DNA from: Oopsacas minuta
Taxonomy: Eukaryota; Animalia; Porifera
Direction: 5' to 3'
Length of the DNA: 64,000 nucleotides
Assembly (NCBI GenBank): GCA_024704765.1
Contig: JAKMXF010000222.1
Location: 372,001 to 436,000 of the forward strand
This document shows, one piece after another, positions 1 to 64,000 of this stretch. Made by a program: the position numbers and the translations under genes. The stretch's first letter is position 1, and the number at the start of each line of letters is the position of its first letter. The notes under the pieces are model-generated. The model was not told the origin of the DNA. It made no database searches and saw only the letters and a list, made by a program, of their open reading frames with translations.

Positions 1-114
1 AAAGTTCAGCAATATTTGTGTGTCGCAAAACCTCTGAAAATGCTAATAACGGAGCAATACTACGTAACTTGAATAAAATACTATTTATGGATTATAAGAT
101 AGAGAGGTAGGGAG

Positions 115-3100
115 TCATACGAACTGACCATCAGTTGAAAGGAACTCATCAGGTTGTGCTTTCATCATATCTCCAGGATACATTTCATGATGCATGTATT
201 CATGTGGATACATTTCAGGTGCTTGTGCGAAGTTCCCAGGTATCATTGGCATGCTAGCGTGATGAATATCAACTGGAGGAGGGTAGGCGAGAGGCGCTTG
301 AAGGAGTAGACCGTCTAGAGGGAGGCTAGTCGTGTCGCCGCCTGCTTGAGGTGGAGGATTATAAGAGGGTAGTCCTGTAGAATCAGAACCCCCTCCGTAA
401 TACGGTGCTTGCTTATAGATCGGCGGATGCACGGATTTATTCGCTGGTAGACTTTCATAAGTTGGATCGAACTCTCCATCATCATCACTATCATCATCTC
501 TCTTCTCTTTAGTATAAGACAATGAGAATTCTCCTGCTCTCCGTATGTTATAGGTACGTGATTGGTAATGATGTATTATAAGATAAACTAAACAGAAAGC
601 TCCACCTAGTATCAGCACAATCAGAATTATAGCTGCTACGATAATCACAATCAACTGCCACAGCTCAAAGATACAGAAATACAAACCTTCACAATCCTTG
701 ACGTATTCTACCGTTACACATTCTGACTGAATCCCACAAGTCTCATTCAATCCTTCTGTATAGACATTACAACAATATAAACCCTCATTACCTGACGAAA
801 TAGTCTCTATGCTAAACGTATACTCGTCAACTACAGTCACACCATTTAGAGTGCTTGGTAGAGTACCAGATTGCATTGATACTTTCCTCATATATACCCA
901 TTCTGAACTAGGCACTGGCTCGCCCTCAGAACTACATGTTATCGTAGTATTAAAGTGATCAATTGAATTCAATGGACCAGATGGAGTCACTTCAACTATT
1001 GCACAACTATTCACAATCAGTGTGAATGAATTTGTTACCTGAGTTCCAGCGCTAGTAGCTGTGCAGGTGTATACCCTGCCTGATTGTTGTCTATTGCCTA
1101 CAACAGCTAATGTATTATTAGGGAATATAGTGAATACTGTTGTATTAGCGATTATTGATCCACCAGCTGTCGACCATGTAACAACAGGTTGAGGCTCTGC
1201 ATATGCTACACAATCTTGAAGGTACATTTCCTTCTCCAAAATCTTGACAACGTCTGAAGGGAACAAAGAATCAATCACAGGGTCACTTGGTATTCTAACT
1301 GTTGAAACTTGTGACTCGTCAGTACCCTTGAAATTCTCACTTAAACATTTATAACCACCGTTATCCCTTGCAGTAACAGAGGAGACCGTTAACATAGAAG
1401 TGCGAGAGGAATTGTCTACGTTTTGAGAGTTAACTATCGTATATTTCTCAGATTCGGTTATATTAAAGCTTTCAGTGGGGCTGGTGAACTCCCATTGTAT
1501 CTGAGGTAGTGGATCTCCTGTAACCGAACAGCTGATACTGAAGATATCATTTACATTGTTATTGCATCTATGAAATCTGGGGTTGGATGTTGTGAGAATG
1601 ATGGAGGAACTATAAAAGCAAAATTGCTGATAAATTATGAATTTGAAATATTTCTTTCCCCCAACTATCTCATGTTTTTTGTTATGCAATTATATTACCT
1701 GAAAATTACACAAATTCAGACACAGTAATTCCCGCCATAACCAAGACGGATATAACGAAGTGAATTATAGCATAGTATCCATGCTAGTATCACACGCTAG
1801 TATTTAGACACAACGCTTATATATATTCCAACAGGATGCCAAACTTCCATCCCGTTACGTCATGATAGAATCACACAAACCATGGATATATCTTATCTAT
1901 AACTTCTATGCCAGTTTCACACACTACTAAATTTAACTAAATTGCTAGGTATTTTGGATTAATGGGTAATATGAACAAATTTGTACATGTAGTCACGAAA
2001 AATAGCTATTTACTCGGGCCCATTAATTAATAAAGAGACCCCCAGAGAGGTAACTCAACTCACCAGCATCTCTTACAGTTATTCTTCCATTAGCCACAGC
2101 ACTAGCTTCAGAATTATCAGCTCTACAGGTGTAGTAACCTGTATCAGAATCTGTTAAGTCAGCTATTTCCAAGGTAGTAGTATTACCAGAAGTAGTGAGT
2201 GTGTATTTAGCACCATTTTCTAACAACACGCCATCTTTATACATCTCTATTGTAGGTACAGGTACACCAGATGTTTGGCAATAAATGGATATTGTTTGAA
2301 GTTCGTATTCAATTAATTCTCCTTCTATGCTTGATACTACCTCAGGAACCTGATAAATCGTAAGTGTCCTTGTGTCTTGGATATCTCCTGCGAGAATAGC
2401 TCGATATAAAGTGGGTGTATCTGTGGTTACAGTCACTGATAGAAGGTTTGAAGGGAATTGTTGGTTATCCACCACTGGAACAGGCAACCAATCTCCTTCT
2501 ATAAAATACTCCCAGGAACAAGAAGCTGCGTATGGTACACACTCCAAATGTAGTATATCTCCAACTGTACTGGTAATGTCAGTTGATGGAAAAACTAGTG
2601 GAGGAAGACTGAATATATTTTGACCTACAACACTCAGTGTATACTGAGCATTAGCCTGTATCCTATCAGTAGGATCACCATATCTGTTCTCAAGGAAGCA
2701 ACGATATTCAGCTCCATTAACTACATCAGAAGATAATAATAATAACGAATTAGATCCAGGTAGAATACTGGGATTAACAATAGGAATTCCATTCAGCTCC
2801 CATCCAATTACAGGAGTAGGTAATGAACCATTGAAGAAGTCACAGGGAAGATATGAATTTACGGTTCCCCTAACAGTGACAATCTGATCAGAAGTACTAG
2901 AATCTTTGAATTTAGCCCAGTATACAATAGCACGTGAGCTCAATATTTCCCCATCATTATCACTAGTTTGACAGTCCCAATAAACACCAGCTGCGGATCC
3001 ATCTACATCCACCATAGGAGAATTCTGTGTATGAGCTTGATTGGTAGTCGTGGTGCGTACAGCTACGTTATTACGTCTGTAGATTATCTGATCTCCTGTA

Positions 3101-3240
3101 GAATTGCATTGTATCACGAGTGGAATTCCTGTGTATGTGTAGTATACCGCATTAGGATGTTGAGTGAATTCCAAAGTTTGAGAAGACACGAATATCAAAT
3201 AACTGACGAGTGTGTAGAAATGGAAATATGTAAGCTTCAT
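115..3240 (-). CDS. Ig-superfamily type I receptor, copy A: signal peptide, 7 Ig-like domains, TM, Tyr/Pro-rich tail. Exons 2064-3240 and 115-1609; 1-nt deletion near 1559-1560 relative to copy B
   Basis: Hydrophobic N-terminus MKLTYFHFYTLVSYLIFVSS. Ig motifs include DTGYYTC, DNGGYKC and NEGLYCC. TM helix WQLIVIIVAAIILIVLILGGAFCLVYLII. Donor GCTG|GTGAGT at 2063 and acceptor TTTATAG|TTCCTCC at 1610 define a 454-nt phase-1 intron, the same length as in copy B. As written, the spliced frame stops at 1551-1553. Confidence 0.8.
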
Positions 3241-3243
3241 TTT
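641..3243. repeat. Left arm of ~2.6-kb inverted segmental duplication (partner 48321-50924)
   Basis: The reverse complement aligns with 48321-50924 from AAAATGAAGCTT to TGGCAGTTGAT(T/C)GTGATTAT, including the intron. Confidence 0.95.
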
Positions 3244-4587
3244 AGCCTCAGAATATACTGAAAATATTTTATATATTTTCTTACGAACAATGCACTGAAA
3301 TCTAATACAAAATAAAATAAATTATTGAATGAAATATGGGACTTGAGTATTTATATGACACATTCAATTTGTATACCTCTATTGTTATAGTTGTATGGTG
3401 TTATAAACCAAAGAGGAGAGAGAAGTAACCATATTTAATTGCGTCATTACAATGAACTATAAACTTATTAATCATTGTGTTGGCCACAAAATGAATTGCA
3501 AATACGCAAACTGGAAGTTAATTAGTAATTAAGTAACCATAGGGCAAAACGTATGGGAATCAGTTTACCTCTAAACACTACATTCTATAGAAAATTCACG
3601 TATTTTCTAAGTGGTAACTCTTTTATATTATTAAAGTATCTGCATACTTTATGTAAGAACCTCAAAGAAGCTATTCAATTTGACTTAAACTATGTGAGAT
3701 TGGGGGATGAGAATCACATAGCATGTGGGAGAGACATCACGGCTCCACAATGCATTCGAATTGCTTACATTATGTGTAGTACAATTACCAGACATCTGTT
3801 CTTACTTAGTTTAATTATGAGGGAAGATTGATAGTGAAGTGTGATTTCTTTGTTTGTATTTATAACAATGAAGTAAGTGGAAAGAATTGTATGATGTAAT
3901 GAATTTTAACAAGGGATTACTATTTTAGGTTTCAAGAGAGTGATGTTAGAAAGAAGTTGTGATTAATTACTTAACAGGATTCGTTAGACGTCATTTACAG
4001 TTTACAAATATTCAAGGACATACCTTGCCTTAATTAACAAAGTATTCAGCCACTGATAAAATTTCCATACAAATATAGTAACTAATTCTTGAGGGGCCAA
4101 TAGTAGGATGTCGCTTAACCAGAGAATTTTTAGTTAAAAAGTATAGCCGCTTCCTCCTCCAACGACTGTTTTCAATGATATTTGATGAATATAAAATTGA
4201 CCTAAAGTTGTTAGTGGAATTTAAAATTTTGTAAGAAATTTTCTTCTCAGAAACCCAAACATTTCAATTCATCATAGCCATAGATACTTTCACAAAATTG
4301 ATTATTCCAGAAAATTTTTTGTAGAATTCCCCACTTAAAGAGGTAATTGTGCCCGATTGAGGGAGGAGTTCGTATCTCTGAGGTTTGAGTATATTTCTGT
4401 TAAATTACCATTTTGCATACTTCAATAATACAAACTTTCTGTATATATACTAATGATAATGCTGAATAATTGCAACTCATGACACATTGTATACATAGTT
4501 AATAAATACGAAAATGCAATAAGTACACATGGCAAGTAAATCATATAGCGATTACTGACAAGTGACAGGGTTACAGCTGTTACACAT

Positions 4588-5127
<540 letters not shown>

Positions 5128-5474
5128 CTAACTTACTTAGCGGAAAGAATTATAGATATTGAAATTTGAAATTATATAACCATGATAAGCCGGTTTACGG
5201 CACAGTATTGCAATTCTACCAATTCTTTCACGAACTTTCCGCAAACGAAATAAAAGTTATTTTGAGTGATTATATAGGAAATTACAGAAGAGTGTATTCT
5301 CACAATTTAGCTCAAAAGTTCCAAATAGCATACACAAGATAAAGAAATCGTTCAACTATACATTTAGAAATATATCAAAAATGACAAATTACCAAAAACG
5401 AATAAGTCATAAATATATAATTACAGAATATTGGAAAGAAAGAATGTAACAGTAAATACGTACTGAGAATAAAT

Positions 5475-6836
5475 TCAATAATATCTGAGAGGATATTTAG
5501 AGTTAGCTAAAGAAACAATCATTCTACCATCTTTAGAGGAAGTTACTCCGGCTGTGAGTATCTTCTCATCTTCTTCTTCAAGAGGAAAAACAAGTTTATG
5601 AACCAATGTACCACCTAATGTTTGAATGTGAATAGAATGATCATATGTATTACATATAACTAATAGTCCATTTTTATCAATGTAGAATTGGAAAGAAAGG
5701 AATATCGCATAGTTCTCAGCTAGATTGAGTGCATCCTTCATTCCAAACTCAAAACACAAAGGAATATTCTTAACTAGATCTCCGCTATATGAGAAGAGAT
5801 ATAACCCAGCTGGTATAATAGAGTAAATCAGTATACCTTCATTTCTACAGAGAATGCTATAGTTAAGATATGTATATGTAGAAATAGATTTAATATATTC
5901 TAACTCTGAATTGTACACATGGATACCATCACCATCTCTAGAGATATAAACATCACCGTTGTGATGGTCAATACAAGAAAACTTACCCTCTTGAAACGTC
6001 TTTGTAAGTAATAATTCAAAACTTGTAAGATTGAATTGCTTTAGAGTATCAAATTTGTTTATGACAAAAATGAAATTATTCTCGCTATCTATACAGAAGT
6101 CTGTAAATTCTTCTCCAAAACAAGCAATGAGCTTACCATATTGTTGGAATACAAGACATCTTTTAGACATGACATCTAACACAAAAACGCGATCATTTTT
6201 TGTATCAATATGAATTCTTTCAAGGTATAGTTCATCATTTTTAGATTTGGCAGATTCTCTTGGTTTTGTGTTTGGCAGACGAAACAATTTCTTAAATGTA
6301 GATTCCAATGCTGTATGTTCAGGTGCAGGTAAGTCTTTCCTGAGCTTAGTCATAGATTTTAGAATATCATCTTTATCTATTGAGAGAATTGGTTCTAGAA
6401 TAGGTGTATAATCTTCATCAAGAATTATCAAATCAACTGATTAAATTAACTTTTTCATTTTATCTGAAAATTTATCTAAAATAATGTTAGGAGGTGGAAT
6501 TGGTATTTTCAACTTCTCAAGAGCATCATCATACCTACAAACTGATTCATCTCTGAGAATATTCACTTTATTAAACTTTACTCCTAAATCCATGGTTTGT
6601 TGTTTTATTCTCTCAATTTCTTGTATCTGTGCTAATCTAGCCATTTCCAGCGCTTCATATTCTATCCTCCTTTGCCTGAGTCTACTTATCATAAATAATC
6701 TTTTCTCTTGTAGTAGTTTCGCAATCAAATCAAACTGAGAATGTATTTCAAATTCTCTTTCTTCAAATACGTTAGAAACAGAAATTCCTGGAGTTGATTT
6801 GTTCTCTCCCTCACCCTCGGGATAGCAGGTAGCCAT
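5475..6836 (-). pseudogene. Coiled-coil + NHL/beta-propeller protein interrupted by one in-frame TAA (6441-6443)
   Basis: ORFs 6441-6836 and 5475-6431 are in the same frame: ...KMKKLI*SVDLIILDE... The N-terminal part is coiled-coil and the C-terminal part is a degenerate NHL-like propeller. Confidence 0.7.
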
Positions 6837-7608
6837 TATAGAATTCAGGAATTTAGGAATACGTATCTATTTATCTCAGCAAAAATAAATACATTATTAT
6901 AGTTACAGAAATTCTCGTTTTAGCGAAGTGCTCGGGCGCTGGTTTCATTTCGTTTGAGGCATTTCTTAAAAGTTCAGAAATCTATTATATAAATCGTCAC
7001 TAGTTTAGGGAGATGCCCGGATCTTGGAGGTCCAGATCTCAGAGTTTCGACTGTACGAAAATTGGACAAATACTCAAATTGTAATAATAAATGCATAGTC
7101 TAGGCTAGTAAATGAAAATGCATTTTGGCTGTCTTTGAGAAGCTGGAAACCCCCACAAGAGGCCGTATACCCCGGAGATACAGGTGTTATCCCCCGACTA
7201 TTATTAAGGACAAGCTGTTGTAACTTAATTGTGTATGTTACCTTCAAAGCCATAAACTAAGATGATTAGGCAGAATGCTAACTGTTGGTGATAACATATA
7301 TTGCAAGCATTTGGATGGTTTCTCACATTATAGTTTGTGGTGCAGATTCATATAATGGTTGAGTAAATCCATACAAAAATAATTACGAAACCATAATTTA
7401 TATCTTATAAAGTTGCTTATAATTATTCTAATTATAGATATTGCAAAGTGTCTAGAATGTTCTTAACCATTGTATTATTCGTCCAATACACATTCAACAT
7501 ATGTATGGGAATCCTTTATATAAATCTGCTACTATCTAATTATATTCAAACTGTTCTCTCAATTCAATTAGTTAATATATCTATCCTTCATCTCCATCAC
7601 CAATCATC

Positions 7609-9534
7609 ATGGGAAATAGACTACCAACAGCTGAACAGAGACGTCTACGGATACAAGAAATTGATGCATACATAGCTAGACAACCGTTAGAGCCTTTGAT
7701 AATTGATGGGAAGGTATTGAACCTGGACTGCTTGGATCCTGACTATGTACGTCCTGAAGACAATGGAGAAGCTGATAATTATTTTATAGCTACCAAATTC
7801 TTAGAAAATGTAATCACAAGATTTCGAGAGCATAACTTCACTGATTATCAAACACTATCTAAAATTTTGAACGAGGCTTTCGATATTATCCCTAAAAATT
7901 CACTAAAAACAAATGGTGACGTCATAGAAACACTCCCTCCTGTATTGACCAGAGATATTTCTAATATTACCAGATTATTTAGTGATCTAATTGGTGAAAC
8001 AAGAAACGTTAGGTATACTTCAAGACTCGAATTAGAGTATGGAAGACAAATTTCTGTGGGTAAAGGAGGTTATGGTGTGGTAGTGAGAGCTATAAATAAG
8101 CTGGATAATTGTGAATATGCGATTAAAAAGATTAATCTGAGGGGGAGTCCACAGAAACATCTGAGAGAAGTGCAGTTGTTAGCCAAGTTGATTCATGAAA
8201 ATGTAAATAGATACTATTGTGCTTGGCTAGATTACGAAATTGAAAAAAGAGAGGATGCTGGAAATAGTACTAGCGAAATCGAAAGTACAGCTGGTGAGAC
8301 CGAATCTGCCTCTTCAGTGTTTATAAGGTCTAATCTGGAACATGAAGATGATTTCAACGACACAAGACTAACTAGATGCCTAAATAGGAACTCTAATAAA
8401 TATTATGACGATTCTATCTGGGATTATGGTGATGAACGACTTTATTCTGGACAAGAAGATGAAAACTCTGGTAAAACAGATTCGTTACTTTTCAGCGATA
8501 CCAACATAATGTATTCTAATGACTCAAATGGGTCCAGAGAAATATATTCAGAAATACGACGAAAAGTAGATTCTAGCTCTGATCCTGATGTCATTCTTCT
8601 TCCCCAAGAAAGGCCAGGTTTTAGAAAAGAAATTTCACTTGTTCGGCGACACGTACCAACCCGTCAACAACCTGAAACTCGTATTGTATCTCAACCATGG
8701 AATCATCGTATACTGACGCGAAATTTTTCATTCCCCTTCACAAACTTACAATATAATACCATGAGTATCTCAAACCGGCTGCCACTGACGTCACAAGATT
8801 TACACCCCCAACCACTAATTCCTGCTCCTCCTCTCCAGCCTGTATTACACCCTATCATATGTATACAGCTTGAACTCTGTGAAACAAATTTACAAGAATG
8901 GCTTAGAACACGAAATGAAGTCTCGACAGAAATAAGCAAACTAACCGACGATGATATCTCAATTGTAGACGATTACGTCATCCAGTTTTATAAAGGTATA
9001 AAGTATCTACACTCACAGAATTGTGTACACAGAGATATCAAACCGACCAATATATTATTAACGGGTAATAGAAAATTATTAAAAATTTGTGATTTCGGAC
9101 TTTCAAAGGAAATTGTCAACAATAGTGAAAGTTTTGAGAGATCTTCTACGTCATCAAATAGTAGTTCTGTGCATACAACCAAGCTTGGCTCACGACTGTA
9201 TACCTCTCCAGAACAGCTGATCTCTAATCACTACTCTTTTAAGACTGATATTTTCAGTTCTGCCCTAGTTTTCCTGGAGCTATTTTACCCCTTCACAACA
9301 GACAATGAAAAGTGTAATATCCTCAGTGGAGTTAGAGAGAGCAAGATTCCAACAGAATTTCTAGAAACCTTTCCATTTCAGTCCTCTCTCATTTTAGAAA
9401 TGGTGAATTTGACTTGGGATGATCGGCCGGATGCAGCCATGGTATTGAATAGATTATTAAAAAACAGTGATTATGCAGCTAAAGAAATTTTACTACTGAA
9501 AAAACGAATTGCTGAATTGGAAGCGCAACAATGA
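7609..9534 (+). CDS. eIF2-alpha kinase family protein (HRI/PKR/PERK-like) with long kinase insert
   Basis: Motifs GKGGYGVV, YAIKKI, HENVNRYYCAW, a long acidic/Ser insert, IQLELC, HRDIKPTN, DFGLSK, YTSPEQ and KTDIFS..ELFYPF. There is no TM or signal peptide, which fits HRI best. Confidence 0.85.
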   Translation: MGNRLPTAEQRRLRIQEIDAYIARQPLEPLIIDGKVLNLDCLDPDYVRPEDNGEADNYFIATKFLENVITRFREHNFTDYQTLSKILNEAFDIIPKNSLKTNGDVIETLPPVLTRDISNITRLFSDLIGETRNVRYTSRLELEYGRQISVGKGGYGVVVRAINKLDNCEYAIKKINLRGSPQKHLREVQLLAKLIHENVNRYYCAWLDYEIEKREDAGNSTSEIESTAGETESASSVFIRSNLEHEDDFNDTRLTRCLNRNSNKYYDDSIWDYGDERLYSGQEDENSGKTDSLLFSDTNIMYSNDSNGSREIYSEIRRKVDSSSDPDVILLPQERPGFRKEISLVRRHVPTRQQPETRIVSQPWNHRILTRNFSFPFTNLQYNTMSISNRLPLTSQDLHPQPLIPAPPLQPVLHPIICIQLELCETNLQEWLRTRNEVSTEISKLTDDDISIVDDYVIQFYKGIKYLHSQNCVHRDIKPTNILLTGNRKLLKICDFGLSKEIVNNSESFERSSTSSNSSSVHTTKLGSRLYTSPEQLISNHYSFKTDIFSSALVFLELFYPFTTDNEKCNILSGVRESKIPTEFLETFPFQSSLILEMVNLTWDDRPDAAMVLNRLLKNSDYAAKEILLLKKRIAELEAQQ

Positions 9535-10396
9535 TATTGAACATTACAGTAAGAATTTAACAATTTTGTATTAAATATAACAAATTTGACCAACAGTGTT
9601 AACCTAATACAATTCATGTATTTCCTGGAGTATTCAACTTTATTTATAATTTTCATTAATTATTTTTTGGAAGGTTTGTGCGAGTTTAGGAAGGATAGTA
9701 CTGTACTGAATTCATTATTAACGATTCATCATGCGTAGTATCAATTCGCCAGGGCTGTCTATCTGTCACTCCTGCCATTTCTAACGATGAAATAGAATTT
9801 CTCACTATGTATCATATCTATATTATTAAATCTCAATTGTTGTTTGTTTGTCCGTTACCAAGGAAAGGATTTACGGTATGCAATTTTGAAATTGCCGCAT
9901 AACCATGTATTTATCGTGTTTATCAAAGAAGTAAATAGAAATCAATAAAACTTCACTGAAGATGCTGAATCTGATTTTCACACTTTTGGATTAATCATAT
10001 GTAAATTTATTGTTGTTTTTTATGAATATAAAGTAAACAAATCATCCAAATCTCAAAATATACGTACAGGCTTTCTCTAAACAGCTACCCAGGAGTAACA
10101 AACTACGCTGAATCCGAATTATGGCAGGATCATGTTTGCCACGGTAAGATTATAGGTTTATGTACTCGAGGGCCGTAAGCCCGAGCGAACACGAAGTGTT
10201 CACAACCGCGTAGAGTGAGCAAGCGAAGCGAGCTCGTATTTAATGTAGAGTATTATTTTCTATGTAATAAGTAATCAGAAATGTATAACGCTGGAATTAG
10301 AAGTTCCCTGAGGCTCACTTAATGGAAATCTATTTTTTCATTAATATTATCTAATAATTAAGTAAAGTCACTAAAAATAATCTAACAAAACACCCT

Positions 10397-11380
10397 CTAA
10401 GGTAGTGACTTGGGAGTGTCTTCATCTACAAATGAATAATTTCCGAGTTCGTAGTAATGTGGGTCACGAAACGTGATATTATTGTTCAACATCTTACCTT
10501 TTATACTTGAGAATATATGGGGAGGTATAGGATCTTTCAGAATTTGTTCCAAAAACTCAAATTCCTCTAAACCCTTCAATCCTACAAGAGTTGTAGGAAC
10601 ACAGGGCTCTTCTGTAGGAAACTGAAGTGCAGCCTTTTCAATAGGATACTTGTACTCCGCTTCAACTGTTGAAATTAACTGTTTCAATTCGAATAGTTTT
10701 TCTTTTGTCATGTAATGCCAAGAGGGTGGAGAAGATTTCGTGGTTAAGAGGCCCAGAACAAGAGGAGAAGCGTTTATCATTCCAATACCTTTCTCCTTTA
10801 AGAGTGGAAATAGCTTAGAAAGACTGTCATCTAGTAGGGTGTAGTGAGGATACGAAATCACAACATCAAGTTGAATAGGACTCTTCTCAATTATCAACTT
10901 AAGCACTTGCAATGGTTCACATGAAAATCCTATATAGCGAGCTTTCCCGGATTCTTTAACCTGTTGTAATGCAGGTAGCGCCTCCTGTAATACAATATCT
11001 GGATCTACATACTCAACGTCATGCAGTATGAGAATATCTAAGTAGTCTACTCCCAACCGTGCCAGACTCTCGTTTACGCTCTCTTTAATCCGTTTGGCGG
11101 AATAATCAAATTCCTTCAGACCATATCTCCCAACTTTAGATGACAAATAGTACTTATCTCTATCTATCCCCTGTAAACATTTTCCTAATACAGTCTCTGA
11201 TTTAAGAATTCCATAGAATGGAGATGTATCGAATAGATATTTGTCCTTTTTGATAATTTCGTGACATAATTTCTGAGCTGTTTCGAATTTAACTTCTCCG
11301 TACACATTTCCTAGTGTTGAGGTACCTATTGAAAACGGGCCAAGGAAAATATCTGTTCTACCTAACTGTCTCTTTTCCAT
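10397..11380 (-). CDS. Aldo-keto reductase, L-galactose/D-arabinose dehydrogenase-like
   Basis: MEKRQLGRT N-terminus, FDTSPFYG, SSKVGRY and DYLDILILHD supply the AKR Asp/Tyr/Lys/His tetrad. The first ATG is at 11380; the ORF track starts at a TTG. Confidence 0.85.
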   Translation of the reverse strand: MEKRQLGRTDIFLGPFSIGTSTLGNVYGEVKFETAQKLCHEIIKKDKYLFDTSPFYGILKSETVLGKCLQGIDRDKYYLSSKVGRYGLKEFDYSAKRIKESVNESLARLGVDYLDILILHDVEYVDPDIVLQEALPALQQVKESGKARYIGFSCEPLQVLKLIIEKSPIQLDVVISYPHYTLLDDSLSKLFPLLKEKGIGMINASPLVLGLLTTKSSPPSWHYMTKEKLFELKQLISTVEAEYKYPIEKAALQFPTEEPCVPTTLVGLKGLEEFEFLEQILKDPIPPHIFSSIKGKMLNNNITFRDPHYYELGNYSFVDEDTPKSLP

Positions 11381-11657
11381 GAAATTATTCTGAGACAAGA
11401 GTAATACGTACTTTCAAATTAATATTCGGATAAGACATACTTCAGTACTAATTTTCGTTCCCGAGAGTACGTCTTATCCGAGTTCTACTGTATTTATCAA
11501 AATGTAAATACCGTACGCTGGGAAAATATCCAAGCCTTTATATGTAACAACTACTCGAATAGCGTGTTAAAAACTAGGGACAACATAGTGGTGATACATT
11601 TACTTCGAAATAATGTCGGGTATCAGTTGCTGGGGGACATAATTAATCCTATAGCAC

Positions 11658-11826
11658 CAGGGCTGTATCAACTCATTTTTTTCTACCAACTCATTCATTT
11701 TTATTGCGCCAACCCATTCATTTGGATGTAACTAACTCATTCAACTCATTCAATTCATCTAGCTTATGTAACCAACTCATTCCAACTCATTCAACTCATT
11801 CAATAAAATGAGTTGATACAGCCCTG
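11658..11826. mobile_element. hAT-type MITE, 169 bp
   Basis: Perfect 22-bp TIR CAGGGCTGTATCAACTCATTTT. The 8-bp TSD is TATAGCAC/TATAGTAC (7/8). Internal tandem AACTCATT motifs. Confidence 0.85.
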
Positions 11827-12062
11827 TATAGTACTGTTGTCAATACAATCTTTCAGCAACCAATACACATGAAATAATTAACAATAGTAATTGCAATATA
11901 ATTCTAGTCTTCTTTCTCAAAACAAGCCTCACAAATACTCGACCATACACAGATATGTATAACAAAATTGAATAAAATCTTATGAAATGAAACACAATGT
12001 AGAATCTAGATGTCTAACAGTGAAAATACAAAAATTGAATAGAAGAGAGTAAAATACGAATA

Positions 12063-14630
12063 ATGGTTGAAACAATAGAATTAATTTCAGGACAAAACTA
12101 CGATCAGAATACAACATACAGCAGACACTCTTCACGAAATGAAACAGACGTAGCTTATCGTGAAATAGACGGGCTTAACTATAGGATAGGCCGAGAAGAG
12201 GGTAGTCAATCTAACATAATGGTAGTACCCGAATTAGAAGAAGCTCTGCTGACGAATAACATGACTCTATTGAAACGATTAATGCAAGAGGGAGCACCTT
12301 ATCTCTACGAAGCTTACAACAATAATAAACCACTAGAAATGAGTGCTTTCTACTGTCGTTCTGATATCATTAAAATAATACTAGATCGAGATCAAACTGA
12401 GGGCTCGAATGATGAAAAACAAATATTCAATGATCATACAGGTCTCGCATTGTATCGTGCCTGTATTTCTAATTCTAAAGAAACTGCTAAGATGTTGATA
12501 AGTGCAGGTGCCCCTATAATTCCCACAGTACATCCTCATGTAGCAGCACAACACGGCAGTTGGAGTGTACTAGATGTAATATTACGTCACAACAAGCTGA
12601 ATATAAATGAAATAGACCAGTACTACTTAACACCGTTACATTACGCAGCAAAACGGGGGTACGCCCCTACAGTTGGGTACCTGCTTGCCCAGGGGGCTGA
12701 TCCAAATATACAGTCTGATATTGGTAAATCTGCTTTACATTTAGCTTGTGAGTCCGCGGGGCAAGATGTAATCTATTTGTTAGTAACAAATAATGCTGAT
12801 ATAGATTTGATTGATATACAAGGTTATACTGCATTGTTAATAGCCGCAGAAAATGGGAAAGACAACACTATCAGCATTCTAGCCAATGCAGGAGCTAATC
12901 TAGATGTACGAAATGAGCAAGGACGTTCTGCTCTAATTCTCGCGGCTATTAACGACCATGCTAATGTTATACATGAATTAATAACGAACGGAGCGTCCAT
13001 AGACATAACTGATAATGGAAGATACAATGCGTTAGAGAGAGGATTAATGAATAGAAAAGATTCTGCTACTTCCATGTTGATAAGATTAACACCAGAAACA
13101 GATTTCCTACTGTATTACACTGAAGATATTGAAATAAACGTTAATAAGCTAATAAAATTCGGTATGGAGAAGTCAATACAAGCCTTGCTAGATCGTATGG
13201 TGATAATTGATGATAAATATCATTGTATTATCATGACAAAATACCTAGACGTAGATGTACACAATAAAACGCCAGCTGATTGTGGGTATAAGAAGAATAG
13301 TTTATATTTGTTGCAACGTATAGCAGAGCTGGCTAGTGAACAAGTAGCTTATCACGGAGTTATAAGGTTATTGGTAGATCACAAGATGAGAAGATTCGGA
13401 TACTACATTCTATTGATAAAACTTGTGTCGTATTTGCTATTCCTTTTAGCATTGAGTTTCTCGTTAATTCACGCAGCTCATGAAACAAATCCTATGGAAA
13501 CATATTGGAAAGATTTTGGGCATTTAAGGATAATTTCTGAGACATTTGTATTGCTGTATTTCCTAGTTAACATACTGACAGAGCTAGCTGAATTCACACG
13601 AATAGTAATATCAACATTTAGACGTTTAAAAGATAAACGTATCAATACACAGACGGAAATAGCTAGAGAATTAGCTGTAAGTCAAATGTACTATACAGAA
13701 GGAATAGTACACCAAAGAGATAATATAAATTCTCGTTTCGTTAGTTCAGTAGCTAACTGCTTTCTTGTTAGAGTAATCCGCGATTATTTGAAAGAAAGGT
13801 CGAATTATTTAGATCTTCTCAGTCTATTTTCACTTGCAATACTGATTCCATTACGCACCACAAGTCAACCTGTTCAATGGGTATTTGCAACATGTACTTT
13901 CCTATTCAATTCTCTACGTCTATTCAACTATATCAGTATAATTCCAATCATTGGTCCATACTCAAATATTTTCTACAAAATTATCACTAAAGATGTGCCA
14001 AAATTCGCGTTCATGTTTCTTATAATATTATTCATATACACTGGTAGTTTCTACATAGCATTACGCAGCCCATTCACTCTACAAGGCCTGCTTAACAAAT
14101 CCTATTCTGAAAGAACATCTACAGAAAAAAGCTTTAATGATGACGTCATTTGGATATTATATTCCGGGTTTCGAGTACTACCTGAGAGTAATGTACTAGA
14201 ACAGAATTATCTATACAATAATCTTAATTGGCTTGCTGCGGGAATTTACGTCACATTTCTATTCCTAACTGTTGTAGTGTTTCTTAATGTGTTCATCGCA
14301 CAACTTTCTGACCGATACGCTAAAGTTAGACAAAATGCAGAGAGGACATTCGCCTGGCATAGACTCAATTTTATTGTACAAATACAAAAGAGTTCTCTCC
14401 TTTCACTTTGTATTGATTTTAGGAAAAAACTCTTTATCGAGGGAATTTCAATAAACAGTGATAAATTTATGGAATATTTCGGAGCAAATATGATGAGGTA
14501 TCATGCTATAGCGTTAGAACAAGATATTGATGAGAAAGGATTGTTAGGACAGATCAAACATCATGTTAGATTAGCTACAAAGACACGAGATCTCTCACAA
14601 ACTATGCAACTGATGAAGAAACATGATTGA
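12063..14630 (+). CDS. Ankyrin-repeat TRP cation channel (TRPA/TRPV-like)
   Basis: Ankyrin repeats (TPLHYAAKRG, SALHLAC, TALLIAAENG), six hydrophobic segments, and the S6/TRP-type FLNVFIAQLSDRYAKV...W motif; single exon. Confidence 0.85.
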   Translation: MVETIELISGQNYDQNTTYSRHSSRNETDVAYREIDGLNYRIGREEGSQSNIMVVPELEEALLTNNMTLLKRLMQEGAPYLYEAYNNNKPLEMSAFYCRSDIIKIILDRDQTEGSNDEKQIFNDHTGLALYRACISNSKETAKMLISAGAPIIPTVHPHVAAQHGSWSVLDVILRHNKLNINEIDQYYLTPLHYAAKRGYAPTVGYLLAQGADPNIQSDIGKSALHLACESAGQDVIYLLVTNNADIDLIDIQGYTALLIAAENGKDNTISILANAGANLDVRNEQGRSALILAAINDHANVIHELITNGASIDITDNGRYNALERGLMNRKDSATSMLIRLTPETDFLLYYTEDIEINVNKLIKFGMEKSIQALLDRMVIIDDKYHCIIMTKYLDVDVHNKTPADCGYKKNSLYLLQRIAELASEQVAYHGVIRLLVDHKMRRFGYYILLIKLVSYLLFLLALSFSLIHAAHETNPMETYWKDFGHLRIISETFVLLYFLVNILTELAEFTRIVISTFRRLKDKRINTQTEIARELAVSQMYYTEGIVHQRDNINSRFVSSVANCFLVRVIRDYLKERSNYLDLLSLFSLAILIPLRTTSQPVQWVFATCTFLFNSLRLFNYISIIPIIGPYSNIFYKIITKDVPKFAFMFLIILFIYTGSFYIALRSPFTLQGLLNKSYSERTSTEKSFNDDVIWILYSGFRVLPESNVLEQNYLYNNLNWLAAGIYVTFLFLTVVVFLNVFIAQLSDRYAKVRQNAERTFAWHRLNFIVQIQKSSLLSLCIDFRKKLFIEGISINSDKFMEYFGANMMRYHAIALEQDIDEKGLLGQIKHHVRLATKTRDLSQTMQLMKKHD

Positions 14631-14942
14631 GTACGAGAGCTTGACTAGTCAATAATATCCATCATGGATGCTCAATAATAATGAATACCTGCTCAATTGA
14701 ATGTGATAAATATATTTCATCGTGATTTCGTCTAATACATAGCAAACACATAAATTCCTGGGATTATATTTGCTAATTTCCGGGAGTTTTAGCTACATAA
14801 ATAGTAATATCAGGTTAATAATATTTAGAGAAAAAGGACAAAATATTTCCAACATTTCATTGGATTTCTTATAAACCCGGAATTATCCAGGAATTCCGGT
14901 AGGGTGTCAAGTATGTGATGTATCCCATACTATGTATCAATA

Positions 14943-15099
14943 CAGAGGAGTCTCCCAAAACGAATACTCCGAGAAGCGGACAATCCTCCTGGAACGGAAT
15001 GAATTAGCAATCATATATGTAATACTTTAGCAGTCTCCGGGAAGCGGACAACTCCCCAAGAGATGTCCCCAACGTGTCCGTAATTCGGTGACTCTACTG
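14943..15099. mobile_element. Tc1/pogo-type MITE
   Basis: TA|CAGAGGAGTCTCC ... GGTGACTCTACTG|TA: imperfect TIR with TA on both sides. Confidence 0.6.
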
Positions 15100-15246
15100 T
15101 AGTAGGCATAGAACTCAAGAATTTAGTTTGAATTCATGCAAATCAACCCTGTGAATATTGAAAGTGATTTATAGATTGAATTTTTTGATTCTACTACGGA
15201 AATATATTATCGAACTTCTAATAACAATAATAATAATAATCTAATT

Positions 15247-17211
15247 CTAGTTTTTAGCATCTTTAGCTTCTCCCTCTGTTGTAGTATCATCTTGAGTTGA
15301 GCTATCACTCCCTGTTGATTTATCTGATGCAGAATCTTGACCTTGAGCTTGATTCATCTTCTTATAAGCTAATTCAAATAGTTTAAGTGATGCCTGTTTA
15401 AGTTCGTTAAGTGATTTATTTATATTTTCCGTATCTTCATTGTCATCTGATAGTTTCTCGCGCAATGTAGAGATATGTTCACGAATTTTAGAGACTTCAT
15501 CTTCAGGTAACTGACCTTTGAACTCTTCCAGATTCTTCTCAATATCTAGAATGGAAGATTCAGAGCTGTTAACTACCTCAACTCGATCGCGTTTTTTCTT
15601 ATCTTCACTTGACATCTTCTCTGCTTCCCTCACCATATTTTCGATATCAGTTTTGCTAAGACCTCCAGATGACTGTATTACAATCTCCTGCTGTTTACCA
15701 GTGCCCTTATCTTTAGCTGAAACATGCACAATGCCATTAGCATCAATATCGAAAGATACTTCAATCTGAGGGATACCACGTGGTGCGGGTGGAATGCCAA
15801 TCAATGTGAACCGTCCCATAATCTTATTATCACGTGCCATTTCTCTCTCTCCCTGACATATGACAATCTCTACCTGGGTTTGACCATCAGCAGCGGTAGA
15901 GAACACCTGTGATTTCTGTGTGGGTATAGTTGTATTACGTTGTATTAATCGTGTGAATACACCTCCTAACGTCTCAATGCCAAGAGATAGAGGGGTAACA
16001 TCCAAGAGAAGAATGTCCTTAACCGAGCCGGCTAGCACCCCCCCTTGTATCGCTGCTCCTAAAGCTACAGCTTCATCGGGATTCACTGACTGCACAGGCT
16101 GTTTGTTGAATATCTGCTTGACTACCTGTTGTACCTTTGGCATGCGTGTCATACCACCAACTAGGATAACCTCTTTAATCTCCTCCTTAGTAACACCTGC
16201 GTCTTTTAATGCCTTCATGCAAGGCTGTATGGTTTTATTGATCAGCTCTTCAGTTAATTGTTCTAGCTTAGAACGTGATAATGAAATATTCATGTGTTTA
16301 GGACCTGAAGCATCCATTGTTATATATGGTAAATTAATATCGGTTTGTACTGTTGATGAAAGCTCAACTTTAGACTTCTCAGCTGCTTCTCTGAGCCTTT
16401 GTAGAGCCATCACGTCTTTTCTGAGATCGATGCCATTATCCTTCTTGAATTCTGAGATTAAAAACGCTAAAACTTTATTATCAAAATCTTCCCCTCCTAA
16501 AGCTGTATCTCCATTAGTGGATTTAACTTCGAAGACAGATCGTTGTATATCTAAAATTGAAATATCAAATGTTCCTCCACCTAGGTCGAATACAGCCACG
16601 AGTTTATCCTCCTGTTTATCAAGTCCGTATGCCAGGGCAGCAGCAGTAGGCTCATTGATAACACGTAGTACATTCAGGCCCGCAATCTGTCCAGCGTCTT
16701 TTGTGGCCTGTCTCTGTGAATCGTTAAAATAAGCAGGCACCGTTATGACAGCGGTGTCAGCAGCACCGCCCAGATAAGACTTAGCAGAATCTGCGAGTTT
16801 TTGTAAAATAAAAGCTCCAACCTGTGAAGGTGAATATCTAGTGCCTGATATTTCAACCCAAGCATCGCCATTATTAGCCTTAACAATTGTATAAGGTACA
16901 TGTTTACTCAGATTTTGTACTGATTCATCGTTAAAACTTCTTCCAATCAATCTTTTAGCTGCATATACTGTGTTTACAGGATTTGTAACACTCTGTCGCT
17001 TGGCCGGGTGTCCAACTAGCCGCTCTCCTTCTTTTGTAAATGCGACAACAGAGGGTGTTGTTCTCGTGCCTTCTGCGTTCTCTAATATCTTAGGCTGACT
17101 ACCTTCTATAATAGCGACAGCAGAATTGGTAGTACCTAGATCTATACCTAGGACGGGACGACCATTAGAGAATTGACGGAGATGTCTTGTAATAATTCTT
17201 TGTAAAAACAT
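15247..17211 (-). CDS. HSPA9: Mitochondrial HSP70 (mortalin)
   Basis: Arg-rich presequence, [29 protein letters not shown] and the mitochondrial-type GDAWV and YSPSQVGAF motifs; no EEVD terminus. Confidence 0.95.
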
Positions 17212-18262
17212 CGATTTCTATATGACTGAATTGATTTCTAATTGTGTAATACTATACTAGTCATGCATTAGTGTTGTCATAACAACTCAAGATATATGTA
17301 TGTTTGTGGTTGTAGTATATTAGTAAAATGCGATTTGAATGATACTTTACTTCGAATTTGTTTGGCGAAATTCAATTGATAGTGTAAGTGAATGTAGATT
17401 TTTTGTATTTATAGTAAAACTGCACAGCCAGTTTCAGGTTAATTGATTGCATCATTGTGCCGAGATCAAAATTTATACCTACTGTGCACGGAATATACGA
17501 AGATCGAAGATGCATGGCCGTTATGCATGTGCGGCGGATCTTCATTCAATATCCGAATCAAGAAATCTGCAATTGATAACATGTATATGCGAATTTCTTG
17601 ATTCAGAAGTAATGTTAAATTATTAATTTGAATTTCAGTAGAAACTTGTATACATGTCGTTGCTGAATTATATTTAATATATAATGTTGACATATGAAAG
17701 TATACGTACTGACTGATCTTTACAATTGTGAGAAGAAGATTCAATAACTTGGTGCCACAATAAGTATTGGAATAGTGAAAATTATTACTTCATTAAATCA
17801 AAATATTATTAGATTACATTCTATTAAGAAATCTATAAAATAACTCAGTCTTAGAAGACTAAGTTCCTACTATATCAAAAGAAAAACGATAAAAATACTA
17901 AAAATGGAAAATAAGACGGTAAAAGAGATATAATAAATACTAAGTAGAAAGATATGGGAGTTATTTTATGATGTATCTGGGTTGTACAAGAGATTTGTTC
18001 GTATTAGCATCTCCGTCTGTATTATACTCATTCCTCATTGCTATTACATCTGTAGAAGAGAACTTTTTCGTATCACCTATACGATAAACAAAACTTAAGA
18101 GAATGCCTGTACAAACTGAAAATTCGGATTTATACATGTTGAACTTCGTTTGTGCGAACACGGTTAATATAAATTTCCGGATGAGGCGACAAATATTTAC
18201 AGAGATCAGTTTCCTACAATAGTTATTCAATTGGCATTACTCTGTTTAATACGAACTCCGGA

Positions 18263-21156
18263 TTAAGCCAACACATTTCCAACGTCCGTTGGTATTAGTG
18301 TTAATGAAGAGGTTCCATTGTCCTGCGTAACATTTTGCAATTTATTTTCCCACTGATTTCGTAATTCTACATTATTTTCCCTGATTTCCAAGGCCAAATC
18401 CTGAACTTGGTCAGCTGTACATATAATTACATTAAGAATGAATTCTACCTTATTCTAACCTGCAAATATAGGCTTAATACCTAGATCTTCACTCTTCTTC
18501 CTAGCAGGTGGAGGCAGCTGAGAGGGAGATAGCATTACACCACTAGGCTCCATTTGTTTCATTTTAACCTCAAATCTTTCTCGTAGTGATTTAAAACTGA
18601 ATTCCTCAGGCTGTGATAACTCTATCAATACAGGGCGGGCATATGCAGGTTTTGCCTCAGACTTTTTCCTCTCAATAGCAGCTCTTGCAATTGTAAGTTT
18701 ATCAACTTTATGATCATCTATGGGGCTTTTCGACATGAGGAAACGTATTCTATCAGACACACTAGCGGTCTGTCCTGATGGGAGCGAATATCCAGTGTAT
18801 TTGTGCTTATTTATAGGAGATAGGGACATTGAGTGAGTACTAGTGACGTCAGAATAATCTGTTGGTTGAGTGTCTAGTATATTTGAACGTGTAGGTAGTA
18901 AAGGAGATGTGGTGAGGTCATCTAGAGTGGTGGAATGGCTTAGTGGGTGGTGAGATACAGCGACGTCACCATCATCACAACTTTGCACGTGTCTATGATT
19001 TGGATTAGGCTTTGAATCAAAATTGAGAACTATTTGTAAGGATGATTTGACTGATTTCATTTCAACTGCCAAATCACTTTCTTTTGAAGTGAGAAAAGGT
19101 GACAACGCATTTTCCTCATTGAAATTCGGAATAAGAATATCTTCAGTAGTCTCAAGAGATGACGTCACATTAAATTCAGAATCTTGACTAATTTCTGTAT
19201 TTTGAGGTGTAACAGTAGATTCTGATGTCATATTAGTATGTGTGTGTACAGGCAATAGTGATGGCGGGCAGATATTCCTATGCTTAACATCTGGACTAAG
19301 ATTCCCCATAACTCTTGTAATCTTACCGTCTATACTACTTAGCTGTTTAGAGTTAATGTCAATGTATGGTGGTCTTTCGAGCTTAGGAATTGGATCAGCT
19401 GTTTCATTGCACTGGATAGATGACGTCATCTCTGCTACAGTTTTATTAACTTCTTCAAGTAGGATGTCAGTGCTATTGTTTAGAGATCCAGGCCCCCTCA
19501 CTGTGGAATCAGAATCAGATTCCTCCTCTCTGGGCACGAGGGTGTAATGCGAGGGTAACACAGGTCGCTTCGGAGGTGCAAGGTTTGTTAATAACTCATC
19601 CAAGCTGATTACATCATCTCCGTGCTCAGAAGGTCGACAGTTGTCTACAGTGAAGTCATGTTGCTTCACATCGAGTGAATAGGAAGTTGTTATTTTAGGA
19701 GTTTGCTGTTTGTCTTCATTTATTTTGGGTTCCATTAAAGTTTCCACTACCAACTTTTTCGTAGGTTTAGAGTCAAATTGATTGCTATCATCAATCGCAG
19801 AAAACGAAGATAAATTAGTCATTAGAGAAGATAGGTTAGAAGAAATAGTTCGTATTTCTAACAGAGACTGTGAATGTGTTCTCTCGACTAGTTCAGATGG
19901 AGGAGTACCAGTAGAAGTGATTGGGTTGTCAGTTTGAGCCTGAGGCTCAAATCTCTTTACGATACTAGCTATTTTAGAATTTCTATTAGCATAAATAGGA
20001 GAGCGTGTTAACTGCTTGGAGTATACCGTAGTATCATCTAATTCTTGGTCAGATGCATAGTCAGATGTCGAATAGTTTGATGTGGCGTCACTAGGTCTGT
20101 GGAATATACGAGGGGCTTGTGAAGGACTGAAGAGGGTAGGTATGGTGCATTTTCTAGGTTTATCTGGTTTCTTGGAGAACAGCTGTTTAATGTATTCGAA
20201 TTTACTGCGTTTAACACTATACATAAGTCACAAATAATATAGTGTTAGGGACAGTGTTTATTTCCGAAAATGCTACTTCATTTCTCCGTTGTGGAGGTTA
20301 TTTGTATAGGGATAGTATTCGGCCTATTTAATTTTCAATCCATTTTCAGAAGTTCCCGCTACGATCTCCACAAGGCCCGTTTATGGAAGGAGGTTTCACT
20401 GGACTAATAATAATTCATTTTAATATTATCAAAAGTTTTAAGAATGAATATGAATATGAATATGAATATGAATATGGTTGAATAAGCCATTGAATCATTT
20501 AAATATTGCTATTCAAGTTTAGAAACAGTTAACAAGCAGCAAGCAGGGTAAATATCATCATTTTGAATAGATCATTGAAAAAAGGCTAAGAAATATTAAT
20601 TATTAAAAATTTCAAACACTAAACGAGGGATTACTCTTTGGATAAAATGGATTTTGAACAGAAGCTTTAGGATATTTCAGTTTGAACAAGATGGGATGAA
20701 ATGTATTTGAAATATCGGCATTTGAATTTGAGTACTTCATTGAGTAAATATGAAATGGCCAACTAATTGGTTTACGTACTTACTTAACAAATGGCTAATT
20801 AATAATATATTAACTTACTTGGTATGTGTATCACCTGTTTCAAAACTACCTTGAGTAAGAACATGCTCATTATTTTGCTCGTATCTCTGTACTTCTTCCA
20901 GTATATTATCAGAACTATGTGATCTCCTAGGTTTAGCTTCAGGTCTATCAGCTGTGAGTGCTTTAACCTCGCTAAATCTTCTAGCCTTGAAACTGTGAGA
21001 TCCCCCTGACCTTCCTCTCTGACCTAGATCTCCTTCAGGAGCGAATACAGCACGAGATTTTAAGAAACTTCTGTAATTTTCAGCTGCTGATTTAGCCAAC
21101 TGTTTCGTATCACTTTCATCATTAATTTTTGTTTCAATTCGTATTAATTCAACCAT
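18263..21156 (-). CDS. Three-exon, 748-aa Ser/Thr/Pro-rich low-complexity protein of unknown function (exons 20819-21156, 18460-20216, 18263-18414)
   Basis: Splice sites are phase-consistent: AA|GTAAGT...TATAG|T (phase 2) and G|GTTAGA...TACAG|CT (phase 1, 45-nt intron). Exon lengths sum to 2247 nt with no internal stop. Confidence 0.65.
20446..20476. repeat. (GAATAT)5 microsatellite
   Basis: Direct reading, within intron 1 of the orphan gene. Confidence 0.9.
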
Positions 21157-21178
21157 TCGCAATTCTAAATTACAAATA

Positions 21179-21575
21179 CAGTCAAACCTGCTTAATGGCC
21201 ACCTCTGTATAACGGCCACCTAATAACAGTTCCCTCCGATTTCCATTATACTGACCTCTGTATAGCGGCCACCATTTTGGGCCCTTATTGGCGCTAAACC
21301 TGTCTCTAGCGGCCACTTTATATAGTGGTCGCCTCCCATTAGGTCAACCTTTGACAAGTCCATTGGGTAGCGATCATTAACTACTCCCACTATATATTAT
21401 CTCTTATATCGGTCACTTGTCTTAAAGGCCAACTACTCTATGTAACCACTATTTAACATAAATTACTATCAAACTAGTGTATAACGGTCAACCTCTCTAT
21501 AGCGGCCACCTCACCTGTATATAACGATCACTTTTGGCTAGTCCATTCGGTGGCTGTTATAGACAAGTTTGACTG
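21179..21575. mobile_element. Tc1/pogo-type MITE, 397 bp
   Basis: TA|CAGTCAAACCTG ... CAAGTTTGACTG|TA, with repeated internal TAT(A)GCGGCCAC-like motifs. Confidence 0.85.
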
Positions 21576-21706
21576 TATATTACTAACAATTAACGTCTAA
21601 GGTATACGAGAATTGGAATAAATAGATGTCAAGAGTGTAAGTAAAATAAGAAGTTATTCGTAGAAATGATAAATATAAATAAATAAAAATATGAAAGTGA
21701 ATTTGC

Positions 21707-22786
21707 CTATTTTGAAGGATCTATCAGAATCTTCATTGCTTTTCCGCTACAAAGTAGGTCATAAGCTTCTTGGAATTTTGTAAGGGGGATTTTGTGGGTA
21801 ACTAACAACTCTGATCTCACTTTCTTCTCTGCGACAGCTCGTTCTGATTCCTTCCAAGTATGGAATATCTTACGTCCGTATACAGATTTAACCGTAACAG
21901 CCTTAATTAAGAAATTTCTCATCGGGTCTTTGATAACGATATCAGCTTTTGGTAGTCCAATAACTACAATCTTCCCTCCTCTCCTTAGAAGATTAAATGC
22001 TCCAGTTAGCATTGAAGATACTCCACTCGCTTCAACAATAACTCCAACACCATTACCCTCAGTAATCTTATCAATTTCAGATTTAAAATCTTCACTGCTA
22101 GAATTCAATAAATGGTCAGCTCCCATTTCCTTCGCCCGAGCTAACCTACATTCTTGTATATCAGTTGCAATCACTTCTTTTGCACCAAACAACTTAGCAA
22201 AGCTACAAGCCAACAGTCCTATCGGTCCACAACCAATTACCATGGTGATCTCTCCATCAGGTTGTATCGCCTCTACAGCGTGATGAGCTACACCTGTAGG
22301 TTCTAGCAGACACGCTTGTTCATCAGTGACGTCATGCTCTAATTTATAAGCATATTTTGCAGCTATAACAGAGTACTCAGAACATCCACCTTGTTCTGTA
22401 CCTCTACCGTGTCCATATTGACGCATATTCTGACAAATATGGAATTCACCACGATTACACTGGAAACATTCTCCGCAGTAGAAATGGTTTTCCACCGCCA
22501 CACGACAACCTATACTGAATTTAGCATCAACTTCCCTTCCCTTAGCTACAACCATGCCTACAGCCTCGTGACCAGTTATGAAAGGGATACAAGCCACCTT
22601 CTTTGCAGTCTCATTCCAATGGTATAGACTGATATCTGATCCACACAAAGATGAGTATATTATACGTAACAACAGATCGTGGTCTCCTGGTTCTGGTAAG
22701 GGAACACATTTTAGTGTGAATCCTACTTCTGGACTCTCTTTGATTAGAGCATTCATTTGGGAAGGCAGTACGATTGGTTCTTCCAT
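21707..22786 (-). CDS. Zn-dependent (MDR-family) L-threonine 3-dehydrogenase-like enzyme
   Basis: SLCGSD, GHEAVG, structural-Zn CGECFQCNRGEFHIC, GCGPIG Rossmann motif and VYGRKIFHTW; first ATG at 22786. Confidence 0.85.
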   Translation of the reverse strand: MEEPIVLPSQMNALIKESPEVGFTLKCVPLPEPGDHDLLLRIIYSSLCGSDISLYHWNETAKKVACIPFITGHEAVGMVVAKGREVDAKFSIGCRVAVENHFYCGECFQCNRGEFHICQNMRQYGHGRGTEQGGCSEYSVIAAKYAYKLEHDVTDEQACLLEPTGVAHHAVEAIQPDGEITMVIGCGPIGLLACSFAKLFGAKEVIATDIQECRLARAKEMGADHLLNSSSEDFKSEIDKITEGNGVGVIVEASGVSSMLTGAFNLLRRGGKIVVIGLPKADIVIKDPMRNFLIKAVTVKSVYGRKIFHTWKESERAVAEKKVRSELLVTHKIPLTKFQEAYDLLCSGKAMKILIDPSK

Positions 22787-23552
22787 AAAACTAATATAGC
22801 TCTGAGTAAACACTTCATGATACAGATAATACTGATGAAAAAAAGAATATCAAATTTGGTAAAGTGAATAACTAACCAAATTCTATGTGTTAATTCACTG
22901 TAAGTCATAACGACAAGAATTAGAAGTGATCTGGCATAGGATGATGATTCGCAACCTGGGGCGTGCGATCCCCAGAAGCAGAGCTACAAATGTGTTACAA
23001 GTAGCGACCCATGACTCATGACCCATTAATATAAATATCTGACCAATTATGTATCCAATATTAGAACATAGAAGCAATTATAACAGGGCTCTCAACTCAC
23101 ACGATCTGGTAACGAGTCTCACGATTTCGGGTATACAAATACTACAGAATCTCCAGTTGACTCTCACTTGACAGTCAGCAAGTGAAAGAAACCACTTATA
23201 AGAAATAATTAATTATCTCTTTTTAATCTACTTTATTATTGAATTAAAATATTGAAGGGTCCAATTTGCAGCTCTACTCAGAAGATTGCAACATTGTTAG
23301 TGGCAGTCCGCGGATTGAGCACGGGGTGCGGGTAAAAAAAGCCGTGGCCACTCGTATAGGATAATAGTAATACAACACAAATAGAATAAAGCTATAGGTG
23401 ATTGGAAAAAAAATATGAGAATTGCCAGAAGCGAAAACGAAGAAAGTTTAGTGTGTACAGTATATAATATAAAGGGTATGAAGATACTAATAAAAAGTTA
23501 AGAGTATTAGATTTAGAATATGTGGGAAATAGAGTAGAGAACTTGATTGAGA

Positions 23553-24799
23553 TTAGAATATCTGTACACAATGGTTAGGATTTGAAGATGTAACTATAAT
23601 TCTTCCTTCAGGGCAGATTGTAATGCCTGCGGGTTTGATAAAATTTCCTCTCTCTACTTCTTTTTTGCCAAATTTGTAGGCAAATTCTCCTTCATAAGAA
23701 TACACACAAATACAGTGAGAATTGTAATCACTAATCAGAAAATTGAAATCTTCATCAAGAACGAATTGAGAAGGATATTGAACCAACCTATAGTCTTCAC
23801 CACGTGGAATAATTTCTCTAATCAGCTGGTGAGAATATGTGAATATAGAGACACAAGGATTACTGTTAGACAATACAAAAACCTCTTTAGATGTTAGTTT
23901 TACATCTTTAGCACCAAAAATATTGTCAATAAACGAGTGGAATGTGAGATCCGAATTCAAACAATGAATTCTGTCATTTCCCTTTTCAGCAATATATATT
24001 CTATTCATTTCTGTTGAACAATCAATTCCTCTTGGTTCATTAAATTCCAATTCATTCTTCCCTTTCCCTCCAACAGATTGTAGATATTTCCCTTCAGTAG
24101 AATAAACAGTGAGAATATTTGAACCATCCTGAGTGACATAGACTTGGTTCTGATTGATACAAATTCCATTTGGAAAATTCATCTGCTCTCTGAATTGAAA
24201 TACAAACTCAAAATATTTGTTAAAAACTTGTACACGTTTGTTGTTAACATCACAAATATACATAAAATTATTCAATGGATTAAGTGCAATAGCCCTAGGA
24301 TAACAAAATACACCAGGAGAAGATTCAGGTGTATTCCTATGTTTCCCAAATGTTGCTACAGGTTCCCCTAGCTTCTTGTAGTCTCGTCTCTGTTTCATAG
24401 CATTCAGATGTATGTCACCTGTTACACTCAGCTTCTTCTCTAACTCAACATCCCACTCCAATACTACATTCTTGTAGCTGTGTTTAGCTGTTAGGACTCT
24501 GTTTTCTAATTCTTTGATACGTGCATCAAACATAGCCAAGTTCTGATCAAGAAATTCCTTGTTTTCATTCCCTTCAGAGTATCTTTCAGTCCATCTTTAG
24601 ATATTGATAACTGTTGGATTTGTTGAGTGATACCAACTCCCATGTACTCATCTTCTAATTTCTGTAATTTATCTAAGAGGGCAGCTTCTCTCTCCTGTAA
24701 CACCTCGTGAGTTCTCTTGAATTTATTCCGTATTTCACTACTTACACTCTTTGTATGTGAGAGGAAATTATCTTCTATAATAGCCTCAATACTAGCCAT
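23553..24799 (-). pseudogene. Coiled-coil + NHL-repeat protein with a 1-nt frameshift near 24570
   Basis: ORF 24506-24799 (coiled coil) joins 23553-24539 (NHL repeats PRAIA..YICD..NKRVQVF) if one base is added at AAGGGAATG, giving LKGNENKEFLDQNLAMF. Confidence 0.7.
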
Positions 24800-25354
24800 G
24801 GTAAAACGATTCTAAACTGAATAAAAGTAGTAATAACTTTGTTGTTACAATTATGACTAATGAACCAAGATATTTGTAACATTATACTCAATGCAATGGT
24901 AATGTAACATGTCTATTACGAGATTAATTCTATAATTAGCATAATTCTATTCTGATAGAGTGAAAATTATTGTTAGTAAGAATGGCTAAGTTAGCGGATA
25001 TTTGAGCACGAGTGAACTAGAAAATATGAATTTAGGGATAAACGGTTTTGCTAAATGAATGCGAATATCGTGAAATAAGTAACTGTCTTAACCGGTTCAC
25101 AGCTGAATAAAATTCTTGTTATCATAAAGATTTGATTCAGCTGTAAACCGGAAATCTCTGATAAAAAGCACAATTTAGTGGAGTCGAACGTAGATTCATT
25201 AAGTGTAACTACAGAAAGCGAGCTTAAAATTTAAGGAATTGAAGTAAATCACACTCTACTTAACATGAAGCAAACGTATATCCTACAGAGCAAATAAAAA
25301 GCGTAAATGCTGGAATTCAATGAGTTTAGTCCTCAATTATAAAAAATTCAACAA

Positions 25355-26860
25355 TCAAATAGAAGTAGACTCTGACAATTTCATATACACGTCATCAAGA
25401 GTTTCCTTGATAACTTCACATATATCTCCTGCATCTGGGAAGTTAGCAGTATCTACATGCACTGCAACAGATAACTTACCTGCATAGGTTAGGAAACAGA
25501 TACCCAGGGTTTGGTTACCTGATTGAGGTACAAATATGGAGACATCTGAGATGACACGTCCACCTATGAATAACTGATTCTTTGGACCTGGTAAATTCGC
25601 GAAATTACCAACAGTTGGACCAGTTAGCTTCATTAATGGAAGTCTCAATTTTAAAGGCAATGGAAGTGCAGTCATTTGAAAAACGCAGTTCTCAACAAAG
25701 AAAGGGTAAACTGAATTTTTTAGATTATTCATCTCAAAAGATATCTGTTGTAATTGTTGATGGAAACCCTTAGTAGCCAAAGGAATTTGAATAATCACTC
25801 CCTTATGATTGTCATTACTCATTGAAATAGAGTCATATTCATTCTTTAGCATTCCCATACCAAGATACGCATTTGTTCGGTCCATTTTTCCATTATTCAA
25901 ACTATACTTCTCCAAAGCTTGTGTGAGTATTGCCATGAAAACGTCATTGACTTTTGTTTTCGTTTGATTCTTAATAAAACGAACTTTCTCAAAGTCTAAG
26001 CTTGTATCCCATGCAGATAGCTTTCTACCATTCCCGTTGTTAAGGAATAGCTTATGAAATGGCCTTGTAAAACGTATACACTCATCAGTCATATAAATAG
26101 GACTCACAAATAATGTTATTAATCCCATCAGAAACTGTTGATAAGTTGTATTAAATGAACCGGAAATAGCCAATTTCTTTTGACCAGTCATTAACTCAGC
26201 TTTTGAATCAGAAAGGTAATTAATCCAAATATTTAGAAAAGAAAAACCATCAGCTCCACAATGATGTCCAGCCATTAGAATGTGAAATGAATCGTCATCT
26301 TCCCCATTCAATATCAGGTAGAATTTCCAAAGAGGTTTATCAAAGGACATTCCTTCTGTATACTGTTTTGATATATATTCCTGTAAAGATGGTTTACCCA
26401 AATCATCAAGTTGTATTTCCACAACATGATCATCAATATTATAGTCAGTAGCAGGGAACCAAGTTGGTAAAAAGAATTTATATTTTACGATCTGTTTAAA
26501 ATTAGAAAATTGTAATCTTCCTTTAGAATCTTTAGCCATTACAATTCTATCTCTTATTAACGTCTTCATTTCATGCAATGATATGTGTCCCTTCATTTTA
26601 AACAGCACAAGACCTACCATATGAGAATTGCTAGCATCTCCCACATGGAAATTATAAGCATCATGGATAATATTAGCTAACAGTCTTAAACGCTTATGTT
26701 CTTCTCCAACCGGGATATTTCTATTATAAGTAACATCGAGTATACACTGTACACACCGGATATAACCTACATACAGACAGTAGTTCAGTAGCATGATTAT
26801 GTTAATCAGTAGCAAGGGTATGTAGAGAAGTATTTTAAGTAGGATAGTCAGGAGTTCCAT
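25355..26860 (-). CDS. Wax ester synthase/diacylglycerol acyltransferase (WS/DGAT) family
   Basis: N-terminal TM, KPLWKFYLI, catalytic HHxxxDG (GHHCGADG), KVNDVFMA, ANLPGP and TYAGKL. Confidence 0.85.
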   Translation of the reverse strand: MELLTILLKILLYIPLLLINIIMLLNYCLYVGYIRCVQCILDVTYNRNIPVGEEHKRLRLLANIIHDAYNFHVGDASNSHMVGLVLFKMKGHISLHEMKTLIRDRIVMAKDSKGRLQFSNFKQIVKYKFFLPTWFPATDYNIDDHVVEIQLDDLGKPSLQEYISKQYTEGMSFDKPLWKFYLILNGEDDDSFHILMAGHHCGADGFSFLNIWINYLSDSKAELMTGQKKLAISGSFNTTYQQFLMGLITLFVSPIYMTDECIRFTRPFHKLFLNNGNGRKLSAWDTSLDFEKVRFIKNQTKTKVNDVFMAILTQALEKYSLNNGKMDRTNAYLGMGMLKNEYDSISMSNDNHKGVIIQIPLATKGFHQQLQQISFEMNNLKNSVYPFFVENCVFQMTALPLPLKLRLPLMKLTGPTVGNFANLPGPKNQLFIGGRVISDVSIFVPQSGNQTLGICFLTYAGKLSVAVHVDTANFPDAGDICEVIKETLDDVYMKLSESTSI

Positions 26861-26912
26861 CGATATGATACCTAGCTAATCAAATTGTAAATGGAATACA
26901 TATTTGTTAAAT

Positions 26913-27055
26913 CAGCGGTTCCCAACCTTTTTCACGCGTATGCCCGATCCCTTATACCAATTTTATTACATTAAGTGGACCCCCTCCCAAGGAATGTAAT
27001 AGCTCATATGGAGCCCCTGCTGTAGTCCCATGGGGTCCCAGGTTGTGAACAGCTG
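26913..27055. mobile_element. Degenerate hAT-type MITE
   Basis: TIRs CAGCGGTTCCCAACCT / AGGTTGTGAACAGCTG (14/16 match); the TSD is only 5/8. Confidence 0.65.
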
Positions 27056-27177
27056 GAATAAATACTGTCATAACAAGAGGTAAAATTCCATAATTATCTT
27101 CAAATATTAAACGTGAACTTTCAATAAAATTCTATAATGGAAGACAATCAAATTAAATTAAACATTATTCCAATGAA

Positions 27178-28047
27178 TTATTTCATTACTAAAGCATTCA
27201 TTCTTTTTCTCTTCCTTTCTAGGTATCTTTCTAAAGCAGCTAATCTCATCTCTTCAGTTGTTCTTTTAGCGAAAATATCAATTTTATCCTCAATAACCAA
27301 TTCCTTTTCTATCTCAGTAGGATGTTCAGTCAAATTCTCTTCTAATTCATTCTTATCAGATAACTCTGTTGTTATGACGTCAGATGTAGTGTTAGTATCA
27401 GTTTCTTTTGGAGAAGTATTTTGTGTCTCTGAAACTGTCCCTTTAGGTTCATTCCCTCCACTACTGGTACCCCCCATGGCAACATTATCAGTCAACAAAT
27501 GTGAGTAAAATAAACTCAAATCCTTTTGTTTTGTAACATCCAGCTTAGCTTCTTGTTCTTCTCTCACTCTCTCTTTCTCATCATCAACTAATCTCTCTTG
27601 TAAATATTTCCGATAACCAGGAGTAGTATATGAATCTTTATCTTTATACAAATCACCTTCAGTCTCTCGCTCTGAGATATATTTCCTCTCTAAACGTCTA
27701 TCACGCTCTCTCTCACGCTCTTCACTCATATCTTTAATCAGAGACACGTACTTGGATTTCTTAGATTTCTCTTGAACGTTTCGTATTCTCCTTAACCTAC
27801 TCACCTCCATAGCATCATATACTTCATCATACTGGTAGATATCAGAGTCTTCATTTTCAAAATGTTTTATTTGTTTATTAGCTTTGCTAGCGTATTTTGC
27901 TTGTAATGATTCTATATTGAACTTAGCCTGTGGGTTGTCATCAGAGTCAGAGTCACTCGCGAAAATCGAGGGTTTAGAAAGACCTGTGTTGGTTTGTGAA
28001 TTCTTCTTTAGAATTAGTCCATAGCCTTTACTTGAACCACCAATCAT
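27178..28047 (-). CDS. NSRP1: Nuclear speckle splicing regulatory protein 1 (CCDC55)
   Basis: YGLIL N-terminus, IYQYDEVYD, KSKYVSL, ERETEGDLYKDKDSYTTPGY and C-terminal ALERYLERK. Confidence 0.85.
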   Translation of the reverse strand: MIGGSSKGYGLILKKNSQTNTGLSKPSIFASDSDSDDNPQAKFNIESLQAKYASKANKQIKHFENEDSDIYQYDEVYDAMEVSRLRRIRNVQEKSKKSKYVSLIKDMSEERERERDRRLERKYISERETEGDLYKDKDSYTTPGYRKYLQERLVDDEKERVREEQEAKLDVTKQKDLSLFYSHLLTDNVAMGGTSSGGNEPKGTVSETQNTSPKETDTNTTSDVITTELSDKNELEENLTEHPTEIEKELVIEDKIDIFAKRTTEEMRLAALERYLERKRKRMNALVMK

Positions 28048-28839
28048 TGCTAACTAGAATATTCGTGACGTTAATAAATACCAAGAATAGTGCTATTTAT
28101 TCTTAGATCTATATATGTTGTTAAAAGTTGAAACGCAGTTAATCTGTACTAGCTTGCTTCACTGCTGGTCGCTCTACGACATAAGGCACCTACACAGACA
28201 CTGTTCGCGGCATTTGAATTTCAGTTCAGCACTGAATCATCCAAAAAATTCAAAATAGCTATTTGGTTCTTCGCTTAATTGGCTGCAACAAAGTAATATT
28301 TGAAGTTAGTGTTTCTATGTTTATGAAAATCTGAGGTACATAGTGCCGAGCATACGGCCGTCGTGCTGACTCGTGCAGCAAATAACTGAATTGAGCCAGT
28401 GAAAATTATTACATAACAACATAACAACAAAAGTGTACACAAGGAATGTGAGAAATTAAATAAAAAAAACTGTACTTAACAGATGGTACCCAGCATGAAA
28501 GAAAAAAATATCTTCCATGCTGAATTCCAAATGATCTTACACTTCTATAATCTCTGAGACAATACCTAACATATCATAATAGAATCCAAGAGAATGGAAA
28601 TATCGGAAAATAATTATCCATTTTACCAGTAATGACCACTTGAATAACAAATAATGATAATACTTGTAATAACCAGAAAACAGATGAAGTATATATCACA
28701 GTGGGACTTGCATAATCCGACGCTTAAAGACTTCTATAATCCCACAGTGTTTCTGATATGAAATAGCTTCCGATAGGTAATACAATTTCACAATGAGTTT
28801 CTAATTATGCAGGTTCCACTGTATGCATTAGAAATACCA

Positions 28840-29310
28840 ATGAACACTTTCGAAAGAGTGGAATAGCTGATTATAGTTTGGGAGAGTATAATTAAGATAG
28901 CGACTGAGAGAAGAGATCAACTACTTGTCCAGCTGTTTGAATGAAGAAGTTTATCTAAATAAGGAGCATACAAGAATAAACAAGTTGAAGTTCTGTAGAA
29001 GTTAATCATACAAGTATTCAACAGAATAAAAATATGATCAATAAAGGAAATGTAGACTCTCTCTTAAAACAGCTGGTGAAGTTGGGATCTGTTCTCAATA
29101 TTGTAATATATTATATACCAATAAGGTTAAACAAGTCAGAAGTTTTGAGACGACTTGCAGATAGAATGGAGAGTTGTATAATCCTTTTGGGATAGCTCTA
29201 GACGGAGAAAAGATCTATGTGACTGACCAAAACAAGGACAGAGTACAGATATTCTCAATAGAAGGTAAATTCAAAGAATTTAATCCATACGACAAAGCAT
29301 CCATATATTA
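28840..29310 (+). pseudogene. Decayed coiled-coil/NHL gene relic
   Basis: Manual translation gives IIKIATERRDQLLVQLFE* and then NGELYNPFGIALDGEKIYVTDQNKDRVQIFSIEGKF (29165 onward), with several stops and frameshifts. Confidence 0.7.
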
Positions 29311-29510
29311 AACAACTTTGTAAGAGATTGGAAGCTAATGCTGTATAAACAATCAGAGCTAGTAAGAGTGATCTTGTCCATATTTTTGTTGACAAGACCG
29401 GGTTATCAGTTATAAAAGCTCATTTTAAATGGGAAATTTTTCATGATCAGATATAGTTAATAAAAATAATATAAACCAAAATAATTATAGCTCAACATGC
29501 AACATAGTAT

Positions 29511-30941
29511 TTAATTCTTCTCAACAGTAGGAACTTGAGGCGGTGGATCTTGATATCTATTAGCTCCCTCACTTAAAGTTTTAGCTCCAAACTTAACAGC
29601 AAGAGATTTCCAATTAAAGTAAGAAATCAGATCAATAGCATCAACAGAAATCCTCATAGACTTATCAGTAACATTTCCAGCAGACTCACCATACTTATGT
29701 TCTACAGTATTAACAACCTCATTACTGCTTGTAGACAGTAGTTTCTTAGCTGCATCACTTGCACTAATATAGATAACTCCACCTGATTTAGCAGTTGATT
29801 TGGTTAGAGCCATAGCTTGCTCAGCATGATGGTTGTCTGAGTAATTTTTCAATTGTTCATTGCTAGAAATATAACTGTAGACATGTTCACCAGCTGTCCA
29901 GGTTAGTTTAGCTAGATTTGTTAACATGAAGTCTCCTACTGTAACCGCGGCACCTGTCACCTTCTTACCTACATACAGACTGGTTTCTATAGCCGGGTGA
30001 ATGTTCGTATCCTCTGGATTTGGTTGGATAGAATCGCGAATTTTATCGCCTCCTTTCTCAATCAGCTGTTCACCTTTAGTCTCACCTCTCCCTATCATAG
30101 AGGATATATATGAAGAACCGGAAGTCAGCTTTTCAGATATTAATTCTCCCCATCCTTGCTGGGTATCAGATTTATTGTCACCCTCCTCTTGGATAGAGGG
30201 GGCGGGTTCAGGGGTGTGTAGTGCCCCCTCCTTCACAATACATAGAGACTCTATAGAGTATTGAAATCTGTTTCTCTCTTTATCTGACATAGTAGTGTCT
30301 AGAACTAATCCAGTGAATGTCTCACTGACGTCACAATCTTCAAAATACGTCATAGAATCAGGAAACATATATAGGTAACTAGTAGGACGGTATACAATAG
30401 TTTTATTGGGTACAATAGGAGTAACCCAGGGACCACACCCCAGGAATGCTGGAGGTTGTCCCTTTATTCTCTGCACATACTCACATAAGTATAGAGTATT
30501 AGGTTTATGAGATATTGTATCACCATCCCGCTGTACTTGATATATAGTAACGTTATCTAGAGATAGGAGAATCCTCATTGATTGAGGAGAATTGCCTTTA
30601 TTAGGAGCTGGTGACCTGTCACTCATGCAATCCGTGTAGGAAGGAGGATTATCAGAGTAGTTAGCAGCAGGAATTGGATTAGCATTTAGTTTAGATTCGA
30701 AATCTTTTATTCTTATTTCAACCTTATGGAGTAATTCTTTTATCTTAGCAATCTCATCTCTCTGAGTAGAGAGAGATAATGCTTTATTAAGTATACGTTT
30801 AGCTTGGATATAAAGCTGGTAAGCTTGTGGTAGGTCTCTCCTCTCGTCACTAGATAGAGCCTCTTTCACAAGACTATATCCTTGTTTGTAATAGTTCTTA
30901 GCTACTGTAGAAGTATCATTCTTAGACAGTTGAGTAGTCAT
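29511..30941 (-). CDS. SPG20: Spartin (MIT domain + senescence domain)
   Basis: MIT-like helices (YKQGYSLVKEALSSDE), PPSY motif and a senescence domain (KKVTGAAVTV..., VEHKYGESAG). The likely ATG is 30941; the ORF track extends to 31010. Confidence 0.85.
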   Translation of the reverse strand: MTTQLSKNDTSTVAKNYYKQGYSLVKEALSSDERRDLPQAYQLYIQAKRILNKALSLSTQRDEIAKIKELLHKVEIRIKDFESKLNANPIPAANYSDNPPSYTDCMSDRSPAPNKGNSPQSMRILLSLDNVTIYQVQRDGDTISHKPNTLYLCEYVQRIKGQPPAFLGCGPWVTPIVPNKTIVYRPTSYLYMFPDSMTYFEDCDVSETFTGLVLDTTMSDKERNRFQYSIESLCIVKEGALHTPEPAPSIQEEGDNKSDTQQGWGELISEKLTSGSSYISSMIGRGETKGEQLIEKGGDKIRDSIQPNPEDTNIHPAIETSLYVGKKVTGAAVTVGDFMLTNLAKLTWTAGEHVYSYISSNEQLKNYSDNHHAEQAMALTKSTAKSGGVIYISASDAAKKLLSTSSNEVVNTVEHKYGESAGNVTDKSMRISVDAIDLISYFNWKSLAVKFGAKTLSEGANRYQDPPPQVPTVEKN

Positions 30942-31270
30942 CAATTTTCTGAAGGAGAATAAAATTTTTAACAATTTGAGACCATATAAGCGGGTATTTG
31001 ATATATCCATGCCCGATATAACAGAAGTTATCTGTAGGATACATAGACTCTACCGGTTTATCGGTCAGAAAAATACCCGCATATATAATGTTAGATAGCT
31101 CCTACAAATGGCATAAATATTAGCATCCGAATATATCACATCAAGAATCTATAAAACACAAAAACATTACGGAAATACCAACATAATAATCATATACTAT
31201 AGAATAATATCATAATCCAAGAAATACAGAATAATTATTCAGAATTGAATAATCAGGAGGGGAGAGGGAG

Positions 31271-32254
31271 TTAGGACTTCTCTTCCTTAGCAGTATCCAT
31301 ATCAGTAGATGTACCCCCACCAATGATCAGACCCACCCCGCTACAATTCTTCTTGGTCTTATCCTGCTTCCTCCACAAGATTACCTCTTGCTGCTTGAAG
31401 TATCGTCTATCATCTTCATCTAATAGCACTAGATTAATGTAGTAACGCACTGAGAATTTCTTATTGATATCTTTCATTGTTGGAGTCAGTTCATAAGCGC
31501 CTAGAAAGAATCGTATTGGTATGCATTCTCCTTTCACAGGCGCTCCGTCCATGATCTCATATTTCGTGACAGTCTCAGTCTCAGAGATACCGCTGTTACC
31601 AGCACCTGTTATCTCCTTACGGATTAAATCAATTTGCATATGTTTGATCTTGACACGTACCAGCAGGAAGTAAATCTTACCAAGAATGACGTCACGTAAA
31701 TGATATCTCTGTTTATTGTACTCAAACTCAATATGAAGACAATCCTCTATGCCTACTTCCATTTTCAAGCTTGACTGGTCAGTTTCTGGATACAGGTGTA
31801 GAGTTTGGACAGCTATAGGTTTTTCTTTTACAATGTTAGCAAACCTTTTCTCAATCGTTACACGAAGGAAATATCTGAGACGTACATTTACACCGTAGAA
31901 AGATTCAAATGGTTTTTCAACATGCAAGAATTCGTACGGGAACTCATGAGCACCTTGTGATAGTTCTCCAGGTTTAGACAGCTGTCTGACTAAAGATGTG
32001 AATTCTTGGGGATTGCTTTTATCTGAGAGTAACATTATTTGTCCCACAAATTCCAGTTGAACTCCTGAATGTTGGAGTTTATTGCTTTTGACGTGTATTT
32101 TAACACGACCACTCAAGTTATCACCATCGTAGAAAAGAGGTAGTTTCGTTTTCGTTCCATCTTCAAGCCGATATTCTATTTTCTTCTTATCTTCCTCTTC
32201 GTTTAGAAATACTATTACATCTGCAGTATTACCAAATCCTAGTAAACCTGCCAT
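31271..32254 (-). CDS. VPS26: Retromer subunit VPS26
   Basis: LFYDGD, VRLRYFLRVT, IKMEVGIEDCLHIEFEY-like and DRRYFKQQE motifs. Confidence 0.97.
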   Translation of the reverse strand: MAGLLGFGNTADVIVFLNEEEDKKKIEYRLEDGTKTKLPLFYDGDNLSGRVKIHVKSNKLQHSGVQLEFVGQIMLLSDKSNPQEFTSLVRQLSKPGELSQGAHEFPYEFLHVEKPFESFYGVNVRLRYFLRVTIEKRFANIVKEKPIAVQTLHLYPETDQSSLKMEVGIEDCLHIEFEYNKQRYHLRDVILGKIYFLLVRVKIKHMQIDLIRKEITGAGNSGISETETVTKYEIMDGAPVKGECIPIRFFLGAYELTPTMKDINKKFSVRYYINLVLLDEDDRRYFKQQEVILWRKQDKTKKNCSGVGLIIGGGTSTDMDTAKEEKS

Positions 32255-32451
32255 ACTGAATGTCTAATACAAGTAGATAGAAGATAAGAATTAGGAATTA
32301 AGGTGGAACATGACAAGTATATACAAATTTCGCTATACGTAAGAATGAGAACATTAAAATCGGTCGCAATATATCATTGATAATTATAAATAAGAAAAGC
32401 AATATGGAGGATAAATTTGAATTAAATAGTTAAAAGATTAAATCACATATT

Positions 32452-35109
32452 CTACATTCTTTCTCTCCCACTCCTACCCCTCCCGCTCGCTCTACCTCGT
32501 CCCCTGCCCCTTCCTCTTCCTCTTCCTCTCCCTCTACCCCTATATCCCCCTCGTGAGGATCCTCCTCTTGACTGCCGATCAGAAGCATAAAAATCTCCAT
32601 GCACTTTCATCTCTTCCCCACAAAACACGCAACCCTTGAACTTCTCAAATCCTGAATCTTTCTTGAACGACACACTCAAAAAAGCTGTCCCACAATCTTC
32701 ACAGAACTCTCCCTCTATAAACCTAACTCTATCCACACGGTCCTTAAAGTTAATCACAACATAACACTCATTGCATTGAACTTTGAACTTTTTCTGGTTA
32801 GTTTGTTGTAATAATAGAAACCCTGTATCACACTCATTACAAGCAGCAACACTATTAGAAGCTAGAGATTCTTCACAAGTGGGGTTAGGGCATTGAGCAC
32901 ACAGCATACTATTCATCCTACCCCCTCTTGTCACAGGCTCTCCTCTAGGTGTAGCACCCCCGCGGGGAGTCGCGAAATCATTATGCGAATTCTCCTGGAA
33001 GGGTGGGTAATTATAGCAGTATGGACAAAGATAAAAGAAATGACCTTTCTTACCATTCAGCAAGTGAAACACAAGTTCAAATCTGTCAATAGGACATACT
33101 TTTTCAGAAGGTTGGAATGTACACTCATTCTGCGGCAAACTGTAAGTCTCTTTACAGATAGAACAATGTAATCTGTAAGGTCGCGAAATTATTATTTTCA
33201 TAAATCGTCTACATTTACCACAGCGAGTAAATGGCTTACCAGTATCTGACAGAGCTGTGAAACAAACCTCAAATAATTCATCCATTTTAGGCAAATTCTC
33301 AATGAAATAATCATATTTGTGTAGGAACATCCTAGTAGCATTACTCACAATCTCTCTATACTCTGCCTGCCCCTTCGCGATTAATCCCAGCTCTCTCTCA
33401 ATCTGTGCTCGCATAGTTGGCAAACACAACTCGTGGTCAATCATTCTATATCCGTGTATCAATGATATACCCAAATCAGTTGGAAATAGATGGCGAGATG
33501 ACGCATCTACTCTGACATAATTACGAGTACATATATTATTTATGTGTACAGGAATACTAGCATCAGTTCCTATACCATGCTTCTCCATTAGAGATATTAA
33601 TTCTGATTCACTTAAGTAATCAGGTGGTCTAGTCTGTCCCTCTACAATAGACAGAGCAAACGGATACATCTCTCCTACCTTGAATTCAGGGATACTCTCA
33701 TCATCCAGTTTATTAATACCATACAGTACAGGGAAGAATCCAGCACGAACATACTGCTTACCTGTAACTGAGAATGCTTCAGAGCCTAAATCAAATACCA
33801 CAATAGTATCCATACATAAACAGTCGTAACTGACCGAAGCTAGGAAGTTACGAACAACCAATTCGTAGAGACGCCAGCTCGATTGATCCCATAGGTCAGC
33901 CTCGTTAGCGAGACGTGTCGGGGTTATAGGAGGATGATCCCCAGCATCATGACCCTCCCTCGGCCTCTCAGGCCCATTTCTAACCAAATCTCTGGCTATA
34001 TCCCCCCAATGTGTAGAAGCTGTATGTTCTTTGATGACGTCACTGATAGCATAGTTATATGGATAGTGTGTAGTTTCAGTACGTGGATAACTGATATAGC
34101 CTTGTGTATAGAGACGCTCTGCTACTTGCATTGTATGATGAGGACTCATTTTTAACTTTTCAGAAGCTCGTCTCAACATTTCTACAGAATTAAGAGCAAC
34201 AGGACGTGTACGTACGGATTCCTTTCGTGAAACAGATCGTACAACTGCTTTAGAATTTGATCGTGTCTTTTTGAACAATTCTTCAACTTGATGTTTCTCA
34301 AACATGCGTCCTCGTGACCAACTGGCAGTCAGCTGTTTCCCAGCTGCAGTGATAATAAGTTTAAGCTGCCAGTAGCTACGTGGAGAGAATGATAGAATTT
34401 CATCAAGTCTCTCTACACAGAAGCTAAGGGTTGGTGTTTGACAGGGTCCGTATGAAATTAGAGCACTCTCAAGGTCCCCATACTTCTGATGGAAATAGCG
34501 AGTCTGTAGGCGAGTAAAGGCACAGCCAATCCTAAGATCTAGCTCCATACGAGCATCCACACTACGTGCTTCATCTGGATTAGGTTGTATCAGCTGTTCA
34601 AATGATTTTCTAATATCTTTAGGAGTTATTGCACTGAATTTAGCTCTAAATATATTTTGTTGATAAGGTGATCTCTTACCGTGTGTATAAGCTAGCCCAG
34701 TAGCATCAATAACCTCGAAACAGATATTCTCGCCTTCCTTATCACAATCTAACCAGAGAATAAGGTAGTCTATCTCTCTACCTTCTGAGTTAAGGAAGTT
34801 AACCATATGCATACGAGGGTTTGTTTCTTTCTTCAGGATGGGTGCACTGAATAGTTCACGTGGGTCTGTGCCATCCCAGTTGTTATATTTACCACTGAAG
34901 TCTATTCCCATAACGTGACCGCAAACTGACGTCATCTTAAAAAGGACTGTTTCCTTGGTTACAGGGAAGACCTGTTGGAATTCGTGCACAGGACAGCTGG
35001 GACATATTTTATTAATTCTCTTGTGTGCTTGGTTGTTTGATAATATTGAAGCTATAGAGGCTGCTAGAGATGGTTTCTCTGCTACCATCAGTGCAGATCT
35101 CCTTCTCAT
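32452..35109 (-). CDS. TOP3B: DNA/RNA topoisomerase III beta
   Basis: TOPRIM VAEKPS and WLDCDKEGENI, catalytic GYISYPRTET, C-terminal Zn ribbons and an RGG tail. Confidence 0.97.
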   Translation of the reverse strand: MRRRSALMVAEKPSLAASIASILSNNQAHKRINKICPSCPVHEFQQVFPVTKETVLFKMTSVCGHVMGIDFSGKYNNWDGTDPRELFSAPILKKETNPRMHMVNFLNSEGREIDYLILWLDCDKEGENICFEVIDATGLAYTHGKRSPYQQNIFRAKFSAITPKDIRKSFEQLIQPNPDEARSVDARMELDLRIGCAFTRLQTRYFHQKYGDLESALISYGPCQTPTLSFCVERLDEILSFSPRSYWQLKLIITAAGKQLTASWSRGRMFEKHQVEELFKKTRSNSKAVVRSVSRKESVRTRPVALNSVEMLRRASEKLKMSPHHTMQVAERLYTQGYISYPRTETTHYPYNYAISDVIKEHTASTHWGDIARDLVRNGPERPREGHDAGDHPPITPTRLANEADLWDQSSWRLYELVVRNFLASVSYDCLCMDTIVVFDLGSEAFSVTGKQYVRAGFFPVLYGINKLDDESIPEFKVGEMYPFALSIVEGQTRPPDYLSESELISLMEKHGIGTDASIPVHINNICTRNYVRVDASSRHLFPTDLGISLIHGYRMIDHELCLPTMRAQIERELGLIAKGQAEYREIVSNATRMFLHKYDYFIENLPKMDELFEVCFTALSDTGKPFTRCGKCRRFMKIIISRPYRLHCSICKETYSLPQNECTFQPSEKVCPIDRFELVFHLLNGKKGHFFYLCPYCYNYPPFQENSHNDFATPRGGATPRGEPVTRGGRMNSMLCAQCPNPTCEESLASNSVAACNECDTGFLLLQQTNQKKFKVQCNECYVVINFKDRVDRVRFIEGEFCEDCGTAFLSVSFKKDSGFEKFKGCVFCGEEMKVHGDFYASDRQSRGGSSRGGYRGRGRGRGRGRGRGRGRASGRGRSGRERM

Positions 35110-35690
35110 GCTGATATTACTACGTATAAGGTAAGTTTACTGATAAATATTAGACTACTGTTAGTAGTGGAAACTTGTTTAGCTCTATAGTCCAAATCAA
35201 TGTAGTTTAGCTACACAAAAATAAGCATTTGAATACTCTAATAATGGGATGAAGGATTTCTGCCTATAATAACGTCCTTAAATAGTAAGGTAGTGACGAG
35301 TAAATGAAGCTTACATAGACAGATGGAACGCTAAGATGGTGTTATGTGAGCTGAAACAGATTCATTATAACAGTAGTTTTAATTAACTTCGCTTAACCAT
35401 AGCTATGGCTTGACAATACTATATCGGTAGAGGGAAGTTTGGCAGTGTCACTATTATAAGACTAATTGATTAATATTCCATATACGACAAATACCATTCC
35501 ACTTTTAGGGGTGGATCAGGGGGAGGCTAAATCCTCAAAGTGCTCGCAGCGATCATGCTCAATCGCCCCCTTTGAACAACAGCTGCTTTGTTCAGGAATT
35601 GTTTACCTAGTACTATATCAGAGCAATGCAGTAATAGTATCTTTGATATATTAAATCTACAACACTGTTATTTAACGATACATGCTAACC

Positions 35691-36380
35691 TCAATTCCTT
35701 TTCTTCTTGAGTGCCTTTCTAACTTCTTTACCACTCTGTCCGCCTCCAAACCAGTTAGTGAACAAGTCAGCTATCTCTGGCATCTTGTCCTTTCCACTCT
35801 GTAGCTTCTGCATTGATTCTTCCATGTCCTTCTGTGCACCTGGATCCATAGATCCCATTAGTTTGGGTAACACAAACATCAGTACTGCTGGTACAACAAG
35901 TAATAACACCATAGGGTTCATTAGTAAACTGGAAATGTTCCAAGGTTGTCTCTGTTCAAAATAATCTTTAGGTCTGTCTGGCATCAGAGTTAGCGGATAT
36001 ATTAATGTAGCGTCTTGTGAGATTTGATTTGGTTTGATTAGGTCTAGGCGTCGCGCATTTATGCGGTCAGCCTTGGGGTTTATATCTATACGAACGAGAG
36101 GGAATTCGAATTTAGGACAGTTAACTTCTAATACAAATGATCCAGAAGGGATATTCGATACAACGAAACTACCATCACTCCTTAGGAACCCATAACGACT
36201 GCCAACAGTCACTCGAGTGTTTTGAAACAGTTCTTTCAAATCGAGTACAGTTGCTGAAGGGAAAACCAGTTCTCCTTTTATTTGGTATAGTTTGTTGCTC
36301 TTAGCAAGCTCATTGCTTTGTATAGTATACAAAAGTGTGTATAGGAATAATATAACGTAATATCGATAGGCTTGCATCAT
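35691..36380 (-). CDS. EMC7: ER membrane protein complex subunit 7
   Basis: Signal peptide, GFLRSDGSFVVSNIPSGSFVLEV, YFEQR.PW, and TM MNPMVLLLVVP..LPKL. Confidence 0.92.
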   Translation of the reverse strand: MMQAYRYYVILFLYTLLYTIQSNELAKSNKLYQIKGELVFPSATVLDLKELFQNTRVTVGSRYGFLRSDGSFVVSNIPSGSFVLEVNCPKFEFPLVRIDINPKADRINARRLDLIKPNQISQDATLIYPLTLMPDRPKDYFEQRQPWNISSLLMNPMVLLLVVPAVLMFVLPKLMGSMDPGAQKDMEESMQKLQSGKDKMPEIADLFTNWFGGGQSGKEVRKALKKKRN

Positions 36381-36661
36381 CACAAGCTAGGGTAAGGAAT
36401 GTGAAGAAATAATATAAAATAAATCACAAAATAGAAAATTAAGGAAAAATTGAGAAGAACCAAGAAAGGCAACCGGCAGATGAAATCAGCCCGACTTGGA
36501 CAAAAGTAGGTTACGTGGTGTCAAGGTAATAAATGTTTCAGCGATAATGTCCAAGAACATTACCACTAGGGAATCACCGAATCTGGGGCGTATACATTGG
36601 ATGGGGATAGGTAGCAAGGGTACGTAAAAGTAAAGTAAAGTTAAGTAATGAATACTCAGTA

Positions 36662-36784
36662 CAAGGACGGTCCCAGGATTTTGCATAGCCCGGGGCAAAT
36701 CTTATTATAATGGACAGTGGTGGCTGAGGATCTGGCAAATCCGGAGCAAATGCCCCGTTTACCCCACCCCTGGGACCGCCATTG
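36662..36784. mobile_element. hAT-type MITE, 123 bp
   Basis: TIRs CAAGGACGGTCCCAGG / CCTGGGACCGCCATTG, with a perfect 8-bp TSD ACTCAGTA on both sides. Confidence 0.88.
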
Positions 36785-37393
36785 ACTCAGTAATGACAGT
36801 AAACAATAGCCTAAAAACTGTATAGCAGGAGCACTATGTACCATGCACATGCTAAGTGAAAGAATGTAAGCTTGTGCCAAACAAACCTAAACAATAATTT
36901 AAGGAATTCTTATAATTATTCCTCACTAATGCACTGATGGTACGAATTTACAAGAAAAATATGTGTATAATGTTATCTAAATGAGAAAATTGCCAAGATT
37001 CAAGAAAATATTGAAGTTATTACTCTTAAACTTAAGCATGAGTCTACCTGTGTTAGATATCCAACAAGACATGAACTAGTTCAAGGTTATGTAATGGCAA
37101 TAAGGTTACCTATCGCGAAGCGATAAAGCCAAAGCCTCAAAATTTGAAATTTCAGATCCAACGTATTTCATTCAACAAAAGTAATCGAAGTGTCATAATA
37201 AAAACACACACATTACAACAGTGTATTAAAATATAAATAAGATTTTTGCAGGATAATTTTACTAAGAATAATTAGAATTAAGTCTCCACACATAAATACA
37301 CGGTATGCAAACAAAATGCGTAAAATTTATATTATTAATTAATTAAGTGAACAAGTTAATGGAATGCAACTAAATTCTTGAATTGTAGTATTG

Positions 37394-40300
37394 TTAATAT
37401 TGTTTTTTCAGCCAAATCTTCCCGATACTCGCTTCAATATTCATGGGACTGATAGATAGTAACTTATCTCTTGCCCCTGCATCTTGTATAAGTTTATTCC
37501 AAGTAGGATTTCTCTTCAATGAATCTACATCTCCTACGATATACAGTGCGTTTTTAGCTCGAGTGAGCGCTACATTTATTCGCTTAGGGTTGGAAAGGAA
37601 ACCAATAGTGCCAGTTTTAGATTTCGAACGTACACATGAGATAATAATAATATCCTTTTCTTTTCCTTGGAAACCGTCTACAGATTTTATCTCAATGTTT
37701 TCTGAAAATTTTGAAATATATTTAGCGAGTTCTCTCAATTGTGCTTGATATGGAGTAATTATACCGATTGAAGCAGGGTCAAATTTGGTACGAAGTTCGC
37801 GGACTAATGCAACCACGAATTCTATTTCCTTCATATTGACAATCTGTCCAGGTTTGTTTGAGATTTCTTGTCCGTAGAAGATATGGAAAAGAAGATACGG
37901 ATTCAAAATATTCTCTGACTTCAATTTTATGTCGTGACAAGTGTGTAATTGTCCTTGATAAAATGTCTTATTGGGAAAATGGCAAATCTCTGGATGCATT
38001 CTATACTGTGTATCGAGCCTCATGATAGGATTATCATAGTCACAATCTTCATTGAAAAATAAATGAAAACGTTCGAACAAACTCCTGCCGTAACCATTAC
38101 CCTGCAGGAGTGGAGATTTAATGACAGCAGGCAATTGATTAGGATCTCCTACAAGTACAAGTTTAGTTATCATAAACTGCAGTGGGATAAGGATATCCAG
38201 TTCACTACACTGTGTAGCTTCATCTACAATGACACAACTGAAATGCATTGGTGTATTGTGATTCTCCTTGAACATTTCTTCCATCATTGAAATACCAGAA
38301 CTGCTTAAAGTCGTTAGGATTAGATTAGCATTCGATAAGAGATTCTCTTTCACCTGCATATCTGTTACTTTAGATTTATAGATTTGATTTTGTAGTCTTG
38401 AAATCTCTCTTAATGCGTTTTGTAATTTAGTCTTTGCCTTAGCTAAAGCTGATACTGTATCTTCTCTATCAGCACGTACTGCTAGAGAATTACCCATATT
38501 CTCAATATGAAGCTTCAAACATTCAAGTTGATTTTCAAGATTTTCCAATTCTATATCTAACTTACTTTTCAATATTTCATGTTCCCTCAAATCATCAGTC
38601 AGCTTTGTAGTACATTGTAGCTTTACACTGGATGTAAGATTGTCTATGTGATAAGGTTTAACCTTAGAATGTAGTAGATCTAACTGTCCTAACCGTATAA
38701 GAGTTAGTTTACCTTCATCTCCTCTGTTCACCTCTTCATGAGAAGATTTGTGTATAACATTAATACCGTAATTACGCTGAATAGATTGCATGGATTTTCC
38801 GATTTTATCGTGTGTATTGATGAGATCCATATGTGATAGTTTTAATGCCAATTCATCAGCTGATGCATTGGAGGGAGTACATAACAGAATATGGTGTTTC
38901 AAACGGTCAGTAGAAATAGTTTTAAGAATCGTCTGTATGAAACCAGTTATTGTATGTGATTTCCCGCATCCAGGTGGACCTAAGAGTAAAGCAATTCTTG
39001 GACAGGCTAGAGGCTCTGAGACCATGGATGTTACTCTAGTTATAGCGTGCTTCTGACTTTCATTGAATAAATCTTCATTTGGTATACGTATTTTAACAAC
39101 GGAGGAATTATGTGGTGGATCACATACCCTCTGGGAAGGAGATAGGATATGTTGACAGATTGTGTTCTTATACAAAGAAATAAGACCTCTCCATTGTCTG
39201 TTGTATGTTGTGAGGGAGATGAGAGGCTTGATTGATAGCTTGGAAAATTTTGATATCACATGACGTGTATCGTACTTTATACTTAGTGTAACTTTTGAAA
39301 CTGTTCGCTTCCCGCGTGAAAACAAATTAGAATCAGTTTCTATTTGGTCTGTCTTCTCCGCACGAGTCTTAGTGATATATCCGAACAACATGATGTCATT
39401 ATTGATTGGATCAGGTGGTCTTGATTTAATCTTCATAAGCACCAAATCTTGCTCTTTAATAAACTCATTTATTGGTGAATCATTTTCAGGAGTAGAGTTA
39501 GTGAATTCTACTATTACAGGTCTGTTATCTTCCTTATGTGTACATGGTTTATCAGCTATAAACTCGGTATAAGGTACAGATTCTATCCTCTCTATCTCTT
39601 CATCAAGATTACAAGATATTTCATGGAGAAGACAGTTTGTTAATAATTGTTTGTATTCGTCATAACTCCTGTAGGACAGGGGAAGAGGGGAGGGAGATGA
39701 AATAGGGGGCATACCTCTCGGTTCGCTACCGTCTCTTAGAAATATACCCGGTGACCAAGAAAGGATGTTATCAATATGCTCATCTGGATTAATTTTACTT
39801 GTAGGCTTAGATACTATTGGATTGCTATGTTGAATATATGTGCGCTTTTTGGCAGTGGTAGCAAGAATTGGACTGTGGATATTCGGGGAATGAGATGTAG
39901 TCTTTATCCTTGTACAAGGTTGTATAGTGCGCTTGGCTTTGTCGTTCAGACGTGTAATCTCACCAGGACTGATAGATTCTAATTCTGGGAGATCTAATGA
40001 TATGTTGTGTAGGTATTGATGACTGTTAGGGGAGGTTGGATGAGATTTATCAAGTACTTTCAAATCTGTATTTTTGTAGAGAGTATCAGGTTTTGAGTAT
40101 TCGACACTCAGTTCCGTTGGAGAGTCAGTGAGTGTGGTGAGGCGAGACCTTGAGAAAGGAGGTCGCATTGTAGTGACATTTGTTTTCTTTCGTTTTACAA
40201 CAGGATTTGGAATAGGATTAGGTTTTTGGTTAGATTTTTGTCTTACTCTTTTTGGGATAGGTATTCGAGATTCCTCTTCTTCATCTAGAGATAGATGGGA

Positions 40301-42685
40301 AATAAACAGATCATCTCTTACCCTCTCAATGGTTAGAGGAGATAGAAAAGATTGGTTCGCTTCATTCTTTCCTCCACCAACATTGTTATTATTAATATTA
40401 TTCGTATTTGTATTAGGTATATCTAATACTCTAGCAGTTGATTTATCAACAAATTGTGGTTCAGTTGGAGAAGATTGTTTGATAAACGATAAATTGAAAA
40501 GTTGAGTTTCTGTGTTCGAAATCTCTTTATCAACATTACGTAGTAGCTTCAATACCGGGGTACTAGTCTTAGTTGTATGAGATATTTTAGGTTTGTTGTT
40601 TGTACCAGTAAAATGAGACTGAATTACATATTTCTTTAAGTTCGAAATTCTCTCAGGTTTTCTTTGCAAAAGTTTCAAATCAATTCTAATTTTCAAAGAT
40701 AACTTTTCAGGTTTACAGGAATCACTTGTTAAATGTTTTCGTTTCCGAAGAAAACCATTTTCGTCATCTTTCATATGTCTATCCAATTGGTTCATACTGT
40801 GCTTAACGTGAGCTGTAGATATTTCAACAGGAAATGCTTCTACAGTTTCAGTTGTTTGGTAATCTGTTTGAATTACAGCAGTTTCCTTGTTAGGTTGACT
40901 CGTATTGTGAACAGATACAGAGGAATTGGCTGGTGCAATACGAGCTGGACTATGGATACTATCATTACAATCTGGTACAGTTGTATCTGGTGAAGTAACT
41001 GACACGTTTTCCACATTTAAATTCGTTACTTCTCTAGGATAAACATGATCAACACGTGTCGCATTATCATCCATACATTCCTTCTCACCATCTCTGTTGT
41101 CAGAGCTAGAACTCCCTGTTGATGAAACATGTAATCTGTTTGTTTTAGAAATATCACTAGATTTGTATTGGTAATACATCCCTGTAACATCTGGCTGTGC
41201 ATCATCTATTGCATCTTCATCATCTCTTAGGTCGATTAATATAGATGTCCTAATGTTTTCCTGTTCATGATATTCTTTGAGGGCTTGCAGGATAGAAATT
41301 ACTTTCATACCAACTTTGTTTATCGGCTGTTTCTGTCTACAAATATCTACAATACTAGCAGCACACGGTAGTGAATACTCAAGCCCTGAATTGAATATTT
41401 TCACTATTAACTCGTGCCATAGACGGAATACATTTATTTCTGGCGATAAGCCCGGCAATGAGGTTGATATATTGAAACGTTTGTGGCGTTGAAAGTATCT
41501 GAAATTGAGTTGAGAATGTACTGTAGTAGATTGTTGAGTTGAAAAAGCAGTACTAATAGCCTTGAAGAGAGGCAGCCAATCTTCCTTAGTGTTGAGAACT
41601 AGTTCAAGGAGATTATCACTGAATGCTTTCAATAATATCTTAGAAAATAACACAGCAGAGGCGCTAGCTAGTGACGAGCTAGATTGGAAATTAGGCGTTG
41701 GAAATGTTTCAATTAAAATATCCACAAACGTAAGGTCTGTGTATTTATGGTTAGGATTTGAGCTGGCCTGATTAGATAGGTATGTTAGCCATTTGAATAG
41801 GATCTTAGTATGTTTTATAGGAGTTTGTGAGCGGGTTATGCTAGAGAAGTATGGCTCACACCAGGAGAATATGACGTCACAAAGAGGTGAGGTCTCTGTT
41901 AAGCTCCATTCCTCAAGACAAGCGAGTAGACACGGAGAAATTATTAGGTTTGTAATAAGAGATAATTCGTCTGTGTATTTCCATATATGGAGCCCGAGTT
42001 TCGCGAATATCGTGAGAAGACAGAGAATGAGTGAAGAGTAAGTATTCGCGTGTTTGAGTGTCAAAGAATGTATAATATAATCTAGCAATACATTTCCATT
42101 TCGATTAGAGTTGAGTAGAAGAATTAGAGCTTCAGAAGTGAGGAGCTGTAGAATACCAGCTAGTGATGTGAAGAATTGAGAATTTTGTTCTTCTTCATCA
42201 AGTTTTGAAGAAGATAAGAATTCTCTAATCACAGATTGATGCACAAAGGCACCAGTAATACATTTTGAAGTGTGTAAATATGTAAATACAATTTCTAACG
42301 TAAATCTGAAACAAGATAGATTGGCAGTAGTAATGACATTATCGTAAGAAGAAAATGAATTCTGAATCCATTCAGTTGTGGAAGGGTTGGGGGAAAATTG
42401 AAGGAATAGCATGCCAGGATGAAAGACAGGGTCTAACGAACGTAATGAGCTATTCTCTAGTAATGTTGTAGTTGAAGAATTGTCTCTATCAGGTATACAG
42501 AGGGAATATTTATGTTCAAGAAGTCTGAGAACTTTCAGAGGAACATTGGAGTGAGTAAACTGTTCAGGAGTTTGAAAGAGGTAAAGCAAACTTGAAATGT
42601 AAATTGATTCCTCTTTGAGAGTGAAGAGAGGACTGAGTTGTGTTAGCTCAAGGATTATTGAAGTGAGATCAGTTTGCATTTCCAT
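37394..42685 (-). CDS. SETX: Senataxin/Sen1-like SF1 RNA-DNA helicase
   Basis: GPPGCGKS, DEATQ, VGDPNQLP, QYRMHPEI, SVDGFQGKEKD and RINVALTRAK motifs; helical N-terminus and disordered middle; 1763 aa in a single exon. Confidence 0.88.
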   Translation of the reverse strand: MEMQTDLTSIILELTQLSPLFTLKEESIYISSLLYLFQTPEQFTHSNVPLKVLRLLEHKYSLCIPDRDNSSTTTLLENSSLRSLDPVFHPGMLFLQFSPNPSTTEWIQNSFSSYDNVITTANLSCFRFTLEIVFTYLHTSKCITGAFVHQSVIREFLSSSKLDEEEQNSQFFTSLAGILQLLTSEALILLLNSNRNGNVLLDYIIHSLTLKHANTYSSLILCLLTIFAKLGLHIWKYTDELSLITNLIISPCLLACLEEWSLTETSPLCDVIFSWCEPYFSSITRSQTPIKHTKILFKWLTYLSNQASSNPNHKYTDLTFVDILIETFPTPNFQSSSSLASASAVLFSKILLKAFSDNLLELVLNTKEDWLPLFKAISTAFSTQQSTTVHSQLNFRYFQRHKRFNISTSLPGLSPEINVFRLWHELIVKIFNSGLEYSLPCAASIVDICRQKQPINKVGMKVISILQALKEYHEQENIRTSILIDLRDDEDAIDDAQPDVTGMYYQYKSSDISKTNRLHVSSTGSSSSDNRDGEKECMDDNATRVDHVYPREVTNLNVENVSVTSPDTTVPDCNDSIHSPARIAPANSSVSVHNTSQPNKETAVIQTDYQTTETVEAFPVEISTAHVKHSMNQLDRHMKDDENGFLRKRKHLTSDSCKPEKLSLKIRIDLKLLQRKPERISNLKKYVIQSHFTGTNNKPKISHTTKTSTPVLKLLRNVDKEISNTETQLFNLSFIKQSSPTEPQFVDKSTARVLDIPNTNTNNINNNNVGGGKNEANQSFLSPLTIERVRDDLFISHLSLDEEEESRIPIPKRVRQKSNQKPNPIPNPVVKRKKTNVTTMRPPFSRSRLTTLTDSPTELSVEYSKPDTLYKNTDLKVLDKSHPTSPNSHQYLHNISLDLPELESISPGEITRLNDKAKRTIQPCTRIKTTSHSPNIHSPILATTAKKRTYIQHSNPIVSKPTSKINPDEHIDNILSWSPGIFLRDGSEPRGMPPISSPSPLPLSYRSYDEYKQLLTNCLLHEISCNLDEEIERIESVPYTEFIADKPCTHKEDNRPVIVEFTNSTPENDSPINEFIKEQDLVLMKIKSRPPDPINNDIMLFGYITKTRAEKTDQIETDSNLFSRGKRTVSKVTLSIKYDTRHVISKFSKLSIKPLISLTTYNRQWRGLISLYKNTICQHILSPSQRVCDPPHNSSVVKIRIPNEDLFNESQKHAITRVTSMVSEPLACPRIALLLGPPGCGKSHTITGFIQTILKTISTDRLKHHILLCTPSNASADELALKLSHMDLINTHDKIGKSMQSIQRNYGINVIHKSSHEEVNRGDEGKLTLIRLGQLDLLHSKVKPYHIDNLTSSVKLQCTTKLTDDLREHEILKSKLDIELENLENQLECLKLHIENMGNSLAVRADREDTVSALAKAKTKLQNALREISRLQNQIYKSKVTDMQVKENLLSNANLILTTLSSSGISMMEEMFKENHNTPMHFSCVIVDEATQCSELDILIPLQFMITKLVLVGDPNQLPAVIKSPLLQGNGYGRSLFERFHLFFNEDCDYDNPIMRLDTQYRMHPEICHFPNKTFYQGQLHTCHDIKLKSENILNPYLLFHIFYGQEISNKPGQIVNMKEIEFVVALVRELRTKFDPASIGIITPYQAQLRELAKYISKFSENIEIKSVDGFQGKEKDIIIISCVRSKSKTGTIGFLSNPKRINVALTRAKNALYIVGDVDSLKRNPTWNKLIQDAGARDKLLSISPMNIEASIGKIWLKKQY

Positions 42686-45176
42686 TCAAAATATGTTGCT
42701 ATAGTAATTTGTCCTGAAATATTATGGGGTATGGATCTGGGAAATTGGTCCCGAAAATTTGGTGAGAGGCATACATTAAAATTATATGTCTAGAGTGCCG
42801 TGCTCCCCATTCTTATGGCACTAGCGTTTTAGGGCTCCTTGGATCTCACAAAACTCTAGCGGTATAGGTAGGACATTAGTATCGTGATCTATTTTTGACG
42901 ATTGAAGGATGATCACTGATCATTTAATGAACAGTGATTGATAATCGAATGGAAGATTGCACTCATTCTTTCCTGAAAAATTGTATATCAAAATGTATGT
43001 AGTATTAATTTTCATGGCAATCAGGCTGGTAGTGGTCGCGTGGACGGACCGGTGGAGGCAAGTAATAGAGCATCTCCCTATAGGAAGTGCTTATAAATTT
43101 CAGAAAAGTGAGAGGAAAAATGATTGTGAACGTGATAGCGATACTTTTTAGGGAAAGAATTGGGATCACGAATTCCAATCTTATTTAACGAACGAGTATG
43201 ATAATTAATTTAGTGATCTACTAATGGCCTAGATAGAGATCAGTCCAGTGATTAGGCCCTATTCGAAGGGTCACCAGTATAAAACATATATGCTCAAGCC
43301 CATAGTTCTTATAGAGTTCTTGCTAGTTGACCCAGATTCTTTCCTTGTATTCGTTATAACGCGCTCTGTTTTCTCAGAGTAACTCTCTTGGACATTGATT
43401 CAGTCTGTTGAATTGGTTTATGGCTATGATCATACGTTCTCTTACACTTAGAGTATCTTCCTTGTGTGTTGTTGAGATTTACTGGATTGGTCATCAGCTT
43501 CTTCAGATGTTGTCTGAAAGCCAAACTGAACCAGAGGATCTATTTTCGAGATCACATAAATATCTCGGCAAGACCCAGGAGCAAGCCTGTCGCTAAAAAC
43601 ATGAAACTCCTGAGAAAAAATACAAGATTAAGTATTCGTTTGTAGGTATACTGTTTACAAATAAGTAATTTGTCTAGGGCGAGCTAATATCTAAGACGTG
43701 ACGTGATGTGACGGTCCCAGAATATGCAGATGCCTACTATTGTATACGAGAAGTGACGTTATGGTAGCCGCCTAAGTCCTAAATACATAAACCCAAGTAG
43801 TATAACAATATACTTTATGTATTCTGTGTTAGTCCTACTTCCAGGGATCATAAAGCTAGTAAGTGAAATATTCTGAGGCTTGTGTAAGTGCATGAGGGTG
43901 GGGTGGCCTGATAACCAATACAGTAAAACGTTTGGGCTGACGAGTCATCTATGGCGGATTATAGCTTGTGTGAAAATTGAAATAGGTCTATTTCATTGGA
44001 TTGGTTTCCAATATGCTAGCGATATATATACTGACCTCAAGGACCCATAAATGCTTGAGTTTTAGCTCCCAAGAAATGCGATCACACCGGAAGCAAGCAA
44101 AACACTCTGGAGTCCAGAAGCTCCAAAAAAATAGGCTGCAGCGATTTATCCATAAACATATAGTATACACTTTGGGAGGTTATTATAGCGTCACGTACCG
44201 AAATTAGGTACGCCTTGTCCATGTATTCCTGTTCCTGCATAGCTAGAAATTAAGTGCACAGAAACTCGGAGACGGGGATCCAAAGGCATTAGCGATTTCG
44301 CCCCTCTATCCCTAATCGGTATTCAAGGGTCTCTAAAACGAGCTAACACCGAGGGTAAAAAACGGTACAACTATAGTATTGTACCGGAAGGTGATTCCCT
44401 TTTAATCGACACTAGGGGTTGTTTTGAAGTCATAGAACTCGTCGAATAATGAACAGGGAACTTTAGAACACTAAAATCGGACTAAATTTGACAAAGTTAT
44501 AATCATTTTACTATATAAGCCAAAGTCTAATGGGGATATATTGCAATAACTGAATGTAGCCAATTTATACGCTATATGTTTGTTTGTATTCACTTTGCTT
44601 ATGCATACTACTCTCACACGTTCAGCATTTCTATGAGTTTGTATTTTATGTTTAACAGGTGTAAAATCTTATGGATTACTGTTTGCATTATAACAAATCC
44701 GAGTACGCGTCCAGTAATATTTGTCCGAAAAATGAAGTGGGGGACGCTCATAAACCTATTAATAGGCCTGGGCATTCCGCATGGGCCTCCAGCACACTCC
44801 TGATACTATACTACGTCCATGACTAATCACTATAGTCAAGGGAAGTACGCATATCTTAAGCACGCACTCTTTCAAAATTAACCCTTAGATATGCAACATA
44901 TTTATATTTACGCAACAACTACATTTATCTAGGTTTTAGTTTAAGGCTAATAAATTGGGTCTATATTCTTAGCAACATATTTTGCTACATAAAAAACAAC
45001 TTAATAAATAGTGAATTAACCCTTGTGAAAGTGTTCAGATTATTGAGTGACTGGATGTACTGTAGTGGTTACAATTCGGATTATAAGTGGGACCTAGTAC
45101 ACTATGACTTTATTGATGTATATATTACCAACATTCTAAGAAAATATTTATTATGATGAAGTTTACAGATAATGAT

Positions 45177-46103
45177 TTATATTACTGGATATAAATCTCT
45201 AATTCCTCTTAGAATAAATCCAAAAATATTTTTCTTATGTCTCCTCCGCCAACAAGCCTCTATGAGATGGGTCTCAAGTAATTCAGGATTTGTTGTCTGT
45301 CCTTTTTTCTGCCTCTTTTTTACACCTCCCCAACTCCCTTCTATCTTCTGGGTGTGTACATGAGTCACTGGGTCTACGAAAATCTCGGAATGGTTAACTG
45401 TGTAATGGGTATATCCGGAGTGACTTAATATATTGTAGGAAGCCCACTCATCAGAATAAATTATTGTTTGTGGATGAATGAACCTTTGGATAATTGGCAG
45501 AAGAGTGGCTGTTGAGCGATCAGGTACAGTAACCATAATTATATCATCTGTATCCCTCTCAACCATCCCAAATACCCACTGGCCAGTTAACAGTCTGCCT
45601 CTATTATATTTTCGTTTGCCGAATTTGGATTCGTCTATCTCAACGATCTTGCCAGGACCTCCAATGGGTTGAGGGTTCATTAATATTTCTTCCAAACAAA
45701 TATCCCTCAAATAATTCTTCCAATCAACCACTGTGTTCGGACTCCATCCCAAATGCTTCTCCAAAAATGCATGCGATTGCAAGTCCTCACTCCAATAGTA
45801 CAGGAACTTGAACATCAATGGGAGTGGAATTTTGGATGGTGTGAAGAAGGACCCATGGCGGATCGAACACTCTCGTCTACATGGACTACATCTCCATTCA
45901 TAGCCATCCTGAAAGTGAGAAGAATGTGTTTCATACATTTCTACTCCACAACAACACCGCATTCGACGCGCTAATAAGCCATACGTTCTTAACCAGTTTA
46001 CGACATTATCACAACACTGTGCAAGAATAATAATGTCATCAATAATCAAATCCTGCGGGATTTCACTGAAGACAGTGGGCTCAAGTATTGGCTGAAAATC
46101 CAT
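45177..46103 (-). CDS. Merlin/ISXO2-like DDE transposase
   Basis: Zn-ribbon (CCCG...WRCSPC), VEIDESKFGKRKYNRGR, WVFGMVER, IYSDEWASY and VNHSEIFVDP..HTQKIEGSW; uninterrupted ORF, first ATG at 46103. Confidence 0.93.
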   Translation of the reverse strand: MDFQPILEPTVFSEIPQDLIIDDIIILAQCCDNVVNWLRTYGLLARRMRCCCGVEMYETHSSHFQDGYEWRCSPCRRECSIRHGSFFTPSKIPLPLMFKFLYYWSEDLQSHAFLEKHLGWSPNTVVDWKNYLRDICLEEILMNPQPIGGPGKIVEIDESKFGKRKYNRGRLLTGQWVFGMVERDTDDIIMVTVPDRSTATLLPIIQRFIHPQTIIYSDEWASYNILSHSGYTHYTVNHSEIFVDPVTHVHTQKIEGSWGGVKKRQKKGQTTNPELLETHLIEACWRRRHKKNIFGFILRGIRDLYPVI

Positions 46104-46156
46104 TGGTTGTAATAACAATGCGTAGAATATTATATGTGCAACAATTACTTGTTATA

Positions 46157-46557
46157 CACGTTTTTTTTTTATAAGGAACCCTAATTCAAACTTCAGGCTG
46201 AAGTTCCTTATTTTTTTTGCCAATTTCAGCCTCAAAGTTCCTTATCGGTTCCTTATTTTCTCGGCTCGAAATATTGCTTAGAAAATGGGTGGTTTATTGG
46301 AAAGATCCAATATTTTAACAGTAGGCTTGATGAGTTTAAAGTAGTATTTGAAGATGATTCAATTGATTATATATCAAAGGAAGATATAGACGATGTTGAA
46401 ATATTCTTGATAAATTAATAAATGATGCTATGATAGGTATATTATTTATGGGTTTTATAATCTCAGGCTGGGCAGTTCCTTAAGAGTTCCTTAATTTTTT
46501 GCCAATTCTCAGCCTGGAGTTCCTTATAAAGGTGTTCCTTATAAAAAAAACAACGTG
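46157..46557. mobile_element. Tc1/pogo-type MITE nested in the Merlin element
   Basis: TA|CACGTTTTTTTTTTATAAGGAAC ... GTTCCTTATAAAAAAAACAACGTG|TA, with repeated AGTTCCTTA motifs. Confidence 0.8.
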
Positions 46558-47316
46558 TAGTTAGGTATTTAGAATATTAGTCTTCTTATGTATTCTAAAA
46601 GTGGCTTCATTAATCATAAACGTAGTTTAGTCCGTTTCATGACCTCTCATTTGTAAAACATCATAGGAAATAACATAAAATACAAACTCATAGAAATGCT
46701 GAACGTATGAGAGTATGCATAAGCAAAGTGAATACAAACAAACATATAGCGTATAAATTGGCTACATTCAGTTATTGCAATATATCCCCATAGACTTTGG
46801 CTTATATAGTAAAATGATTATAACTTTGTCAAATTTAGTCCGATTTTAGTGTTCTAAAGTTCCCTGTTCATTATTCGACGAGTTCTATGACTTCAAAACA
46901 ACCCCTAGTGTCGATTAAAAGGGAATCACCTTCCGGTACAATACTATAGTTGTACCAAAAAATACCACACAAGAAGCAAGCAGAAACACTCTGGAACATC
47001 TTGAGAATCCATACAGTCTGAATCAACAGCTGGAGGCGTCTTACCCATTACAAACATATAGTGATACACTTTTGGATAAGTATTTGAGCTGTTAATACGT
47101 CACGTCACGTCCCAGAAATCCGGGACCCAAACTTTCTTTGCTGATTATCATTCAGTACTAACAAGGAAGAATAAGAAGGGTTTACATTTAGAATTGAATG
47201 GGTTAATTTCCTAATATTTACTTTGAAGGTGTTGCGAAGGCTCAGAGTCAGAAATTTGGAATGATGTCCATGGTTCAATTCTTCAGAATTCAAGAATATT
47301 CTGAAACAAAAACAAA

Positions 47317-47389
47317 CGCCCGATGTGGGGCTCGAACCCACGACCCTGAGGTTAAGAGCCTCATGCTCTACCGACTGAGCTAACCGGGC
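47317..47389 (-). tRNA. tRNA-Lys(CTT)
   Basis: GCCCGGTTAGCTCAGTCGGTAGAGCATGAGGCTCTTAACCTCAGGGTCGTGGGTTCGAGCCCCACATCGGGCG: 73 nt, all stems pair, anticodon CTT. Confidence 0.97.
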
Positions 47390-47476
47390 GATAATTTTTA
47401 AAGATTATGTAATTAAATTTTAATTCATATTAGTCTCGCACAGTCAGAGCTTATACACTCACTTATACTGACTTAT

Positions 47477-47613
47477 CAGTGTTTCTTTCAGGATTTTATG
47501 TAAGGGGGGGCAAAGGAAGGTTTGTAGGACTATAGTGGGGGCATGACCCCTAAGAAATGACATTTAGGCATTTCCAAGGGGGAGCAAATGCCCCCCCCCT
47601 GAATGAAACCCTG
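47477..47613. mobile_element. Degenerate hAT-like MITE
   Basis: TIRs CAGTGTTTCTTTCAGG / CCTGAATGAAACCCTG (14/16 match); no clean TSD. Confidence 0.55.
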
Positions 47614-47823
47614 CTTATGGGAGCAGTACATAGTTTTCAAGTCTCATCGATCTGGAATGCGTCTCTCAGATTTCAAGTGAGTCTCACTTTAATGATATCT
47701 ATTGAATTAATGTATCAGTGACTCGACCTTACAGTATATTAATTTATTAGACTTGAAGTATCCATGCTACAGGAAAATATGGTAAGTGAACAGGTTATAG
47801 TTACGCAGGCTGTGAGGGAGACC

Positions 47824-48173
47824 TGTTTCGTGCCTGAGTGGATGTGTCGCGTGCTGGATTGAGTCAACTGTATAGTGAACCATGGATATTTATCTACCGT
47901 ACCAGATTGAGTCATTTGCATTGATGCTATAATAACTATGTTCAATCGCCCAGGAATTCATAATAATAGGAATGATTAGTTATCAGCGCATTCAGCGGCT
48001 AGTTCTGAGATTGTAAATATCATATACATAATTATAGCATAAATTCATACTAATCAAATTCTGACTCAAAATAAGCAAATCTCATAGTACTCAATCTGAT
48101 ACGGTAGTTGTATATCCATGGTTAACTAACACATTTGACTCAATCCAGTACGCGCTCAGCCTGGCACGAAACA
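47824..48173. mobile_element. Long-arm inverted-repeat (foldback/MITE-like) element
   Basis: Arms 47824-47912 and 48089-48173 are degenerate reverse complements (TGTTTCGTGCC...CTGGATTGAGTCAA...AACCATGGATAT...CAGATTGAGT). Confidence 0.7.
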
Positions 48174-48320
48174 ACCCTACTATGTCCCAATTTTGAAAAC
48201 AAAATTGTGCACTCTAAGTCCATGATGGGGGTTTTGCTATCAAACTAATTAGCTAATACTAAATAGGCGAACTGCGAACACCATTGTACTTGTAATCCTG
48301 TATGCATATTTACAAGCACC

Positions 48321-50924
48321 AAAATGAAGCTTACATATTTCCATTTCTACACACTCGTCAGTTATTTGATATTCGTGTCTTCTCAAACTTTGGAATTCAC
48401 TCAACATCCTAATGCGGTATACTACACATACACAGGAATTCCACTCGTGATACAATGCAATTCTACAGGAGATCAGATAATCTACAGACGTAATAACGTA
48501 GGTGTAGGCACCACGACTACCAATCAAGCTCATACACAGAATTCTCCTATGGAGGATGTAGATGGATCCGCAGCTGGTGTTTATTGGGACTGTGAAACTA
48601 GTGATAATGATGGGAAAATATTGAGCTCACGTGCTATTGTATACTGGGCTAAATTCAAAGATTCTAGTACTTCTAGGCAGCAGATTACTGTCACTGTTAG
48701 GGGAACCGTAAGTTCATATCTTCCCTGTGACTTCTTCAATGGTTCATTACCTACTCCTGTAATTGGATGGGAGCTGAATGGAATTCCTATTGTTAATCCC
48801 AGTATTCTACCTGGATCTAATTCGTTATTATTATTATCTACTGAGGTAGTTGAAGGAACATATAGTTGCTTCCTTGAGAACAGATATGGTGATCCTAATG
48901 GTAGGATACAGGCTAATGCTCAGTATACACTGAGTGTTGTAGGTCAAAATATATTCAGTCTTCCTCCACTAGTTTTTCCATCAACTGACATTACCAGTAC
49001 AGTTGGAGATATACTACATTTGGAGTGTGTACCATACGCAGTTTCTTGTTCCTGGGAGTATTTTATAGAAGGAGATTGGTTGCCTGTTCCAGTGGTGAAT
49101 AACCAACAATTCCCTTCAAACCTTCTATCAGTGACTGTAACCACAGATACACCCACTTTATATCGAGCTATTCTCGGAAGAGTTATCCAAGACACAAGGA
49201 CACTTACGATTTATCAGGTTCCTGAGGTAGTATCAAGCATAGAAGGAGAATTAATTGAATACGAACGTCAAACAATATCCATTTATTGCCAAACATCTGG
49301 TGTACCTGTACCTACAATAGAGATGTATAAAGATGGCGTGTTGTTAGAAAATGGTGCTAAATACACACTTACTACTTCTGGTAATACTACTACCTTGGAA
49401 ATAGCTGACTTAACAGATTCTGATACAGGTTACTACACCTGTAGAGCTGATAATTCTGAAGCTAGTGCTGTGGCTAATGGAAGAATAACTGTAAGAGTTG
49501 CTGGTGAGTTGAGTTACCTCTCTGGGGGTCTCTTTATTATTTGATGGGCCCGAGTAAATAGCCATTTTTCGTGACTACGTGTACAAATTTGTTCATATTA
49601 CCCATTAATCCAAAATACCTAGCAATTTAGTTAAATTTAGTAGTGTGTGAAACTGGCATAGAAGTCATAGATAAGATATATCCATGGTTTGTGTGATTCT
49701 ATCATGACCTAACGGGATGGAAGTTTGGCATCCTGTTAGAATATATATAAGCGTTGTGTCTAAATACTAGCGTGTGATACTAGCATGGATACTATGCTAT
49801 AATTCACTTCGTTATATCCGTCTTGGTTATGGCGGGAATTACTGTGTCTGAATTTGTGTAATTTTTAGGTAATATAACTGCGTAACAACAAACATGAGAT
49901 AGTTGGGGGAAAGAATTATTTCAAATTCATAATTTATCAGCAATTTTGCTTTTATAGTTCCTCCATCATTCTCACAACATCCAACCCCAGATTTCATAGA
50001 TGCAATAAACAATGTAAATGATATCTTCAGTATCAGCTGTTCGGCTACAGGAGATCCACTGCCTCAGATACAATGGGAGTTCACCAGCTCCACTGGAATC
50101 TTTATTATAACCGAATCTACGAAATATACGATAGTTGACTCTCGAAACGTAGACAATTCCTCTCGCACTTCTATGTTAACGGTCTCCTCTGTTACTGCAA
50201 GGGATAACGGTGGTTATAAATGTTTAAGTGAGAATTTCAAGGGTGCTGAGAAGTCACAAGTTTCAACGGTTAAAATACCAAGTGACCCTGTGATTGATTC
50301 TTTGTTCCCTTCAGACGTTGTCAAGATTTTGGAGAAGGAAATGTACCTTCAAGATTGTGTAGCATATGCAGAGCCTCAACCTGTTGTTACATGGTCGACA
50401 GCTGGATCAATGATCGCTAATACAACAGTATTCACTATATTCCCTAATAATACATTAGCTGTTGTAGGCAATAGACAACAATCAGGCAGGGTATACACCT
50501 GCACAGCTACTAGCGCTGGAACTCAGGTAACAAATTCATTCACACTGATTGTGAATAGTTGCGCAATAGTTGAAGTGACTCCATCTGGTCCATTGAATTC
50601 AATTGATCACTTTAATACTACGATAACATGTAGTTCTGAGGGCGAGCCAGTGCCTAGTTCAGAATGGGTATATATGAGGAGAGTATCAATGCAATCTGGT
50701 ACTCTACCAAGCACTCTAAATGGTGTGACTGTAGTTGACGAGTATACGTTTAGCATAGAGACTATTTCGTCAGGTAATGAGGGTTTATATTGTTGTAATG
50801 TCTATACAGAAGGATTGAATGAGACTTGTGGGATTCAGTCAGAATGTGTAACGGTAGAATACGTCAAGGATTGTGAAGGTTTGTATTTCTGTATCTTTGA
50901 GCTGTGGCAGTTGATCGTGATTAT
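48321..50924. repeat. Right arm of ~2.6-kb inverted segmental duplication (partner 641-3243)
   Basis: See the left arm; the introns differ by about a dozen substitutions in 454 nt. Confidence 0.95.
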
Positions 50925-52203
50925 TTTTATCGTGATAGCTGTATTAATGACCATTGCAGCTGTATTAATCATCCTCTGCATTTGGAAGCTTCGGAGGAAA
51001 GTGGAAACCTTAGAACTACCGGGAATTAATCAAATCTCAACTGAACTGAATACTGCCTTTGGTTATCGCCCAGGACTAGTCGATAGTCTTGCTCACAATC
51101 CTGAATTGACAGAATCAATGGGTGTAAAGTCAAAGGAGTATGTTGCTCTACCATCATATCCTGAATATATGACAGTAGACGAGACATCATTGACAACCCT
51201 CGACACCGATGTTCACCCCAAAGAAAGAGGCTATGAAAATCTTTCTAATATACCACGTGTTATTATTCCATACGAACAAGTAACTGAAACAGAGCAAAAT
51301 AGTTATACCGAAATGAAGGGAGTACAACCCTATGAGAAATACACACCAATGAGTTGTAAAAAGGAAGACAAGACATTAATAGCAAAGTTCATGCCTATAA
51401 AAGACTTCCCTGCTAGCTATGAACAGTATGTAGCATCTGGAATAGGAGAAGATTCATTATTTTGGGTGGAATTTCAAAAGCTAAAAGTGGAAACTATGAA
51501 AAATGATGAGTTAGAAAGTGACGATGCATCGAAAGCAGAAAATTTGCAGAAAAATCCAATCAAAAACATTCTACCATTTGATGAAAACAGAGTTGTATTA
51601 GATTCTCCACACTTTAACTGTAACTACATAAATGCTAGCTGGCTTGACAATTCTCAATTTATTGCTACCATCAATCCAACTCAAGAGACACATCTAGATT
51701 TTTTGCAAATGATTTTTCAAACAGAAGCTAATATGGTGATAATGCTGACTACGAGGAAGGAGAAAGCTAAGATACTCAGTGGAATATCTAATCGTATTTG
51801 TTACTGGCCTAAGAAGGATAAACCTATTAATTGTGAACCATATGTTTTAACTTTGATCAATTCTACTGAAACGAATGCATTTGTGAAACAGGAAATATCT
51901 TTGAAGAATACTTTAACAGGAAAGGAGCACTCGTTTACTCAGTGTATATCTCCAATATGGAATGAAGATGGTACTGTGCTTGAAATGGCTTTGGCTGTTG
52001 CACTTCTGAGTAAGATTATGAAACAGAAACAAGACTCAAATAATGTTCCTATAATAATACACTGTGAAGATGGTATCTCTAAGACTGGCATCATAATGAC
52101 AGTGTTGAATTCAATTAGAGAACTTAACATAAGGAAGTCTATTAACATATTTAATGCTGTTAATAACTTGCGTAGACAGAGAATTGGCATGGTTCCTACC
52201 TTG
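48324..52203 (+). CDS. Receptor-type Ig/PTP protein, copy B: signal peptide, 7 Ig-like domains, TM, Tyr-rich juxtamembrane segment, single divergent PTP domain. Exons 48324-49503 and 49958-52203; 3' end unresolved
   Basis: A phase-1, 454-nt intron joins both ORFs in frame (…VAVPPSFSQHPTPDF…), giving at least 1142 aa. PTP motifs NILPFDENRVVL, YINAS, FIATINP, YWP and IHCEDGISKTG; donor TTG|GTAAGT at 52204. Confidence 0.88.
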
Positions 52204-54425
52204 GTAAGTATCTCTAACTGTAATGCACATCCTCGCCCTCTTCGACAGTTTAATATACACATGCTTTCCCCATAGATATAGCACTATACTAAATACGTAC
52301 ATATTTCCAGATTCTATTTGGGATTCTCGCAATTATTTTTAAAATAAGTAGTTTGCAATATATTTCTAATTGACTATCGAGGTTCGTAATCACCTTTTAG
52401 TTGAACCTCCGAGATCAGGTGTAACAGTGCCACGTGTCCTCCGGACATCTGGCCCTAGCCAAGATTTCCCCCTTTGGGGACTCTTTCTAACAATACAATT
52501 GACTTGCTTAATATTGATATATTGGTACAGGTGTATTTGGGTTCGGGAGCGGGCAATTTATACTACTATTTCATCAGCCATGATGGTCATAAAGCGCAGA
52601 TATTTAGACTCAAATTCGTACAGATCAATATATTCCCGTGAAAGTACCATCCTTCAAGCATACCCTATATTCCAGTTTGGAGAGAGGACAAAATAGAGGG
52701 GGACACCTGACACTGTGACACTGGGCACCATTTTTCAAAAGGTTTTTCAAGTATTTGGATATTTAAATTAATTTCTCTGATATTAAAGAGAGTTTTCTTC
52801 AGTAGTACTTCATGCTTAGCACGTTTCTTAGTAATTACAAATCGTTAAAACATCTACATTCGCCAATTCATCACAAAATGGAAATTATACTAATTGGATC
52901 AACCATAGAGTTAATGTGATTTTTGAGATCCGGACAAATTATAATCGGACTCCTCCAGACTAGACTCCCTTTATCTTTGAGGTTCTGCTGTAATTATTAA
53001 TATATCATACTTGGCAACCTGAGTAAAGAAAAAATCGGTATACGTAAGGTGCAAATTTCGCGGGACGTAGCATATTTGTATTAGGCTGGACTGCAAAAAA
53101 TAAGCGAGGCAATTAGGTACTTGCCAACTGTAAAAATGGGACAGTTGGCAAGTATTATATAGTTGTTACCAATGTTTTTACGTCAATTTTATAACTACAT
53201 TTGTATGACTAGTTTGAAGCTTTCCATAATATTCTATTTCGAGAAGTGACAAAAATTCAACAGAACACGCGTTCTATATTATTCTTATGCCAATTCTTTC
53301 ACAATACATTTTATAGTTTATTCCTCTTTAGGCATGTTATACAACTTGCTACTCTCTGCTGAATGAATATTGTTCTATTCATCTATGAATTTACTTTTTG
53401 TGATTTAATATTTTCTAAAATTTTTCTATTTTTAACTTTAGTTTTTTGTTTTAATATAAGGACGTACATACATTACCAGTTATATATTCTTCTGTTCTAA
53501 TGGGGAATCAGATATGTTCTCTGAGAATTAATTGTATGCGAACCTGTAAAATTGTAAATACCCGTGTCAGACATTTGAAAGTCTCAAAATCATATTCTAC
53601 GTCCCTGTTTACCCCTAATTAGTAGGTGAAAGCTTATGAGAGTAATCTCTACGACTTTCCTTCGAGTTACTTTGCCTCTTGTTTCTTACCTTATTCCATG
53701 CGTCAAGATGTAAAATTTCCCGCTTTGGAGTGTAATTTTCATTGGTCAAAGTGATTAAATATTGTCATTTATTTGGTTAATATAAATAAGTATCTTAATA
53801 AATTCTGTTGTCTCAACACTGCATAGACTAATTCGATGGCGTGTAGATTAAAATGTCATCTTCGAAGCATAGATGGCTCTTAATTGATTCTGGTTTTCGC
53901 CTATCTGGTGATTTGCCTCTTTTCCGTGCAATTTTGTAAACAAAAATACGAATTTGAATGTGTATCCTTTTAGCACAATGCAACGTTTGTTTGTGTTCAG
54001 TCAGTGTGACATTTGGGCCTTGCATGTTGTTCCATTGTAACTTTTAAGTAATTACGTAATACACATATATAATGCGTGAATGTACGTATTCAATTCGAAA
54101 TAACAACAGAGAAATAAACTGACAATGAGACACAACTGCATCAAATAATAAGTATAAATTGTACACTACCAGAAAAGCATATGCTAGGACTCAGTCAATA
54201 ACATTTTCCAGGAAATCGAATGCTCAGCTTTAGCAAGATAACTTACTGTACTTCAGTTGTTAAATGCCAAATTAACGAATGTTGCACAAGCTTTGACACA
54301 ACACGCACACTCCCTATGTATAAATTATATGTATAATACGTATGCACAACAGACATGTGCAGTGTACTTTTTCATACATGAATAATTTATAATATTGCTA
54401 TAGTACATTGTTACATTCTTATAAA

Positions 54426-54695
54426 CTAAGTTGCGGACAATTTCTCCAAGGTAGTTATACTAACAGCTTCAGAGTAAGGACCTGCTCCAGGAAGAGTTCT
54501 AGCTCTAACTTTAACTGAGTAACTAGTGTTAGGTTCTAGATTGCTAAAAGTATAAGTTCTTACTAATTCACTAACTTCTGTGACTCTTACTTGACTGAAG
54601 TTATTCAGAAGGGAAATAGAAAGGTCATAACCTCTGATAGCTCCGTTTCTATCGTATAGAGGGAGTTCCTGCCAAGTAACACGGATTTGTGTCAA
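54426..54695 (-). CDS. Fibronectin type III domain exon or fragment (possibly pseudogenic)
   Basis: IRVTWQELP...NGAIRGY...YTFSNLEPNTSYSVKVRARTLPGAGPYS; no clean phase-compatible splice partners found. Confidence 0.75.
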   Translation of the reverse strand: MTQIRVTWQELPLYDRNGAIRGYDLSISLLNNFSQVRVTEVSELVRTYTFSNLEPNTSYSVKVRARTLPGAGPYSEAVSITTLEKLSAT

Positions 54696-54982
54696 CTAAT
54701 TAATAATTAATTATGCAAAAGTACACGTGTATTACCCAGAAACATTCCTCATTTATTAGAAATAACCATAGCACCATTGACGTACTTTGTTATTCACAAA
54801 AGACAATTTGGTAACACGACACAAACCACTGAGAATAATAATTCTAATTTGATAATTGTGTCAGTTCAGCAGTTTTCTATGAGAATATTCATTCAATAGA
54901 AACTATAAATTCTGATACAGTTGAGAACAAACAAAATATACACAATTTCACAACAAATAAACAACAAATAATCGACGAAATT

Positions 54983-56275
54983 ATGGCGACACTATTCCCA
55001 GAAACCATCCGAGCACCACACATGTCTGAACCACTCACAGAGCCAATTATCGATTCCATAGCGGTCCAAATAAACCAATCCATCGACAGATTGATATTCC
55101 TCCTCAACCAGAGACGGGTCCATCTCTTAGCCACGTTAAGGGACAGACGCGAAGAGATGAAAACCGATCTGGTGGCTGGTCAGGAAATGGAGGACGAACT
55201 TGTTGGAGCAAGGACACTATTAGAAGGCCAAATAAAGCATAACAAGTTTCATTCCATGCAGCGGAGATTTGTGGCAGAGATGGAGGCTAAACTGGCAGAA
55301 CTCCACCTCAATGCAGCACCAGCTCAAGAACTGAGGTTCTTGTGTAACACACAAGACCTAGAGGAACGCATCTCTCGTCTGGGACAAATTATCCAACTCG
55401 AGATTCTTCCCATCCCTCACATTCCTCCTAAGCCAGTAATCCCTAACTACTCTGCATTTAAACGGCCCATTGTTGCTGTTGGGAGACAAGGATCAGTTCC
55501 TGGGGCATTCAACGGTCCACGAAGTGTCACATTCGACTCTGAATCTGGACACATTTATGTGGCAGATATGAACAACAGTCGTATCCAAATATTCTCCCAG
55601 GAAGGACATCATCTTAATATATTTGGAGATAGATACCTGCAGAGTCCATGTGGTATCGTAATCCATGAGGACAACATTTACGTCACAGATATAAGACAAC
55701 ACGCTATCTTCCTATTCAAGCTGCCAGACCTAACAATGATACAGCGAGTAGGTAAGGAAGGATCTGGTATTGAAGAGTTCGATTCTCCTAAACAACCTGC
55801 CATCTCTCCTGATCAACACCTTTATGTACCTGATTGTGACAACGACAGACTACAAATCCTGACAACTAATCTGGTATTTAAAGACACGTTACAACACCAA
55901 ACCATGAATAACCCTGTAAATGTGAAGTTCACAAAGAGTGAAATGTTTGTGTTGACGAGATATGACTATCCGTGTATACACGTATTTACTCTCTCAGGAG
56001 AGAAGTCCCGCTCCTTACTAACCAGAGGACTAGGAATGCAAGTTGAAGGAGCATACTTTTTCTGTTTGGATGGACACAATAATTTAGTCATTAGCGACTG
56101 GTGTGCCCACCAAATCAAAGTATTCTCTCCAGAACGAGGCCTACTACACAGGATAGGACAGATGGGACATGAAACTGGAATGTTTGAATACCCTACCGGT
56201 ATTACAATACACAACAACAAACTAATTTGTATTTCTTCTAACGAGAATTTCGGTTTACAAATATTTTCTAATTAA
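54983..56275 (+). CDS. Coiled-coil + NHL-repeat (TRIM-like, RING-less) protein, intact
   Basis: N-terminal coiled coil, followed by NHL repeats FNGPRSVT..IYVADMNNSRIQIF, SPCGIVI and FEYPTGIT. Confidence 0.88.
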   Translation: MATLFPETIRAPHMSEPLTEPIIDSIAVQINQSIDRLIFLLNQRRVHLLATLRDRREEMKTDLVAGQEMEDELVGARTLLEGQIKHNKFHSMQRRFVAEMEAKLAELHLNAAPAQELRFLCNTQDLEERISRLGQIIQLEILPIPHIPPKPVIPNYSAFKRPIVAVGRQGSVPGAFNGPRSVTFDSESGHIYVADMNNSRIQIFSQEGHHLNIFGDRYLQSPCGIVIHEDNIYVTDIRQHAIFLFKLPDLTMIQRVGKEGSGIEEFDSPKQPAISPDQHLYVPDCDNDRLQILTTNLVFKDTLQHQTMNNPVNVKFTKSEMFVLTRYDYPCIHVFTLSGEKSRSLLTRGLGMQVEGAYFFCLDGHNNLVISDWCAHQIKVFSPERGLLHRIGQMGHETGMFEYPTGITIHNNKLICISSNENFGLQIFSN

Positions 56276-57025
56276 TTTATTAATTAACACCTTTTGTTAT
56301 TAATAATATAAATTGTGTGGTGATACAAACAATAACAACTCCTTTAGTTAAGTTGATTGAGGAACTGTTAATAGCTACAAATTTTAAATTTGACATGTAG
56401 GTACAAAATGAGGTTAAATCTAAGAACATCTAAGCGGTATCTTTACTACAGTGCAACTTCTATAAGTGAGGTATTTATAAATGTGGAACTTCTGTAAGCG
56501 TGAAGTGGTGAATGTGACATACTTTAGAGGGCATTATGCCGCATGCCATTGAAATAAATTCTATGAATTCTATTAAATATTTGTTGATTTTGAATTAGTA
56601 TTGCATGAAAACAAAGTTCTCGAATTGTTAATGAGAAATATCAGCTTAGCTGACCAAATTATATAATACTTGATAATAATGTGATATATACAAGTCCAAA
56701 AATGTCAAAATCTTCTATTTCGAGATTAACCTAGACGTATAATACGTTCAAATAGATCACGTATTATACAACTTAGATTTAAATGATGCTAATAATTAAA
56801 TCCTTATATGGAATTTAACCAAATTATTCCAAAGTTTAATGGCCGGTTTTTTTGAACCCTAAAGTATAATCCCTAATCAGAAGCTCAAACTGGGGGCCGT
56901 GCTTGCGACCTCTAATTTGCACCCGATTTGTACAAAAAGCCAATTTCATATGAATCAGACTTAAAGATTTCGTACGACCATACATAGTCACATAGACCAT
57001 ATACGGAGTATTATATACAAATTAC

Positions 57026-57845
57026 CTGCTCCTTTGCAAATGTAGCAAGTATAAGTGTCATTACAATCTGCACTAACCCAAGTACCATCTTCACGTGATA
57101 ACACAGCACAATCTCTATATGTATTTACTACTTCATCTCTGAAGTGCCTATAAATTGCATTATTACCATCTTCCCAGGTATAATCATTCGGGTTTAAACC
57201 AGCTTCTCTGTCACGATCATTTAATCCAATCCAACATTGACTACTAGAATCAGTCATTAAATTGAGTATGAATTTCTCTTCGAGTTCTGAGCTTATTGAA
57301 GCAAGAGAGCCTCCTTTTAACTCACACTGAGACTGTGCAGATTCCCAATCCACTCCAGTACTTCTAGTTAATACCTCAAAGCAGGAATCTTCTCTACAAT
57401 CTATTAAGAATATGAAAATTTGTAGAAAATTATGATAGATTCCATAGTTAGTTTCACTCACTTGGTTTCCCACAAACATAACACATGTTTGTGCTATCAC
57501 AAGGAACATCTCTCCATCCTCCTTCATCCCAATCTCTCAACATAACACAATCTTCATTACCAGACTGATTAGGTTCATTAATATAGAAGTTCCTATATGA
57601 ACTGGTACTTCCTCCTACAGACACGAATAGAGTAGCATTCTCACCTGCTTCATTGTATCTGTCATGATGTCCTATCCAACAAGATCCATAACTAGAGTTT
57701 CCTAAACTCAGAATATATTTCTCTTCTCCCATCGACCGAATGGAAGCTAGATCTCCTCCCCACGATATACAATTAGATTGAGCAATTGCCCAATTGATAG
57801 CTCTATCTGGTTTGAATACTCCAAAGCAATAACCACCTTGACAAC
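57026..57845 (-). CDS. Two C-type lectin domain exons (57462-57845 and 57026-57400), upstream exons not found
   Basis: CQGGYCF..W..AQSNC..GGDLASI..CWIG..EPN..EDCV..W.DVPC..CYVC; a 61-nt phase-1 intron (57401-57461); the second CTLD ends GA G|GTAAT. Confidence 0.8.
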
Positions 57846-60299
57846 CTAGAATGTGGCCTTATTTAATATAGGCTGTATTTTGAATTATCAGAATTCTTCA
57901 AACGAGTATTCGAATATTGAGTATATTCGTTTTTCCCTATTTAAATTACTGTCCAGTGCGGCGGAACCGGAAATATCCTGTACAAATCTTGGACATTATA
58001 TTATTTGACAAGTATATTTAGAAACTACAAATGGAATTTTGTAATCGAAATAGCGTGAAATTTAACATAGTTGCCCCTCCTATTGATAGCCAGTTTAAGA
58101 AATTCTTGGATATTTTTCGGAAAAAGTGAAGGAAAAGCTATGTGAAAGTAAGACTTTATCCTAAGATAAGTAATGATGTGTATCATGGTACTTTGGTAAA
58201 TTCACATCTTCAGGTGCATTGATCTCTAATCACATATATTAATATCCTTCAATTCAAAATTATCGATTTCAGTATAACACACGTCATTGAGTAGTACGTA
58301 TGTAGGTACACGTTTACTGATCCTCAGAAACTGTGAACAAATACAGCCTATTGACTGTCATATTGATCCCCACGAATTATGATAAACACTTATGTTGTTT
58401 AATGGGAGGTCCATATGAATAAGTGATATTTGGGACACAAAGGTGTGTTCCCAGTTCACAATAGGGAGGTGTTCCTTAATGGGAAGTAGGTATTAATGTT
58501 AAAGCATAGGATAAAATCGGTACTTTAACTGTATTACAATCCTGGACCAATAGGAATTTGGTGAAATCCTGGATAATGGCCACCATATTAAATTAAGCAC
58601 TTGTTAAGGAATTAGTGGTAGGGGGCGTGTTCGTACCATCGAAATTGTACTGTGCTACCTTGATTTATCGCTGATTGAGTGAGTCTAATCTTATACTTGG
58701 TTAAGACATTTGACATTATCGTCTGACAAGAGTAATAGCCTAACTTTGAAACACTTATAGATAATGTGCTGATATCAAAGGCAATTGATGATTGACGATA
58801 ACTATAATAGTAGTAATAGGAGGAGTAATAGTAGGAGTTTCTCGTTATTGTAGGCGATGTTAATGACTTTTCTTCATTGTCACCATAAGGGGAAAAACTC
58901 CAGATAGGGCTTTTGGATTTATCTACTAAACAGTAAAGAGTAGTACTTTATTTCAAAATTGCGTAATTCTCTAACGAAGGTGATGTTTGTTCGCCACTCG
59001 TTCTTCCAAATATACCTAAATACATTTGAATAATTGTTAAATCAGGGCGACTATTTCCTCATCTGTAAAATACAAAATATTCAATGAAATTGAATTTACT
59101 TTCATTTGCTTTTAATATAATTGAAGCATTATTTAAGGGAATGTATAAACGACCCAAATGTCACTAATATTGACAGACAGATGCCACATATCCTTTGGGA
59201 TATACTACAAATATACAATGAAGAACTCTTCTTAATGGAAATCATTTCCCATTCCAACGGCAACCCTACCAATTACTCCTGACAACATGTGGAAACCTAA
59301 TCCCCAGCATGCTTTTGAATTTTACATAGAAAGGCGTGGAAATATGATTAATCACTAAAAGGAGCGAAATATTCACTTCAGAAAAAGTTCATTCATACTT
59401 TCACTGTTAAAAACATTATTTCGAAATAGTGAAGTTTGGATTAAGAAGTAATCGTATTAGTTAACGGTTGTCAACTGTACATTGCTAATTATCGTAAATA
59501 TTTTCAAAGTATCCCCAATATCCATGTATATCTGTGTGGATATCCATCTATCCACAACAAGCCTGATATACCTACAATTGTAGCATATAACAAACCTGAA
59601 TAGTATTTGTTTCCATAACTGTACGATGAAATTGTTGTCTTTACTAAGATGCCAATTAATAGGCAATGCAGAATACCTACACACATGTTTATCCTATATT
59701 CAGTAAATATATTGCCAAATGTAACAAGAATTAAACCACTTATACAGATACAAATACAAAAGTATTTCTACATATAGGAATACATTCGTGCTAGTTATAC
59801 AATTCTTCACTTGTATTACCTGTATCATTTTATTGTCAGTCCTTATCCAAATATCAAGTTACATAGCATCTTAATAACAAATTCACTAAATAAACTGGAC
59901 AGCACTGAATAGAGAGTATTGTATTTCTCGGAAGTTATTTAACTCCAACTCTTAATAATGTAATATGGATTCTAAAATAAACAGTATATTTACAACCAGG
60001 AAAGTGTAAACTACATTAGGAAAATAATACATTAATTAAAGTCGAAATTGGGGCCCAGAAGCAGGGATCTCTTAAATGCTGGGTAAAATAGGCTTCAACT
60101 ACATCAATATACACTCAAGCTGAGAAATTGGAAAGTGGGATACCAAATCTTCGAAACCCATTCCCCCTTCATGAAATTCCACTGTAATATACTTATGTGT
60201 TGTGATTTTGTGAGAGAATTGTAACTAGCATAGAAACCAAGAGAATATACTATATCACAAATTCTATTTGTATTTCTACGTGGATGTCATTGCTGGCAA

Positions 60300-60505
60300 A
60301 TCATGTGAGAAATTTGATATAATCAACATATCATATTTGCACTGAGTAGATATAGAAGGTATAATAATGTAATATGATCAGTATTAACTCTATGAATACG
60401 TTATCATGTGAGAAATTTGATATAATCAACATATCATATTTATACTGAGTAGATATAGAAGGTATAATAATGTAATGTGATCAGTATTAACTTTATGAAT
60501 ACATA
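60300..60505. repeat. Tandem duplication, 2 x ~103 bp
   Basis: ATCATGTGAGAAATTTGATATAATCAAC... starts at 60300 and at 60403, with few substitutions. Confidence 0.9.
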
Positions 60506-60532
60506 CGTTATCTTATCTATAACTGTGACAAG

Positions 60533-63500
60533 ATGGTATTTATTAATATATTTTATGTCTTTTTTGTTTTACTATTAAAAGAGAGTCAATCTAATAATCC
60601 AGGTTTGTTGTTTCATCCTTACACAATGCGAATTCAACATAGTTGAATAGAGACAATCGCAATCGTCTAGCAATTTTTAAAATACAGTGCAACCGCGATT
60701 ATCCGAACTCATTGGGGACAGGTCAAAAGCGTTCGGATAATCGATGTTGCACAATATACGGAAACTGAATAATAATCTACGTCTAAGTGTTTGGAAATAT
60801 TAGAATAAATAATATTATTAAATTATAAATATACATTGAATGACGTACTCCTACAAAAGCATAAATCATCCATGGTAAGTTTTTGCACAGTATGTTTTTG
60901 TATTCTATTTGCACTTGTAGTTTGTATACGTATATAATTAACATCAGTATTACTTGGATAAATACTACAGAATACTCCGATTTGAGGGTACTGCTTCGTA
61001 ACAAAATTACAACTATTTATATGGTCGTTTTTGTTACGAAACAGTACTGTACTTCATGCTTCGAATTCTAGATAACGAATTAGTACGAGAAAGTGTCAAT
61101 TTAACTATACAACTTAACAAATACATACTTATTAGGTGATGGTACTCTTCGTCTATATGATGGGGAAACAGAAAACAAGGGTATACTTGAGATATTTCAT
61201 AATAATCGCTGGGGTTATATATGTGATTTCAATTGGTATGTAGCAGCTGGCCGTGTTGCTTGCAGACAGATGGGGTTTCCTGGTTATACCTCTTATTCAA
61301 AGTCTAGAAGGGTTAGAAATACTTTTTGGCTTGCTTCTGTCAGATGCAGCGGACATGAATCATCTATAATCAATTGTCCTAAAGGTGGATGGAGTTCTTA
61401 TTCTGGTTATTGTGGAATCTATGATGGCATCTATCTTCAATGCCTTCCAAAAGGTTAATACATGATTTATTAATATTGTAATAGGGAACGTTACTTCTTC
61501 CTGCAGTCCTGATTCCCGATTACAGTCAACATCCGGTAACTCGAATAAATATTCACTTCCCTTCGTTGTACTATTAGTACTTATCGCAATATAATCGCAG
61601 CGGTTAACTCGAATATTCGAATTTTCGAACAGATTTACAGGGTTCTAGTTACCGGATTTTAACTGTATAATATATTGATAGTGACAATATAATTTTTTAA
61701 TAATTTTGATATGAATGTTTTTTATTGCATTTTTGAAAGATCACAAAAAATTGGATAAACAGTAAATACTTTAGATCTTAATCATTTGAAAAAGTGTCGT
61801 AGGGGAAATGGGGCCTTAAACGGAGGCCATCTGTTATCTCGAACTCCAATCTCGCTCATTTTCATTCTTTCATATTTAATTAGATTTGTATTTTAAGTAA
61901 TCAGGATTGAATTTAACCGTTGTACATTCGGGAAATTTTAAAATTGGCGTCAAACCATTTGAATAAATTGTCAATTTTACAAAGGTTCCCAGCAGCCACT
62001 TTTTATAGAAAAATACTGAATTTTATGCAGAAATGGCTCTGTTGGCTCCTTCAAAAATGGAGCGTCGCTCCACCTTCCGCTCATGAATCATGAATAGAGG
62101 GTGTACTCGGAGCGCGCTCATTTCATGCTCTGCTAAATTGTAAATATCATTCCAAATGTTTTTCATCAGAAATACGTTTGTGTTTTATATGATTTTTGTT
62201 TGACTTTTAGTATATTTTGGAAGAATGATTGGTTCATCTGTATATCCATTGGATAACTTTGCAACTTTACAGCACAGTACTACTCTTCATTGCTCAACTC
62301 AATATGCTAACTCTGCAGTAAAGATAGGCTGGAGCTTTACGCCGATTGGCCAGGATATAGAAGAATCGTTAACCGATTCAGCAAGATGGGATTCATCATC
62401 TAGTAACAGTAAATTATATGTCAGTACTTCAAAACTAGGCTTCTATTCTTGTTACACTATCCAAGGAGGAGTATCTAAGAAGTATACAGTTAACCTTAGC
62501 CAACCACCTCTAGATAAAGGTATTGTATCTAAACTTTTATTTAAGTACTACTCAGTAAAGTGCAAGTGGTTATTTATTTAACTTGCCTTGGCCTGTACAA
62601 CACAATGGGCAGGCCTGGGAACTTCATAATTTTGACAAGACACTTTATTTTGCTTCTGCCTGGCCCTTGCATAATATATACTAATACTTCGATTTTTGTA
62701 TTTTGTGATCAAATCGATCTCTGCCTTCTGGCCTCGAATATGAATGAAAACGTTTTATACTCGAAAAGTTGTCCACACTTTGTTATTCTAGTTTGTAAAA
62801 AGGAATAGTTTGTGAGTTTGCAACAAAATTTTATTACTAGAAGTACTATCAATAATATATAATTCATGTTTTGTAGTAATAACTAAGATAAAATTAAAGA
62901 CCTGGGCTGCTTGGCACAAGCAAAATTTATCCTTCTGGCCATAATTCGTCCTACAATATGGAATATTGGACAATCCATGGCCAAGTTAGTCCAAGAAATT
63001 GTTGAGCGAATCTTCCACCTGGCCCAGTATTAAACTCTAACTGTTCATTGCTAGATGTGTACTAATTTAGTGCTCTAGGATATTATTATGGAAATACACA
63101 ATTGTTTAATTAGTGTATAATGAAGAATATTGAAAAAATTATTTACAAATATGATAGTTTAATAACTAATAATACTTTACTAGGTTTCCTATTTCATCTG
63201 AAAGCTCATCAGCATGCCCCCCTTTATACTTGTAATCTTTCAATCTGCCCCTTCCAAACAATCCTAGAAAAACCCTGCAAATGATCCATTATATTTCTTT
63301 GATTGATTTCATATATATTTCAATGTATTTCTCTTTCTTGCTCCCCTTCTCATACTCATTCATCTATTTCCTTAATTTTCGTCATGCTTTCCCACCCCGT
63401 GAGCACGCTGGCACGCTACTGCTAATGTATGATATTTTCAACAATATTACAATGTTTATCAACATTACATTCATACTTATATGGAAAAGCCCAGTTAAAG

Positions 63501-64000
63501 TTAAATAATTTCTACTTTTTACTGTGCCGACTATAATATAGTTAGTGGCACAGTTCTAAAATTGTTGACTTTCTTAGTCGGTAGATATATAATGGTAAGT
63601 ATATATGTGTTTGCTCAGTTTATTGTTTAACTAATCCCACTAATCAGCTGTTTGGACAATTTTTCACTGGGTATGCATTGAAATGTGAATGGCGTGTATT
63701 ACATATTCCTAAATAAATAAAGGTTTCTTCATTTTAGGAATGTTTAAACCCATATTCTAGGTTGTCAAGGTGGTTATTGCTTTGGAGTATTCAAACCAGA
63801 CAGAGCTATCAATTGGGCAACTGCTCAATCTAATTGTATATCGTGGGGAGGAGATCTAGCTTCCATTCGGTCGATGGGAGAAGAGAAATATATTCTGAGT
63901 TTAGGAAACTCTAGTTATGGATCTTGTTGGATAGGACATCATGACAGATACAATGAAGCAGGTGAGAATGCTACTCTATTCGTGTCTGTAGGAGGGAGTA
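60533..64000 (+). CDS. Mosaic extracellular protein, 5' part: signal exon 60533-60602, SRCR exon 61136-61453, Ig-like exon 62211-62519, C-lectin exon from 63761 (runs off window)
   Basis: MVFINIFYVFFVLLLKESQS; SRCR LRLYDG..KGILEIFH..WGYICD..VACRQMGF..VRCSGHESSIINC; Ig LHC..IGW..GFYSC. All junctions are phase 1 with AG/GT sites. Confidence 0.78.
60685..60752. mobile_element. Very short Tc1/pogo-type MITE remnant
   Basis: TACAGTGCAACCGCGATTATCCGAAC ... GTTCGGATAATCGATGTTGCAC inverted arms; right TA not intact. Confidence 0.5.
61523..61665. mobile_element. Tc1/pogo-type MITE (intronic)
   Basis: TA|CAGTCAACATCCGGTAACT ... AGTTACCGGATTTTAACTG|TA. Confidence 0.75.

Follow-up and report, generated by a model that had tools for sequence, protein, structure and literature searches.

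Two receptor genes of the glass sponge Oopsacas minuta, here called gene A and gene B, encode nearly the same seven-Ig ectodomain joined to unrelated cytoplasmic tails. Both lie in the 64,000-nt stretch of DNA analyzed in this study (the window), in inverted orientation and 45 kb apart. The interpretation that we prefer, and which we regard as reasonably probable, is that they constitute a paired-receptor-like pair composed of an ancestral gene A and a chimeric gene B, with ectodomains homogenized by gene conversion and one ligand serving two outputs. The features of the locus are as follows (TM, transmembrane).

641..3243, minus strand: arm A, the shared block of gene A, from 3 nt 5' of the ATG to mid-TM
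48321..50924, plus strand: arm B, inverted counterpart of this block in gene B
3244..48320, no strand: interval between the arms (45 kb), with about 20 intron-poor, mostly housekeeping genes
2064..3240, minus strand: gene A exon 1, signal peptide and Ig1-4, phase-1 donor; matches the NCBI protein 'Hemicentin-1 [Oopsacas minuta]' (P0159)
1610..2063, minus strand: gene A intron (454 nt), with the GT..AG splice joint 1609->2064 in RNA run X4
115..1609, minus strand: gene A exon 2, Ig5-7, TM and a 150-aa Tyr/Pro-rich tail; stop at 115-117
1551..1561, minus strand: site of a 1-nt deletion in reference copy A (ATAAC vs ATAAAC in B), with TAA at 1553-1551
118..640, minus strand: A-specific TM half and cytoplasmic tail, with DDDSDDD, YESL, PPIY and LPSY; C-terminus ...DGQFV
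48324..49503, plus strand: gene B exon 1, Ig1-4
49504..49957, plus strand: gene B intron 1 (454 nt), also represented by a B-type intron contig in X4
49958..52203, plus strand: gene B exon 2, Ig5-7, chimeric TM, Tyr-rich juxtamembrane segment of ~180 aa (about 200 aa if measured from the junction), and the bulk of the PTP domain
50925..51540, plus strand: B-specific TM half and juxtamembrane segment, with YVAL, LPSY, YMTV, YENL, IPYEQV, YTEM and YTPM
51541..52203, plus strand: D2-like PTP domain, with HCEDGISKTG (C-X5-K), WNEDG, KNPI and MVPTL; Pfam PF00102 positions 1-221 of 234
52204..53331, plus strand: predicted gene B intron 2, phase 0, GTAAGT donor at 52204 and TTTAG acceptor at 53331, inferred from sequence
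53332..53388, plus strand: gene B last exon, ACYTTCYSLLNEYCSIHL and stop, completing the PTP domain

A repeat search of the window returned collinear pieces of 96-99% identity between 641-3243 and 48321-50924, and a global alignment of the two arms counted 57 substitutions and 13 gap columns in 4 indels (~97.8% identity), both in agreement with the inverted copies described in an earlier note on this DNA. The shared sequence starts with AAA-ATG (start codons at 3240 on the minus strand and 48324 on the plus strand, 3 nt further in), and its last residues are ...WQLIVII (641 / 50924), which lie within one exon and within the hydrophobic TM helix. Beyond the arms, neither the upstream (z 0.6) and downstream (z 1.2) sequences nor the two tail proteins (z -0.8) retain any residual similarity, so an older, larger duplication is not directly visible. 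The extent of homology given in that note, from 3 nt 5' of the ATG to mid-exon and mid-TM, its unshared promoters and its outward-pointing genes (A on the minus, B on the plus strand) are thus all borne out. Its identity of ~97% for the introns was also correct (97.4%, 12/454 differ), except that there is a single 454-nt intron per arm.

The ectodomains had further been called near-identical. This holds for their DNA, while the proteins are ~94-95% identical, the differences being mostly amino-acid-changing (dN/dS 2.3). The excess of dN over dS is marginal (Fisher p 0.07), and therefore positive selection on the ectodomains is not claimed; the divergence of the arm intron (2.6%) equals dN. Divergence is uneven along the arms, with 4 substitutions in the 654 nt adjoining the TM vs ~3% elsewhere (Poisson 0.0014), and selection alone could explain both this unevenness and the dN/dS value. 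The presence of seven Ig domains per ectodomain is supported by Pfam I-set/Ig_3 models, which find four of them (Ig4-7) and, weakly, a fifth (Ig2), and by an AF2 model of exon 1 (pLDDT 66) comprising four beta-sandwiches, for which Foldseek returned four-Ig fragments (Ig1-4 of Sidekick/contactin/DCC) with E~1e-19 (2e-19).

Synteny places gene A at its original locus, as the ancestral representative of a glass-sponge family. The interval between the arms contains genes for mtHsp70, TOP3, Vps26, a SETX-like helicase, a TRP channel and an AKR, and the order mtHsp70-TRP-AKR-MORN-A is syntenic at locus L008 of a sister species, where the upstream flanks are homologous (z 29). The part of the interval next to A has the same relative orientation in L008, hence the reference orientation there matches ancestral synteny. 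Locus L008 is the syntenic orthologue; L001 was rejected in this role, because its neighbours do not match those in the window. Contig L002, in which direct and inverted pieces of 100% identity are jumbled, was treated as an artefact, and its ORF sequence alone was used. Gene A shares with L001, L006, L008, L010 and L004 copy 3 all three traits of this unnamed 7-Ig/A-tail family, i.e. two exons (Ig1-4 / Ig5-7-TM-tail), a CxxLYFCxFELW juxtamembrane motif and the ...DGQFV end, whereas B shares the family features only up to WQLIVII.

The Tyr/Pro-rich tail reported for copy A was confirmed, with an RNA depth in the thousands (4,800-12,700 over region 1-620 in X4); the reference is frameshifted upstream of it. 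This tail is kept in P0002, P0003, L006, L008, L010 and L004 copy 3 and is ~85% conserved across glass sponges in which the ectodomains are ~55% identical. It matched no Pfam family and had no usable Atlas neighbour, and appears to be disordered and lineage-specific; its acidic cluster and YxxL, PPxY and LPxY motifs suggest docking of SH2/WW-type or sorting partners. The 11-nt 5' leader of the gene A mRNA contig has no match anywhere within the 64-kb window.

Gene B, by its composition, is a chimera of A's ectodomain and the tail of a separate glass-sponge receptor family. This K-PTP family (P0009-P0022) is homologous to B from residue 2-3 after the junction, and its members have different ectodomains (small Ig-like or FN3); the closest Oopsacas paralogues of the B tail are only 60-70% identical to it. 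The PTP domain described for this copy was recovered (PF00102, E 2.5e-41, 142 bits vs a cut-off of 20.9), with the D2 domains of RPTP alpha and epsilon as the best PDB matches (E down to 1e-43), but several of its catalytic residues are replaced. In place of the HC(X)5R P-loop, HCEDGISKTG keeps the Cys and has Lys for Arg, a change common to the whole family, and the other elements of the active-PTP signature are absent (WNEDG for WPD/WPE, MVPTL-ACY for MVQTxxQY and KNPI for KNRY); HCxDG(I/A)(S/T)KTG, WN(E/Q)D and MVPTL are conserved motifs of the family. Without the Arg of the P-loop, the Asp of WPD and the Gln of the Q-loop, B is unlikely to have phosphatase activity, and its domain is probably a pseudophosphatase or a phosphotyrosine-related scaffold rather than an enzyme. 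Intron 2 and the small last exon were absent from the earlier description; the Oopsacas paralogues P0012 and P0020 have a C-terminus near-identical to that of B. Derivation of B from the short-tail partner found in other glass sponges was rejected, as its 5' flank and tail are not homologous to L005 and L009 (z <= 0.8). Directly downstream of B (56988-62581) there are C-type-lectin and Ig ORFs.

All read evidence comes from Logan contigs, in which variants are dropped and copies are unphased. All four arm/flank junctions were found in contigs of independent short-read DNA runs, the B-type flanks occurring as loose ends at 3243 and 641 in both DNA and RNA contigs. The arm depth is ~1.9x that of the A-tail flank and 1.6-1.9x that of the A 5' flank (1.6x in X3), and the two flanks of A are similar in depth (52 and 62 in X3, 71 and 71 in X1). 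Junction contigs and doubled arm depth indicate a duplication, not a collapse or haplotype artefact. Transcripts of both genes were seen in X4, an RNA run from one adult, which contains the A splice joint and tail as well as the B-type TM loose end; A-type and B-type letters are both present at many diagnostic sites, and the depth over the gene A intron is 29 vs thousands in the exons.

The assembly is a hybrid, made from merged reads of different adults including PacBio CLR and polished with Pilon (PMC10280926), and two rival explanations take this as a starting point or are weakened by it. One holds that a single real ectodomain exists, the two arms being haplotypes or the product of a mis-join; the origin from several individuals would favour this, and the 45-kb spacing and orientation are beyond what contigs can confirm. 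Nevertheless, such an artefact was effectively ruled out by the junction contigs from independent runs, the arm depth, the syntenic single-copy DNA flanking A, the window without Ns, and the two tails each belonging to its own conserved family. The other concerns the reference copy A, which is without 1 nt at ~1559-1561 (a feature that had escaped the initial reading), so that NCBI annotates a truncated protein of 411 aa. If the deletion were real and fixed, gene A would be a pseudogene or a secreted four-Ig decoy and B the sole membrane receptor, and the inserted base is indeed present in only about two thirds of the X4 RNA depth at this site. This explanation is nonetheless improbable: the extra base is found in DNA contigs of X1, X3 and the relative X5, the RNA has two in-frame versions (ATA-AAC and ATC-AAC) coding for the same residues, and past the break there is an intact frame of 481 codons, with a tail conserved across species and exon-level RNA depth. 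The 'Hemicentin-1' annotation of gene A is probably truncated by a 1-nt assembly error, the reads of several adults having been polished across a 97% repeat (PMC10280926). As ~1/3 of the RNA depth is without the base, a null allele of A may be real.

Gene conversion had been proposed for this pair, and the firmest evidence for the process comes from a sister species. There, the short-tail gene L005 and the A-tail gene L008, which are located on separate contigs and have unrelated flanks, share 96% identity (dS 0.073), introns included, over a stretch that opens at about the ATG and closes just short of the TM. The ectodomain dS between L005 and its orthologue L009 is 0.36, yet their flanks are homologous (z 140 upstream, z 32 for the tail). 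A paralogue divergence (dS 0.07) so far below that of orthologues with homologous flanks demonstrates, at the sequence level, gene conversion in this family in a sister glass sponge; ectodomain paralogues also cluster by species (99-100% support). For A and B, conversion is supported indirectly, at the contig level, by two observations: the relative X5 has a B-type 5' flank that meets the arm at the identical position (3243), and individuals differ from one another. X5 differs by 5-8% from the arm and is A-like at 15 and B-like at 12 of the A/B diagnostic sites; an A-type copy was not seen in its contigs. In X1 and X3, a single ~2x-depth contig, a mosaic of A and B letters, covers 650-1835, and two 1x contigs cover 2636-2760. 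The uneven divergence along the arms likewise counts in favour of conversion, subject to the alternative of selection given above.

The main competitor is a single recent event not followed by further conversion: through an error of replication or repair, the ATG-to-TM block of A would have been copied, inverted, into a K-PTP gene 45 kb away, and the copies would since have diverged by ~2%, in part under selection that was positive or relaxed. A word-indexed search with B exon 2 found no B-type chimera (A-like Ig5-7 plus PTP) in other glass-sponge assemblies, only the A-type P0002 and P0003; this allows for a young chimera, whose divergence of 2% would need no conversion. The intron as diverged as the non-synonymous sites, the ATTAT microhomology at the TM junction and the inverted orientation, typical of template-switch duplications, also fit such an origin. 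However, a 5' breakpoint 3 nt before the ATG would then have arisen by chance. In the converted pair of the sister species, homology likewise begins near the ATG and ends at the TM. Moreover, X5 has the same B 5' junction while lying 5-8% from both arms, which are only 2.2% apart, and which segments of the two copies match differs among individuals. We thus consider this a possible but rather unlikely account. A far-reaching version of the conversion hypothesis, which we find somewhat more doubtful still, is that glass sponges independently evolved a true paired-receptor system, in which continuing conversion keeps a fast-evolving 7-Ig recognition module in register across alternative chassis (a conserved docking tail, a short tail with an unusual long TM, an ITIM-like tail and a pseudo-phosphatase). 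The inverted arms would let the 45-kb interval flip, exchanging promoters, and A may carry a segregating null allele, like human SIGLEC14 and SIGLEC16.

According to the preferred interpretation, the coding block of A between the ATG and mid-TM, intron included, would have been copied in inverted orientation and fused in frame to the B chassis, i.e. the distal TM half, Tyr-rich juxtamembrane segment and single D2-like PTP of the other glass-sponge family. Non-reciprocal exchange (gene conversion) would then keep the ectodomains ~98% alike, within a tract bounded by the ends of homology at the ATG and mid-TM, the persisting differences being mainly amino-acid changes in distal Ig domains. With similar ectodomains maintained on different tails, the same ligand would be read by two different cytoplasmic outputs.

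Conversion-matched paired receptors are seen as a hallmark of innate immunity in vertebrates, a product of pathogen/decoy arms races. Vertebrate pairs homogenized by gene conversion include Siglec-5/14 (PMC4042635), Siglec-11/16 (PMC5701461) and CEACAM pairs (PMC2832619). Like these, A and B are linked, have near-identical Ig ectodomains and unrelated TM/cytoplasmic parts, and their similarity is confined to the ectodomain-coding block, introns included; the possible null allele of A would recall SIGLEC14-null and SIGLEC16P. The proposed analogy therefore stands for the matched ectodomains and unrelated tails, but does not extend to the activating/inhibitory grammar of the tails. The TM helix of A has no charged residue beyond its initial ELW, and the tail of A, at 150 aa, is not short; no ITAM was found in either tail; and ITIM-like motifs amount to one in B (IPYEQV, among seven YxxPhi) and none in A outside the membrane. 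Unlike the Siglec/CEACAM pairs, A and B are thus without a charged TM residue, a DAP12/ITAM partner or a classical ITIM tail, and have instead a pseudo-PTP end in B and a long PPxY/YxxL docking tail in A. They also differ in the switch point inside the TM helix and exon, and in being inverted and separated by 45 kb of housekeeping genes. Given that the host belongs to the phylum Porifera, the resemblance to vertebrate pairs would be convergent.

Gene B resembles Ig-type RPTPs (type IIa LAR/PTPsigma/PTPdelta) in its Ig ectodomain, single TM and PF00102 domain, and the D2 domains of RPTP alpha/epsilon in its WPE-type substitution and loss of the KNRY Tyr. Unlike RPTPs, it has one PTP domain, no active D1, C-X5-K for C-X5-R and no Q-loop Gln, and, unlike type IIa members, no FN3 repeats, its ectodomain being taken from an unrelated receptor family. 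Its TM half, juxtamembrane segment and PTP domain are 50-70% identical to those of glass-sponge lectin/Ig receptors with an inactive-looking PTP (in O. minuta annotated as RyPTPR4a / RPTP epsilon-like), but it lacks their ectodomain and membrane-proximal domain and has A's seven Ig domains and first TM half. The Alr system of Hydractinia (PMC9546547) offers another parallel, as a non-bilaterian IgSF with variable tails, fast-evolving ectodomains and sequence-exchanging paralogues; its domain types are different, its tails bear ITAM/ITIM-like motifs, and its function as an allorecognition complex is genetically proven. In the literature searched, no paper combined paired receptors, gene conversion and sponges.

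The locus is a documented case of a gene born without the involvement of an intron, by joining coding sequences in frame within a TM helix, and it brings to light a conserved C-X5-K PTP-like domain as a candidate for biochemistry. The genomic logic of conversion-matched pairs recurs within the 7-Ig family in three or more species of glass sponges, the alternative tails being different. The family offers a tractable example of how receptor modules come to be shared convergently in an animal that is syncytial and early-branching, as well as candidate molecules for sponge self/non-self or symbiont recognition. If the proposed interpretation is true, paired innate-immune or allorecognition receptor logic would have arisen in one of the earliest-branching animal lineages.

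A repeat search of the window revealed that 641-3243 (arm A, minus strand) and 48321-50924 (arm B, plus strand) are collinear inverted pieces of 96–99% identity, and in a global alignment the two arms differ by 57 substitutions together with four indels (6, 3, 3 and 1 nt long). The two analyses agree on inverted near-identical copies, as the earlier note had described them, with homology running from 3 nt before the ATG to ...WQLIVII. Both arms start at AAA-ATG (start codons at 3240 on the minus strand and 48324 on the plus strand) and end at the codons of ...FELWQLIVII (641 and 50924, respectively), in the middle of the TM helix. Beyond the arms, no similarity above shuffled controls was found in the upstream flanks (z 0.6), the downstream DNA (z 1.2) or the tail proteins (z -0.8); the promoters are not shared, and the tails are unrelated, with the switch inside the TM helix. 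The window contains no Ns. The original observation was confirmed, with corrections: the introns are indeed near-identical (12 of 454 positions differ), but there is one per arm and not several. The gene models are as follows.

Gene models of the two receptors (A, with the Tyr/Pro-rich tail; B, with the PTP-domain tail). X4 is a run behaving as RNA.
3240-2064, minus strand: gene A, exon 1
2063-1610, minus strand: gene A, intron (seen spliced in X4, joint 1609->2064, ends GT..AG)
1609-115, minus strand: gene A, exon 2
48324-49503, plus strand: gene B, exon 1
49504-49957, plus strand: gene B, intron 1
49958-52203, plus strand: gene B, exon 2
52204-53331 (1,128 nt), plus strand: gene B, predicted intron 2 (from sequence and homology only)
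53332-53385, plus strand: gene B, predicted last exon of 18 codons, stop at 53386-53388 (from sequence and homology only)

Two Oopsacas paralogues, P0012 and P0020, have C-termini matching the last exon of gene B. In the ectodomain, Pfam recognized Ig4-7 clearly and Ig2 weakly, and the AlphaFold model of exon 1 (pLDDT 66) consists of four beta-sandwich domains. In Foldseek, the entire model aligned to fragments of four Ig domains from Sidekick, contactin, DCC and hemolin (E about 1e-19). Seven Ig domains per ectodomain, as previously proposed, is a fair count.

The read evidence consists of assembled contigs, which do not phase the copies and are no measure of expression; in these, DNA depth was 52–62 (X3) and 71 (X1) in the unique flanks and 100 (X3) and 137 (X1) in the arms (both are O. 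minuta DNA runs), while X4 showed exon depth in the thousands, an intron depth of 29, the spliced joint 1609->2064 and an A-tail depth of 4,800–12,700. Contigs connect the arm to the A tail and to the A promoter flank, and have loose ends corresponding to the B TM at 641 and the B promoter flank at 3243. The B-type TM loose end is also present in X4, in which A-type and B-type letters were both found at many diagnostic sites. There are thus two real copies, both seen in RNA contigs. It was also observed that, about 60 nt 5' of the A ATG (3301-3303, minus strand), an X4 RNA contig stops at a good 3' splice acceptor (ttattttattttgtattag followed by a) and has 11 further letters without a match (AAAAAACTTAC when read as mRNA), which are found nowhere in the 64-kb window. 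This extension of the A mRNA may be a trans-spliced leader; for another glass sponge, Aphrocallistes vastus, a leader of about 37 nt is reported (PMC10282587).

At ~1559-1561 the reference copy A reads ATAAC, compared with ATAAAC in B. Because of this missing base and the shared phase-1 splice, reference A is out of frame and meets a TAA at 1553-1551. This TAA is exactly where the public protein P0159 ('Hemicentin-1 [Oopsacas minuta]', 411 aa) ends, and the TM and conserved tail are therefore absent from the public annotation of gene A. The extra base is present in contigs of X1, X3 and X5 (a close relative's run). In X4 RNA the frame is intact in two forms of the site, corresponding to ATA-AAC and ATC-AAC (Ile-Asn in both cases), and about a third of the depth there is without the inserted base. 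The 481 codons 3' of the deletion are open, conserved and transcribed. Considering the in-frame contig versions and the origin of the assembly, in which Illumina and PacBio reads of different adults were merged and Pilon-polished (PMC10280926), the 1-nt deletion must be one of two things, a mistake of assembly or polishing within a 97% repeat or a null allele that segregates.

Among solved structures, the B PTP domain comes closest to the membrane-distal D2 domains of RPTP alpha and RPTP epsilon. Its active site departs from the expected one at four points (P-loop HCEDGISKTG, with Lys where Arg is expected; WNEDG replacing WPD; KNPI replacing KNRY; MVPTL-ACY replacing the Q-loop), all kept throughout its receptor family. 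This conservation shows the domain to be under constraint, but a role as a conventional phosphatase is unlikely. The A tail carries the motifs DDDSDDD, YESL, PPIY and LPSY, and the B tail seven YxxPhi motifs, among them YENL and a single ITIM-like one, IPYEQV. A motif scan found no ITAM in either tail, and the A TM helix has no charged residue past its ELW start; these motifs lend no support to an analogy with activating/inhibitory signalling.

An A-type two-exon gene is common to P0002, P0003, L001, L006, L008, L010 and copy 3 of L004 (L-numbers denote loci of family members in other glass-sponge assemblies). All of them contain CxxLYFCxFELW(Q/H)LIVII followed by an A-like TM, and, relative to A, their tails are about 85% identical and their ectodomains only 40–56%. 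The A-type combination of ectodomain and tail is old. L008 shares with the window the gene order mtHsp70, TRP channel, aldo-keto reductase, MORN, receptor, with relative orientations preserved and an upstream flank homologous to that of gene A (z 29); L008 is the syntenic orthologue of A, and the interval orientation next to A in the reference is ancestral. An exhaustive HMMER search showed that P0009-P0022 align with the B tail from residue 2-3 past the junction through the PTP domain (46–70% identity) and have ectodomains of their own, small Ig-like or FN3; three belong to O. minuta, where their annotation is RyPTPR4a or RPTP-epsilon-like. The B tail comes from a family other than A's. Since the A-type combination is old and the B tail belongs to a different family, B is a chimera joined inside the TM helix, its outer side being A's sequence and its inner side that of the PTP family.

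The clearest test of gene conversion was provided by a sister species (assembly ERZ25069837) carrying L008, which is A-type and syntenic, and L005, which lies on another contig, with a TM unlike that of L008 and a very short tail. Their flanks are unrelated; identity is 92–99% over a stretch that starts at about the ATG, includes the intron and stops shortly before the TM. L009, the L005 orthologue of another organism, is homologous to L005 in promoter flank (z 140) and TM/tail (z 32), but its ectodomain is only about 82% identical to that of L005. Given that dS is 0.073 for the paralogues L005/L008 and 0.36–0.40 for L005/L009 and L008/L009, despite the L005/L009 flank homology, the flanks and the ectodomain have different histories; the pattern is one of concerted evolution, its tract having the ATG and the TM as limits. 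In a third species, three tandem members (L004:5696-17676; ERZ20067936 ptg000080l) are mosaics of promoter, ectodomain and tail: copy 1 has its promoter in common with copy 2 and its tail in common with copy 3, with an A-type tail fused to the end of a copy-2-type tail, and copy 2 has a different TM with an unusually long hydrophobic stretch and a short tail terminating in ITIM-like SNYANL. In the Ig5-7 tree, paralogues cluster by species (99–100% support). Gene conversion is proven for the receptor family. L002:1-10216, an ENA contig in which pieces of a single A-type gene recur at 100% identity in direct and inverted orientation, is most likely not a real locus but a chimeric or amplification artefact.

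For the Oopsacas pair, gene conversion between A and B is probable, on indirect evidence. An X5 contig passes from the arm to the B-type 5' flank at the identical boundary (3243); it differs from the arm at 5–8% of positions and is A-like at 15 and B-like at 12 of the reference diagnostic sites, which makes X5 an outgroup to two arms only 2.2% apart. Contigs can conceal variants, and with that limit X1 and X3 gave one contig at about twice flank depth over 650-1835, an A/B mosaic (1678 B, 1685 A, 1689 A, 1701 B), X1 gave two contigs of single depth each over 2636-2760, and X4, from another adult, had both letters at 1431-1523 and A letters only at 884-1317. Divergence of the arms is uneven, with 4 substitutions in the 654 nt adjoining the TM versus about 3% elsewhere (Poisson 0.0014), and the 5' limit of homology, at the ATG, is that of pairs with conversion shown. 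Against conversion in A/B stands the search of other glass-sponge assemblies, in which no B-type chimera was found outside Oopsacas.

A and B differ by 38.8 non-synonymous and 5.2 synonymous differences (dN 0.024, dS 0.011, ratio 2.3; Fisher p 0.07), nearly all coding differences lie in Ig1-5, and intron divergence is 2.6%. Between species, dN/dS is 0.37–0.41, which is high for a receptor. Ectodomain evolution is quick, and positive selection between A and B is possible.

Other features of the window are listed below.

Features surrounding the receptor genes.
44364-46956: DNA transposon, 1.4 kb upstream of gene B
45177-46118, minus strand: its ISXO2/IS1595-like (Merlin-type) transposase ORF, 313 aa
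44364-44534 and 46786-46956: its inverted repeats, 171 nt, 99%
56988-57732 (minus strand) and 62225-62581 (plus strand): C-type-lectin-like and Ig-like ORFs just downstream of B
57606-57861 and 63745-64000: second inverted repeat, 256 nt, 98%, running off the window's end
5475-6836, 23553-24539 and 54983-56275: three coiled-coil and NHL-repeat genes (TRIM-like)

Related transposase pieces lie close to L005 in the sister species. Downstream of B, the region resembles a portion of the lectin/Ig receptor cluster that the B tail family comes from, and possibly holds another inverted duplicate. No RING was seen in the coiled-coil and NHL-repeat genes, which in several glass-sponge species also adjoin Ig receptors of the family, at L001 (2100-3413), L004 (18829-20136) and L009 (5454-6725); this proximity may be due to chance, in a family that has expanded, or indicate a functional link. 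Nearly all genes of the interval between the arms (3244-48320) are single long ORFs, e.g. a SETX-like helicase (1,763 aa), TOP3 (885 aa) and mtHsp70 (654 aa), in line with the compact O. minuta genome (1.59 introns per gene, according to the genome paper).

The receptor family is not discussed in the O. minuta genome paper, and the literature library searched contained no paper that brings paired receptors and gene conversion together with sponges. The reading of A and B as paired receptors is supported as genomic architecture.
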